From Minisyncoccia bacterium (GTDB lineage: Bacteria; Patescibacteriota; Minisyncoccia; Phycocordibacterales; DATDWN01): DNA of 36,732 nucleotides. A program made the translations under genes and the position numbers. Below the pieces are notes generated by a model, which saw only the letters and a list, made by a program, of their open reading frames with translations, had not been told where the DNA came from and did no database searches. The first letter of the stretch is position 1; every line of letters begins with the position of its first letter. The stretch covers positions 1 through 36,732 of the forward strand of contig JBAQWP010000083.1 of the NCBI GenBank assembly GCA_049298975.1, read 5' to 3'. This document shows positions 1 through 36,732 of the stretch, piece after piece.

Positions 1-2
1 GC

Positions 3-52
3 TGAGTAGAAAGAAATTTTGCACCAGCAAAATATTCTGTTGCTGGAAAATT
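3..52 (+). repeat. Copy A of a dispersed ~50-nt AT-rich repeat
   Basis: TGAGTAGAAAGAAATTTTGCACCAGCAAAATATTCTGTTGCTGGAAAATT is 46/50 identical to the reverse complement of 31121..31170. A more diverged copy lies at 31284..31339. Confidence 0.8.
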
Positions 53-214
53 ATAGTTTTGGATGGATTTTATCGTTTCGACCTATGTACGACACAGTCG
101 CTTACTCCTATGTCTCTTTGGAAACCCACGGTTTTACAACGCTCGCAATGCTCGCTGCCTTCCTCCACGGAAAACTCCCGTTTTCCGACCTTTTCCCACA
201 CAGTGGTCAAAACT

Positions 215-247
215 AAACAAAAAACACCCAATGGGTGTTTTTTGTTC
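215..247. terminator. Bidirectional intrinsic terminator downstream of rpsI
   Basis: AAAAAACACCC-AAT-GGGTGTTTTTT hairpin with an A-run and a T-run. It is nested inside a 15-bp perfect inverted repeat (199..213 / 253..267). Confidence 0.75.
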
Positions 248-646
248 TTAACGTTTTGACCACTGTGGAGCTTTTCTTGCCTTCTTTAGACCGAACTTTC
301 GTCTTTCTTTCGCCCTTGGATCTCTCTTAAGGTAGCCAGCTTTTTTCAGAGTCTTTCGAAGCATTTCATCTCCAGACACTATAGCTCTAGCTATACCGTG
401 TCTTAACGCCTCTGCTTGGGAATGCATCCCTCCTCCAACTATTTTTGCTGTAATCTTAAATTTTCCTGAAATCTCCTTTAGTGGCTGACTCACAGTATTT
501 TGCATGTCCACCACAGTAAAATAGGATTCTATTTCCTTGTCGTTCACTTCTATAGAATTCTTTGTTGCAGGAGTAATCCTAACTCTCGCAACGGCAGTTT
601 TTCTTCGTCCTACAGCCTCTATATATTTTTCCTTAGTCTTTTCCAT
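248..646 (-). CDS. rpsI: 30S ribosomal protein S9
   Basis: 132 aa. Contains GRRKTAVARV and a C-terminal basic tail ...RRKFGLKKARKAPQWSKR typical of S9. Sits directly after rplM. Confidence 0.95.
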   Translation of the reverse strand: MEKTKEKYIEAVGRRKTAVARVRITPATKNSIEVNDKEIESYFTVVDMQNTVSQPLKEISGKFKITAKIVGGGMHSQAEALRHGIARAIVSGDEMLRKTLKKAGYLKRDPRAKERRKFGLKKARKAPQWSKR

Positions 647-650
647 TTTT

Positions 651-1010
651 TTATTCTGTAATAATCAAATTCTTAAGCATTCTTGTTCTAAGCTTATTTT
701 TTGGTAGCATACCTGAAACAGCCTCCTTTATTATTTCTCTGAAACCTTTTTTTGCTACTACTTGCTCCATAGTTGGCTGTCTTAGTCCTCCTGGATATCC
801 TGAATATCTAGAATACTTCTTAGTTTCAAACTTTGTCTGATTAACAGAAACTTTTGAGGCATTTTTTACTTCTACTGTAACATCAGGATTTGAATTTCTT
901 TTAAAATCAACTAAATTTTTACCCATAAGATAAACTGCAGCTTCTGAAGCCAGTCTTCCAATCTTTTTATTCTCTGCATCTAAAGTGTATTTCTTCATAT
1001 TTTTATACAA
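651..1010 (-). CDS. rplM: 50S ribosomal protein L13
   Basis: 119 aa. Has the IGRLAS motif near the N-terminus and rplM-rpsI synteny. The start may instead be the ATG at 998 (MKKYTLDA...). Confidence 0.9.
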   Translation of the reverse strand: MYKNMKKYTLDAENKKIGRLASEAAVYLMGKNLVDFKRNSNPDVTVEVKNASKVSVNQTKFETKKYSRYSGYPGGLRQPTMEQVVAKKGFREIIKEAVSGMLPKNKLRTRMLKNLIITE

Positions 1011-1350
1011 ATTCTATTATGGCCATAAGTGCTCCATCCGAAAGTCTAGCTGGAAGCTTTGTTATTCTGGTATAGCCACCTTTTCTGTCAGAATATTTTG
1101 GAGCAATTTCCTTTGAAATTTTCTCCGCAGCAATTGATCCAACCGTTGAAATAAGATTTCTTCTTGAGGCAAGAGTGCTAAGTTTTCCTGTAGTTACAGC
1201 TTTCTCGATAAATGGTCTTAGAGACTTTGCCTTCGCCTCAGTTGTCTGTATTTTTCCCTCTTTAACTAGCGCCAAAGCAAGGGACTTCATTAGTCCCGAT
1301 CTAACCTTTGTTACCCTACCGAATTTTCTCCCTGCTTTGTGATGCCTCAT
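1003..1350 (-). CDS. rplQ: 50S ribosomal protein L17
   Basis: 115 aa. MRHHKAGRKFGR... is the canonical L17 N-terminus. Follows rpoA. Confidence 0.93.
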   Translation of the reverse strand: MRHHKAGRKFGRVTKVRSGLMKSLALALVKEGKIQTTEAKAKSLRPFIEKAVTTGKLSTLASRRNLISTVGSIAAEKISKEIAPKYSDRKGGYTRITKLPARLSDGALMAIIEFV

Positions 1351-1351
1351 G

Positions 1352-2308
1352 TTATTGTTTTAATGTAATACCAAATGTAGCCAGTGTATCTTTTATCTCA
1401 GTAAGACCTTTTGCTCCAAGGCCTTCGATCTCCAATATATCTTTTTCCTTCTTTCTTGCAAGACCGCCTACAGTTCTTATATTTGCATTAGCAAGCGCGT
1501 TTTGTGTTCTAGCAGAAAGGTTAAGAGTGTCTATTCTTGTCTTTAGAGAGTCCTCATCACTATCCTTCGGAATTTCCTCAGATGACATCGAATGAGTAGG
1601 CATTATTATTTCTTCTTCCTTGAAGCCAACGATAGCCTTAAGTTGATTTATCATTATCTCAATTGATTTTTCAAGGGCTTCCTTTGGAGTAATAGTTCCA
1701 TCTGTTTCAATGAAAACTTTTAGTCGATTGAAATCTGTTCTATCACCAACACGCATGTTTTCCACTTCGTAACTAACTCTTCTTATAGGAGTGAAGATCG
1801 CATCCATAGTTATCTGTCCAATATCAACTCTGTTTTTCTGAAGTACCTCCTTGGAAACAAAGCCTAAACCTTTCTCAACAGTAACTTCCATATCGATCTC
1901 AGAACTTTTGTCGGTAAGTGTCGCTATAACTTGCTCAGGATTAAGTATCTCGACTCCACCAGGCAACTTAATATCCCCTGCCTTTATCTCACTAACACCT
2001 TTAACTTTTAGTGAAAGTAGTTGAGGCTCATCAGAGACAAGACTAAATCTAAGTCTCTTTAGGTTCAAAAGTATTGTAATAACGTCTTCCTTAACTCCAG
2101 GAATTACTGTGAATTCATGAGAAACTCCCTCAATTTTAACCGATGTTACTGATGAACCAGGAAGTGAAGAGAGTATTATCCTTCTCAAACTGTTTCCTAA
2201 AGTATGACCATACCCAGGATAAAGCCCGTCAATTTCATATGAACCACTATTGTCTTGCTCAGAGACTATTCGTGGTTTTGATGGCAATACGATTTGGTAA
2301 TCAGACAT
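1352..2308 (-). CDS. rpoA: DNA-directed RNA polymerase alpha subunit
   Basis: 318 aa. N-terminal domain has GHTLGNSLRRILLSS-like GNSLRRIILSSLPG. The C-terminal domain has a helix-hairpin-helix (LNLSARTQNALANANIRTVGGL). Shows rpsD-rpoA-rplQ synteny. Confidence 0.95.
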   Translation of the reverse strand: MSDYQIVLPSKPRIVSEQDNSGSYEIDGLYPGYGHTLGNSLRRIILSSLPGSSVTSVKIEGVSHEFTVIPGVKEDVITILLNLKRLRFSLVSDEPQLLSLKVKGVSEIKAGDIKLPGGVEILNPEQVIATLTDKSSEIDMEVTVEKGLGFVSKEVLQKNRVDIGQITMDAIFTPIRRVSYEVENMRVGDRTDFNRLKVFIETDGTITPKEALEKSIEIMINQLKAIVGFKEEEIIMPTHSMSSEEIPKDSDEDSLKTRIDTLNLSARTQNALANANIRTVGGLARKKEKDILEIEGLGAKGLTEIKDTLATFGITLKQ

Positions 2309-2379
2309 TTTTTTTTAATTAAATTTAACCGATAAATTATACACTAATTCCACTTAATATGCAACATTCTGGCCGTATA

Positions 2380-2985
2380 TTATCTACTGTAGAATTCGAT
2401 CACTGTATTAAGGTCAAAAAGATTTTCAGTTTTAATATATGTTGGCTTACCTACGATTTCTGCTACTTTCTTCGCACTCTCTAATTTAATCCAAGGCGGT
2501 ACGGTTATCTCCTTCTGTCTATCACCGAGTGATAAAAATAGTGGCTTAGCTTCTGATCTTTTGTTGATAGATATTTTGTCTCCAAGTTTTACTTGTATCG
2601 AAGGGTTAGTGACTCTACGACCATTTAGTGCCAAATGTCCATGAGATACCATCTGCTTAGCTCCTAATCTAGTAGGTGCAAAGCCACTTCTGTAGGCAAC
2701 ATTGTCCATCCTGCGCTCCAATGCATCAAAAAGTGTATCAGTTGGATTAAAGCCTTTTCTATCCAGAGACGCTTTAACATAATTTTTAAATTGCTTCTCG
2801 GATATTACATAAACCATTCTTGCCTTTTGCTTCTCAGTTAACTGCAGACCGAATTCAGTTCTCATTTTACTAAAACCTTTCTTGCCCTTCTTTTCTTGGT
2901 TAATTGCAAACTTCTGTGTTTGAGTTTTCTCAAACACTGCTGCACCTAGTCGTCTTGCTATTTTGTATTTTGGTCCTATTTTCAT
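2380..2985 (-). CDS. rpsD: 30S ribosomal protein S4
   Basis: 201 aa. Has an S4 domain (RLGAKQMVSHGHLALNGRRV) and conserved synteny. Confidence 0.95.
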   Translation of the reverse strand: MKIGPKYKIARRLGAAVFEKTQTQKFAINQEKKGKKGFSKMRTEFGLQLTEKQKARMVYVISEKQFKNYVKASLDRKGFNPTDTLFDALERRMDNVAYRSGFAPTRLGAKQMVSHGHLALNGRRVTNPSIQVKLGDKISINKRSEAKPLFLSLGDRQKEITVPPWIKLESAKKVAEIVGKPTYIKTENLFDLNTVIEFYSR

Positions 2986-2994
2986 ATATTATTT

Positions 2995-3423
2995 CTATAC
3001 TCTTCTTGCTTTCTTTGGTTTTGGGCCGTTATGTGGAACTGGGGTAACATCCTTAATAGATAAAATGTTAATTCCTTTTGAAATAAATCCTCTTATTCCA
3101 GACTCTCTTCCTGAACCAACACCCTTTACCACAACGCTGGCATCCTTCATGCCCATAGCAGAAGCTTTTGCTCCCAGTATTTCACCAACCTTTGCTGCTG
3201 CAAAAGGTGTTCCCTTTTTTGCTCCCTTAAAACCTATAGATCCTGATGAAGATGCAGCAAGTACGTTGCCTCTAGCGTCAGTTAGAACAAGCATAGTATT
3301 GTTGTAAGTTGATTGGACGTATAAGGCACCAACCTCAACTTTCTTTTTTGAGACAGTTGCTTGCTGAGCCTTTTTTTGGCCTTCACCCTCACCACCAGTT
3401 GTTACAATTCGTTTTTTTCCCAT
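2995..3423 (-). CDS. rpsK: 30S ribosomal protein S11
   Basis: 142 aa. Contains GFKGAKKGTPFAA and a ...PHNGPKPKKARRV tail typical of S11. Confidence 0.95.
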   Translation of the reverse strand: MGKKRIVTTGGEGEGQKKAQQATVSKKKVEVGALYVQSTYNNTMLVLTDARGNVLAASSSGSIGFKGAKKGTPFAAAKVGEILGAKASAMGMKDASVVVKGVGSGRESGIRGFISKGINILSIKDVTPVPHNGPKPKKARRV

Positions 3424-3437
3424 AAAATTAATGATTT

Positions 3438-3815
3438 TTACTTTTTATCTGCTGTCTTTCTACCAGTACCCATTGTTTTCTTAGCACCTCTTTTGGTTCT
3501 AGCATTAGTTTTAGTTCTCTGTCCTCTAACTGGAAGATTTCTCATATGTCTTACCCCTCTATATGCTTTGATATCCTTGAGACGCTTTATGTTGCTCGAT
3601 GTCTCTCTTTTTAGATCTCCTTCAATTTTCAGTGATTCAACAATTTTACGAATTGAATTCTCTTCATCGATCGATAGCTCCTTTGGCTTCTTTCCTAACT
3701 CAACCTTTGCCTCCTCCAAAATTTTGTGAGCTCTTGGGCGACCAATACCATACAGGACTGTTAGCCCTATCTCTATTCTCTTATTTTCTGGCAATGTTAT
3801 TCCTAAAATTCTCAT
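3438..3815 (-). CDS. rpsM: 30S ribosomal protein S13
   Basis: 125 aa. MRILGITLPENKRIEIGLTVLYGIG is the canonical S13 N-terminus. Confidence 0.95.
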   Translation of the reverse strand: MRILGITLPENKRIEIGLTVLYGIGRPRAHKILEEAKVELGKKPKELSIDEENSIRKIVESLKIEGDLKRETSSNIKRLKDIKAYRGVRHMRNLPVRGQRTKTNARTKRGAKKTMGTGRKTADKK

Positions 3816-3827
3816 ATACTATAAAAA

Positions 3828-3944
3828 TTATCCTTGTCTTTGTTTATGTCTAGAATTCGCCTTACATATAACATAAACATAGCCCTTTCTTCGGACTACT
3901 TGGCATTGAGCACATCTTTTTTTTACTGAGGCCTTTACCTTCAT
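3828..3944 (-). CDS. rpmJ: 50S ribosomal protein L36
   Basis: Not in the supplied ORF track because it is under 60 aa. Hand translation of the minus strand gives [38 protein letters not shown] (38 aa). It sits exactly between infA and rpsM, as expected. Confidence 0.9.
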
Positions 3945-3950
3945 CTTTTA

Positions 3951-4172
3951 TTATATTCTCTTCACAATTCGTCCCTTACCACCGTATGAATCTAGTTCCA
4001 CTATGACCTTGTCGCCTACCAGTACACGGATTCTATTGAGACGCATTTTTCCTGAGAGATACGTTAGCATCTCTTCAGAATTATCTTCTCTTGACACTCT
4101 GAAGAATGTATTAGGTAATGCCTCAACAACCTGCGCTACTACTGTAGCAGCTTTTTTATCGTTACTTTGCAT
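3951..4172 (-). CDS. infA: Translation initiation factor IF-1
   Basis: 73 aa with an S1-like fold signature (...[33 protein letters not shown]). Lies upstream of rpmJ. Confidence 0.93.
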
Positions 4173-4280
4173 TATTTTTGCCTAATTTGTTCTTCAAATT
4201 GCTCATTTTTAGCACAGGTAGCATGGTAACAGAAATAGACTCGTTTAGTCAATACCCTTTGCGATCTATTCTCTAACTAA

Positions 4281-5684
4281 TCACTTATTTTCTAAAGTGT
4301 TTACTATTTTTACCTTTTCCGTGTTACTTGGGATCTTATTATTCCAGAATGGACGTGTCAGAACCCATGCCTCCTTTATTGACGGATATGCTGACATAAT
4401 TGTTTTTGCATTGGTCTTAGATAATCCCAAAAGATCATTTTTGAGTTTGTCTTCATTAATGATCCATACAAGTTCAACGTCACCAGAAATGCCAAAATTA
4501 ATCGGACCAGAGCTAATAGAAGAAAGATCTGATTTTAAATCAAAACTGAGAGCATCTAGATTGGATATCGAAATTAATGATTGATCCGCATCTGGTAGAA
4601 CCTTAGCTAGAATCGACTTAGTAATACTGCTTCTATTGAATATCACTGCACTAGCAACGCCCTTTTTTTTGAGTGCTGTGGCCCCACTTGTTGTGGATAA
4701 AGTTGATGCCGGATCGAATTTATAATCTAAACTACTTTGAAATATTATATAGTCTGCCGGAATTTGCTTTATGATTTCGTTGGCCAGATCTGCTTTAAGA
4801 GCAGTCTCCATTTGTGTACCTATAGTACTTAGTACATCTTTTGAAACGACTTTTTCCACACCTGTAAAACCACCGGTCATTTCCGTTTTTGATCGAGCAT
4901 ACATAGTCTTGTATTTTTCTGCATCACTCTTAAGTCCAGGAATAGTGAAATCTTTCATTCCAATATTATATTTCTGCCCGGCCTGATCAGCCACGACTTG
5001 AGCCTCTACGCTACCCGGCACAGACTTGCCGTCTTTTGTTGTTTTACCTGGAACAGTTACAGCACTCACCAACCTAAAAATAAGACCTTCGGGGGTCTCG
5101 AACCTGGTCGTTGCAATTAGTTTTTGAGGACTTGACCCAAAGTTGTTGTATATGACAATCGTGCCGGTTGATTTTTTCTCTACCTTCTGTTCCGAAGAAA
5201 TATCCTTTGGGTCAATTATTCTTTCTGTTTCCTTGGTAACTGTTACAATTTGATAATCAAGCGGTGCTGTCGGATCATCCTTTTTTGCAGTAAATGACTC
5301 CGTTATGCTTTTTGATTGAGACAGTGGTGTAACAGTTATCGTTGCACTCTTAAAAAGGGAGGATGCAAGCAGTGCCAAAACTATAACTCCGAATACCACA
5401 CCTATATATATTGGTGTCTTTTTTGACTTCTTTGGAAGATCATAACTATACTTATAGTTTGATGTGGGTGGTTCGTAGTCTTTCGAAGTTGAGTCGTGTC
5501 TCGATGTTTCAGACTGAATTTTGACATTAGAAGAGTGCCTAATCTCTATCGGTCTCTCATACGGATCCTCTTTTGAAAAGGACCTACTCGCTTTCTTAGC
5601 TTCATCTCTTGATCTTGATGGAACTTCAATATCTCTGATTGATTTTTTAGCTGGAACCACGTCCTGTGTAACTTGTTTTTTCAT
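4281..5684 (-). CDS. Hypothetical single-pass membrane protein
   Basis: 467-aa ORF. It has a charged, probably disordered N-terminus of about 90 aa and one hydrophobic helix (IYIGVVFGVIVLALLASSLF). A large beta-rich C-terminal domain follows. I recognise no family. Confidence 0.6.
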   Translation of the reverse strand: MKKQVTQDVVPAKKSIRDIEVPSRSRDEAKKASRSFSKEDPYERPIEIRHSSNVKIQSETSRHDSTSKDYEPPTSNYKYSYDLPKKSKKTPIYIGVVFGVIVLALLASSLFKSATITVTPLSQSKSITESFTAKKDDPTAPLDYQIVTVTKETERIIDPKDISSEQKVEKKSTGTIVIYNNFGSSPQKLIATTRFETPEGLIFRLVSAVTVPGKTTKDGKSVPGSVEAQVVADQAGQKYNIGMKDFTIPGLKSDAEKYKTMYARSKTEMTGGFTGVEKVVSKDVLSTIGTQMETALKADLANEIIKQIPADYIIFQSSLDYKFDPASTLSTTSGATALKKKGVASAVIFNRSSITKSILAKVLPDADQSLISISNLDALSFDLKSDLSSISSGPINFGISGDVELVWIINEDKLKNDLLGLSKTNAKTIMSAYPSIKEAWVLTRPFWNNKIPSNTEKVKIVNTLENK

Positions 5685-5758
5685 TATTTTGAAATGTTTA
5701 GATGTTTGAGTACATTTTATATTAATAATTAGAGATAGCCAAGAAAAATGTTAACAAT

Positions 5759-6964
5759 TTATTTAAAAACAAATTTATTATAGTAAATTGCGATCAAACA
5801 AATAAACTCGTTGGGGGTTGTGTGTGACTCGTTATTATATAAGCCGGACAATATTTTATCTTGAACTCTCACAACATTTAGGTTTTTTCTAAAGGTCGCC
5901 GTAGAATCGGCCTTAGAAAGCTTTAAATAATTCAAATAAACATCTGCTACATCACTTTGGGAAGTCATGTATAGGTGGTTTGGAAGGGAGAGCTCCGGAG
6001 AAAGGTCAAGGAGTGCTCTTTCGAGGTATATTGACCATTCCTTTTCAATATCAATCAAAACCTCTTCAATTTTACCTGATGTATCTTTGTCTAATTTTTG
6101 AAGTGAGTAAGTTGATAAGTTTGATTCTGCAATTTCGACCGGCATATCAAATTTTTTCGCAATTTGTCTGATTATGAAATTTCTACCCGACGGTATTGCA
6201 ACTGTTTTTATAAGCACGTCATTGGAAACAAGACTAAGATCAGTAACTTCCGATGTCACATCAAGCAAGATAAAATCCTGGTATTGATTAAATAGATCTC
6301 TTACCACAGAGAACGTCGCTACAGGAAATGTATGAAAAACTATTTTGTCTTTATCGATATGGGTATTTTTCGCAACAATAGTATCAACTCTCTCTATAAG
6401 CGACTTGTTCACAAGAGCCATACAGAGATGAGCAGTTAATGCGTTAGTTTTCTGATTACCTACCCTACTTATCACGTAACCATTTACTTTGATATCCACT
6501 ACTTTACTCTCAATTACTTCTAGTGGTTCATCTGTTGTTTTATCATCATTTTTTATTTTCTCCCTAAATGCATCGGCTTCACTAATAGTAATGCTTTTAA
6601 TAAAATTTTCGTTAACAATAAACTCCTTATCTTTTTTAATATCAATGTATTTTGTTCTTGGTAAAAACCAAGGTGAAGAAAGAGAAATGTTTACACTATT
6701 TAGTATCTTACCTGTTTTCTTTACTTTCGGATGATCCATCCCAACTTTAACAAGCTGCGAGAGAGCCTCGTCAAGAGCTTTAGTCATAACAAGTAGAATT
6801 TTATCTGAACTAGGCTTATTTGCGATTGTGAAATCCCGAGAGATAGTATGGAGGATGGTTGGTGGCTTTTCCTTTTCGTAATATACAAGTGCCACTGACA
6901 AACTTCCACTACCAATATCTACCACAATAGATAATACCGAATTTTTTCTAGAAAAGAATGACAT
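5759..6964 (-). CDS. Actin-like ATPase, FtsA/PilM-like
   Basis: 401 aa. VVDIGSGSLSVALV matches the phosphate-1 motif and ILLDVTSEVTDLSLV matches a phosphate-2-like motif of the ASKHA/actin fold. No ftsZ or pil genes are adjacent, so the subfamily is open. Confidence 0.55.
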   Translation of the reverse strand: MSFFSRKNSVLSIVVDIGSGSLSVALVYYEKEKPPTILHTISRDFTIANKPSSDKILLVMTKALDEALSQLVKVGMDHPKVKKTGKILNSVNISLSSPWFLPRTKYIDIKKDKEFIVNENFIKSITISEADAFREKIKNDDKTTDEPLEVIESKVVDIKVNGYVISRVGNQKTNALTAHLCMALVNKSLIERVDTIVAKNTHIDKDKIVFHTFPVATFSVVRDLFNQYQDFILLDVTSEVTDLSLVSNDVLIKTVAIPSGRNFIIRQIAKKFDMPVEIAESNLSTYSLQKLDKDTSGKIEEVLIDIEKEWSIYLERALLDLSPELSLPNHLYMTSQSDVADVYLNYLKLSKADSTATFRKNLNVVRVQDKILSGLYNNESHTTPNEFICLIAIYYNKFVFK

Positions 6965-7016
6965 GAGGCAATTTTACCACAAAATCTATTTCAAAATATA
7001 CTTATATTATTGAAAA

Positions 7017-8816
7017 CTATTGAAGTACTGCTTTAATACGTCTAACACCTGCTGATACGGCTTCTTCTTTGGCAATTTTAAACTCTCCCAAAACCTTCGT
7101 ATTGTCCACATGTGGTCCACCACAAAACTCCTTCGAAAAGGCACCCTCAATATCACCACCAATATAATAAACATTTACTTCATCAGGGTACTTTTCTCCA
7201 AAGAAATGCAGGGCTCCAGTTTTCTCCGCTTCTTCTTTCTTCAAAACTACTTTGTTAACTGGTAACCCTTCCGAAATTTTTTGATTTACTATTTCCTCCA
7301 CCCTTTTCTTTTCATCATCAGTCATTTTTCTATCAAAAGTAAAATCAAATCGAAGCCTTTCAGAAGTAATATTACTACCCTTCTGCTGAACCGTTGTGCC
7401 TAGAACTTCCCTGAGAGCCTGATGTAGAAGATGAGTAGCTGTGTGATACTTAGTTTCCATTTCACCAGTACTTCCAAGACCCCCCTTAAACTTCTGCTCA
7501 GATCCGACTCTAGAAAGTTCCTGATGCTCTTTCATTTTCTTATTAAATGAATCTAAATCAATAGTCTGACCTTTCTCTTTTGCTAGTTCTTCAGTGAGCT
7601 CAATCGGAAAACCATATGTTGTAAAAAGGACAAATGGATCTTCTCCTTTTTCAAACTCCTTCAATCCATTATCAATTGTCTTTATAAAATTTCTCACTTC
7701 TTTATCTATCTCCATAAATGTATATGGCTCCTTCTCAGAGTAGATTCCACCCTTATCTGTAAAATACTTAGTGCTTGAATAAATTCTATAATATTCATTC
7801 AGTATAGGTAAGAATATATTATCCTCATAATTGCCTTTGAAACCAATTTTTTTTGCCTGAATGACTGCCCTTCTTATTAATCTTCTTAAGATATAGCCCT
7901 GATCCTTATTGCTTGGTCTAACTCCATCAGCTATAAGCAGTGCTGACGCTCTTAGATGATCCGCAATAATTCTTGCAGGCTTATCAGAATAACTCTCAGA
8001 ATTTTCCTTAATTATCGAAATTACTGTGTTAAATAAATCTGTTTCAAAGACACTCTTTTTACCCTGCATAACTGCAACTACTCTTTCAAACCCGGCTCCA
8101 GTATCAACGTTTTGTTTTTCTAGCTTTCCTGTAACCTTTCCATTTTTAGAAAGATACTCCATAAAAACATTGTTCCAGATTTCCACCACTCTCTGTTCAT
8201 CATCAGCTTTTAAGTATTCCTCCAAAGTTAGACCTTTGTTTAATTCACCACTTAGATCATAAAACATTTCTGTATCAGGACCGCATGGACCATTGTCCCC
8301 CGCAGACCACCAATTTTTATCTTTAGGTCTAAAATATATTCTTTCGCCGGTCACTTCATTTTTTTCAAAAATTTCTCGCCAAATTTGTGCAGATTCTTCG
8401 TCTTTAGGAGCATTCTCGTCTCCCTCAAAACAAGTGACATAAAGTCTTTGTGGATCTAAACCAAAACCCTCCTCTTTTGATGTTAATAACTCATAACTCC
8501 AGCTTATAGACTCCTTCTTCCAATAGTCACCCAAAGACCAATTCCCGAGCATTTCAAAGAAAGTTAAGTGTGTATTGTCCCCTACTTCATCTATATCGTT
8601 AGTTCTTACGCATTTCTGAACATCCACAAGTCTTTTTCCTTGCGGGTGCTCTTGTCCCAAAAGATACGGCACAAGTGGTTGCATACCTGCAGTGTTAAAT
8701 AAAACAGATGGATCATTTTCAGGCACTAAGGATGCCGAAGGGATAATGGCGTGCCCCCTTTTCTCAAAAAATTTTAAAAACCTTTCTCTGATTTCATTTG
8801 AAGTGAGTGTTTTCAC
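7017..8816 (-). CDS. alaS: Alanine--tRNA ligase (compact, 599 aa)
   Basis: N-terminus IRERFLKFFEKRGHAIIPSASLVPENDPSVLFNTAGMQ. Editing-domain motifs HTATHLLHQALR and CGGPHV are present. GTG start at 8816. Confidence 0.92.
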   Translation of the reverse strand: MKTLTSNEIRERFLKFFEKRGHAIIPSASLVPENDPSVLFNTAGMQPLVPYLLGQEHPQGKRLVDVQKCVRTNDIDEVGDNTHLTFFEMLGNWSLGDYWKKESISWSYELLTSKEEGFGLDPQRLYVTCFEGDENAPKDEESAQIWREIFEKNEVTGERIYFRPKDKNWWSAGDNGPCGPDTEMFYDLSGELNKGLTLEEYLKADDEQRVVEIWNNVFMEYLSKNGKVTGKLEKQNVDTGAGFERVVAVMQGKKSVFETDLFNTVISIIKENSESYSDKPARIIADHLRASALLIADGVRPSNKDQGYILRRLIRRAVIQAKKIGFKGNYEDNIFLPILNEYYRIYSSTKYFTDKGGIYSEKEPYTFMEIDKEVRNFIKTIDNGLKEFEKGEDPFVLFTTYGFPIELTEELAKEKGQTIDLDSFNKKMKEHQELSRVGSEQKFKGGLGSTGEMETKYHTATHLLHQALREVLGTTVQQKGSNITSERLRFDFTFDRKMTDDEKKRVEEIVNQKISEGLPVNKVVLKKEEAEKTGALHFFGEKYPDEVNVYYIGGDIEGAFSKEFCGGPHVDNTKVLGEFKIAKEEAVSAGVRRIKAVLQ

Positions 8817-8821
8817 AATTT

Positions 8822-9427
8822 TTACTTTATATACTTAGCAAGTACTTTGAAGTCGTTCAATAAAGTTTCCTTGTTCGAACCGTCGTAGAGAGCCACGGCT
8901 GGATGATAAAGAGGAATTATATTAATTGGTCCGTAGCTGGCGTTGGTCGGAAACTCTTTGCCGTGCAGGTCCCCTATAGCTCCAACCTTATCAGAAAGTC
9001 CGAATTTATCCATAATATATTTCATAGAAAATCTTCCCAAAGTTGCAATAACTACAGGCCTAATTATTTCTATTTGTCTGTCTAGAAAAGGGCTATACAG
9101 TTTTATCTCCTCTTCACTTGGATCTCTATTTTCTGGCGGTCGGTCTTTTACAATATTTGTAATAAAGACATCACTTCTATTTAGATTGATCGACTCAAGC
9201 ATCTCGTCTAAAACCTTACCAGATCGTCCACAAAAAGGCCTGGCTGTTTCAGCTTCGTTTTTTCCTGGTGCTTCTCCTACAAACATTATGTGTGCCACGT
9301 GACTGCCTTCTCCCACAACAGGAAAATACTTGTTTTGCTGTCTGTATTCGTATAAGGGTGAATCCTTAAGATGAAAGATCTCGTCCCTTATCTGTTTCAT
9401 TTTTTCAAATCTTTCTTCAAGCGACAT
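8822..9427 (-). CDS. Uracil-DNA glycosylase, family 4
   Basis: 201 aa. IMFVGEAPGKNEAETARPFCGRSGKVLD matches the family-4 UDG GE(A/G)PG..E...G.PF.G..G motif. Confidence 0.85.
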   Translation of the reverse strand: MSLEERFEKMKQIRDEIFHLKDSPLYEYRQQNKYFPVVGEGSHVAHIMFVGEAPGKNEAETARPFCGRSGKVLDEMLESINLNRSDVFITNIVKDRPPENRDPSEEEIKLYSPFLDRQIEIIRPVVIATLGRFSMKYIMDKFGLSDKVGAIGDLHGKEFPTNASYGPINIIPLYHPAVALYDGSNKETLLNDFKVLAKYIK

Positions 9428-9435
9428 ATTTGGTA

Positions 9436-10269
9436 TTATAGCATTTCTATTTCCTCCAAAACTTTCTTGACCTGACTATCATCTAACCCGATGGAAATTA
9501 GTAACTCCTTATTTTCGGCAAGTGATCGACAGAGAACAATACCTTTCTCAAGTAGTACTTTTTTCTGCCTTCCGGTAAGAGTGACCAAGCAAGTGAGTGG
9601 GTGAAGTTTTGCTTCTAAAACCATATCGTGAAGATTGCCCTCTGGAGGATAATTCCAGCCAACCATCTTAAGTCCTCCTTGGCAGGAACCGTACTCGATT
9701 GCAGTAGAGGAGAATTTTGTGTTTGTGACTAACCATCCTTCATCAAGCTTTCTCTTACCATCATAGTCAAAATCAACCTTACTCAAATCATCAAATCTCG
9801 CCTTCACATAAAGTGCCACTTTTAAGTCCGACTTAATTCCTAACTCATTATGAAACTTTGCCTCAACCATAATTAGCTTGTCTTTATTCCAGGCAACTAC
9901 ATCCACTTCATGTTCAACACAAAAACCTTTAACAATTTGTCCAGTAAGTGCATTAAAACCTTTATGTTTAAAAATTTCAGCAACATAATCCTCAAATGGA
10001 AAACCAGACGGACCCAAATCCATAATCGCTCTCTTTATCGAATATTTTAATGCGATTGGTTTATCGTCCTTGTGCAGCAAATCAAAAGCATGCTTGTAAA
10101 TTTCGTGAGTCGTAATATCTTCGGTCAAATGAGTTTTAATGTGACCTATTATATTTTCAACCATCCTTGTGTTTGCACCTGCGTGCCTCAAGGAATGTTC
10201 TAACTTAGTAGGATCAAATAGTTCTCTAGTCCCGTCTGATTTTATTACGTATATCTCTCCTGTAGCCAT
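9436..10269 (-). CDS. ATP-cone domain fused to a restriction-endonuclease-like (Mrr-type) domain
   Basis: 277 aa. The N-terminal ATP-cone pattern is VIKSDGTRELFDPTKLEHSL. The central nuclease-like core is EVDVVAW...LIMVEAKFH (D..E.K). Confidence 0.7.
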   Translation of the reverse strand: MATGEIYVIKSDGTRELFDPTKLEHSLRHAGANTRMVENIIGHIKTHLTEDITTHEIYKHAFDLLHKDDKPIALKYSIKRAIMDLGPSGFPFEDYVAEIFKHKGFNALTGQIVKGFCVEHEVDVVAWNKDKLIMVEAKFHNELGIKSDLKVALYVKARFDDLSKVDFDYDGKRKLDEGWLVTNTKFSSTAIEYGSCQGGLKMVGWNYPPEGNLHDMVLEAKLHPLTCLVTLTGRQKKVLLEKGIVLCRSLAENKELLISIGLDDSQVKKVLEEIEML

Positions 10270-10312
10270 ATTGAGCCATTATCTCAATAATTTACTCCTT
10301 GAGCAAGTATAT

Positions 10313-11401
10313 TTACTTGCCAATATTCTCAATTATTCCTCCACCTATACAAACTTCACCATCATAAAGCACAATTGACTGACCTATTGAGACTCCGTCT
10401 TGAAACTCACTGAAATGTACAATATATTTCGAGGATTCTTTTTTAATAGTACACCTATGTTTCTCCTGTCTATATCTTATCCTACAAGTCACCTCTAGTG
10501 GAAAACAAGGCTCCTCACCACTTATAAAGTGAATTTTTTGAATAGATATTTCTTTTACTGAGGTTACAATTTCATTTTCTAGATCTTTACTTGCTACAGT
10601 TATTGTATTAGCTCCTAAGTCTTTACTTACAACAAAACACCTTGGATCTTCACTACCTTTTTTTGTTATTTCAAAACCATGTCTTTGCCCTATTGCAAAA
10701 AATACTGCTCCATCGTGTTCACCAATTATTTCTCCTTTCGCATTAAGTACATTACCTCTCTTTTTCTGAATATAGTGAAGCAGAAACTCTTTCATATCTA
10801 CCTTTCCAATAAAACACAGACCCTGGCTATCTTTTTTCTCCGCTGTCGGCAGACCAAATCTTTTCGCTAACTTTCTAACTTCTGGCTTTGTTAGATGTCC
10901 AATTGGAAAAAGAGTGTGCTTAAGCTGATCTTGAGTTAAGGTATACAAAAAATATGACTGGTCCTTGTTCTTGTCTTTGGCTTCAAATAGTTCGTATTGT
11001 ATTTCACTTTCAACTTTTCTCGCATAGTGTCCTGTTGCTATATAATCCGCACCAAGCTCAAGTGCCTTCCTAAGAAAAACGCCAAATTTTACATATTTGT
11101 TACAGTAAATATCAGGGTTTGGCACCCTACCTGCACTATATTCACGTATCATATAATCTACAACTTCTTCTTTGTACTCTTTCTCACAATCTAATGTTAA
11201 AAATGGCACACCAAGAGTTGCGCAGACTCTCATAGCAGAACGTCTCTCCTCTCTCCAATCGCATGGAAGAAAATCTGGTGACCAAACCTTAAGAAAAACC
11301 CCGGTCACGTCACATCCTTCCTGTTTCAGTAATGCCAAAGCAACAGAAGAGTCCACTCCTCCTGAAACCCCAACAAAAACTTTTTTATTTTTAGCTTGCA
11401 T
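10313..11401 (-). CDS. mnmA: tRNA 2-thiouridine(34) synthase MnmA
   Basis: PP-loop VGVSGGVDSSVA plus a conserved ...DSQGLCFIG motif. The track start (11428) is a TTG. The ATG at 11401 (MQAKNKK...) lies 2 nt after the GNAT stop and is preferred. Confidence 0.9.
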   Translation of the reverse strand: MQAKNKKVFVGVSGGVDSSVALALLKQEGCDVTGVFLKVWSPDFLPCDWREERRSAMRVCATLGVPFLTLDCEKEYKEEVVDYMIREYSAGRVPNPDIYCNKYVKFGVFLRKALELGADYIATGHYARKVESEIQYELFEAKDKNKDQSYFLYTLTQDQLKHTLFPIGHLTKPEVRKLAKRFGLPTAEKKDSQGLCFIGKVDMKEFLLHYIQKKRGNVLNAKGEIIGEHDGAVFFAIGQRHGFEITKKGSEDPRCFVVSKDLGANTITVASKDLENEIVTSVKEISIQKIHFISGEEPCFPLEVTCRIRYRQEKHRCTIKKESSKYIVHFSEFQDGVSIGQSIVLYDGEVCIGGGIIENIGK

Positions 11402-11403
11402 TA

Positions 11404-11853
11404 TTAATTCAAATATTTGTCGACCCAAATGACTTCTGGACCCTTTGCAAAACAGTGTTTTTCAAGAAGTCCTAAAAACTTACCCCTATCATCGGAATTT
11501 ACACAAAGCATTATATATCTGTATCCTAAATCTTTTAGTATCCTCATTCCTTCTTCTATTAGTGCAGAAGCTATACCCTGTTCTCTACACTCAGGCTTAA
11601 CATAAAGATTTTCCCAAGTAACTTTAAATGTAGGCATATGGCAGGCATAGAATGAAAATACAATTACTTGATTATTTTGGTTTATTGCCACGAGTAAAAC
11701 ATCACTCCTGCTTTCAGACCACTTCTCTAATTGATCTCTACTCCAGAATACTCCAGCATCCATTACAAAAGCTTTCTCTGATAAACCGAAATTTATTATC
11801 TGAGTAATGTCACCTTTCTGTAATCTTCTAATTTTAGTTTTACTTAACTTCAT
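11404..11853 (-). CDS. GNAT family N-acetyltransferase
   Basis: 149 aa. REQGIASALIEEG resembles the acetyl-CoA binding motif A (R/Q-x-x-G-x-A/G). Confidence 0.7.
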   Translation of the reverse strand: MKLSKTKIRRLQKGDITQIINFGLSEKAFVMDAGVFWSRDQLEKWSESRSDVLLVAINQNNQVIVFSFYACHMPTFKVTWENLYVKPECREQGIASALIEEGMRILKDLGYRYIMLCVNSDDRGKFLGLLEKHCFAKGPEVIWVDKYLN

Positions 11854-11856
11854 AAT

Positions 11857-12612
11857 TTATATTTCCATGCGACTGTAATCATATAAGATCTTGCCTTCAA
11901 GATCATAATAACAATTTTCGTATGGATTTTTACGATTAGACAAATTCAAGGGATTTTTTCTAAATAAATAAACCTCACTCATAAGAGGCTTACCTGGATA
12001 AGCCTGAAGCGTCCAATTTTTTTCTGTGTCCGTAACAAACTTATTGTTTAGTCGAAAAGAACCTTTCTGAGAGAGACAGAACATAGCTATTTCTTCAAGA
12101 ATAAAATTGACTGACATTTCTCCAATGTCGCGGCCGGTTTTTAGACAATCATTTTCAACATGTTTTCTAAAAACCAGATCGTTTTCATATAAATCCTTAA
12201 CTGATTTAAAAGATAAAGGGAATACATCAGAGTTCTCAAGTAAAATTTGGCCAAATGTTTTAAATGAGAATGCTTTATGAGTCCACACACGGTCCTTCTT
12301 TAATAAATTTAAAAATGCATTCTTGTGTGAAATCATTTGTTCTTTAAATCTATCTCTTAATTTATGGGCTGGATCTTTTGAATGAAAATATAAATAATCT
12401 CCATACCACATCTCCATTCCAATTCCGTCTGTATATTGAATTTTAGAAGCAAGATGTTGCAAGTATTCAAAACATTTCTGAGGGCTTTGTTCGTTCCCGA
12501 TACGACTCATAGAAATACCTAGAAAAAAAATGCCTTCGGTAGTTGGAAGTTTGTTGATATCAAAAAATTCATTAGGTTTTAGCTCTGATTTCATTTTGAT
12601 AAAGTACCACAT
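11857..12612 (-). CDS. Hypothetical protein
   Basis: Long ORF with no family recognised. The track start at 12687 is a TTG buried in a GC-rich hairpin. I prefer the ATG at 12612 (MWYFIKMKS...) or at 12594. Confidence 0.5.
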   Translation of the reverse strand: MWYFIKMKSELKPNEFFDINKLPTTEGIFFLGISMSRIGNEQSPQKCFEYLQHLASKIQYTDGIGMEMWYGDYLYFHSKDPAHKLRDRFKEQMISHKNAFLNLLKKDRVWTHKAFSFKTFGQILLENSDVFPLSFKSVKDLYENDLVFRKHVENDCLKTGRDIGEMSVNFILEEIAMFCLSQKGSFRLNNKFVTDTEKNWTLQAYPGKPLMSEVYLFRKNPLNLSNRKNPYENCYYDLEGKILYDYSRMEI

Positions 12613-12652
12613 AATTTTGACTAAGTAAATCTCGTTGAGGAAATTCCTTTTT

Positions 12653-12759
12653 AGAGACTCCGTAAACCCAAAGCTTGGGTCCGTCAAGGAGCCCCGTTCT
12701 TGACGGATTTGGGTTGAGGACCAAGCTAGCTCTCCGCAGGAAGAGAGCGAGCGGTCTCT
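12653..12759. other. GC-rich multi-stem structured element (candidate cis-regulatory RNA or small ncRNA)
   Basis: Closing stem AGAGAC (12653-58) / GTCTCT (12754-59). Nested stems are AACCCAAA/TTTGGGTT, CCGTCAAG/CTTGACGG and GCTCTC/GAGAGC. An alternative pairing is GCTTGGGTCC with GGACCAAGC. It lies in a 176-nt gap between co-directional genes. Confidence 0.35.
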
Positions 12760-12788
12760 GAAAAGAAATTTGTGAGAAAGATATTTAC

Positions 12789-13814
12789 TTAGTATAAGTA
12801 CTTTTGCTTATTTTTCACGTGTTGTTCAAAAGTAACTGCATAATACATTTTTCCATCCTTGCCTGTCAGAAAATACAAATATTTTGTCACTATTGGATTA
12901 ATGGTCGCCATAATCGAGTTTGCACCAGGATTGCCAATAGGCCCTGGTGGTAAACCTTTGTATTTGTAAGTATTGTAGGGAGAATCAATTTTCAAATCAT
13001 CTTTTGTAAGATCAAAGGTGCTCTTTCCATTCACATAGTTGAACGCGGCATCTACCTGAAGTGGCATTCCTATTTTAAGCCTTCGCCACAATATACCCGC
13101 TACAGTTCTTCTAGAATCCGTGGTTCTAGCCTCTCTCTCGACAATCGAAGCCATAATAATCACATCGCTAAATTTATAGGTAGTGGTCGAAAGCCCAGGA
13201 ATATCAAGTATTTTTTTATTAAAATTTTTTGCCATCTTTTCAATCAGATCCTCTGGATTTACAGCTGGCGATACAAAATATGTATCTGGAAAAAGATAAC
13301 CCTCTTTTGATTTAGCAAGTGAAAGAAATTTTTTATCGTCAAAATTCAACAAAGTTTTCTCTAGATACTCACTTATTTCAAATATGTTCCACCCCTCTGG
13401 AATCGTAACTCTTGCAATATCTAAATGAAACTTACCATTCACCAGTCGATATGCTAGATCAAATGGTCCCTCCTTGCTATCAAGCAAGTAATCCCCTGCC
13501 ATAACTTTTTTCTCGCCACCTTGAATAATGACGTAGTTTCGAAATACAACAGGAAACTTTATGGCATGGATCTCGTACAAATTATTCGTAACTTCTTCGA
13601 GGGACTCTCCACTCGATACAGTAAATACTTGACCTATTGGGAAATTTTTGGGGGGTGAATGAAAGTATATGTACAGTATTACAAGTGCAAAAGCTAAGAC
13701 GAACGCTGAAAACGCACGTTTTTGAGAAATATCGACAGAAAAACCCATATTTGATAAAAACAATTTTACTTGCCTTACTCTTTCCAATATAAAGTTTTTA
13801 AACTTGTTATACAT
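12789..13814 (-). CDS. mltG: Endolytic murein transglycosylase MltG (YceG-like)
   Basis: 341 aa. It has an N-terminal TM helix and the YceG signature ...ASIVEREA... and YNTYKYKGLPPGPIGNPG. Confidence 0.85.
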   Translation of the reverse strand: MYNKFKNFILERVRQVKLFLSNMGFSVDISQKRAFSAFVLAFALVILYIYFHSPPKNFPIGQVFTVSSGESLEEVTNNLYEIHAIKFPVVFRNYVIIQGGEKKVMAGDYLLDSKEGPFDLAYRLVNGKFHLDIARVTIPEGWNIFEISEYLEKTLLNFDDKKFLSLAKSKEGYLFPDTYFVSPAVNPEDLIEKMAKNFNKKILDIPGLSTTTYKFSDVIIMASIVEREARTTDSRRTVAGILWRRLKIGMPLQVDAAFNYVNGKSTFDLTKDDLKIDSPYNTYKYKGLPPGPIGNPGANSIMATINPIVTKYLYFLTGKDGKMYYAVTFEQHVKNKQKYLY

Positions 13815-13830
13815 TTATAAGCTGGTATGT

Positions 13831-15141
13831 CTAAACTGGAATATTTGGTGGGGCTTCAGCTTTTCTAGAATCAACCCTCTCAAACGTTGGGGTAGCCAAA
13901 ACGCCACCAGGAAAGTGAAAGATTGTCGCAAGCTCCTCTGAATTTAGTATAAAGTGTGGACTTTTGTGTGGCTTATGATAATAAGCTCGTCTTTTGTATT
14001 TATCGAGTAAGTCTGCTTTCTCTTCATATACTACTTTCTCGGACCTCTTCATCCAAAGCAGGAAAAAATTTGAATGCCTATCAGCAACACCCCTAGCTGG
14101 TTTGAAACCATTTAAATGAGAGTTGAAATGAGTAATGCTATTTATTACACCACCTATGTTTGAAGGACTAAAAGATTCTTTCGGAGCTAAATATACCGCG
14201 CGAATACCGACATCAAACCCATTTTTAGATACGCTTCTGTTGAGCGCAGTTATAGTATCTCTCTCTGTTTCAGTAAGTTGCCTACCAGTTCCAGGCACAA
14301 ATTTTCCATCTGGTCCTTTTTCACCTTTTGCTCCTTCAACAATTTCATTTACCTTTACCTTAGCTGCTTCTTTCCATCTCAAATCCTTTTTCTCCCACCT
14401 GTCCCAAATATCGCTAGGTTTAAATGTTTGAAATATCTTAGCGTTACCCCAACTTTTTTTCGGATCTTTCTCTTCTGCTTTATGAGCTCTTACAAGTATC
14501 TGAATCCAAACCTGACTATCCCTAGGAATTGAACCTAGAAATTCTATTAGCGGTGTGAGTGGGTCAATCTTGTATTCCTCTTCTGGGTTTTTGTCCATTC
14601 CATAGTCAATATATGTCTTAATTGGAAATACATCATCTTTAGTCAAATCAAATTCTGAAGCCCATATTGACGTCTGACTTGGATCATAAGTCACTGGCAA
14701 AGTATAATCTGGCACTTCGTATATTTCTATTCCTGGGTATTGGGAGTATATATTTGCCTCAATTAAGTTCCTATGACCAACTTTTGTCCAAATATAGAAA
14801 TGAACTGAACCGTTTTTGGCTACAATCTCCAGCGAAAACCAAGACCTTACACCTCCATTCCAATATCTCTCAAACCAATTACCTTCTCCACTAGTCTGGT
14901 ACATGGAGTTAATAAAGAACTCGGCCGCATGAGGTGACTTAAATACATCTTTTGGTAGTTTAACTTCTAGCAATACATACTGTTGCTTTGCTAAAAACTG
15001 AGCCTGAACATATCTAACCCAAAGTTCCAATAAAACTGAAAATGTAAAGAGTGGAATCCAAATAAAGGATGTCCAGTATATAAACTTAAACAGTAATGTG
15101 AAACTGTCACTCGTAAATAAATCCGAATAAGCCTGAAACAT
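13831..15141 (-). CDS. Hypothetical membrane protein
   Basis: 436-aa ORF with an N-terminal hydrophobic segment (LLFKFIYWTSFIWIPLFTFSVLLELW). No family recognised with confidence. Confidence 0.6.
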   Translation of the reverse strand: MFQAYSDLFTSDSFTLLFKFIYWTSFIWIPLFTFSVLLELWVRYVQAQFLAKQQYVLLEVKLPKDVFKSPHAAEFFINSMYQTSGEGNWFERYWNGGVRSWFSLEIVAKNGSVHFYIWTKVGHRNLIEANIYSQYPGIEIYEVPDYTLPVTYDPSQTSIWASEFDLTKDDVFPIKTYIDYGMDKNPEEEYKIDPLTPLIEFLGSIPRDSQVWIQILVRAHKAEEKDPKKSWGNAKIFQTFKPSDIWDRWEKKDLRWKEAAKVKVNEIVEGAKGEKGPDGKFVPGTGRQLTETERDTITALNRSVSKNGFDVGIRAVYLAPKESFSPSNIGGVINSITHFNSHLNGFKPARGVADRHSNFFLLWMKRSEKVVYEEKADLLDKYKRRAYYHKPHKSPHFILNSEELATIFHFPGGVLATPTFERVDSRKAEAPPNIPV

Positions 15142-15167
15142 ATAATAGAATTATACAAAAGCCTAAA

Positions 15168-15195
15168 CAAAAAGACCACCTTTCGGTGGTTTCTT
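15168..15195 (-). terminator. Intrinsic terminator after 15198..16232
   Basis: GACCACC-TTTC-GGTGGT hairpin flanked by A/T runs (AAAAAGACCACCTTTCGGTGGTTTCTTTG). Confidence 0.7.
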
Positions 15196-15197
15196 TG

Positions 15198-16232
15198 TTA
15201 GGCAATCTCATACTTTCCTTCTTTGTTTTTCTTGAAGAATTTTGGATTTTGGAGATTTACCATTATGGTATTTTCCTTAACATACCTTTCTTTGAGAACC
15301 TTCTTTATGATCTCATCTTTAGTTAGTGGACCATTTTTCTGAATTATATTTTTGACTACATCTTTTACTACCCCAGACATATAGCCCCACTCTGAAAGCG
15401 CGTAAAGTCCCCTTCCAACCAAAACAAATCTTGGGTCCTTGATAAGCTCGTTATGAGTTGTTGCTACGTGAGCTTTCTTCTTGAACAATTCTGTAATTAG
15501 TTTTGCCACTTCTCTGAAGTGAATTGGTGATCCATGCCTTCTTATAACTAAATATGCATAGTCTCTCATTCCTTTAGCGTTTATATTTGAAGATCCAGTC
15601 TTGCCCCACTCCCCTAGAGGGTTCTTATCAATAAGCTTAGAAAGCTCCAACCACCTCCTAGCGATCTCCTGGTTCTTGTACTTTTCAGAAACATCCTTCA
15701 AATGCTCCAAAAACTTCTCGATCATATCTGATTCTAGTAAAATCTCATCATCTGAAAGCTTTGAATATAGATCCCTAATAGCCTGATGAACTCTTTTTGA
15801 CAAGTCTTTGTCTACTGTCCATCTATGTTTAAACTCCTCGTCCTCCTTATCTTTTGTAAATTCATCTCCAACAACCAAAAGGAAGTGGACTTGATTTTGA
15901 GTAGATTTATCCTTTGACAGGTGCTTTAACAAAGCCTCTTCAGATATTACTGAACCCAAGTCAGCCATAGTGGTTCTTAACTCGTCAAAAACCGCCTTTT
16001 CTTTAGCATATTCCTTAGACTTTCGAATATTCTGTATTGAATAGTTCTCGATCTGTCTTACTCTTTCCCTGGTGATTTTGTACTTCTTACCAATAGCCTC
16101 AAGAGTCATTCGTTTTGTGTCATTACCAAGACCAAAACGAGACACAATAACATCCTTTGATCTGTCTCCTAAAACACTTAAAAGTTTCTTTACAGACTGC
16201 TTTGGCTTAAAATTTGCTGTTGTTTTATCCAT
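15198..16232 (-). CDS. Sigma-70 region-4-like HTH plus HARE-HTH domain DNA-binding protein
   Basis: 344 aa. MTLEAIGKKYKITRERVRQIENYSIQNIRK matches the region-4 HTH of sigma-70. The C-terminal part (EVAKLITELFKK...FVLVGRGLYALSEWG) resembles a HARE-HTH domain. Confidence 0.65.
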   Translation of the reverse strand: MDKTTANFKPKQSVKKLLSVLGDRSKDVIVSRFGLGNDTKRMTLEAIGKKYKITRERVRQIENYSIQNIRKSKEYAKEKAVFDELRTTMADLGSVISEEALLKHLSKDKSTQNQVHFLLVVGDEFTKDKEDEEFKHRWTVDKDLSKRVHQAIRDLYSKLSDDEILLESDMIEKFLEHLKDVSEKYKNQEIARRWLELSKLIDKNPLGEWGKTGSSNINAKGMRDYAYLVIRRHGSPIHFREVAKLITELFKKKAHVATTHNELIKDPRFVLVGRGLYALSEWGYMSGVVKDVVKNIIQKNGPLTKDEIIKKVLKERYVKENTIMVNLQNPKFFKKNKEGKYEIA

Positions 16233-16340
16233 TATAATTGTTAATTACTAAATTACACTTAAAAGCACCTGTCAAATAGTGCCCCTTATTTCTATCACCT
16301 ATGAGAAAATAAGTCAAGCCTTGACCACAACTACCTATTC

Positions 16341-18722
16341 TTATACAACAAAATTGAGAATTTTATTACTTACGTAGATTACCTTCTTAATTTCCTTACC
16401 TAAAAGCCACTTTTCAACGTCTGGATTAGACCTTGCAATCCTGACAGCCTCCCCTTCCAAAGCTTTGTTTGGTATTACTATTTCTGCTCTGACTTTACTG
16501 TTAATTTGAACGGCAATTTTTATCTCCTGCTCTTCAAGCTTACTAGAATTCCATTTTGGCCATTTCTCCTTGACTAGTAGTGTTTTATGACCAAGCTCGC
16601 ACCATAACTCTTCTGTTATATGTGGAGCAAACGGATTAAGAATTTTTAAGATAGTTTCAAAATCACCCTTTCCAACTTCACCAATTCTCTCTACCTCATT
16701 TAGTAATATCATCATGCATGAGATCGCCGTGTTAAACGACATTGACTCAATATCTTCAGATACCTTCTTAATAGACTTATTGAGTAGCACCTCAAATTTT
16801 ACATCTTTTTTTGTTTTTACACTTACCTTTTCTTTTACTCTCCAAATTCTTTCCAAAAATCTTCTAACACCAAATATATTATCCTCGTTCCACGCTACGG
16901 ATTGCTCAAATGGCCCCATAAACATTTCGTACATTCGCAGGGTATCAGCACCATACATTTTTATTATTGAGTCCGGATTTACAACATTGCCAAACCTTTT
17001 TGACATTTTTCGTCCATCTGAGGCAATGATAAGTCCCACGTCCTGTAGTTTTCTGAATGGCTCTTTAGTATTTACTACCCCAATGTCATACAGAAATTTA
17101 TGCCAAAACCTAGCATATATAAGATGTCTGGTGGCATGCTCTGCCCCACCAACATACAAATCCACCATGTTCCAATATTTTTCTTTCCTTTTATCCACCA
17201 AAGCCTTCTTATTTTTTGGATCCATGTAACGCAGATAGTACCAAGAGGATCCTGCCCATTGTGGCATAGTGTTTGTTTCCCGTTTATAAGCTTTGCCACC
17301 CCTCTTTACATTTACCCAACTGGATATTTTAGATAGAGGCGATTCCGCTTCTCCGGTTGGTTCATAAGACTTTACTTTTGGAAGTTTAAGGGGAAGATCT
17401 TTTTCTGAAAGTTGAACTACTTTTCCATCTGCCCTAAGTACTGGAATTGGCTCACCCCAATATCTTTGTCTTGAAAAGACCCAATCCTGAAGTTTATACT
17501 TGGTGACAGTCTTACCCATTACAAATCTGGTAATCTCTCTTTTTGCTAAATCGGACTTCATTCCATCAAATTGACCTGAATTAATAAGCAAACCAGGTCC
17601 TGTATAAGGGCCAACTCCAGTGCCACCAGAAACAACCTCTTTTACTGGTAAATTATATTTTTTTGCAAAAATAAAATCTCGTTCATCATGTGCCGGAACA
17701 GCCATTATCGCTCCAGTACCATATGTAGATAGGACATAGTCTGCAATATAAACAGGAATCACATCATTTGTGCCAGGATTGACAGCGCTAACACCATTTA
17801 GCTTAACACCATTCTTTTCTTTTTGATCATTGGTTCTCTCTATTTCTGGCTTGTTTTTTACAGCTTCAATATATTCAGAAACTTGTTCTGTATTTTCTAT
17901 TTGGCTCCATAGTTTTTGCACGAGCTCGTGCTCTGGCGCAAGAACAACATATGTAGCTCCAAAAATAGTGTCTGGGCGGGTTGTAAATACTTTTATCTTT
18001 TCGCTACCACGCCATACATCAAAATCGATCTCAGAGCCCTCACTCCTCCCGATCCAGTTTTTCTGACTTTCTTTTATGGACTCAGGCCAGTCTAGAGCTT
18101 CTAAATCCGAAAGTAACCTGTCAGCATACTTTGTAATCTTTAAAACCCATTGACGTATAGGTTTCTTTTCCACCACCGATCCACACCTCTCGCATTTTCC
18201 ATCGGCCAAATCTTCATTTGCTAAGATAGTTTTATCAACTGGACACCAATTTACCGGTTCGTTGGATTCATAAGCTAAACCTTTCTCAAGAAGTTTTAAG
18301 AAAATCCACTGAGTCCACTTATAAAAACCAGGATCAGTTGTATTAATTTCCCTACTCCAATCGTAGTCTAAACCAATAATTTCAAGCTGTTTTTTGAATC
18401 TTGCAACATTTTTCTTCACTGCAACTTCAGGATTGGTTTTAGTTTTTATCGCATAATTCTCTGCAGGTAACCCAAACGCATCAAAGCCCATAGGATGCAG
18501 AACATTAAAACCCTGCATTCTCTTCATTCTAGAGATAATATCAGTGGCTATATAACCCTTTGGATGTCCGACATGCAAACCCTCACCGGATGGATAAGGA
18601 AACATATCCAGAATATAATATTTTTTCTTTTTCGAACCATCCTCAGTTTTAAAAGCTTTTTTCTTTTCCCACTCCTTCTGCCACTTCTTTTCAATTTTCT
18701 GATGGTTATAGTCTTTTTTCAT
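16341..18722 (-). CDS. leuS: Leucine--tRNA ligase
   Basis: YILDMFPYPSGEGLHVGH (HIGH) and KMSKRFGN (KMSKS) motifs. The track ORF extends to 18920 and overlaps the upstream gene and its terminator. The ATG at 18722 (MKKDYNHQKIEKKWQ...) gives the canonical N-terminus. Confidence 0.93.
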   Translation of the reverse strand: MKKDYNHQKIEKKWQKEWEKKKAFKTEDGSKKKKYYILDMFPYPSGEGLHVGHPKGYIATDIISRMKRMQGFNVLHPMGFDAFGLPAENYAIKTKTNPEVAVKKNVARFKKQLEIIGLDYDWSREINTTDPGFYKWTQWIFLKLLEKGLAYESNEPVNWCPVDKTILANEDLADGKCERCGSVVEKKPIRQWVLKITKYADRLLSDLEALDWPESIKESQKNWIGRSEGSEIDFDVWRGSEKIKVFTTRPDTIFGATYVVLAPEHELVQKLWSQIENTEQVSEYIEAVKNKPEIERTNDQKEKNGVKLNGVSAVNPGTNDVIPVYIADYVLSTYGTGAIMAVPAHDERDFIFAKKYNLPVKEVVSGGTGVGPYTGPGLLINSGQFDGMKSDLAKREITRFVMGKTVTKYKLQDWVFSRQRYWGEPIPVLRADGKVVQLSEKDLPLKLPKVKSYEPTGEAESPLSKISSWVNVKRGGKAYKRETNTMPQWAGSSWYYLRYMDPKNKKALVDKRKEKYWNMVDLYVGGAEHATRHLIYARFWHKFLYDIGVVNTKEPFRKLQDVGLIIASDGRKMSKRFGNVVNPDSIIKMYGADTLRMYEMFMGPFEQSVAWNEDNIFGVRRFLERIWRVKEKVSVKTKKDVKFEVLLNKSIKKVSEDIESMSFNTAISCMMILLNEVERIGEVGKGDFETILKILNPFAPHITEELWCELGHKTLLVKEKWPKWNSSKLEEQEIKIAVQINSKVRAEIVIPNKALEGEAVRIARSNPDVEKWLLGKEIKKVIYVSNKILNFVV

Positions 18723-18740
18723 TAAAATTATGCTACACAA

Positions 18741-18770
18741 AAAACCACCTTTTTGCAAAAGTGGTTTTTG
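18741..18770 (-). terminator. Intrinsic terminator after 18775..19707
   Basis: AAAACCACCTTTT-TGC-AAAAGTGGTTTT. On the minus strand it is followed by a T-run. Confidence 0.7.
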
Positions 18771-18774
18771 TATT

Positions 18775-19707
18775 TTAGATTGCAGGGACAGGTTTGCCGT
18801 ATTGTGGATTAACCACTCTCTCAAAACAGTGCCGTCCTGCAGGGTGGCTCCATGAAATAACTCCCATCGGCCTTGAGACTGAACTGTCACTATCTGGTGA
18901 AGCTTTGTTAAACTCTGCACAAATTTTATAAGTAGTCGATCCAGACTTTATATATTCATATGGTTTTTGTGTTTGTGAATCAACAGAAACAAAATAGTAA
19001 TAAGTTGAAGACATGTCACTCAATTCATTTGGAAGAGAATTTTTTTGAATAAAGTAATTATCAATTGCCCCAGATATATTTGTCAGATCATTAACCTTTT
19101 GATCATCATATTTATATAGTCTCTGGGTATAAGGGGAACCCAAAACTGAAAATCCCCAAACTATTGAGGCTACTACCATAACCCCCGCTACTACTCTCCA
19201 AACCATCCTTTTTTGAGAATTTAACCTGCCTCGAATATCAGATATGAAGTACATAAATATTCCTGATGAAATAACTAAAACAACCAGAACCTTCAAAAGA
19301 AAACCGGCTGTAAGTTCCTCACCGTTTAGGAAGAAATACAGTACAGCAACCAAATCCCCCGCCATAGCCAAACCAGCCAGAAACAGAGTTACATACGAAA
19401 GCCATTTATGAACACCAACTCTCTGTCTTTCGGGATCAACTAAATATTGCTTTTCTAGAAACCAATACAAAGCTATAAGAATCGGGAAGAAAATAACTAA
19501 AACAGCCACAGGCCAAGATATATTTGCTGAAGAATTATATCCGTAATAATTATTATTAATTTGAGGATAAGCTCTATTTATAACAGTGAAAAGCAAGTTG
19601 ATGAGACTTATGACTACAGTATAAAGTGCCACGAAGGCGCCAAGATTTAAAAATAAATCTTTTGCTGATACTTTTGGTTTATTTGATTCCATGATTTTTA
19701 TTAGCAA
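18775..19707 (-). CDS. Multi-pass membrane protein (DUF5671-like N-terminus)
   Basis: 310 aa with about 6 hydrophobic helices and then a soluble C-terminal domain. The family name is from memory of similar proteins and is not verified. Confidence 0.55.
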   Translation of the reverse strand: MLIKIMESNKPKVSAKDLFLNLGAFVALYTVVISLINLLFTVINRAYPQINNNYYGYNSSANISWPVAVLVIFFPILIALYWFLEKQYLVDPERQRVGVHKWLSYVTLFLAGLAMAGDLVAVLYFFLNGEELTAGFLLKVLVVLVISSGIFMYFISDIRGRLNSQKRMVWRVVAGVMVVASIVWGFSVLGSPYTQRLYKYDDQKVNDLTNISGAIDNYFIQKNSLPNELSDMSSTYYYFVSVDSQTQKPYEYIKSGSTTYKICAEFNKASPDSDSSVSRPMGVISWSHPAGRHCFERVVNPQYGKPVPAI

Positions 19708-19734
19708 TTAAAAATTAGTAATTAGAAATTATCT

Positions 19735-20136
19735 TTACTCAGTTGTAACTCCATCAAATTCTGGCCCATCTGCTTCTGCCTCGGCCTTTGTCTTCCTTAC
19801 CACACCGTTTTTATGATGAGCTGGACTATATATAGTATACATCTTTAGAGCCGTTTCGGTACTAATATTTATTACATTATGCCTTGCCCCCCGAGGAATA
19901 ATGACTGCATCGCCATCAGATACTTCGTACTCCGTCTCATTTATCACAACCTTGCCATTTCCCTTCTCAAAACGGAAAAACTGGTCGTTGTCTGGATGCA
20001 CCTCGCTACCAATATCCTCCCCTGGCAAAAGTGACATCAAAACAAGCTGGCTATCCTCACCAGTGTAAAGTACCTTTCTAAAATTTTCATTCTCTTCGGT
20101 TAACTTTTCAATATTATCTTTGTATCCTTTTTTCAT
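19735..20136 (-). CDS. Cupin domain protein
   Basis: 133 aa. G.E...H.H-like segment (GSEVHPDNDQFF) and GDAVIIPRGARHNV match the two cupin motifs. Confidence 0.75.
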   Translation of the reverse strand: MKKGYKDNIEKLTEENENFRKVLYTGEDSQLVLMSLLPGEDIGSEVHPDNDQFFRFEKGNGKVVINETEYEVSDGDAVIIPRGARHNVINISTETALKMYTIYSPAHHKNGVVRKTKAEAEADGPEFDGVTTE

Positions 20137-20208
20137 AAGTATAGTAGGTTACTTCTAATACTTGATTATACCATATTATAAGAAAGCTAACTCAATAGAC
20201 CCGAATTT

Positions 20209-20231
20209 TCCCAGCGGTTAAACCGCTGGGA
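20209..20231. repeat. REP-like perfect hairpin, copy 1
   Basis: TCCCAGCGG-TTAAA-CCGCTGGGA (9-bp stem, 5-nt loop). Confidence 0.9.
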
Positions 20232-20235
20232 TGTG

Positions 20236-20895
20236 CTAGAAAAAATGCCGTCCAATCAACATTTCTATAGCATCTTTATCTTCCCTGGATTCTAGGATAA
20301 CCTCCAGTGCAGATTCAGAAAAATCTCTGTACTCTTTAGTTGATTTAAATTGTTCTAAGATTATTTCCTTTTTACAAATATTTCTAGAACTTTCCCCTAC
20401 ATACTCTTTCCAGCTACTCACCTCAATCCCAGCGGTTAAACCGCTGGGATTGCTTGGCTGGTGAACTCTATTATTTAAGTTAATGTAGGCGCTTAAATAT
20501 AAAAGTTGCTCGTTTGAAGTGACTAGCACTGACTTAAAAGTGCCCTGAAATAAGGAACCTGATCTTCTATACTTACTATTAAAGTACCAAGTATATCCTC
20601 CAGTAAGTCTTTTCATGAATTCACTAATCCCACCTTCAGACATCTCTTTCAGCAGAAAATGAAAGTGGTTTCTATTTAAACAGTAAGACACAATTTCAAC
20701 TAGCTTGGTTTTAATTTTGTGGTCACCTAATTTAATGTCTCTTAAACTTCCTATTGGCTCTTTAGAATTGAATAATTCTAAACACTTAATTAGTCTACCC
20801 AAATCCCTCTTGTCTTTAATAATTATTCCCTTATCAACACCTCTGTTATATATATGATAGTACTCACCGACTACTATTTTTTCTCTATTTGCCAT
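20236..20895 (-). CDS. Y1 (HUH) transposase, IS200-like / REP-associated tyrosine transposase-like
   Basis: 219 aa. YHIYNRG N-terminus, HUH motif NHFHFLL and a Tyr motif YLSAYINLN. Confidence 0.8.
   Translation of the reverse strand: MANREKIVVGEYYHIYNRGVDKGIIIKDKRDLGRLIKCLELFNSKEPIGSLRDIKLGDHKIKTKLVEIVSYCLNRNHFHFLLKEMSEGGISEFMKRLTGGYTWYFNSKYRRSGSLFQGTFKSVLVTSNEQLLYLSAYINLNNRVHQPSNPSGLTAGIEVSSWKEYVGESSRNICKKEIILEQFKSTKEYRDFSESALEVILESREDKDAIEMLIGRHFF
20427..20449. repeat. REP-like perfect hairpin, copy 2 (inside the transposase ORF)
   Basis: The identical 23-mer, in frame, encoding NPSGLTAGI. Confidence 0.9.
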
Positions 20896-20916
20896 TCTTA
20901 GATGTTACCACAAGTT

Positions 20917-20939
20917 TCCCAGCGGTTAAACCGCTGGGA
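20917..20939. repeat. REP-like perfect hairpin, copy 3
   Basis: The identical 23-mer, in the same orientation as copies 1 and 2. Confidence 0.9.
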
Positions 20940-20955
20940 AGAGGCTCTAATTTTG

Positions 20956-21963
20956 TTAGATTCTGAACTCAATTACGTCGCCGTCTTTTACTATATACTC
21001 CTTCCCTTCAGTTCTTACTTTTCCCTTATCACGAGCAACAGAATAAGAACCGCAAGCAATAAGATCATCACAATGTACGACTTCCGCGCGAATAAACTTA
21101 TCCTTGAAATCATTATGAATTGCAGTTCCAGCCATAGGCGCACTCCAACCTTTTGTTATGGTCCAAGCCCTAGTCTCGTCCTCCCCGGTTGTAAAGTAAG
21201 TGATTAAGTTTAAAGTCTCGTAACTTTTCTTTATCAAATCTTCGAATCCTTTTTCAAACACAGGATCAACTTCAACATACGCTCCAGGTATTCTCTCTTT
21301 AACATCCAAAACATTTTCGGAACTTGCCTCCGAAGTATTTAAACAATACAAAATAGGTTTAGCGGTCAGAAGGTGCATACCCTTTACAACCTTTTTCTCT
21401 TCTTCGTTTAGCTCAAGAGTGTTGACTAACTCACCACGTTTCAAAACCTCCAAAACTTTTTGCAAAACATTTTCCTCAAAAATTGCATCCTTTTTCCCGG
21501 ACTTAACATCCTTTTGTAAGTTTCCAATACGTTTAGTAATAGTTTCCGTATCCGCTAATACTAGCTCTAGATTTATTACCCCAATATCTCCCAGGGGATC
21601 AATTTTTCCATGCACATGTATAACATCATCATCTTTGAAAACTCGTACCATTTCTAAAATAGCATCAACCTCCCTAATGTTTGATAAAAATTTATTGCCA
21701 AGACCCTCGCCTTCACTCGCACCTTTAACTAGACCAGCGATATCAACAAACTCAATTATGGCCGGAATAGTTTTTTTAGAATTTGAAAGTTTTGTAAGTT
21801 TTTCAAGCCTTTCATCTGGCACCGGAACAATACCCACCGACGGATCAATAGTACAAAATGGATAATTCTCCGCCGGCACAGATTTTTTTGTCAGCGCATT
21901 AAAAAGTGTGGACTTCCCCACGTTTGGCAGACCCACGATTCCTATACTTAAATTTGAAGCCAT
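20956..21963 (-). CDS. ychF: Ribosome-binding ATPase YchF
   Basis: 335 aa. IGIVGLPNVGKSTLFNALT (P-loop), ENYPFCTIDP, and a C-terminal TGS-like domain (...KEYIVKDGDVIEFRI). Confidence 0.92.
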   Translation of the reverse strand: MASNLSIGIVGLPNVGKSTLFNALTKKSVPAENYPFCTIDPSVGIVPVPDERLEKLTKLSNSKKTIPAIIEFVDIAGLVKGASEGEGLGNKFLSNIREVDAILEMVRVFKDDDVIHVHGKIDPLGDIGVINLELVLADTETITKRIGNLQKDVKSGKKDAIFEENVLQKVLEVLKRGELVNTLELNEEEKKVVKGMHLLTAKPILYCLNTSEASSENVLDVKERIPGAYVEVDPVFEKGFEDLIKKSYETLNLITYFTTGEDETRAWTITKGWSAPMAGTAIHNDFKDKFIRAEVVHCDDLIACGSYSVARDKGKVRTEGKEYIVKDGDVIEFRI

Positions 21964-21968
21964 AGGTG

Positions 21969-22949
21969 CTAAGAATAGACTATTTTTGAAATATCTACAA
22001 CAAAATCTCCGTAGATACTAGGTGTATCTACGTGAAATAATTTAACTATTTTACTAAAGGTATTTTCTGAGTTCTCAGGATCAACGCTTTTTGCAACCGC
22101 ACTTATAAACACACTCAACGCTTCTTCATATCCATATTTTCTATCCTCATCAAATAGCGAATTGTCTAAAGAACTTGAACTGGTCGATAAATTTAATCTT
22201 TTTGTGACAAACCCAACAAAAATGGTAGTCAGTCCTGTATCGTTCCATAATTTAACAAACAATTTTGGATTATACTTTATTCCTCTAAAAACATTCCCTA
22301 TAAACCATTCTGTCATTCCTTCTACTTTTTTATCAGCAATTACTTCTAACGTTCCGACATTCAAATTAGAGAATTTTTTCATAGCTTCAAGTGTTTTTTC
22401 TTCTATTTCAAAACCAAATTGACAAGCACATTTTACAGCACGATAAATCATGTGTGGTTCTAACTTAAATTGTTCTTCTGGAGCTAAAACTGTTCTTATT
22501 ATTCCTTTCTGAATATCTTCTAATGCACCATGTGGATCTATTAATTCTTTTGCTCCAATATCAAAATACAATCCATTTATAGTAAAGTCAGGAATTACCT
22601 CAAACTGCTTTGTCACAACTGTAAAATCGATAACTCCTTCTGACTTACTCCCCGCAGGAAGAAGACGATAGATCGTAAATTTTTCGTTAAAAATTATTTT
22701 AGATATAATCTCTATGTTTGCTTTTTTTAATATTTCTTCAGTTTTTTCATCACGCTCTTTTGGTGGAAGAGGTATCCAAACTCGAATGTCTGCGTCTTTC
22801 CAGTCTTTACCTAAAACCATATCTCTAAGTGAACCTCCAAACAAATATGTTTTAAATCCCTTCTTAATAAGAAGATCTACAAAGTGAATGTTATATCTAT
22901 CTCGTAATTCTTTATCAGCTTTTTCTGAATCGAAGTTACCTTGTTTCAT
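21969..22949 (-). CDS. Pol-beta-superfamily nucleotidyltransferase, CCA-adding / poly(A) polymerase head-domain-like
   Basis: 326 aa. LFGGSLRDMVLGKDWKDADIRV matches the GG.(V/L)RD..LG....D.D motif. Confidence 0.55.
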   Translation of the reverse strand: MKQGNFDSEKADKELRDRYNIHFVDLLIKKGFKTYLFGGSLRDMVLGKDWKDADIRVWIPLPPKERDEKTEEILKKANIEIISKIIFNEKFTIYRLLPAGSKSEGVIDFTVVTKQFEVIPDFTINGLYFDIGAKELIDPHGALEDIQKGIIRTVLAPEEQFKLEPHMIYRAVKCACQFGFEIEEKTLEAMKKFSNLNVGTLEVIADKKVEGMTEWFIGNVFRGIKYNPKLFVKLWNDTGLTTIFVGFVTKRLNLSTSSSSLDNSLFDEDRKYGYEEALSVFISAVAKSVDPENSENTFSKIVKLFHVDTPSIYGDFVVDISKIVYS

Positions 22950-22999
22950 TTCTTTAATTTACCACAAATTAATCTTAATTTTAAGCATATTCTAGCTAC

Positions 23000-23028
23000 T
23001 TGCGTAATTTATATAGATATGTTATAAT
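23000..23028 (+). promoter_or_regulatory. Near-consensus sigma70 promoter of GC-rich cassette 1
   Basis: TTGCGT - 17 nt - TATAAT, preceded by TGt (extended -10). AGGAGG at 23055-60 lies 9 nt before the ATG at 23070. Confidence 0.6.
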
Positions 23029-23069
23029 TAGTGTAGAAAATTTGAAATGACTCTAGGAGGGGTCACGAC

Positions 23070-23846
23070 ATGGCTTATGTATTCTTTCTCGGTGGGCAAG
23101 ACCTCGAGATGTTGACCATTCGAAAACTCCTGGAGGAAAATAACCAGGAGTTCTTCGATAGACAGCTCAAGTGGGGCGCAAAAGCATCGGACTATCCTGT
23201 TCTTATGAATCCCGCATCGTTCGGCAACGGCGACTCCGGCAAGATGCCAGTTCTTGTTGAACTCGACATTGATGGTGGACCGTTACCGTATGGAGCCATT
23301 GTCGTCGATCACCATAACAACCGATCCGGTGAACTTGCCTCAATCTTACAAGTTTTCAAACTGCTCGGCATCGAGCCGACACGTGAACATCTACTAATCG
23401 CGGCGAATGACTCCGGTTACATTCCGGCCATGCTCCATGCAGGAGCTACGTCAGAAGAAATCGCGGACATCCGTCGACTCGATCGCGAAGCACAAGGCGT
23501 CACGGTGGAGATGGAAATAGAAGCCGAAGACGCCATCTATTGCAGAACCGAAGACAAGGGAGTTGTCATCGTGCAACTTCCGCACAACAAGGTCTCGGCA
23601 GTCACTGACCGAATGTTCACGAGTTGGCCAGACGGCAGAGAGAACCTCGTTGTAGTCTGCAAGATGGGCAACTTCGACTACGAAGTCTATTACTTTGGTC
23701 GCGGAGATATCTGTCGCGAAACCAAGGAGATGTTCAATGGCTTCGGTGGGGGCACTGGTTTCGGCGATCCAGCAAAGAACGCATTCGCTGGGTGCAAGAC
23801 CAAGACTCCAGTAGACGTCATCAACTTCGTCGTCGGGCGTCAGTAG
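23070..23846 (+). CDS. Hypothetical protein, GC-rich cassette 1 (weak DHH-phosphoesterase-like motifs)
   Basis: 258-aa ORF with a strong SD and terminator. VVDHHN, LVELDIDG and GFGGGTGFG loosely recall DHH-family motifs III, II and IV. The functional call is tentative. Confidence 0.6.
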   Translation: MAYVFFLGGQDLEMLTIRKLLEENNQEFFDRQLKWGAKASDYPVLMNPASFGNGDSGKMPVLVELDIDGGPLPYGAIVVDHHNNRSGELASILQVFKLLGIEPTREHLLIAANDSGYIPAMLHAGATSEEIADIRRLDREAQGVTVEMEIEAEDAIYCRTEDKGVVIVQLPHNKVSAVTDRMFTSWPDGRENLVVVCKMGNFDYEVYYFGRGDICRETKEMFNGFGGGTGFGDPAKNAFAGCKTKTPVDVINFVVGRQ

Positions 23847-23872
23847 CACAACTACTCACGCTCAACATACAG

Positions 23873-23908
23873 CACCCGCTGGGCTTCGGCTCAGCGGGTG
23901 TGTTTTAT
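23873..23908 (+). terminator. Intrinsic terminator of cassette 1
   Basis: CACCCGCTG-GGCTTCGGCT-CAGCGGGTG followed by TGTTTTATTT. Confidence 0.8.
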
Positions 23909-24007
23909 TTATTTCTAAATAATTCTTCAGAAAGCACCCCCCTAAATGTGTAATTATTTGTAAAATTTCAAGAAAAATTTAGATGTGATATAATTTTTTA
24001 AAATAAC

Positions 24008-25702
24008 ATGTCATTATTTACTGAATTTGGTTTGCTAATAGGAGTGGCCTTCGCTATTTCTTTAGTAATGAAACTTCTGAAGCAACCACTTATTATTGGT
24101 CACATAATAACCGGTCTGATTGTAGGTCCAATCATCGCGTCCTCTATCTCCACAGAAACTTTTACTCTTTTTTCCGAAATAGGAATAGCCATACTTCTTT
24201 TCACAGTCGGACTTAACCTTAGTCCAAAAACAATAAAAGAATTCGGTTCTATAGCTTTAATAACCGGAATAGGCCAAGTGGCCATAACAACCATTGCGGG
24301 CTATTTTGTGGCTATAGCTTTAGGATTTAGCACTATCTCTTCTCTTTATATTGCGGTCGCCCTAGCCTTCAGTAGTACTATTATTATTCTGAAACTTATT
24401 TCTGACAGGGGCGACATGGAAACTCTGTATGCAAAAATCTCAATTGGATTTTTGTTGGTACAAGATTTTATTGCGGTAATACTTCTTTTTATTATTCCTC
24501 TTGTTTCTTCTGGGAATTCTTCATTTGAAGAAATTGCTTTTGTTATAACCAAAGGTGTGTTTATGGTTGGTCTTATTATCTCTGTTGGTTTCTACCTTCT
24601 TCCAAAATTTAATGATTTTTTAGCAAAAGATATGGAGATGCTTTTCCTTTTCGCCACTGTTTGGGGTATCGGAATAGCAGCAATATTTAAACTTACAAAC
24701 TTTTCTATCGAAACTGGTGCGCTTGTAGCCGGAGTTGCTCTCTCAACACTTCCGAGTAGACATGAAATAAATGCCCGCATGATACCACTACGAGATTTTT
24801 TCATTGTAGTCTTTTTCATAATACTTGGATCTCACATGAATTTTTCAAATATTATAGAACTCCTGCCACAAGCACTTATTTTCTCTGCTTTGGTTCTTAT
24901 AGGCAATCCTCTTATTCTCATGATTATTATGGGAATACTTGGCTACAAAAAAAGAACAAGCCTTCAGACCGGTTTTACTGTTGCCCAGATAAGTGAATTC
25001 TCTCTTATTGTTATGGCTATGGGAGTAACTTACGGACATGTTACAGAAAAAACTCTTTCTCTGGTGACTCTTGTTGGTCTTATCACAATATTTGGCTCAA
25101 CATATTTAATACTATATTCAGATAAAATATATAAAATCCTGGCACCAGCGCTTTCAATATTTGAAAGAAAAAATGCTAGAGAAAAGGAAATAGAGACACA
25201 AAAATTCCCTATTATTTTGTTTGGAGCAAATAGAATAGGTTATGACTTCATACAGGAATTCAAAAAAACGGGTAAGCCATTTCTCATCATCGACCACAAC
25301 CCAGAGATTGTAAAAAATTTAACTGGCCAAGGCCTTAGCGTTGACTACGGCGATGCAATGACTTTGGACTATCTCGAATCAATAGACTATTCGAGTGCTG
25401 AACTCGTTGTCTCCACAATCCCCGACTCCGAAACAAACCTACTTATAAACAGAACAGTCAGAGCTATAAATCCAAACGCGCTTATTATGGTGGTATCCCA
25501 TAAAATACAAGAAGCAATGTCTCACTATGAAAACGGAATAAACTACGTGATACTTCCGCATTTTCTTGGTGGAAAATACGCAGCTGAGCTCAGCATAACC
25601 ATGCACGAAGACAAGGAAAGTGTAGGGAGAATAAAGGACCAGCATATAGAGCTACTCAAATCTAGAATAGGCAGTGGCCATGAACATCCAAAAATTGGCT
25701 AG
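24008..25702 (+). CDS. Cation:proton antiporter (CPA2/Kef-type) with C-terminal RCK/TrkA-N domain
   Basis: 564 aa with about 12 TM helices. A Rossmann-like ILFGANRIGYDFIQEFKKTGKPFLIIDHNPE follows. AT-rich with no SD. An extended -10 TGTGATATAAT lies upstream. Confidence 0.85.
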   Translation: MSLFTEFGLLIGVAFAISLVMKLLKQPLIIGHIITGLIVGPIIASSISTETFTLFSEIGIAILLFTVGLNLSPKTIKEFGSIALITGIGQVAITTIAGYFVAIALGFSTISSLYIAVALAFSSTIIILKLISDRGDMETLYAKISIGFLLVQDFIAVILLFIIPLVSSGNSSFEEIAFVITKGVFMVGLIISVGFYLLPKFNDFLAKDMEMLFLFATVWGIGIAAIFKLTNFSIETGALVAGVALSTLPSRHEINARMIPLRDFFIVVFFIILGSHMNFSNIIELLPQALIFSALVLIGNPLILMIIMGILGYKKRTSLQTGFTVAQISEFSLIVMAMGVTYGHVTEKTLSLVTLVGLITIFGSTYLILYSDKIYKILAPALSIFERKNAREKEIETQKFPIILFGANRIGYDFIQEFKKTGKPFLIIDHNPEIVKNLTGQGLSVDYGDAMTLDYLESIDYSSAELVVSTIPDSETNLLINRTVRAINPNALIMVVSHKIQEAMSHYENGINYVILPHFLGGKYAAELSITMHEDKESVGRIKDQHIELLKSRIGSGHEHPKIG

Positions 25703-25744
25703 TGACATAGTTGTGAATATACAGCATAATCATTTCTCTAAGTG

Positions 25745-25769
25745 TGCTATAATTAAGACAGAAAGGAGG
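25745..25769 (+). promoter_or_regulatory. Extended -10 promoter element and SD of cassette 2
   Basis: TGcTATAAT (25745-53). AGGAGG (25764-69) lies 8 nt before the ATG at 25778. No good -35. Confidence 0.45.
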
Positions 25770-25777
25770 GCGGACAT

Positions 25778-26449
25778 ATGTCTCGCTACTTGTTCGTTCT
25801 AGCACTACTTGCTCTGCCCTCTTGGGCACAAGCACAGGAAAAGCCACCGATTGAGCTTTTCGGCTCAAAACAAGTTGAGACTTGGCTAAACAAACGTGCA
25901 GATGAGCTTGGTATGGCGCGAATCGAAGATGATGTAGAACTCTTCTATCTCGCCGATCCTCGGATCAACTATCTCGTGCCAATACCAGATTCTATTTGCG
26001 TCGATCCAAGACTCGAAAACAAGTGGCGCTATGTTATGCCACAAGTTGCCAAGTTCCTTGTAGAGCTTCAAGAAAAATTCTCTGAGGAATTCGGTGAAGC
26101 GTGCTTTATGGTTAACTCTGCTGTCCGAACTATCCCACGACAAATGGAGATAACGATTGGCAGTGGAACCAAGAAAAACGGCAACAATAAGCCGAACTTA
26201 AACGCCGCAGCAGTTTGGGGAGAAAGAAGATCTCTACACCTCACTGGAGCAACAATCGACATTGGGAAACTGGATCCAATGTGGCTAAAGAAGGACAAAC
26301 TTGTTCAGCTAAAGCCAGAAATTATCAAATGGTTCCGAGAAAAATTGCTTAACTATGAGGATGGTGTCAATTTCGATGTCACTGAAGAGTTCGGGCAAGC
26401 GGTGTTCCACGTTACAGTACTCCCGCCACAATCTGTGGCAGTAAACTAA
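25778..26449 (+). CDS. Secreted LAS-superfamily (peptidase M15-like) zinc peptidase candidate, GC-rich cassette 2
   Basis: 223 aa. Sec signal peptide MSRYLFVLALLALPSWAQA/QE. NSAVRT (SxxR-like), HLTGATID (H-x6-D) and a distal FHV His fit the LAS metallopeptidase pattern. Confidence 0.6.
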   Translation: MSRYLFVLALLALPSWAQAQEKPPIELFGSKQVETWLNKRADELGMARIEDDVELFYLADPRINYLVPIPDSICVDPRLENKWRYVMPQVAKFLVELQEKFSEEFGEACFMVNSAVRTIPRQMEITIGSGTKKNGNNKPNLNAAAVWGERRSLHLTGATIDIGKLDPMWLKKDKLVQLKPEIIKWFREKLLNYEDGVNFDVTEEFGQAVFHVTVLPPQSVAVN

Positions 26450-26450
26450 A

Positions 26451-26498
26451 GGGCCGTCCGTTGCACATAAAGTCATGTGCGCCGTGCGGCCTTTTCTC
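26451..26498 (+). terminator. Compound intrinsic terminator of cassette 2
   Basis: GGCCG...GCACAT-AAAGTC-ATGTGC...CGGCC followed by TTTTCTC. Confidence 0.7.
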
Positions 26499-26532
26499 GA
26501 CCTTTTCTATTCGTAACAGACTCATACTAACA

Positions 26533-26567
26533 CCCTAAATGCACAGGGGTCCTCTGTGTATTTAGGG
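26533..26567. repeat. 14-bp stem hairpin without U-tract
   Basis: CCCTAAATGCACAG-GGGTCCT-CTGTGTATTTAGGG (one G-T pair). Not followed by a T-run on either strand. Confidence 0.6.
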
Positions 26568-26585
26568 CAAAAAAGACCTGAAACA

Positions 26586-26810
26586 CTACATGAGTTTCCT
26601 TATATCTGCTTCATACCTCTTCACCACCTCCATAGTCGCAGACATCTGATCCTTACCACTTTTCATAACTTCCTGTACTTCAGTTGCAATTTTTTGGAAA
26701 AAGGCTGGATCTTTTTCTATCATTGCAAAAATCTTATCCTGATCCGCTTGCGGAACACCCTTAAGCTGACTAGCCATCATTTTTCTCATTAAGAAATTTT
26801 TTATAGACAT
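26586..26810 (-). CDS. Small hypothetical protein
   Basis: The track ORF is 86 aa. The ATG at 26810 (MSIKNFLMRK...) avoids overlap with the divergent gene at 26829. No family recognised. Confidence 0.45.
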   Translation of the reverse strand: MSIKNFLMRKMMASQLKGVPQADQDKIFAMIEKDPAFFQKIATEVQEVMKSGKDQMSATMEVVKRYEADIRKLM

Positions 26811-26828
26811 GTGATATAATCTAAACGA

Positions 26829-27650
26829 ATGAAAAGAAAAAAGCAAAGAGTAAATCCCGGTCTTGCTTGGAAAACTGTTGGGTCTATGTTTTCTGTGCTT
26901 GCCGCTGGAATTGTAGTTTTCGTTTTCTATTATGGTTTCGATTTTATAGACATGTTTACACTCTCCTTCTACGAGAACCTAGCAAATCCATCTATTAGAA
27001 TAGTCAGAGTAGTTGAGGGCATGCGTAAAGAAGAAATAGCGGAAATAATGGCCAATAAGCTGGGTTGGAATAGTTTCCAGAAAGATCAGTTCATCAATGC
27101 TCATTTAGCTCTCAACTCCGAGAACCTGGAAGGTCATTATTTTCCTAAAACCTATATGATTCTCCACGGTGAAAATCCATTTGAGGTCTCCACTAATATG
27201 TTTTATGAGTTCTCCAAGGAAACACAGAAAGTAAAAACTAAAACAAAAATAATAAATCCAGATACTGCATTAAAAATTGCCTCGATTATCCAAAGAGAAT
27301 CTGGAGGCAAGAGTGATATGAAGTTAATTTCTGGAATAATTTGGAACCGACTTTTTGCGGGCATGAAACTTCAGATCGACGCTACCCTTCAATACGCTAA
27401 AGGTAATGAAGAGGATGGTTGGTGGCAAACTGTAAACCCGGAGGATAAAAAAATAGATTCCCTATATAACACATATATTTATAAGGAGCTTCCACCATCC
27501 GCAATAGCCAACCCTGGCTTAGCAGCCATAGAAGCCGCATATAACCCAGTAAAAACTAGTTGTATGTATTTTCTTCACGATAGACGAGGTAGGATACACT
27601 GCTCTAAAACATACGACGAGCACAGACGAAACATTGATAAGTATTATTAA
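26829..27650 (+). CDS. MltG/YceG-like endolytic transglycosylase, second paralog
   Basis: 273 aa. N-terminal TM helix, ASIIQRESG, and YNTYIYKELPPSAIANPG signature. Confidence 0.8.
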   Translation: MKRKKQRVNPGLAWKTVGSMFSVLAAGIVVFVFYYGFDFIDMFTLSFYENLANPSIRIVRVVEGMRKEEIAEIMANKLGWNSFQKDQFINAHLALNSENLEGHYFPKTYMILHGENPFEVSTNMFYEFSKETQKVKTKTKIINPDTALKIASIIQRESGGKSDMKLISGIIWNRLFAGMKLQIDATLQYAKGNEEDGWWQTVNPEDKKIDSLYNTYIYKELPPSAIANPGLAAIEAAYNPVKTSCMYFLHDRRGRIHCSKTYDEHRRNIDKYY

Positions 27651-27654
27651 GTAA

Positions 27655-27686
27655 AGAAAAAGCCCGCTGTAAGCGGGTTTTTTCTT
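27655..27686. terminator. Bidirectional intrinsic terminator
   Basis: AAAAAGCCCGC-TGTAA-GCGGGTTTTTT between convergent genes. Confidence 0.8.
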
Positions 27687-27701
27687 TAAGTTTTGACAAG
27701 A

Positions 27702-28424
27702 TTATTTTAGAGTTGTTTCAATACTTGCCTTTGCTCTCAAGGATTGTACGAAAGCTGTCGCCTCTACTTGTTGCTTCTGAAGAGTTAGCTGTTGCTTTAT
27801 CTGAGCCTCAACGTCCTTAAGTGCTGGTATTGGTTGTGGCTTCTGATCCTTAGGAAGTTTCTTATCTGCTTCCTTCTGAGCAGCAACTGCATCATCATAA
27901 AACTTTTTAACCTCAGCGTCTGTAACTGCTACTTTAGCTGGATCAATGTTTGCTAAAAGATACTTCTGACCTGTTATTTGTCTACTGAGGTTTTCCTTAA
28001 ACTTTGCCTCAGTAATGTTTATTTTCTTTAGCTCCTCTGCTAGCTTATCTGCTCCCCCAAGCTGAGTAACTACTGCTTGAAACTGAGTGTTTATTTCATC
28101 AGCTGTAGCTGTAATACCAGCAGCTTTCACACCCTGATTAACCAATTCATTGTTTATAAGATCAGTTAAAACTTGAGTTCTAATAGCAGTTACTACAGTC
28201 GTAGATGCTGTATCTACACCCTGATTCTTCAATGCTGTAATAGAAGACGCTAACTGACTCTCATAATCTGTCTTTGTAATATCTACCCCATTTACCTTCG
28301 CTACTGATTCAACAGTTGCAACTGCAGGAGTTGTTGTAGCATTCTTCTTTCCTAAAACCATATATCCTCCAACCGCAACAACAACGAGAGCGAGGACACT
28401 TCCGACAACTTTTTTCATATCCAT
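27702..28424 (-). CDS. SurA N-terminal-domain-like periplasmic/extracytoplasmic chaperone
   Basis: 240 aa with a membrane anchor (VVGSVLALVVVAVGGYMVL). VAKVNGVDITKTDYESQL... resembles SurA_N-type domains. No PPIase domain is visible. Confidence 0.55.
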   Translation of the reverse strand: MDMKKVVGSVLALVVVAVGGYMVLGKKNATTTPAVATVESVAKVNGVDITKTDYESQLASSITALKNQGVDTASTTVVTAIRTQVLTDLINNELVNQGVKAAGITATADEINTQFQAVVTQLGGADKLAEELKKINITEAKFKENLSRQITGQKYLLANIDPAKVAVTDAEVKKFYDDAVAAQKEADKKLPKDQKPQPIPALKDVEAQIKQQLTLQKQQVEATAFVQSLRAKASIETTLK

Positions 28425-28539
28425 CTTTTTTGTAAAAAATTAACTCTATTAAATCTTTTAATGTGAAAGAATTGTATCACACAGCCTAGAAAACCCACAA
28501 GTTCCCGATAAAGTTAAACCACTATTTTGATAAAGTATC

Positions 28540-28579
28540 AAAAAACCGGTCGAATCATAAAGACTCAAGACCGGTTTTC
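28540..28579 (-). terminator. Intrinsic terminator after 28588..28776
   Basis: AAAACCGGTC...GACCGGTTTT. On the minus strand it is followed by TTTTTTG. Confidence 0.65.
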
Positions 28580-28587
28580 CGCGCTCA

Positions 28588-28776
28588 CTATTGTGAGACT
28601 GTTGGGATGTTGGGTATGAAGCCTGCAGTCATTTGGTACTTGGCTCCATGTATAACATCTTGTGCGGTATCAAAGAACACTAGGAGGGTGTTCTTTGCCG
28701 CGAAGTAAACCTCGGGCGCTAGGAACTTAAGTGCTATTATCAACACTACAATTCCCAATGCTTCAAAAATTCTCAT
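28588..28776 (-). CDS. Small membrane protein, hypothetical
   Basis: 62 aa with one hydrophobic helix (ALGIVVLIIALKFLA). It has its own terminator and a weak RBS. Confidence 0.45.
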   Translation of the reverse strand: MRIFEALGIVVLIIALKFLAPEVYFAAKNTLLVFFDTAQDVIHGAKYQMTAGFIPNIPTVSQ

Positions 28777-29000
28777 ATTTTTTTGCCTTGAGAGTTGCCT
28801 TTTTCATGTCGCCGACTAGCGACACTATGTGCGATAAATGCACTGCCCCCCTCTTCACTTTCCGCTATTGAGGTCGCAAATTGCGACGTCCAAAAGTGGC
28901 GAGTGAAGAAATGAGGTTCCGTGCTTTACTTGTTTCAATACTTGTTTCAATGAGCTACACCAGTATTTTAACACAACTCTGTATTTCCTGACAAGTGGTA

Positions 29001-29029
29001 TTGACAGTGTGAAAATATTGTGTAAATAT
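29001..29029 (+). promoter_or_regulatory. Sigma70-type promoter of GC-rich cassette 3
   Basis: TTGACA - 17 nt - AAATAT preceded by TGt (or a 16-nt spacer to TAAATA). Confidence 0.5.
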
Positions 29030-29043
29030 CACTTAAGGAAGTC

Positions 29044-29064
29044 GTGTCTGCATACAGCAGACAC
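29044..29064 (+). promoter_or_regulatory. Perfect 8-bp hairpin in the 5' leader of cassette 3
   Basis: GTGTCTGC-ATACA-GCAGACAC sits between the promoter and the SD AAGGAG (29072-77). Confidence 0.5.
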
Positions 29065-29082
29065 TCGAGACAAGGAGACGTC

Positions 29083-29670
29083 ATGCCACGAGTGAAAGCC
29101 TCGACGAAAAAAGAGATCTCGAGTCTTAAAAGAGATCTTACAAGACTACGAAAAGTAGTTAAAGGACTCGAAGAAGTGGTCGAGATGTGTGATACCGCCC
29201 ACGTCACCGCGATGGCGGAGGTAATTCATCTTCGCAATGTTCAGGAGGATACATCGGGCCATCTCTATGCGGTGTGTACTGAAGCCAGGCAGGTCCCACA
29301 CCTCAAGGCACGTGTCAACGAGCTGCGTAAAAGCAACCAGTCATTTGCTGATGATGAACTGCGCAACAGTACATTCATCCTCTCGCAACACGAAGAGATT
29401 AGCAGATTGAGTAAGCAACTGAAAAAGGCGGAGGAGGAATTTGAGATTACTAAGAATGCCGGTGGTATGATTGCGGCGTGCCTCCTTTGTCAAGGTGAGG
29501 GGCCACTATCAATGCCGGATGTCCTCAGTGTTCTTACGAACCTGGAATCCCTGATTCCTGGCCTACGACTGAACGACGAGGTGCTAACCGCAGTTTCTGT
29601 TATGCTCGGTAAAGGCTCACCAGTCGCAGCAACGCTCAGATTGAAGATGGAGCTGGAGAATCGCAAGTAA
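29083..29670 (+). CDS. Hypothetical coiled-coil-rich protein, GC-rich cassette 3
   Basis: The track start 29044 is a GTG inside the leader hairpin. The ATG at 29083 lies 5 nt after AAGGAG and gives 195 aa (MPRVKASTKKEISSLKRDL...). No family recognised. Confidence 0.6.
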   Translation: MPRVKASTKKEISSLKRDLTRLRKVVKGLEEVVEMCDTAHVTAMAEVIHLRNVQEDTSGHLYAVCTEARQVPHLKARVNELRKSNQSFADDELRNSTFILSQHEEISRLSKQLKKAEEEFEITKNAGGMIAACLLCQGEGPLSMPDVLSVLTNLESLIPGLRLNDEVLTAVSVMLGKGSPVAATLRLKMELENRK

Positions 29671-29750
29671 GGTAGTCGCAGTCATTGACCCTATGACGGC
29701 AAAGGTACGGGCCTAGATCCAAGCGAGAACTACGTCGACACGGATAGATG

Positions 29751-29790
29751 GGTGGGATGCACTATGTATATAGTGGTCCCGCCTTTTTTT
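29751..29790 (+). terminator. Intrinsic terminator of cassette 3
   Basis: GGTGGGATGCACTAT-GTAT-ATAGTGGTCCCGCC followed by TTTTTTT. Confidence 0.7.
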
Positions 29791-29817
29791 AGTACAAAAA
29801 ATTTTCAAACCTATCTA

Positions 29818-31056
29818 TCATAAAAATAACAAATCTCTATCTAAATCCTCACTGTCCGTCCCCTTCACTTGTCTTGTTTTTGCTTTATGGGTTGAGGCGA
29901 GATAGACAACTTTTTTACCAAACTTTTCTTCGAGGTTATCTATACTTTCGTGAATTTTCTCAAATCTTCTAGCCGTGTCCCCTTCTCCAAATAAATCCAA
30001 CTGCCTCAGAGGCTGTGGTGTCAGATCACACAAAGTCACCCCGGTGGTTCTGTACACTTTCATTCTGAAATAAACCTTTCTAAAATATTTATAAACTAGG
30101 GTGATTAGTACTTCTGGCGCATTGGTTGGAGTTTCTATAGGAAGTTCAAACGAATGATAATGAAAATCTTGAGTTTTAAGAAAAAAATTTATCCTCTTAG
30201 TAACTAGTCCATAATGACGAGCCTTCCGGCAAGCTTCTTCTATATTTTTCGAAAATTGAGACATTAAAAAACTTTCATCACTAGTCGGTGGATGAAAAGT
30301 TCTAGTTTTTTGGATGGAATCAAAAGAAGTTTTAGTCTCACTATCTACTTGCATGACATTAACTCCTTGAAGCTCGTGCCAGATAGCCAGAAACGGTTCC
30401 GATAAATTTTCTTTTATCCAATCTTCCTTTAAGTTCACAAAATCTAGTGCAGTTTTTATACCTTTAAACTCTAGCTCTCTGGAAGTTCTCGGACCAATAC
30501 CCCAAATTTTTCCAACAGGATTTTTTTCTAGAAAATTTATAGCTGTTTCTTTGGTTATCACAGTAAGCCCATTTGGTTTTTGCCATTTGGAAGCAACTTT
30601 GGCCAGACATTTTGTAGGAGCCAGACCAACAGAAACAGAAAGTCGAAGCTCTTCAGTAACTTCTTTTTTTATTCTCTCTGCAATCTGCTTGTATGCCATA
30701 TATAGTGGTTTGTCGAGACCTGTCAGATCTGCAAAACACTCATCAATACTGTATTCCTCTACTTCATCTGCATATCTTCTCACAATATCAAACATCTTCT
30801 GTGAATAATCTGCATAGGACTTGTAATCCCCTGGCAAAACCAAAACACCAGGAAAATCTTTTTTCAGTTTAAAAATGGGATAACCACGGGTCACACCAAG
30901 CGCCTTTGCTTCATACGATGCAGCAGAAACTATACCGCGCTCTTCGCCGGTAACCACAGGCAGTCCCCGAAGTTTCTCATTTTTTGCAACTTCACAAGCC
31001 ACAAAGAATGAATCCCCATCCATGTGAAAAATTACCTTTTCTCTCTTTTCTCTCAT
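29818..31056 (-). CDS. dinB: DNA polymerase IV (Y-family)
   Basis: IFHMDGDSFFVACE, SIDECFADLTG and a HhH region (KIWGIGPRTSRELEFKGIKT). The track start 31092 is a TTG that coincides with the -35 box. The ATG at 31056 (MREKREKVIFHMDGD...) is preferred. Confidence 0.9.
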   Translation of the reverse strand: MREKREKVIFHMDGDSFFVACEVAKNEKLRGLPVVTGEERGIVSAASYEAKALGVTRGYPIFKLKKDFPGVLVLPGDYKSYADYSQKMFDIVRRYADEVEEYSIDECFADLTGLDKPLYMAYKQIAERIKKEVTEELRLSVSVGLAPTKCLAKVASKWQKPNGLTVITKETAINFLEKNPVGKIWGIGPRTSRELEFKGIKTALDFVNLKEDWIKENLSEPFLAIWHELQGVNVMQVDSETKTSFDSIQKTRTFHPPTSDESFLMSQFSKNIEEACRKARHYGLVTKRINFFLKTQDFHYHSFELPIETPTNAPEVLITLVYKYFRKVYFRMKVYRTTGVTLCDLTPQPLRQLDLFGEGDTARRFEKIHESIDNLEEKFGKKVVYLASTHKAKTRQVKGTDSEDLDRDLLFL

Positions 31057-31062
31057 GGGTAT

Positions 31063-31092
31063 ATTATAAGTGAACGTTAGTTCACCTGGCAA
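31063..31092 (-). promoter_or_regulatory. dinB promoter, probably giving a leaderless mRNA
   Basis: Minus strand reads TTGCCA - 18 nt - TATAAT - ATACCC - ATG. Only 6 nt separate the -10 from the start codon, and there is no SD. Confidence 0.55.
31072..31083. promoter_or_regulatory. Cheo-type LexA (SOS) box candidate
   Basis: GAAC-GTTA-GTTC (GAAC-N4-GTTC palindrome) lies in the spacer between -35 and -10 of dinB. Confidence 0.5.
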
Positions 31093-31110
31093 GGTATCCG
31101 TTGTCTCCTC

Positions 31111-31339
31111 TCACCTATTACATTTTTCATCAACAGAATATTTTGCTGTTGCAAAATTTCTTTCTACTCACCTCTTCACGGGTTCCGTAGATGATGAAAA
31201 ATATAATAGGTTCGATGAAACAGTAAACATCTCTCGTTGAACCTATATTTTTTATGGGGCTCTGCGGAGTCTGTGAAAGACGAGCAGGAAGAAAATTTTT
31301 GGCAGAAAATTATTCTGGTCCCAGAAAAAATATAGGTGA
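31111..31339. repeat. MITE-like element with ~55-nt imperfect terminal inverted repeats (repeat copies B and C)
   Basis: The left arm at 31111..31170 starts TCACCTATTA.... The right arm at 31284..31339 ends ...TATAGGTGA. The arms are roughly 70% complementary. The centre holds the hairpin ATAGGTTC...GAACCTAT (31206..31246). Confidence 0.45.
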
Positions 31340-31365
31340 AAAAGAGTTTATATTTTTTAACCCCT

Positions 31366-32295
31366 TTATCTCAAAATTTTATTTATATCAAAATCCTTTA
31401 TTTCCTCCCCTACAATGTAGCAAACTCTCTGTAGTGGTCTGTACCTTGAAACAAAATCTTTCTCCTTATACTCGCCATTAGGATACTGCACCCCATACTT
31501 AACAGTCGCGGTATAACCTATCTGAGGGTTGTTTATACATTTAACTTGATCCTCCTCAAGTTTCTCAACATAAATGTATTTTGTCGGCAAAATGTCAACT
31601 AGTTTAGTAATCTCTGCCTCGGTAGTACTAGCAACTCTTCCATCTTTGACTCCGAATATTTCAAAAACCGCACTGGAGTCTTCTACTTTTCCTTTTATTA
31701 CTATGGGATTTTTTGTGTCATTTAAAAATTTAAAATCAGGACCTGGATCCGAATATGTTGCATCCAAACCAACATCATAGTAAGAAACAGTAAAGCTATG
31801 ATTTGTTCTTTGTGTGACTGGTAAACCAGAATCTAAGACACTTCTAAACAAAGTCGTAGAAACTTGGCAAATTCCACCACCTATCTCCTTTTTTACTTCG
31901 CCGTTGAGAAAAACTCTCTCTCGACTATAACCCATTTCTGGTGTGGTGGTACCTAATACATCTTTAAAAGAAAATTCCTTACCAGACTCCACGATTGTAT
32001 TGTTTATTTTTGCCAAACCAATTTCTATATTTTTTTTCCTACCTTCAGTTCCTCCAACAAAACTAACCTTTGCCCTACCAAGAAGATCTAGTTTAGACAC
32101 ATCTAAGTCATTTGTCTTTGTTGTGGTAGCTTTTGCAGATCCCGTTAGTTCTGAAATACCATCTTGAATCTTATTCGAAGTATTTTTTTTACTAATTAGA
32201 AAAAAATATATAGCAACTACAGCAAGCAAAAGAGCAACAAAAAGAAAAACTGGTTCCACTTTAGGACTTCTTACTTTTTTCTTCTTGCGTGACAT
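31366..32295 (-). CDS. VanW family protein
   Basis: 309 aa. N-terminal TM helix and GGGICQVSTTLFRSVLDSGLPVTQRTNHSF, the VanW signature. Confidence 0.85.
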   Translation of the reverse strand: MSRKKKKVRSPKVEPVFLFVALLLAVVAIYFFLISKKNTSNKIQDGISELTGSAKATTTKTNDLDVSKLDLLGRAKVSFVGGTEGRKKNIEIGLAKINNTIVESGKEFSFKDVLGTTTPEMGYSRERVFLNGEVKKEIGGGICQVSTTLFRSVLDSGLPVTQRTNHSFTVSYYDVGLDATYSDPGPDFKFLNDTKNPIVIKGKVEDSSAVFEIFGVKDGRVASTTEAEITKLVDILPTKYIYVEKLEEDQVKCINNPQIGYTATVKYGVQYPNGEYKEKDFVSRYRPLQRVCYIVGEEIKDFDINKILR

Positions 32296-32338
32296 GGAAA
32301 TAATTATATCAGTAATTAAAAACTTTCATATAAAGAAG

Positions 32339-32370
32339 GAGCCGTGGTGCTTATGTCGCACACACGGCTC
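32339..32370 (-). terminator. Terminator hairpin of GC-rich cassette 4
   Basis: GAGCCGTG...CACGGCTC (8-bp stem). On the minus strand it is followed by CTTCTTTAT. A second hairpin GATGAAC-TCA-GTTCATC (32381-97) spans the stop codon. Confidence 0.5.
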
Positions 32371-32386
32371 GAGCCATCAGATGAAC

Positions 32387-32626
32387 TCAGTTCATCCTTC
32401 TACACTCACCCCCGTCACACGTTCCCACATATGCACAGGATGAGCAATCGAGACAACGCAGAAGTGCACCGTCACCACCTCCGCGAATGTCTCGCGCCAA
32501 CCCGGCACGGTCGCGCGGTGGGAGGTGGACAAGGTTCGTTGGGGCGAGTGAGTCAACCCTAACGGACGTAGTCGATGTCCTGAGGTAAGCCTGGATTTCA
32601 TACGTGGTGAAGTTGCTTCGATGCAT
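32387..32626 (-). CDS. Small Cys-rich protein (79 aa), GC-rich cassette 4; the coding strand is uncertain
   Basis: AGGAGG lies 6 nt before the ATG at 32626 (MHRSNFTTYEIQ...), and a promoter and terminator are on this strand. The C-terminus is CLDCSSCAYVGTCDGGEC. ORFs are open in three frames here, so the coding status is unsure. Confidence 0.4.
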   Translation of the reverse strand: MHRSNFTTYEIQAYLRTSTTSVRVDSLAPTNLVHLPPRDRAGLARDIRGGGDGALLRCLDCSSCAYVGTCDGGECRRMN

Positions 32627-32642
32627 AGAATCCTCCTCATAA

Positions 32643-32671
32643 ACCATACCTCTATACTAAATTCCTGTCAA
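32643..32671 (-). promoter_or_regulatory. Sigma70-type promoter of cassette 4
   Basis: Minus strand reads TTGACA - 17 nt - TATGGT. It overlaps the stop codon of the DUF1003 gene. Confidence 0.55.
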
Positions 32672-33126
32672 CTCTTTTTCTTTAAGTTTTCCACCTCCTC
32701 CAAAACCCTCTTTAGAGTTGCTTCGATGCTTGAAAGTTTGGCCTCGTCTATCCTCTCTTGGCTTTCGTCCTCTACCTCTTTTTCTATCTCATCCACGTCT
32801 TCCTGAATCTCCTCAACATCCTCTTGGATTTCATCCACATCATGCTGAATCTCATCAATATCCTCGGATATTTCCTCAACCTCCTCAGCTATGTCTTCTA
32901 TATCTTCTTCAACTTCCTCCAGACTCTCTGTGTTTCGGTTTACTGTCATCTGTATGAAAATAGCCAGATAAATAGCTTCAAGAGAAACAATAGTAGTAAG
33001 CACGAGCAGAACTGTGTCTAGTTTAAATCCAAAAAAAGGTAGAGAAAAAATTACAGCAAAGAATATTGTGTGCATCACAACCGAAGTTCTAGACCCTATC
33101 CATTTTGTAAAATTTTTCTCCCACAT
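32668..33126 (-). CDS. DUF1003-like membrane protein with acidic repeat tail
   Basis: 152 aa. Two TM helices and SLEAIYLAIFIQMTVNRN (the SLEA...QNR-type motif of DUF1003). An E/D-rich heptad-like repeat follows. Confidence 0.7.
   Translation of the reverse strand: MWEKNFTKWIGSRTSVVMHTIFFAVIFSLPFFGFKLDTVLLVLTTIVSLEAIYLAIFIQMTVNRNTESLEEVEEDIEDIAEEVEEISEDIDEIQHDVDEIQEDVEEIQEDVDEIEKEVEDESQERIDEAKLSSIEATLKRVLEEVENLKKKS
32764..32928 (-). repeat. Degenerate in-frame tandem repeats encoding an acidic (E/D)(I/V)(D/E)EIQ tract
   Basis: EEVEEDIEDIAEEVEEISEDIDEIQHDVDEIQEDVEEIQEDVDEIEKEVEDE. Confidence 0.7.
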
Positions 33127-33350
33127 ACTATTACTTATAATACACTATCCCAAACATAACAATATGTTTACTCAGATTTGTTATTAATAAAAAAATATAT
33201 TTATCTTATAAGAACAAGTGACAGTAGTGTGACAGTAGCTTCTATCCCAGGAAAAGTCACGGTTGTTTAATCAAAGAGAATTTTCACAGAAAAACCCACC
33301 ATAGATGCAGGCAGGTTATCTGTCGTATCGTAGCGGATTTATTCCCTCCC

Positions 33351-33647
33351 TCAATATAGATCAAATGTAACTAATGCACCCGATCTGGAGATGTATCTCC
33401 AAGGCCCCCTATGGTACATCTTGGCTTCACACATCTCGCGATCGTTTGGCAAAACCTCTATCCAGTCGTAGCAAACATAACTACAACCGCGAATGGTGAG
33501 TCGACGAGCTAGTTCTTCGGTTGAAGCAGACTTAGTCGTCAACTTACGGAGCAAGACATCTTTTTCTTGCTTGGTCATCCGGGACCACTTCTTCCCGGGT
33601 CGTACAAACGAAACAAACGAAATCATAAACCGAAATAACATTGTCAT
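33351..33647 (-). CDS. Hypothetical protein, GC-elevated cassette 5
   Basis: 98-aa ORF. GAGG lies 5 nt before the ATG and TTGACA is upstream at about 33695-33700. No family recognised. Confidence 0.45.
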   Translation of the reverse strand: MTMLFRFMISFVSFVRPGKKWSRMTKQEKDVLLRKLTTKSASTEELARRLTIRGCSYVCYDWIEVLPNDREMCEAKMYHRGPWRYISRSGALVTFDLY

Positions 33648-33710
33648 TTTTGCCTCGATTCTCTATCTCTCTCTTGTAGGTATGCGCTTAATATACTGTA
33701 ATGTCAATAG

Positions 33711-35291
33711 CTACTTTACCTCAAACATAAACATCATACCGCTCTCTAGGTGCTCGGCGATGTGACAGTGTGCCATCCACATTCCAGGGTTTTCCATATC
33801 GACAAGTATTTCAACGGTGTCGCCCTTCTGGATAAGTGTAGTATCCTTCCAAACCAAGTTTGTATTCTTTACACCATTGGTTGAAAGAACAAGAAACTTC
33901 TGTCCGTGAATATGAAACGGATGTTGCATAGGATGTATCGACTTTGGATCGTTGAAAATTTTAATCTTTACCTTATCCCCCTTTTTAAATTTCCAATCTA
34001 TTTTTTCGTTTGCTTTCTTTGTGTCGTTGTCGACGATCTTCCATTTCACGCTCTTCGAAGTCGACATACTGTTCATCATTTGCATGTTATCTTCCCACTC
34101 TATTTTTTCCTTGTCATTTCCTCCCATCATCATTCCGCTATTACTCATCATAGTGCCGTCTGGCATCATATGCATACCACCTGACATGCCCATTCCAGAC
34201 ATATCGATAGTAAGCGTCAGACTCTTATCCACTGGTTTGTCAAAATATTGTCGTAGTGGGTCGATACTTGCGATAGTATCTTTGTTTGTTCGAAGTGTTT
34301 GGAACTCTGTTTTGTATGACTTGTCGACATTTTCACTTGATACTTCAAAAGTAGTTATGTTATTTATTTCTTCTTTTGAGTTATGCACTAGTTTATACAT
34401 ACCTGCCCTTTCAAAAAATGCATCAATTACATATCTCTCCGAAGGTGAGATTATTATCTCATCAACAAATGTTTCCCTTTCATACTTACCATTATCCCCT
34501 CCAACAAGTTTCAACTTTACTCCTGGAATAGAAAGCCTGAAAACTCTGGTATTTGCAGTGTTTGTAATATAGAAACGAACGACTTCACCCTGTCTTATTG
34601 AAACCTTATTATCCACTACACCATTTACAAGAAAAATATTTCCGTAGCGACCCATGAGCGTATAGTTTGCTACTGCACCAAACGGCACTATGGTTAATTG
34701 CCCACTTGGGCTTTGATCCATCAAAATATCATCTACCATAAGTGGTATTTCCTTGTTTACTGGCAACCAGTAATTCGGGTCCTTGGAGGTTACAATATAG
34801 TTTCCATATAGACCAAGTTCTTGGGCGTAGTCCTCCCGAAAATGTGGATGGTACCAATACACCCCCTCATCAGGAAATTTTATTTTGTAACTAAATGATC
34901 CGCCAATGCCTACCACTTTTTGGGTTACGTCAGGAACTCCGTCATATTTATTATCTAGACGAACACCGTGTGAATGAATAGTCGTAGGAATGTCAGTATT
35001 GTTAGTAAAATTTATTGTAATCTCTGAATCCTTTGTAACTCTTAAAACCGGTCCAGGCACGGAGCCATTATATGCAAGCATTTTTATTTCTTGTCCGGCT
35101 ACAACTTTTTTTACAATGCTCGCAACAATATCATATGTTTCGCCATCTTTTAGATCTATTACTTGTGATTCGCTTGCAACTGAGGCATTTTTGACTGGTG
35201 TGTTGGACAACTTGGTCGAACTACTGTTCCATTGCCAAAAAACTCCTCCCAATAGAACCAGTCCAATTATAATTATGTAACTTTTTTTCAT
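33711..35291 (-). CDS. Multicopper oxidase (CopA/CueO-like) with Met-rich insert
   Basis: 526 aa with a signal/anchor helix. The copper ligand motifs are HSHG, WYHPH, HPFHIHG and HCHIAEHLESGMM. The Met-rich segment is MSGMGMSGGMHMMPDGTMMSNSGMMMGG. Confidence 0.9.
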   Translation of the reverse strand: MKKSYIIIIGLVLLGGVFWQWNSSSTKLSNTPVKNASVASESQVIDLKDGETYDIVASIVKKVVAGQEIKMLAYNGSVPGPVLRVTKDSEITINFTNNTDIPTTIHSHGVRLDNKYDGVPDVTQKVVGIGGSFSYKIKFPDEGVYWYHPHFREDYAQELGLYGNYIVTSKDPNYWLPVNKEIPLMVDDILMDQSPSGQLTIVPFGAVANYTLMGRYGNIFLVNGVVDNKVSIRQGEVVRFYITNTANTRVFRLSIPGVKLKLVGGDNGKYERETFVDEIIISPSERYVIDAFFERAGMYKLVHNSKEEINNITTFEVSSENVDKSYKTEFQTLRTNKDTIASIDPLRQYFDKPVDKSLTLTIDMSGMGMSGGMHMMPDGTMMSNSGMMMGGNDKEKIEWEDNMQMMNSMSTSKSVKWKIVDNDTKKANEKIDWKFKKGDKVKIKIFNDPKSIHPMQHPFHIHGQKFLVLSTNGVKNTNLVWKDTTLIQKGDTVEILVDMENPGMWMAHCHIAEHLESGMMFMFEVK

Positions 35292-35394
35292 TTCGTTATT
35301 CTAGCATTGATTACTAATAATTCAGAAATTATGAAATACTATGAAAGTAGCTCGAAACCATTACTTTCCAAAGCAAGAGAAGTCAGTTAATTTC

Positions 35395-35423
35395 TTGTAA
35401 GTTTTAAGATATTGTTGTATAAG
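35395..35423 (+). promoter_or_regulatory. Sigma70-type promoter of cassette 6
   Basis: TTGTAA - 17 nt - TATAAG. AGGAGG (35429-34) lies 5 nt before the ATG at 35440. Confidence 0.55.
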
Positions 35424-35439
35424 AAAACAGGAGGTTGAG

Positions 35440-35694
35440 ATGAAAGCAGAGTTAGAAGTTCGTGAAGGAATTCTTCTTCGATCAAAACACACACCCGCAA
35501 CAGCCATCGTTGACCATAACCACGATGGAAGTATCACTGTGAGAATGGGAAACAGAAGAATCGGACTTCGGATAAACGAAACTGGTGGAGTCGAAATCCT
35601 GACACCAGATGAAAGGATCATTGTGGACGAGATCAAGTGTCTCGAGGGGCAAGACCCGGCCTACGGAAAATTCGTTCTGGTGCAGAAAGTCTGA
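35440..35694 (+). CDS. Hypothetical small protein, GC-rich cassette 6
   Basis: 84-aa ORF with a strong SD, a promoter and a terminator. No family recognised. Confidence 0.55.
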   Translation: MKAELEVREGILLRSKHTPATAIVDHNHDGSITVRMGNRRIGLRINETGGVEILTPDERIIVDEIKCLEGQDPAYGKFVLVQKV

Positions 35695-35716
35695 CCATCA
35701 TGTCCGCCTACCAACT

Positions 35717-35750
35717 ACCTGGTTAGCTCCACAGCTAATCAGGTTTTTTA
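35717..35750 (+). terminator. Intrinsic terminator of cassette 6
   Basis: ACCTGGTTAGCT-CCAC-AGCTAATCAGGT followed by TTTTTTA. It overlaps the stop codon of the convergent Nudix gene. Confidence 0.7.
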
Positions 35751-36337
35751 TTCCACTTTTCCTTTAGTTCAATTGCTTTTTGCATTATTCTGTCACCCGC
35801 CTCTCCCCAATCAAAATATTGTTTATAATCATTTGGATCAATCAACATTATTTCCATAATTTCACCATCCGGGTCTGAAACAAATTCTCCAATTTTTTCA
35901 ACAATACACATAACTCTTGTTTGCTTTATTATTTTATCTGGTCTTTCAAAAATACTGTAACCAATAAGTTCTTGATATAGGACTTTCATATTAGTTTCTT
36001 CTTTTACTTCTCTTTCAGTGGTTTCAGTATATAACTCCCCAGGTTCAGCACTCCCGCCAGGCGGCATCCAACCATCCTTGGGATGATGAACCAAAACTAA
36101 TTGATCTTCTAAAAAACAGAATGCGTGTGAACCATCAAAATCTCTTTCATCAGAAATACCTACCAGGTCAGCTTCATCATAATATGTCTGAAATATTTTG
36201 GAACCTTCCTTACTTTGAAATGTTGCTTTGATTTTCATTTGAATTATAGACCTAGAGGGAATCGGCGTCAGCTCACTAATTTCGTCTAGCTCAATAAGTG
36301 GCTTCTGCCCGGACTCGGCGACAAGCACTCGTTTCAC
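35735..36337 (-). CDS. NUDIX hydrolase
   Basis: Nudix box GGSAEPGELYTETTEREVKEETNM. The track start is a GTG in GC-rich sequence. The ATG at 36238 (MKIKATFQ...) is an alternative start. Confidence 0.8.
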   Translation of the reverse strand: MKRVLVAESGQKPLIELDEISELTPIPSRSIIQMKIKATFQSKEGSKIFQTYYDEADLVGISDERDFDGSHAFCFLEDQLVLVHHPKDGWMPPGGSAEPGELYTETTEREVKEETNMKVLYQELIGYSIFERPDKIIKQTRVMCIVEKIGEFVSDPDGEIMEIMLIDPNDYKQYFDWGEAGDRIMQKAIELKEKWNKKPD

Positions 36338-36595
36338 TCGTCTTGTATACCGCCTCCGTCTTTCGATTCCTCCTAGATCTTACAAAAATATAGTCACAAA
36401 ATAATTCTCATTTTGTTCTTTATTTTTGTGGACTCATTGTATAAAACTTCGAACCGCCTGAAAACCTACCTTTCTCGTTTCTGGGATTACTATCAGACTA
36501 GCCCCGCCCTTCAAGAAAGCCTTGGAGGAATGGCTGCTATCTGACCTCCGGGGATACACCATAGGGATATCAGATAACCATGAATAAACACGAAC

Positions 36596-36732
36596 ATGAG
36601 AAAGCCAAAAGAAATTGAGGAACTGATCAAACGAGCGATCCGAGATGAAATCGATTTGTATCCTCTCAAGTCAGTGGCCCAGGTTCGTAATACTCTCTAT
36701 CGGCATGGCTACCAATCTCTCCGAGGCGAACT
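36596..36732 (+). CDS. Partial ORF running off the window (GC-elevated region 7)
   Basis: Hand translation gives MRKPKEIEELIKRAIRDEIDLYPLKSVAQVRNTLYRHGYQSLRGE..., with no stop before the window end. No SD seen. Confidence 0.3.
   Translation, partial: MRKPKEIEELIKRAIRDEIDLYPLKSVAQVRNTLYRHGYQSLRGE

Follow-up and report, generated by a model that had tools for sequence, protein, structure and literature searches.

Described pairings of Y1 enzymes with palindromes

REP/RAYT systems are among the least understood of the domesticated transposases. The REPtron of E. coli (a RAYT of subclass 2.2, structure 4ER8) is a single chromosomal Y1 gene placed between its own REP hairpins, with which the enzyme has co-evolved. 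The locus presented here and its relatives in CPR bacteria share the flanking hairpins, the co-evolution and a similar protein structure, and probably also the single chromosomal copy. The REPs of E. coli are, however, imperfect, GTAG-footed, extragenic and present in hundreds, whereas the CPR palindromes are perfect, footless and very few, and occur also within the gene.

In-frame REPs inside tnpAREP genes have already been reported for subclass 2.4 (Quentin, Siguier, Chandler and Fichant 2018, PMC6006769), where they were read as neutral insertions in peripheral loops. This subclass (Bertels RAYT Group 4) has in common with the CPR family a Y1 gene flanked by cognate REPs, in-frame copies in peripheral or variable regions of the gene, and a low copy number. 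The 16-mer flanking the Group 4 genes occurs about 14 times per replicon, and Groups 1 and 4 have 12-14 occurrences per replicon, with far more in Groups 2 and 3 (PMC5581495); judged from 522 kb of flanking DNA only, the CPR family is comparable to the former two groups and lies far below the latter. The insertions of subclass 2.4 are located between HuH and Y, whereas those of the CPR family precede HuH (aa ~65) or follow the Y motif (aa ~155). The motifs of subclass 2.4 are NH[IFV]H, WQ and YIxNNP; the NHFH of the CPR family fits the first of these, but is combined with FQ and with Y[IV]NLN lacking the P. Moreover, the REPs of subclass 2.4 carry a GT[AG]G “double-foot”, in contrast to the CPR palindromes, which lack the GTAG foot, and the host taxa differ (Cyanobacteria and Bacteroidetes versus CPR). 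Since in-gene REPs are already known from subclass 2.4, the CPR arrangement is no new kind. Its novelty is that of a CPR variant, without GTAG foot and Y---NP, with other insertion sites and with an apparently very low copy number.

The closest match in terms of motifs is subclass 2.1 (TnpA-Y1/TIRYT, Bertels Group 1), which has NH[YF]H, FQ in place of WQ, and Y[IV]xLN (PMC6006769). These proteins are also similar in length (about 220-240 aa) and share a conserved SS motif in the tail domain; their tails have been described as HTH-like (PMC6006769). Subclass 2.1 has, however, been reported with TIRs instead of REP-like hairpins and has the NP of Y---NP, whereas the CPR genes have tight flanking and in-gene hairpins and no P. 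Insertion sequences of the IS200/IS605 type (IS608, ISDra2) have in common with the CPR family the HUH/Y1 fold, a minimal unit of ~0.7 kb with a subterminal hairpin at either end and, presumably, the ssDNA chemistry. Unlike them, the CPR family lacks Y---Q, tnpB and multicopy identical units; its synteny is conserved, its proteins have a C-terminal domain in addition, and hairpins occur in the ORF.

The Rickettsia palindromic elements (RPEs), reported by Ogata et al. in 2000, are palindromic repeats lying in frame in protein loops, and are not known to have a cognate transposase gene. RPEs measure about 100-150 bp, whereas the CPR unit, at 23-35 nt, is shorter and belongs to one particular Y1 gene. 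Intragenic REPs occur, in turn, in repair genes (Di Nocera et al. 2013, PMC3733652). Common to RPEs, intragenic REPs and the CPR hairpins is the presence of small palindromes in frame in loops of functional proteins, notably those of DNA repair or replication (compare the recG copy described below). We consider the present locus to be probably a REPtron-like unit, i.e. a chromosomally fixed and probably domesticated HUH/Y1 nuclease-ligase for single-stranded DNA accompanied by its own cognate REP-like hairpins.

The gene, its three hairpins and the putative promoter

The window (the whole 36.7-kb stretch of DNA that was analysed) contains the 23-mer TCCCAGCGGTTAAACCGCTGGGA in exactly three copies on the plus strand (20209-20231, 20427-20449 and 20917-20939; 23/23 identical). 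The chance expectation for such copies is 0, and a scan of the window revealed no fourth copy, either exact or degenerate. Two of the copies flank a gene encoding a 219-aa HUH/Y1 protein and the third lies inside it, in frame; the neighbouring genes encode, according to Pfam, a Cupin_2 protein and YchF. The same sequence was recovered in two independent assemblies (L156 and L157), which rules out an assembly artefact. The features of the locus are as follows.

20209..20231, minus strand: downstream REP-like hairpin, exact 23-mer, 10-bp stem and 3-nt loop, 4 nt past the stop codon
20236..20895, minus strand: gene for the 219-aa HUH/Y1 protein (TnpA-Y1, RAYT-like), Pfam Y1_Tnp E 3e-8
20424..20452, minus strand: internal in-frame hairpin (family site S2), 29-nt palindrome with a 13-bp stem, core 23-mer at 20427-20449
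20485..20487, minus strand: predicted catalytic Tyr Y137 (YINLN), read from the sequence, invariant in the alignment
20659..20667, minus strand: HUH motif H77-F78-H79, read from the sequence, invariant alignment columns
20902..20910, minus strand: putative extended -10 element TGgTAACAT, 6 nt 5' of the ATG, suggested by a family-level statistic
20916..20940, minus strand: upstream REP-like hairpin, 11-bp stem, 21 nt 5' of the ATG and 16 nt past the ychF stop

Folded as ssDNA, the three copies form strong hairpins (-12.6 to -16.1 kcal/mol, z -5.2 to -7.5), with -12.6 kcal/mol and z -5.9 for the downstream copy and -16.1 kcal/mol and z -7.5 for the internal one. The loop has the same orientation in all three. 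A CRISPR-like array was considered and rejected, in view of the mere three copies, their uneven spacing (218 and 490 nt) and the lack of cas genes.

The original prediction had recognised the three identical palindromes, two flanking and one in frame, as well as the 219-aa Y1/HUH ORF, and both were confirmed, by the exact 23-mer count and by the Pfam match to Y1_Tnp (PF01797; E 3.2e-8, 34.2 bits vs a cutoff of 23) together with the HFH and YINLN motifs. Its view that the identity is not due to chance, with REP insertion or gene conversion as one of the origins which it named, is supported, and the layout recurs throughout the family. The tight flanking was correctly seen, with each distance one nucleotide too long (5 instead of 4 nt past the stop, 22 instead of 21 nt 5' of the ATG). 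The internal copy does encode NPSGLTAGI (aa 149-157), within (S)NPSGLTAGI(E), but this peptide starts 8 residues after YINLN and not directly behind the Tyr motif. The homology to an “NP..AGL” segment was not supported: the class-2 Y---NP would be expected at N141-N142, the closest homologs have KI-SGLTAG and no NP, and the peptide varies with the hairpin.

A standard -35/-10 scan upstream of the gene found no promoter. Across the family, 72% of loci, but only 7% of control windows, had a -10-like hexamer ending 5-10 nt 5' of the ATG, and the TGn extension was present in 48/76 loci; the match in the window is weaker (4/6 positions). On the strength of this family-wide statistic, the gene of the window has a putative extended -10 promoter and would be transcribed into a leaderless mRNA. 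In the REPtron-like unit the upstream hairpin would abut this promoter and the downstream hairpin would lie just past the stop, and the upstream copy may be coupled to the promoter in an autoregulatory manner.

Four hairpin sites and their concerted evolution

The family survey comprised 80 homologous metagenome loci (81 in the counts of site occupancy). A cognate palindrome rich in GC lies ~16-25 nt 5' of the ATG (56/81 loci) and another 1-15 nt past the stop (60/81) of nearly every gene, and most loci contain in addition one or two in-frame copies, at site S1 (aa ~62-68; 32 loci) and/or site S2 (aa ~148-162; 43 loci). Loci scored as hairpin-less have imperfect hairpins at the same positions. 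S1 is absent from the window, and several lineages have lost S1, S2 or both while keeping the flanking copies and an intact gene. The positions of S1 and S2 are fixed across clades with ~50% protein identity and unrelated stem sequences, and the internal stems are often longer than the flanking ones (up to 17 bp). Most loci have the flanks (C)CAC-TTGG...CCAA-GTG(G), the window T-CCCAGCGG. A GTAG/GTGG foot was not found on the 5' side of the stem in the family loci, i.e. the canonical 5' GT[AG]G guide is missing. Among copies, the orientation of the loop follows no consistent pattern from locus to locus, so that no IS608-like strand rule is evident. The hairpin type follows the lineage of the Y1 gene; in one locus (L135) with two Y1 genes 6 kb apart, each has a hairpin type of its own.

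The copies within a locus evolve in concert. They are near-identical inside one locus and differ between loci by compensatory changes: the S2 copy shows a mean of 0.74 differences per 23 nt from its own flank copy, compared with 6.5 from the flank copies of other loci. In 12 loci with identical arms, the loop triplet was that of the own flank in all 12 cases (2.4 expected). Within the coding sequence, 14 of 15 stem pairs were altered on both sides, and the number of compensatory cells (69) exceeded that in shuffled alignments (22 +/- 4.5; none of 500 shuffles as high) and collapsed in register-shifted controls. This covariation reaches the outer pairs of the in-gene stems, and the outer extensions may differ between copies of one locus and still remain complementary (CAC..GTG vs CAAC..GTTG).

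The encoded peptide changes accordingly with the hairpin (LGGLTAK, LGGETPK, LGRPTSK, LGSSASK, LGHPMSK). The near-identity within loci and the compensatory changes between them indicate that it merely follows the hairpin. Pure coding conservation, to which the original prediction had referred as a result that would speak against it, is thus not what the family displays, as the peptide varies and the symmetry of the hairpin is kept. We give practically no credence to the notion that the internal copy is only a conserved peptide or a chance match: close homologs do encode SG(L/S)TAG at this position, but the chance expectation is zero, identical copies lie in non-coding flanks, and the peptide is replaced wholesale across the family with the dyad symmetry preserved.

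The fixed positions raise the less likely possibility that the in-gene hairpin is a functional cis element. It might serve for self-targeting or autoregulation, or might be a protected “master copy” which re-seeds the flanking and dispersed REPs; selection, and not the history of insertion, would then fix the hairpin at two codon positions. The constancy of both in-frame sites among clades with ~50% protein identity and unrelated stems argues for this, as do the long internal stems (up to 17 bp) covarying out to their outer pairs, the identity of the in-gene copies to the flanks and the putative promoter abutted by the upstream copy. It is at odds with the lineages, the window among them, that lack S1, S2 or both and retain the flanks and an intact gene, and with the precedents of subclass 2.4, taken as neutral peripheral-loop insertions (PMC6006769).

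For the REPtron-like unit we propose instead that the third copy resides in a disordered linker between the helix with the catalytic Tyr and a C-terminal “SSW” tail domain, and that this linker may tolerate any Gly/Ser/Thr/Ala-rich peptide which the palindrome happens to encode. The copies would be kept identical by ongoing homogenization, resulting from cleavage and rejoining at the hairpins by the enzyme or from template switching or gene conversion between the palindromes. Homogenized copies imply that enzyme and substrate would co-diversify lineage by lineage. The Y1 protein would presumably bind and cleave its cognate hairpin as ssDNA.

Two further explanations assign the palindromes to other molecules, and the wobble pairs bear on both, since they show no strand bias (41 G.T vs 53 A.C, p=0.26). 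The perfect palindrome beside the putative promoter could equally be a double-stranded operator. That the palindromes in general are operators bound by a dimer (e.g. via the helical C-terminal domain) for transcriptional autoregulation, and not ssDNA substrates, seems improbable to us. The perfect dyad symmetry, the location of the upstream copy at -15 to -40 of the putative extended -10 promoter, wobble pairs which single out neither strand, and the HTH-like tails of the related subclass 2.1 proteins (PMC6006769) are all in keeping with it. The copies past the stop, inside the ORF and in recG and murD are nevertheless left unexplained, the loops flip freely, and Pfam finds no DNA-binding domain in the C-terminal tail of the 219-aa protein. 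In addition, outer extensions that differ yet stay complementary favour pairing over half-site recognition.

REPs located 3' of ORFs stabilise transcripts, an effect that may be relevant to the copies past the stops of the Y1 gene and of ychF. Such stabilisation is discussed in PMC3733652. A role at the RNA level only, independent of the enzyme (stabilising mRNA 3' ends, terminating transcription or serving as RNase targets), is nonetheless very unlikely in our opinion. None of the three hairpins of the window is followed by a T-run, and they are therefore not intrinsic terminators; a search of Rfam matched them to no RNA family. Furthermore, the sense strand has no excess of G.U over A.C mismatches, the hairpin type tracks the Y1 lineage with paralogs having types of their own, and the upstream copy, 5' of the putative leaderless start, would be outside the gene's own mRNA.

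Fold of the enzyme, synteny and dispersed copies

The family is large (>3600 homologs), and those homologs which have names belong mostly to CPR/Parcubacteria. Its motifs are NHFH, FQ (not WQ) and YINLN-N. H77, H79 and Y137 are invariant in an alignment of 28 homologs, so the loss of catalytic residues that the original prediction had envisaged as counter-evidence is not observed. For the AF2 model of the protein (pTM 0.81), the top Foldseek matches were IS608 TnpA (2a6m) and the complex of E. coli RAYT with a REP hairpin (4er8; E = 4e-4), besides 2vjv and 2xqc. A search of solved structures with the family sequence profile yielded at best E ~0.7 (ISDra2 TnpA), with negligible similarity to the E. 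coli RAYT sequence; the kinship is thus visible by fold only. Judging from the Y1_Tnp match, the invariant HxH and Tyr and the modelled Y1 fold, the catalytic machinery appears to be intact. The S2-encoded stretch falls in the only internal segment with pLDDT <50 (aa 147-154), and the loops which were modelled with low confidence (aa 147-154 and 51-60) are those of the in-frame hairpin sites.

The clade of the window keeps the order ychF-Y1-...-leuS with proteins that are 58-67% identical, and the Y1 genes of other clades stand among fixed neighbours of their own. The divergence of Y1 and ychF correlated with r=0.10, a comparison made uninformative by the two length forms of ychF. Among the 81 loci we found no duplicate unit and no near-identical second copy of the gene, and no tnpB adjoined the Y1 gene; plasmids and phages contained only distant Y1 relatives, and a search of phage protein families gave no match. 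As for the two layouts named by the original prediction, IS200-type or REP/RAYT, the conserved synteny and the lack of near-identical extra gene copies mean that RAYT/REPtron fits better than IS200. An active IS200/IS605-type element, in which the ~730-bp hairpin-gene-hairpin segment moves as a whole with the flanking hairpins as its ends, is accordingly a decidedly improbable reading. It is suggested by the compact structure with subterminal hairpins close against the gene, by the structural likeness to IS608 TnpA, and by a partial segment (S2 to downstream hairpin) found 7.4 kb away from one locus (L087), fused to a lepA fragment. Against it stand the synteny retained across deep divergence, the single tandem paralog with a different hairpin and no second identical copy at any locus, the Tyr motif Y---N in place of the Y---Q of IS200, the lack of tnpB, the presence of the C-terminal tail domain, and the distance of the plasmid and phage relatives.

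From the REPtron-like unit, copies of the hairpins would now and then reach other places in the genome, among them loops of housekeeping genes, where they would lie in frame. Flanking DNA totalling 522 kb contained 6-8 cognate copies (~1 per 65-87 kb), and the window none beyond the three. The identical 23-mer is present in frame in a recG-like gene of Zambryskibacteria (L039), where it constitutes an insertion of 11 aa in comparison with Mfd/RecG structures. In murD there is an in-frame hairpin of another type; its interpretation as a clean insertion was rejected, since there are only +2 aa relative to solved MurD structures, unlike the +11 aa in recG. A scan of 185,579 species genomes with the pattern TCCCAGCGG-N5-CCGCTGGGA (exact stem) produced 75 matches, of which the CPR contributed one contig only (recG); the other 74 were lone palindromes outside the CPR, mostly in high-GC actinobacteria (Promicromonospora, Isoptericola and others).

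Several observations argue against a REPtron-like unit: the lack of a GT[AG]G foot, the apparently very low number of dispersed copies, the single CPR contig in the scan of species genomes, the inconsistent loop orientation, a score for NCBIfam REP_Tyr_transpos (NF047646) far under the cutoff (17.7 vs 80 bits), and the absence of the class-2 Y---NP motif, the family consensus being Y[IV]NLN followed by N, D, W, F or Y and in no case by P. A bolder interpretation, which we regard as rather unlikely, is that of a large, so far unclassified, CPR-wide Y1 subclass in which the substrate hairpin inside the coding sequence has a function of its own. The gene would then be a protected master copy, a self-regulated target or both, and enzyme-driven gene conversion would keep the copies identical.

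To conclude, the system is reduced to a minimum, namely a gene with its two to four perfect hairpins and, per Mb, about a dozen copies dispersed elsewhere, with the Y1 gene kept at fixed loci in streamlined CPR genomes. The thousands of natural enzyme-hairpin pairs constitute a covariation data set ready for deriving the hairpin-recognition rules of Y1 enzymes. The strong stem covariation inside an ORF shows clearly how the structure of a nucleic acid can determine the sequence of a protein. The family is also a tractable system for asking if REPs within genes are carried along neutrally or have a regulatory function. In annotation, peptides of the “LGGxTAK / SGLTAG” type should be recognised as footprints of REPs when they occur in CPR proteins, for instance RecG and MurD. 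If the in-gene hairpin does prove to be functional, the specificity of the enzyme and its substrate would be inherited together and would diversify jointly, in genomes whose small size leaves no room for a large REP population.

The Y1 gene of the window and its hairpins

The following gene lies between those for a Cupin_2 protein and YchF.

20236-20895, (-) strand: Y1 gene, ORF of 219 aa

Its product matches Pfam Y1_Tnp above threshold and carries the motifs HFH (H77/H79) and YINLN (containing Y137); the score with the NCBIfam RAYT equivalog was 17.7 vs a cutoff of 80, and the sequence-level similarity of the family to solved structures is negligible. An AlphaFold2 model built with a 28-sequence alignment (pLDDT 78, pTM 0.81) gave as top Foldseek matches in the PDB the transposase of IS608 and the E. 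coli REP-associated tyrosine transposase in complex with a REP hairpin.

The sequence TCCCAGCGGTTAAACCGCTGGGA occurs exactly three times in the window (20209-20231, 20427-20449 and 20917-20939), with identical strand and loop orientation, against a chance expectation of none. A search of the 36.7-kb window (37.9% GC) for the GCGGT...ACCGC core and for perfect hairpins rich in GC revealed no extra or degenerate copies. As single-stranded DNA the three copies fold into strong hairpins (-12.6, -16.1 and -13.2 kcal/mol; z -5.9, -7.5 and -5.2), and the locus is identical in two independent assemblies. The gene is bracketed as originally predicted, although the real spacings, 4 nt past the stop and 21 nt ahead of the ATG, are each 1 nt shorter than had been counted. 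The internal copy is in fact a 29-nt palindrome (20424-20452), read in frame as NPSGLTAGI (aa 149-157). The notion that this peptide corresponds to an NP..AGL segment conserved in related proteins found no support: the NP position of class-2 proteins would fall at residues 141-142, both of them N in this protein, and it is AAT together with the stem's CCC that supplies the NP of NPSGLTAGI.

Hairpins as a family property

More than 3600 homologs (~220 aa) were found, the closest only 65% identical; those with a source name were mostly Parcubacteria/Paceibacteria (CPR). In an alignment of 28 homologs HxH and the Tyr are invariant, and the counterpart of NPSGLTAGI is SG(L/S)TAG in the clade of the window and (L)GGxTAK elsewhere, with a second LGGxTAK in the N-terminal variable loop of many homologs. 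Peptides of this kind are encoded by palindromes of the form CTTGGCGGT-nnn-ACCGCCAAG or CCCAGCGGT-nnn-ACCGCTGGG.

We retrieved 80 homologous metagenome loci and scanned them for palindromes. A cognate palindrome ended ~16-25 nt ahead of the ATG in 56 loci and started 1-15 nt past the stop in 60; in-frame copies occupied two fixed sites, S1 (aa ~62-68; 32 loci) and S2 (aa ~148-162; 43 loci). Loci negative by the scan have shorter or imperfect hairpins at those same places. The hairpin-gene arrangement is a property of the family; of its four sites, the window lacks only S1, with copies upstream, at S2 and downstream. On one side of S2 is the Tyr helix, on the other a tail specific to the family that starts with a nearly invariant SSW. 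In the AlphaFold2 model the hairpin-coded peptide (aa 147-154) is the sole internal segment with pLDDT <50, and the mean over the S1 loop (aa 51-60) is 55, so both sites are predicted to fall within flexible loops bordering the catalytic core.

There are more than 20 stem types (including ACTTGGCGGT, ACTTGGGGGT, ACTTGGACGT, ACTTGGAAGC, ACTTAGCGGT, ACTTGGACAC and GTGGCGGT; (C/T/A)CAGCGGT in the clade of the window), and all copies of a locus share one. Compared with the flank copy of the same locus, the S2 copy has on average 0.74 differences in 23 nt (median 0), vs 6.5 for the flanks of other loci, and the own flank is the nearest in 34 of 39 loci. All 12 loci with identical arms have the 3-nt loop of their own flank at S2, in either orientation (2.4 expected). 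When 39 distinct S2 segments were aligned without gaps, 14 of 15 stem pairs showed two-sided changes, with 69 compensatory cells vs 22.3 +/- 4.5 after shuffling (69 was reached in 0 of 500 shuffles); register-shifted controls dropped to 10-22. The peptides encoded at S2 include LGGLTAK, LGGETPK, LGRPTSK, LGSSASK, LGHPMSK and SGLTAG. Copy identity within loci, together with stem covariation, therefore shows that nucleic-acid structure dictates the S2 protein sequence, not the reverse.

One locus, L135, has two paralogs, each with a separate hairpin type, which is evidence of enzyme-hairpin specificity.

L135:16227-16905: second full Y1 paralog, 6 kb downstream of the first, with its own distinct hairpin at S2 and after the stop

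Most probably, the gene product is a domesticated Y1 nuclease of the REPtron-like kind. Its cognate hairpin would be held at both gene borders and in frame within a tolerant linker, with the copies homogenised by enzyme-mediated or replication-associated exchange. A function of the in-gene copy in its own right, whether for autoregulation or as a master copy, is a rather tentative proposal that overlaps with this interpretation.

Promoter context and traces of rearrangement

A -10-like hexamer stands right after the upstream hairpin, ending 5-10 nt (mode 6) ahead of the ATG, in 72% of loci, vs only 7% of control windows; a TGn extension is present in 48 of 76 loci, often supplied by the ...CCAAGTG end of the hairpin. 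In the 45 nt upstream of the ATG (loci L076-L155 and the window) the family form is TGnTAtaAT, immediately past the upstream hairpin in most loci and ending ~6 nt ahead of the ATG. The window has a weaker match.

20902-20910, (-) strand: putative extended -10 element, TGgTAACAT, missed by the -35/-10 scan

This placement implies that Y1 genes would be transcribed as leaderless mRNA by way of an extended -10 promoter, with the hairpin at -15 to -40. It is unlikely that the palindromes are duplex operators. A role of the hairpins in RNA only is very unlikely, since no T-run follows any of the three window copies, no Rfam family matched the hairpins, and stem mismatches lack a sense-strand G.T excess (41 G.T vs 53 A.C, p=0.26).

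Cognate copies outside the Y1 gene are rare (6-8 in 522 kb of flanking DNA); despite this rarity, the hairpins do move.

L039:1001-1023 (Zambryskibacteria MHWN01000014): exact window 23-mer, in frame in a recG-like helicase gene, between motifs I and Ia
L148:6255-6277: L111-type hairpin ACTTGGACATCCGATGTCCAAGT, non-cognate there, in frame in murD (ALGHPMSKF)
L087:14532-14842: chimeric 98-aa ORF, lepA 5' fragment plus S2-to-downstream Y1 segment
L085:5427-5475, L087:6629-6668 and 7359-7395, L088:664-703: orphan half-arm tandem repeats
L129:1512-1553, L132:4643-4686, L139:38-86, L148:10624-10660: further orphan half-arm tandem repeats

The helicase copy codes for SPSGLTAGN and explains why 11 extra residues are inserted there compared with Mfd/RecG structures; that 8-kb locus contains no Y1 gene. 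In murD the net length is only +2 aa vs solved MurD structures. The L087 fusion joins a duplicated lepA 5' fragment to the Y1 segment exactly at a cognate hairpin, with a second hairpin at its far end (the intact lepA is at 15428-17218). It resembles a partial element, bounded by hairpins, that was copied to a site 7.4 kb away. Half-arm tandem repeats accompany full hairpins in about a dozen loci (e.g. CACTTGGCGGT-cgg-CACTTGGCGGTTTAACCGCCAAGTG and ...CCGCCAAGTG-ACCGCCAAGTG-ACCGCCAC), and their edges match the junction of stem and loop, which suggests that the tip of the hairpin was a site of cleavage or template switching. Loops of same-locus copies are exact reverse complements in many loci, e.g. 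L088, L096, L104 and L128 (TTGAA/TTCAA, GAA/TTC, GAG/CTC, GGC/GCC), the kind of flip-flop that inversion of palindromes, or their insertion in either orientation, typically produces. The dispersed copies, the L087 fusion, the half-arms and the flipped loops are footprints of DNA-level breakage and rejoining or template switching at hairpins.

Other repeats were also observed. Several copies of a palindromic family, CCCCGTTAGAAATCTGATTTCTAACGGGG, and of CGCGGCGGCG-type palindromes are located near Y1 in L109 (692-720, 2004-2032, 2176-2204 and 2293-2321) and L088 (760-798), so such CPR contigs contain more than one REP-like family. The window also has a 49-nt inverted repeat (94% complementary, arms 31 kb apart) at 3-51, the contig start, and at 31122-31170; the second arm is intergenic and closely precedes a DinB/Pol IV-like gene (29818-31092, (-) strand), and the repeat is unrelated to the Y1 hairpin.

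A probable fixed locus and its relation to known systems

It is quite unlikely that the unit is an active IS: across the clade of the window (the window and L077-L081; 58-67% identity) the Y1 gene is always preceded by a co-oriented ychF, with leuS a few genes downstream, and a second near-identical unit was absent from every locus examined. The other Y1 clades each have conserved neighbours of their own, and plasmid or phage relatives found by tblastn were only 23-41% identical. The Y1 gene is probably a fixed locus, not a jumping IS, and its behaviour matches that described for RAYTs, not IS200, by Bertels et al. 2017. Across L077-L081 and the window (20956-21963), otherwise syntenic, the adjacent YchF has two length forms, about 272-291 aa vs 335-336 aa.

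Di Nocera et al. (2013, PMC3733652) reported intragenic REPs from several species, many of them located in genes for replication and repair. TnpA-Y1 proteins have been divided into 12 subclasses (Quentin, Siguier, Chandler and Fichant 2018, PMC6006769), with REPs described in frame inside tnpAREP genes of subclass 2.4; these reports give precedent for the phenomenon flagged in the original prediction. No CPR taxon names were found in the main text and supplements of PMC6006769. The motifs of the CPR family (NH[FY]H, FQ, Y[IV]NLN and the SS(W) tail) come nearest to those of subclass 2.1, for which no REPs were reported; the family lacks the P of the class-2 NP motif. Unlike canonical REPs, which have a GT[AG]G foot, its palindromes are footless; its in-gene sites lie ahead of HuH and past Y, and its hairpin copy number is minimal. 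By motifs, palindromes, in-gene sites, copy number and hosts, the CPR Y1 family is distinct from the described TnpA-Y1 systems.

Follow-up and report, generated by a model that had tools for sequence, protein, structure and literature searches.

Gene-by-gene exchange among Patescibacteria, together with competence machinery, has been described (PMC12455944), and the anti-Shine-Dalgarno (anti-SD) motif was reported to be lost in part of the Parcubacteria (PMC9297842). The window analysed here, a DNA stretch of 36,732 nt, carries seven GC-rich islands among AT-rich backbone genes (Table 1), which an earlier note had read as independent moron-like insertions, possibly made by an undescribed cassette-capture mechanism. 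The explanation that we favour, and to which we give an even chance of being right, is that the DNA holds two classes of transcription unit, with the islands entering singly by DNA uptake and their GC-richness being kept by a gene-specific force.

Composition and translation signals

Composition varies little over the left half of the window, where 300-nt windows average a GC content of 0.366 (sd 0.031, max 0.45), and the claim that the islands are GC outliers against this background is clear for islands 1-6 (z 2.8 to 8.3) but weak for island 7. All seven hand counts of single lines in the earlier note were reproduced exactly. GC3 amounts to 0.44-0.58 in the island ORFs versus 0.307 +/- 0.045 in the native genes (max 0.39, n=33). 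The anti-SD duplex energies separate the two groups even more strongly than had been claimed, as they reach -9 to -16.8 kcal/mol in islands 1-6 and are never better than -5 in the tested native genes; a strong SD site with a leader is the mark of islands 1-6. Composition and SD together thus set the native genes of the window apart from the islands, and the analysis supports a foreign-type signature of the islands, seen in their composition as well as in their translation signals. An SD is missing from about 28 native genes, and many of these carry a -10 box 6-13 nt 5' of the ATG, often of the extended type, which suggests that the backbone mRNAs are leaderless. The SD-less backbone fits what has been published on the Parcubacteria, part of which have lost the anti-SD motif.

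Most islands had also been credited with a promoter and a terminator; sigma-70-like (31 vs 40 +/- 7) and terminator-like matches (11 vs 12 +/- 3.5) are no commoner over the region than in shuffled sequence. The overlaps with native gene ends were confirmed, since the DUF948/DUF1003-like gene has its stop codon within the -35 box of island 4 (32666-32671) and the Nudix gene has its own inside the hairpin of island 6. Among AT-rich relatives, with the window excluded, a strong SD was found in 49% of 41 GC-rich ORFs vs 16% of 314 others (Fisher p = 5e-6), in a test built on crude ORF calls, some of them on the wrong strand. SD use is rare (10-21%) at the loci of GC-rich Patescibacteria, so that these do not readily suggest themselves as the origin of SD-led units. 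The SD is kept in 5/5 orthologs of the island 2 gene (DUF5715) and 5/6 of the island 1 gene (DHH), and solely from this conservation we infer that the sites are probably functional in the host.

Table 1. Features of the window; z compares island GC with length-matched windows of the left half.
Feature	Position	Strand	GC	z	Description
Y1 transposase element	20199-20940	-			IS200-type; gene 20236-20895, Pfam Y1_Tnp 3.2e-8
3.76-kb block	21946-25700				window-specific; three genes and rebuilt ychF 5' end
Nucleotidyltransferase gene	21969-22949		0.315		class II; in 3.76-kb block
Island 1	23000-23908	+	0.505	8.3	ORF 23070-23846, 258 aa, NrN-family DHH phosphodiesterase
Island 1 promoter	23000-23028	+			TTGCGT 23000-23005, 17-nt spacer, TATAAT 23023-23028
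Island 1 SD	23055-23060	+			AGGAGG
Island 1 terminator hairpin	23872-23901	+
Na+/H+ exchanger gene	24008-25702		0.37		in 3.76-kb block
Island 2	25701-26498	+	0.463	5.1	ORF 25778-26449, 223 aa, secreted DUF5715/LAS-type zinc peptidase
Island 2 extended -10	25745-25753	+			TGcTATAAT
Island 2 SD	25764-25769	+			AGGAGG
Island 2 terminator hairpin	about 26453-26495	+
Native segment	28430-28975	-			mildly GC-rich; 62-aa small-protein gene 28588-28776 and conserved upstream region
Island 3	28976-29823	+	0.489	6.7	ORF 29083-29670, 195 aa, ORFan
Island 3 promoter	28988-29016	+			CTGACA, 17-nt spacer, GAAAAT; common to L041
Island 3 SD	29072-29077	+			AAGGAG
Island 3 hairpin and T-run	about 29751-29790	+
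Island 4	32330-32671	-	0.541	6.0	ORF 32387-32626, 79 aa, ATG 32626
Island 4 promoter	32671-32643	-			TTGACA, 17-nt spacer, TATGGT
Island 4 SD	32632-32638	-			GAGGAGG, perfect match, 5 nt 5' of ATG
Island 4 hairpin	32339-32370	-
Island 5	33286-33700	-	0.443	3.0	ORF 33351-33647, 98 aa, weak SD
Island 5 terminator hairpin	33294-33312	-
Island 6	35395-35754	+	0.444	2.8	ORF 35440-35694, 84 aa
Island 6 promoter	35395-35423	+			TTGTAA 35395-35400, 17-nt spacer, TATAAG 35418-35423
Island 6 SD	35429-35434	+			AGGAGG, -12.4 kcal/mol
Island 6 hairpin	35717-35744				terminator common to convergent Nudix gene
Island 7 (weak)	36596-36732	+	0.447	3.4	ORF start, continues past window end

Islands 1 and 2 in related genomes

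The statement that none of the island products is recognisable proved wrong for the first two islands. The island 1 protein (ORF GC 0.52, GC3 0.58) matches PADLOC DHH_CorA (1e-46), C3a116 (5e-62) and, in the PDB, NrN (9lq9, E = 1.3e-24), carries the DHH motif VVDHHNN, and has its closest named homologs in Patescibacteria themselves. That of island 2 scores 45 bits with Pfam DUF5715 (cutoff 26.8), its H154, D161 and H211 are invariant across 16 homologs, and its AF2 model (pLDDT 84) matches LdcB/VanY, MepA and the Hedgehog N-terminal domain.

Sibling-genome slot comparisons cover islands 1-3, no sibling spanning the slots of islands 4-7. Island 2 occupies the same slot in five genomes, including L021, L022, L041 and L042, with orthologous SD box and terminator, and the DUF5715 identity matrix broadly parallels that of backbone genes. 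These comparisons show island 2 to be an old resident that was vertically inherited in this slot. Its orthologs range in GC3 from 0.23 to 0.67, and the lowest value, from L021, equals native composition in a gene that is still intact and SD-led; such native composition in conserved synteny, which the earlier note itself had named as grounds for refutation, refutes the insertion reading for this island. As for island 1, a CCA-adding/poly(A)-polymerase-type gene (PolyA_pol) stands beside the DHH gene in 6/6 Patescibacteria contexts, and the divergences of the two genes are correlated (r = 0.79). In L041, L042 and L043 ychF directly adjoins the DUF5715 promoter and the 3.76-kb block is absent, while in the window 8 nt left over from the ancestral ychF start, AGTGACAT (25701-25708), remain joined to that promoter, and the block junction could be mapped to within a few bases. 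Island 1 is thereby shown to have reached its present site inside this block together with two AT-rich genes. The DHH gene keeps a GC of 0.52-0.55 in five AT-rich hosts, whereas its PolyA_pol partner follows each host (0.31-0.44), and its GC4 is still ~0.6 with four-fold sites saturated in most genome pairs.

Seven independent and fairly recent moron-type insertions of single genes from higher-GC donors, with an undescribed cassette capture, are in our view highly unlikely. The atypical composition with donor-type SD signals, the mixed orientations, the lack of a vehicle within the range that the earlier note had covered, and the variable slot of island 3 agree with this reading, as does the isolation of islands 3-6 in 90%-identity clusters (islands 3, 4 and 6 each alone, island 5 with one 75-aa NCBI protein). 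Against it stand the presence of island 2 in the same slot of five genomes, the membership of island 1 in a conserved pair and its arrival in a block of mixed composition, by which recent single-gene insertion of these two islands is refuted; besides, no shared repeats or recombinase were found. Moreover, GC-richness persists, and in one lineage rises, at saturated synonymous divergence, so that simple amelioration of recent imports fails. Nothing that was tested points to a dedicated capture mechanism.

Islands 3 to 7 and possible vehicles

The slot of island 3 is indeed variable, as independent insertions would have it: L042 carries an IS30-family transposase there, and L041 a different GC-rich, SD-led ORF of 56 aa behind the same -35/-10 boxes. 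This comparison shows different cargo behind a conserved promoter. The island 3 ORF has a GC of 0.50 (GC3 0.52), and a search of 1.84 billion representative proteins turned up a single, distant homolog of its product. The native segment next to it is not an insertion, as its nucleotide sequence is conserved (78% identity to L042, 74% to L041) and its 62-aa small protein has homologs in L003 and L005; the gene is conserved, SD-less, and has a GC3 of 0.48.

Islands 4-6, for which no family or structure match was obtained, may be lineage-restricted orphans, two of them possibly non-coding. The GC of the three codon positions is flat in island 4 (0.56/0.54/0.55) as well as in island 5 (GC3 0.49), and this lack of periodicity makes their coding status doubtful. 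They could instead be GC-rich structured RNAs, which would stand out in an AT-rich genome, a reading that we consider somewhat unlikely. The RNA fold of island 4 (z = -3.7) and the synonymous-shuffle folding of island 5 (z = -4.3) are in line with it, and gene callers differ on frame or length (for island 4, 82 aa in L044 and 86 aa in a further Logan entry, in different frames). The exact island 4 ORF sequences queried have no NCBI entry. However, no Rfam family matches at E <= 1, neither tRNA nor tmRNA was found, and island 4 has its perfect SD 5 nt ahead of an ATG. The ORF of island 6 has a GC3 of 0.45 and a low-confidence single-sequence AF2 model (pLDDT 53). The full ORF of island 7, taken from L044, encodes 179 aa with a GC3 of 0.39 and no SD, and its product matches nothing in Pfam or the PDB.

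The junctions of islands 1, 2 (left side only) and 4-7 recur in the Logan assemblies L001, L002 and L044 (runs SRR28011556 and SRR28012402), L044 being 100% identical to the window over 5561 bp. The islands are thereby upheld as real features of the genome and not chimeras, as the earlier note had argued, and the same kind of mosaic occurs in MAGs of other studies. We give next to no credence to an assembly chimera, contamination, an integron cassette array or a prophage remnant, for which the atypical composition itself and nothing further speaks; integrase, attC-like shared repeats, co-orientation and contiguity are all absent, and the proteins tested found no matches in PHROG, IMG/VR or phage databases. 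Neither an integrase nor flanking repeats common to the islands nor any phage setting goes with them. That no transposase is visible is true of the part of the window which the earlier note had covered, but an IS200-type Y1 transposase, flanked by palindromes, lies outside it, where the palindrome TCCCAGCGGTTAAACCGCTGGGA occurs in three copies (at 20208, 20426 and 20917; 0 expected by chance), and in the siblings L022 and L043 the cupin gene adjoins ychF without this element.

Possible maintenance of high GC content

The two largest GC-rich units are thus long-standing residents common to relatives, and their GC-richness was seemingly maintained over time. According to the explanation that we favour, the contig would come from an AT-rich Paceibacteria-type Patescibacterium and its right half would be a rearrangement-prone accessory region. 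Backbone units would be AT-rich (GC3 ~0.3), SD-less and putatively leaderless, and island units monocistronic, GC-rich, leadered, SD-led and ended by a GC-rich hairpin. The comparisons show that the island units differ greatly in age and history. They would have been acquired singly, in this lineage or in ancestors of it, via ordinary DNA uptake and recombination, with no part for a dedicated integrase. A gene-specific force, and not donor composition, may then hold their GC high against the AT pressure of the genome, the candidates being selection on these SD-led mRNAs and repeated rounds of recombination with homologous alleles in which repair is biased towards GC. No donor was identified for any island.

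Islands 1 and 2 could also be native special-class genes that were never transferred. The wider proposal, that no transfer occurred at all and that the GC-rich SD-led genes form a native Paceibacteria regulon with composition and leaders under selection (be it to secure mRNA stability or structure, say, or to serve an initiation mode separate from that of the leaderless backbone), strikes us as unlikely. It agrees with the steady GC of the DHH gene in five hosts of differing GC, with the SD conservation of both families, and with the synonymous-shuffle folding of islands 1, 2 and 5 (z = -2.8, -2.0 and -4.3; most native genes about 0). The DHH and DUF5715 genes are furthermore less diverged synonymously than their neighbours YceG, SurA and PolyA_pol (for DHH, 0.55 of synonymous sites are identical between the window and L015, with 0.29 expected), though ychF, beside DUF5715 in L041 and L042, keeps a similar excess of synonymous identity. 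On the other hand, the GC-rich ORFs of relatives are mostly unrelated to one another and patchy in presence, island 3 is essentially without homologs, islands 3 and 6 lack excess mRNA structure by the same folding measure, and the fully AT-rich yet intact and SD-led island 2 ortholog of L021 implies that GC-richness is dispensable.

Decidedly unlikely, too, is a repeated overwriting of resident units by recombination with alleles of GC-richer relatives after DNA uptake, in which case island composition would mirror a shared gene pool and not the host genome. GC-rich Patescibacteria (51-56% GC) do exist; one of them, L030, stems from the same JGI dataset (Ga0209542) as L015, and in L040 the PolyA_pol-DHH pair shows the high GC that is native to that genome. 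The low synonymous divergence of DUF5715 and DHH is compatible with such overwriting as well, with the same reservation about ychF. Yet the L040 DHH gene is no closer to the copy of any AT-rich host, the correlation of DHH with PolyA_pol distances and the backbone-like DUF5715 identity matrix speak against it, and flanks vary between genomes, so that only within-gene recombination could act. Both the explanation that we favour and the overwriting reading draw support from the L041 lineage, where polarised four-fold changes, counted with one outgroup at 76 sites near saturation, run 14 AT-to-GC vs 1 GC-to-AT in DUF5715 and 5 vs 11 in the adjacent ychF.

Composition, junctions and translation-start signals of the islands

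The window is a complete NCBI contig, and its left 23 kb are compositionally even and carry minus-strand genes with a GC content of 0.32-0.42, among them ribosomal protein genes, rpoA, alaS, mnmA, leuS and ychF. The Na+/H+ exchanger gene served as anchor for related loci, which belong to MAGs labelled Paceibacterota, Zambryskiibacteriota, Parcubacteria or Saccharibacteria. Their backbone genes follow a common order: mltG, sigma factor, leuS, DUF5671, cupin and ychF. As judged from these labels and this common order, the organism belongs to the Patescibacteria, and its genome is AT-rich and reduced.

The earlier note had described seven GC-rich, single-gene islands in the right part of the window, and all of its hand counts of GC could be reproduced. 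The islands are outliers from the host both in overall GC (Table) and at third codon positions, where the island ORFs reach a GC3 of 0.44-0.58 versus 0.307 +/- 0.045 for 33 native genes (native maximum 0.39), corresponding to z = 3.0 to 6.1 for islands 1-6. The case of island 7 is weak, because its full ORF of 179 aa, completed by the Logan assembly L044, has a GC3 of 0.39 and no Shine-Dalgarno (SD) sequence. The junctions of island 1 and the left junction of island 2 are reproduced by two Logan assemblies from two runs (L001 and L002), while L044 is 100% identical over 31172-36732, a span that takes in islands 4-7, and extends 815 bp beyond the window. Just past the right end, L044 encodes an extra strong GC-rich, SD-led ORF of 104 aa, which is convergent with island 7 and has no Pfam match.

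Several causes of the raised GC were considered and rejected. Translational selection is disfavoured by the ribosomal protein genes, whose GC3 of 0.20-0.32 comes without the C-ending codon preference of the islands, and strand or replication skew by two AT-rich native genes on the plus strand and by the occurrence of islands on both strands. Amino-acid composition does not account for the islands of the window, as GC3 itself is raised, but it does account for a GC-rich collagen-repeat gene in L003, the locus of the nearest GTDB relative, in which another GC peak is explained by tRNA genes. This collagen-triple-helix-repeat gene (61% GC, strong SD) directly follows the Na+/H+ exchanger gene, and its Gly-Pro codons account at least partly for its GC content.

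SD sites, which the earlier note had described for most islands, were borne out by duplex energies with the anti-SD of -9 to -16.8 kcal/mol at islands 1-6, whereas about 28 native starts were never better than -5. GC-rich ORFs among AT-rich genes are also present in the relatives L015, L021, L022 (eight ORFs), L025, L039 and others, and they are mutually unrelated apart from the DHH and DUF5715 genes of islands 1 and 2. With the window left out, 49% of 41 GC-rich ORFs in AT-rich relatives carry a strong SD versus 16% of 314 other ORFs (Fisher p = 5e-6). The observation holds, and it concerns a clade-wide gene class with two signatures and persistent GC-richness.

For nine native first-in-operon genes, an extended -10 box (TGnTATAAT-like) ends 6-13 nt upstream of the ATG. 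Together with the missing SD sites of the native genes, this suggests that the backbone mRNAs of the window are largely leaderless or near-leaderless. The -10 boxes of islands 1 and 2 lie 41 and 24 nt upstream, with the SD inside the leader. In a published survey, the anti-SD motif was found in just 48% of Parcubacteria 16S rRNAs (PMC9297842). This figure is in keeping with a backbone devoid of SDs, and in its light the conserved island SDs are remarkable. Matches to generic promoter and terminator consensus sequences show no enrichment in the island region. Thus, the description of the islands as self-contained cassettes holds for the SDs and for individual strong hairpins at three islands, but finds no support in promoter or terminator counts.

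Features of the window and of related loci (coordinates refer to the window unless a locus is named; z, GC z-score versus same-length windows of the left half)
Feature	Position	Strand	z	Remark
Island 1	23000-23908	+	8.3	DHH gene, 23070-23846
Island 2	25701-26498	+	5.1	DUF5715 gene, 25778-26449
Island 3	28976-29823	+	6.7
Island 4	32330-32671	-	6.0
Island 5	33286-33700	-	3.0
Island 6	35395-35754	+	2.8
Island 7	36596-36732	+	3.4	runs off the right end
Strong island hairpins	23872-23901, 35717-35744, 33294-33312
Native genes behind extended -10 boxes (starts)	6964, 9427, 10269, 15141, 24008, 26829, 32295, 33126, 35291
Nucleotidyltransferase-DHH gene pair	21969-23846
Scar at ychF 5' end	21946-21963			new 6-codon end
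Probable single-entry block	21946-25700			3.76 kb
Remnant of ancestral ychF start	25701-25708			8 nt
IS200-type Y1 transposase gene	20199-20940			native GC; outside islands
MltG/YceG paralogs	12789-13814, 26829-27650
Conserved stretch upstream of 62-aa gene	28780-28975			hairpin, ~28850-28920; tandem duplication, ~28926-28949
DUF948/DUF1003-like gene	32768-32914 (repeat region)			21-nt periodic repeats
Extra GC-rich ORF	L044 142-456			104 aa; GC 0.55, GC3 0.70
ORF with hairpin in island-3 slot	L041 6700-6996			56 aa
Collagen-repeat gene	L003 11773-12564			61% GC

History of islands 1 and 2

The island-1 protein matches the PADLOC profiles C3a116 (5e-62) and DHH_CorA (1e-46) as well as the PDB entries of NrN (9lq9/9lqa/9lqc, E = 1e-24; for 9lq9, E = 1.3e-24 with residues 3-184 aligned), and its DHH motif is intact, VVDHHNN being aligned to IDHHNE of NrN. 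It is thus predicted to be an NrN-like DHH phosphodiesterase, with Patescibacteria as its closest named homologs. NrN degrades SAM-AMP in type III-B CRISPR-CorA systems (PMC10600005). While the island-1 protein resembles NrN in sequence and in the DHH motif, its genomic setting is different, since neither cas10, other cas or CorA genes nor a CRISPR array was found in the window, and its constant neighbour is a class-II nucleotidyltransferase. This PolyA_pol-family gene, placed by PDB search in the CCA-adding/poly(A)-polymerase family, divergently adjoins the DHH gene in six of six independent Patescibacteria contexts (L015/16, L017/18, L019/20, L039, L040 and the window). The nucleotidyltransferase is short (~325-340 aa), and its gene is unusually AT-rich. 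We surmise that the two proteins may be functional partners, for instance in RNA 3'-end or nucleotide-signal turnover, and this conserved combination of genes offers a lead for RNA-end or nucleotide-signal metabolism.

Across the six genomes, the DHH and PolyA_pol genes are correlated in their pairwise identities (r = 0.79). In five AT-rich hosts, the DHH gene has a GC of 0.52-0.55 and a GC3 of 0.58-0.64, while its PolyA_pol partner follows the host (GC 0.31-0.44); in L040, a Patescibacterium at 54% GC, both members of the pair have a natively high GC. In most genome pairs, the four-fold sites of DHH and PolyA_pol are saturated, and GC4 of the DHH gene is still 0.55-0.67. An overlapping antisense gene as the cause of this GC was rejected, as the antisense ORF lacks conservation and differs in length between 101 and 253 codons.

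In the closest siblings, L041 (ychF 93% identical) and L042/43 (88%), ychF directly adjoins the island-2 promoter. In the window, eight nucleotides of the ancestral ychF start (AGTGACAT) have stayed joined to this promoter as a remnant, and ychF itself now begins with a rebuilt N-terminus (MASNLS versus MSLS) encoded by a new 5' end. From these three observations we infer that the stretch from the ychF scar up to the remnant entered as a single block, comprising the genes for the nucleotidyltransferase (AT-rich), the DHH protein (GC-rich) and the Na+/H+ exchanger (AT-rich). It is as part of this three-gene block that island 1 is missing from the orthologous site in L041 and L042. The remnant, the first 8 nt of ancestral ychF (ATGTCACT) seen in the window as the reverse complement, overlaps the stop codon of the exchanger gene.

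The island-2 protein matches Pfam DUF5715 at 45.2 bits (cutoff 26.8) and has a signal peptide; a PDB sequence search returned no match for it or for island 7. His154, Asp161 and His211 are invariant in 16 sequences, and 15 homologs were found, all 50-82% identical. Its AF2 model is confident (pLDDT 84), and the top Foldseek matches are LdcB/VanY, MepA and Hedgehog-N (probability ~1.0, TM 0.4-0.58, E ~1e-3). We thus describe it as a DUF5715 protein with a predicted LAS-like fold and H-x6-D...H as putative zinc ligands. The ligand residues, the signal peptide and the predicted fold are those of LAS zinc peptidases (VanY/LdcB, MepA), whereas the moderate structural match and a VanY Pfam score of 16.9, under its cutoff of 25, set it apart from clear members.

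The DUF5715 slot, from the ychF side to a run of small ORF, YceG and SurA genes, is kept in L021, L022/23, L041 and L042/43; orthology among these siblings extends to the SD box and to the terminator hairpin, the latter with compensating changes, and the DUF5715 identity matrix broadly follows the backbone genes. Presence at the orthologous site in five of five siblings contradicts the idea of a recent insertion, and we take island 2 to be an old resident. GC3 of DUF5715 is 0.23 in L021, 0.44 in the window, 0.46 in L042, 0.55 in L022 and 0.67 in L041, and that of neighbouring genes is 0.2-0.44. According to a calculation with the standard amelioration model, one synonymous substitution per site and lineage would remove ~90% of an initial GC excess; as the four-fold sites of YceG and SurA are saturated among the DUF5715-bearing genomes, a single ancient import cannot explain the DUF5715 values. 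When four-fold changes in the L041 lineage were polarised with L042 as outgroup, a small sample with sites near saturation, DUF5715 showed 14 AT-to-GC versus 1 GC-to-AT changes and the adjacent ychF 5 versus 11, which is nonetheless a sharp difference.

Atypical composition is a standard marker of recent horizontal transfer, and genes so acquired are expected to drift to host composition. Neither this decay nor an incongruent phylogeny, as expected of recent islets, is seen here: GC4 of the DHH gene stays at ~0.6 at saturation and DUF5715 gained GC in L041, while the divergence of island 1 tracks that of its partner and the island-2 matrix that of the backbone. For these two best-characterised islands, the reading as fairly recent, independent moron-like insertions is thus refuted by the conserved pair within its three-gene block and by the old residence in the slot. 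The DHH and DUF5715 genes are less synonymously diverged than YceG, SurA and PolyA_pol, with ychF keeping a similar excess, which fits either constraint or more recent exchange.

The island-3 slot and islands 4 to 6

Window and L042 are homologous across the region of a native 62-aa gene and again from 29824 on, with dinB; in a three-way alignment including L041, the first stretch of homology runs on to ~28975. Between these conserved flanks lie island 3 in the window, an IS30-family transposase in L042 and, in L041, an unrelated GC-rich, SD-led ORF encoding an acidic protein, followed by a GC-rich hairpin. The -35/-10 boxes (TGACAAGTG ... TGAAAAT) are common to the window and L041, and divergence begins just after the -10, which suggests for this single slot that the variable unit extends roughly from transcription start to terminator. 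A search with the island-3 protein in 1.84 billion representative proteins gave a single distant homolog (31% identity, E = 9.5e-13). Upstream of the 62-aa gene, a stretch whose nucleotide sequence is conserved in L041 and L042 holds a hairpin and a 12-nt tandem duplication (tacttgtttcaa x2) and could be a 5'-UTR element.

In clusters at 90% identity, islands 4 and 6 stand alone and island 5 is joined by one NCBI protein of 75 aa. Islands 4 and 5 have a flat codon-position GC and fold above controls in stability (z = -3.7 and z = -4.3), different gene callers pick different frames in island 4, and the exact island-4 ORFs queried are absent among NCBI proteins. These islands may be structured RNAs; for island 4, however, a perfect SD located 5 nt before an ATG speaks against this, and neither Rfam (gathering threshold, E <= 1) nor ARAGORN detected an RNA gene in any island. 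Island 6 looks coding, with GC1/GC2/GC3 of 0.59/0.37/0.45, although none of the family libraries searched matched it and its single-sequence AF2 model is of low confidence (pLDDT 53). A dinB-anchored metagenome scan yielded relatives of at most 66% identity, none of them syntenic, and the siblings do not extend over the slots of islands 4-7.

Known systems and persistent GC-richness

The islands resemble phage morons in being autonomous units of one gene, placed between unrelated genes, that bring a promoter and a terminator of their own, but they have no prophage context and no PHROG or viral-contig match, and their flanks are cellular backbone genes. PHROGs gave one insignificant match, and neither PHROGs nor NCBIfam gave anything useful for any island protein; no matches were obtained in IMG/VR scans with islands 1 and 3 or in phage tblastn searches with islands 1 and 2. 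Single-ORF units, and a slot that swaps cargo behind a conserved promoter as at island 3, are likewise reminiscent of integron cassettes and CALIN arrays. Unlike the contiguous, co-oriented and mostly promoterless cassettes of such arrays, however, the islands are of mixed orientation (+ + + - - + +), interleaved with core backbone genes and furnished with promoter-like boxes of their own. IntI and attC are missing, Pfam having matched no transposase besides Y1 in the scanned ORFs, and the islands have no repeats in common, even their hairpin sequences being different. With reproduced junctions, no shared repeats and no viral matches, an assembly artefact, an integron and a prophage are excluded. 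The Y1 element, missing between cupin and ychF in the siblings L022 and L043, carries a perfect 23-24-nt palindrome (TCCCAGCGGTTAAACCGCTGGGA) at both ends and once within its gene; the palindrome was rejected as a cassette end, as its just three copies are all at the transposase.

Further counterparts are the single-gene HGT islets detected in Patescibacteria by MetaCHIP-type analysis, where single-gene exchange, mostly among Patescibacteria, is abundant and competence machinery is present (PMC12455944). Both involve atypical genes among backbone genes without a dedicated vehicle, in reduced and presumably competent genomes. The islands depart from these islets in being GC-richer than the host, the reverse of the usual AT-rich accessory genes, and in carrying a translation-initiation signal other than that of the backbone. 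In addition, at least two island genes keep or even raise their GC through saturating divergence beside host-tracking genes.

We favour a scenario in which the units would be gained gene by gene, at widely differing ages and with no dedicated machinery, and in which a gene-specific force would then hold them GC-rich. Candidate forces are selection on SD-led mRNAs, GC-biased conversion and repeated allele import. GC-rich Patescibacteria were rejected as simple donors of SD-led units, as their own genes rarely use SDs; one such GC-rich locus, L030, stems from the same JGI dataset as L015.

A further-reaching proposal, which we put forward tentatively and consider rather unlikely, is that some Paceibacteria combine an AT-rich, leaderless and SD-less backbone with leadered, SD-led genes whose GC is actively held high or raised in place, against the AT mutational pressure of the genome. 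If so, the islands would be a maintained compositional compartment instead of un-ameliorated imports, within a lineage from which the anti-SD motif is reportedly disappearing, and the force may be selection linked to a second way of initiating translation or GC-biased conversion targeted to these genes. Should the kept or raised GC and the different start signal of the island genes hold genome-wide, HGT calls made from composition would mislead in Patescibacteria, a natural system would be at hand for direct tests of selection or biased conversion on GC, and the puzzle of SDs in lineages reported to lack the anti-SD would gain a concrete gene set.

Two features of the backbone are also recorded. 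The two MltG/YceG paralogs, within 15 kb of each other, are diverged (~35% identity) and both are kept in the siblings, and the periodic repeats of the DUF948/DUF1003-like gene encode an acidic region of E/D-rich heptads.
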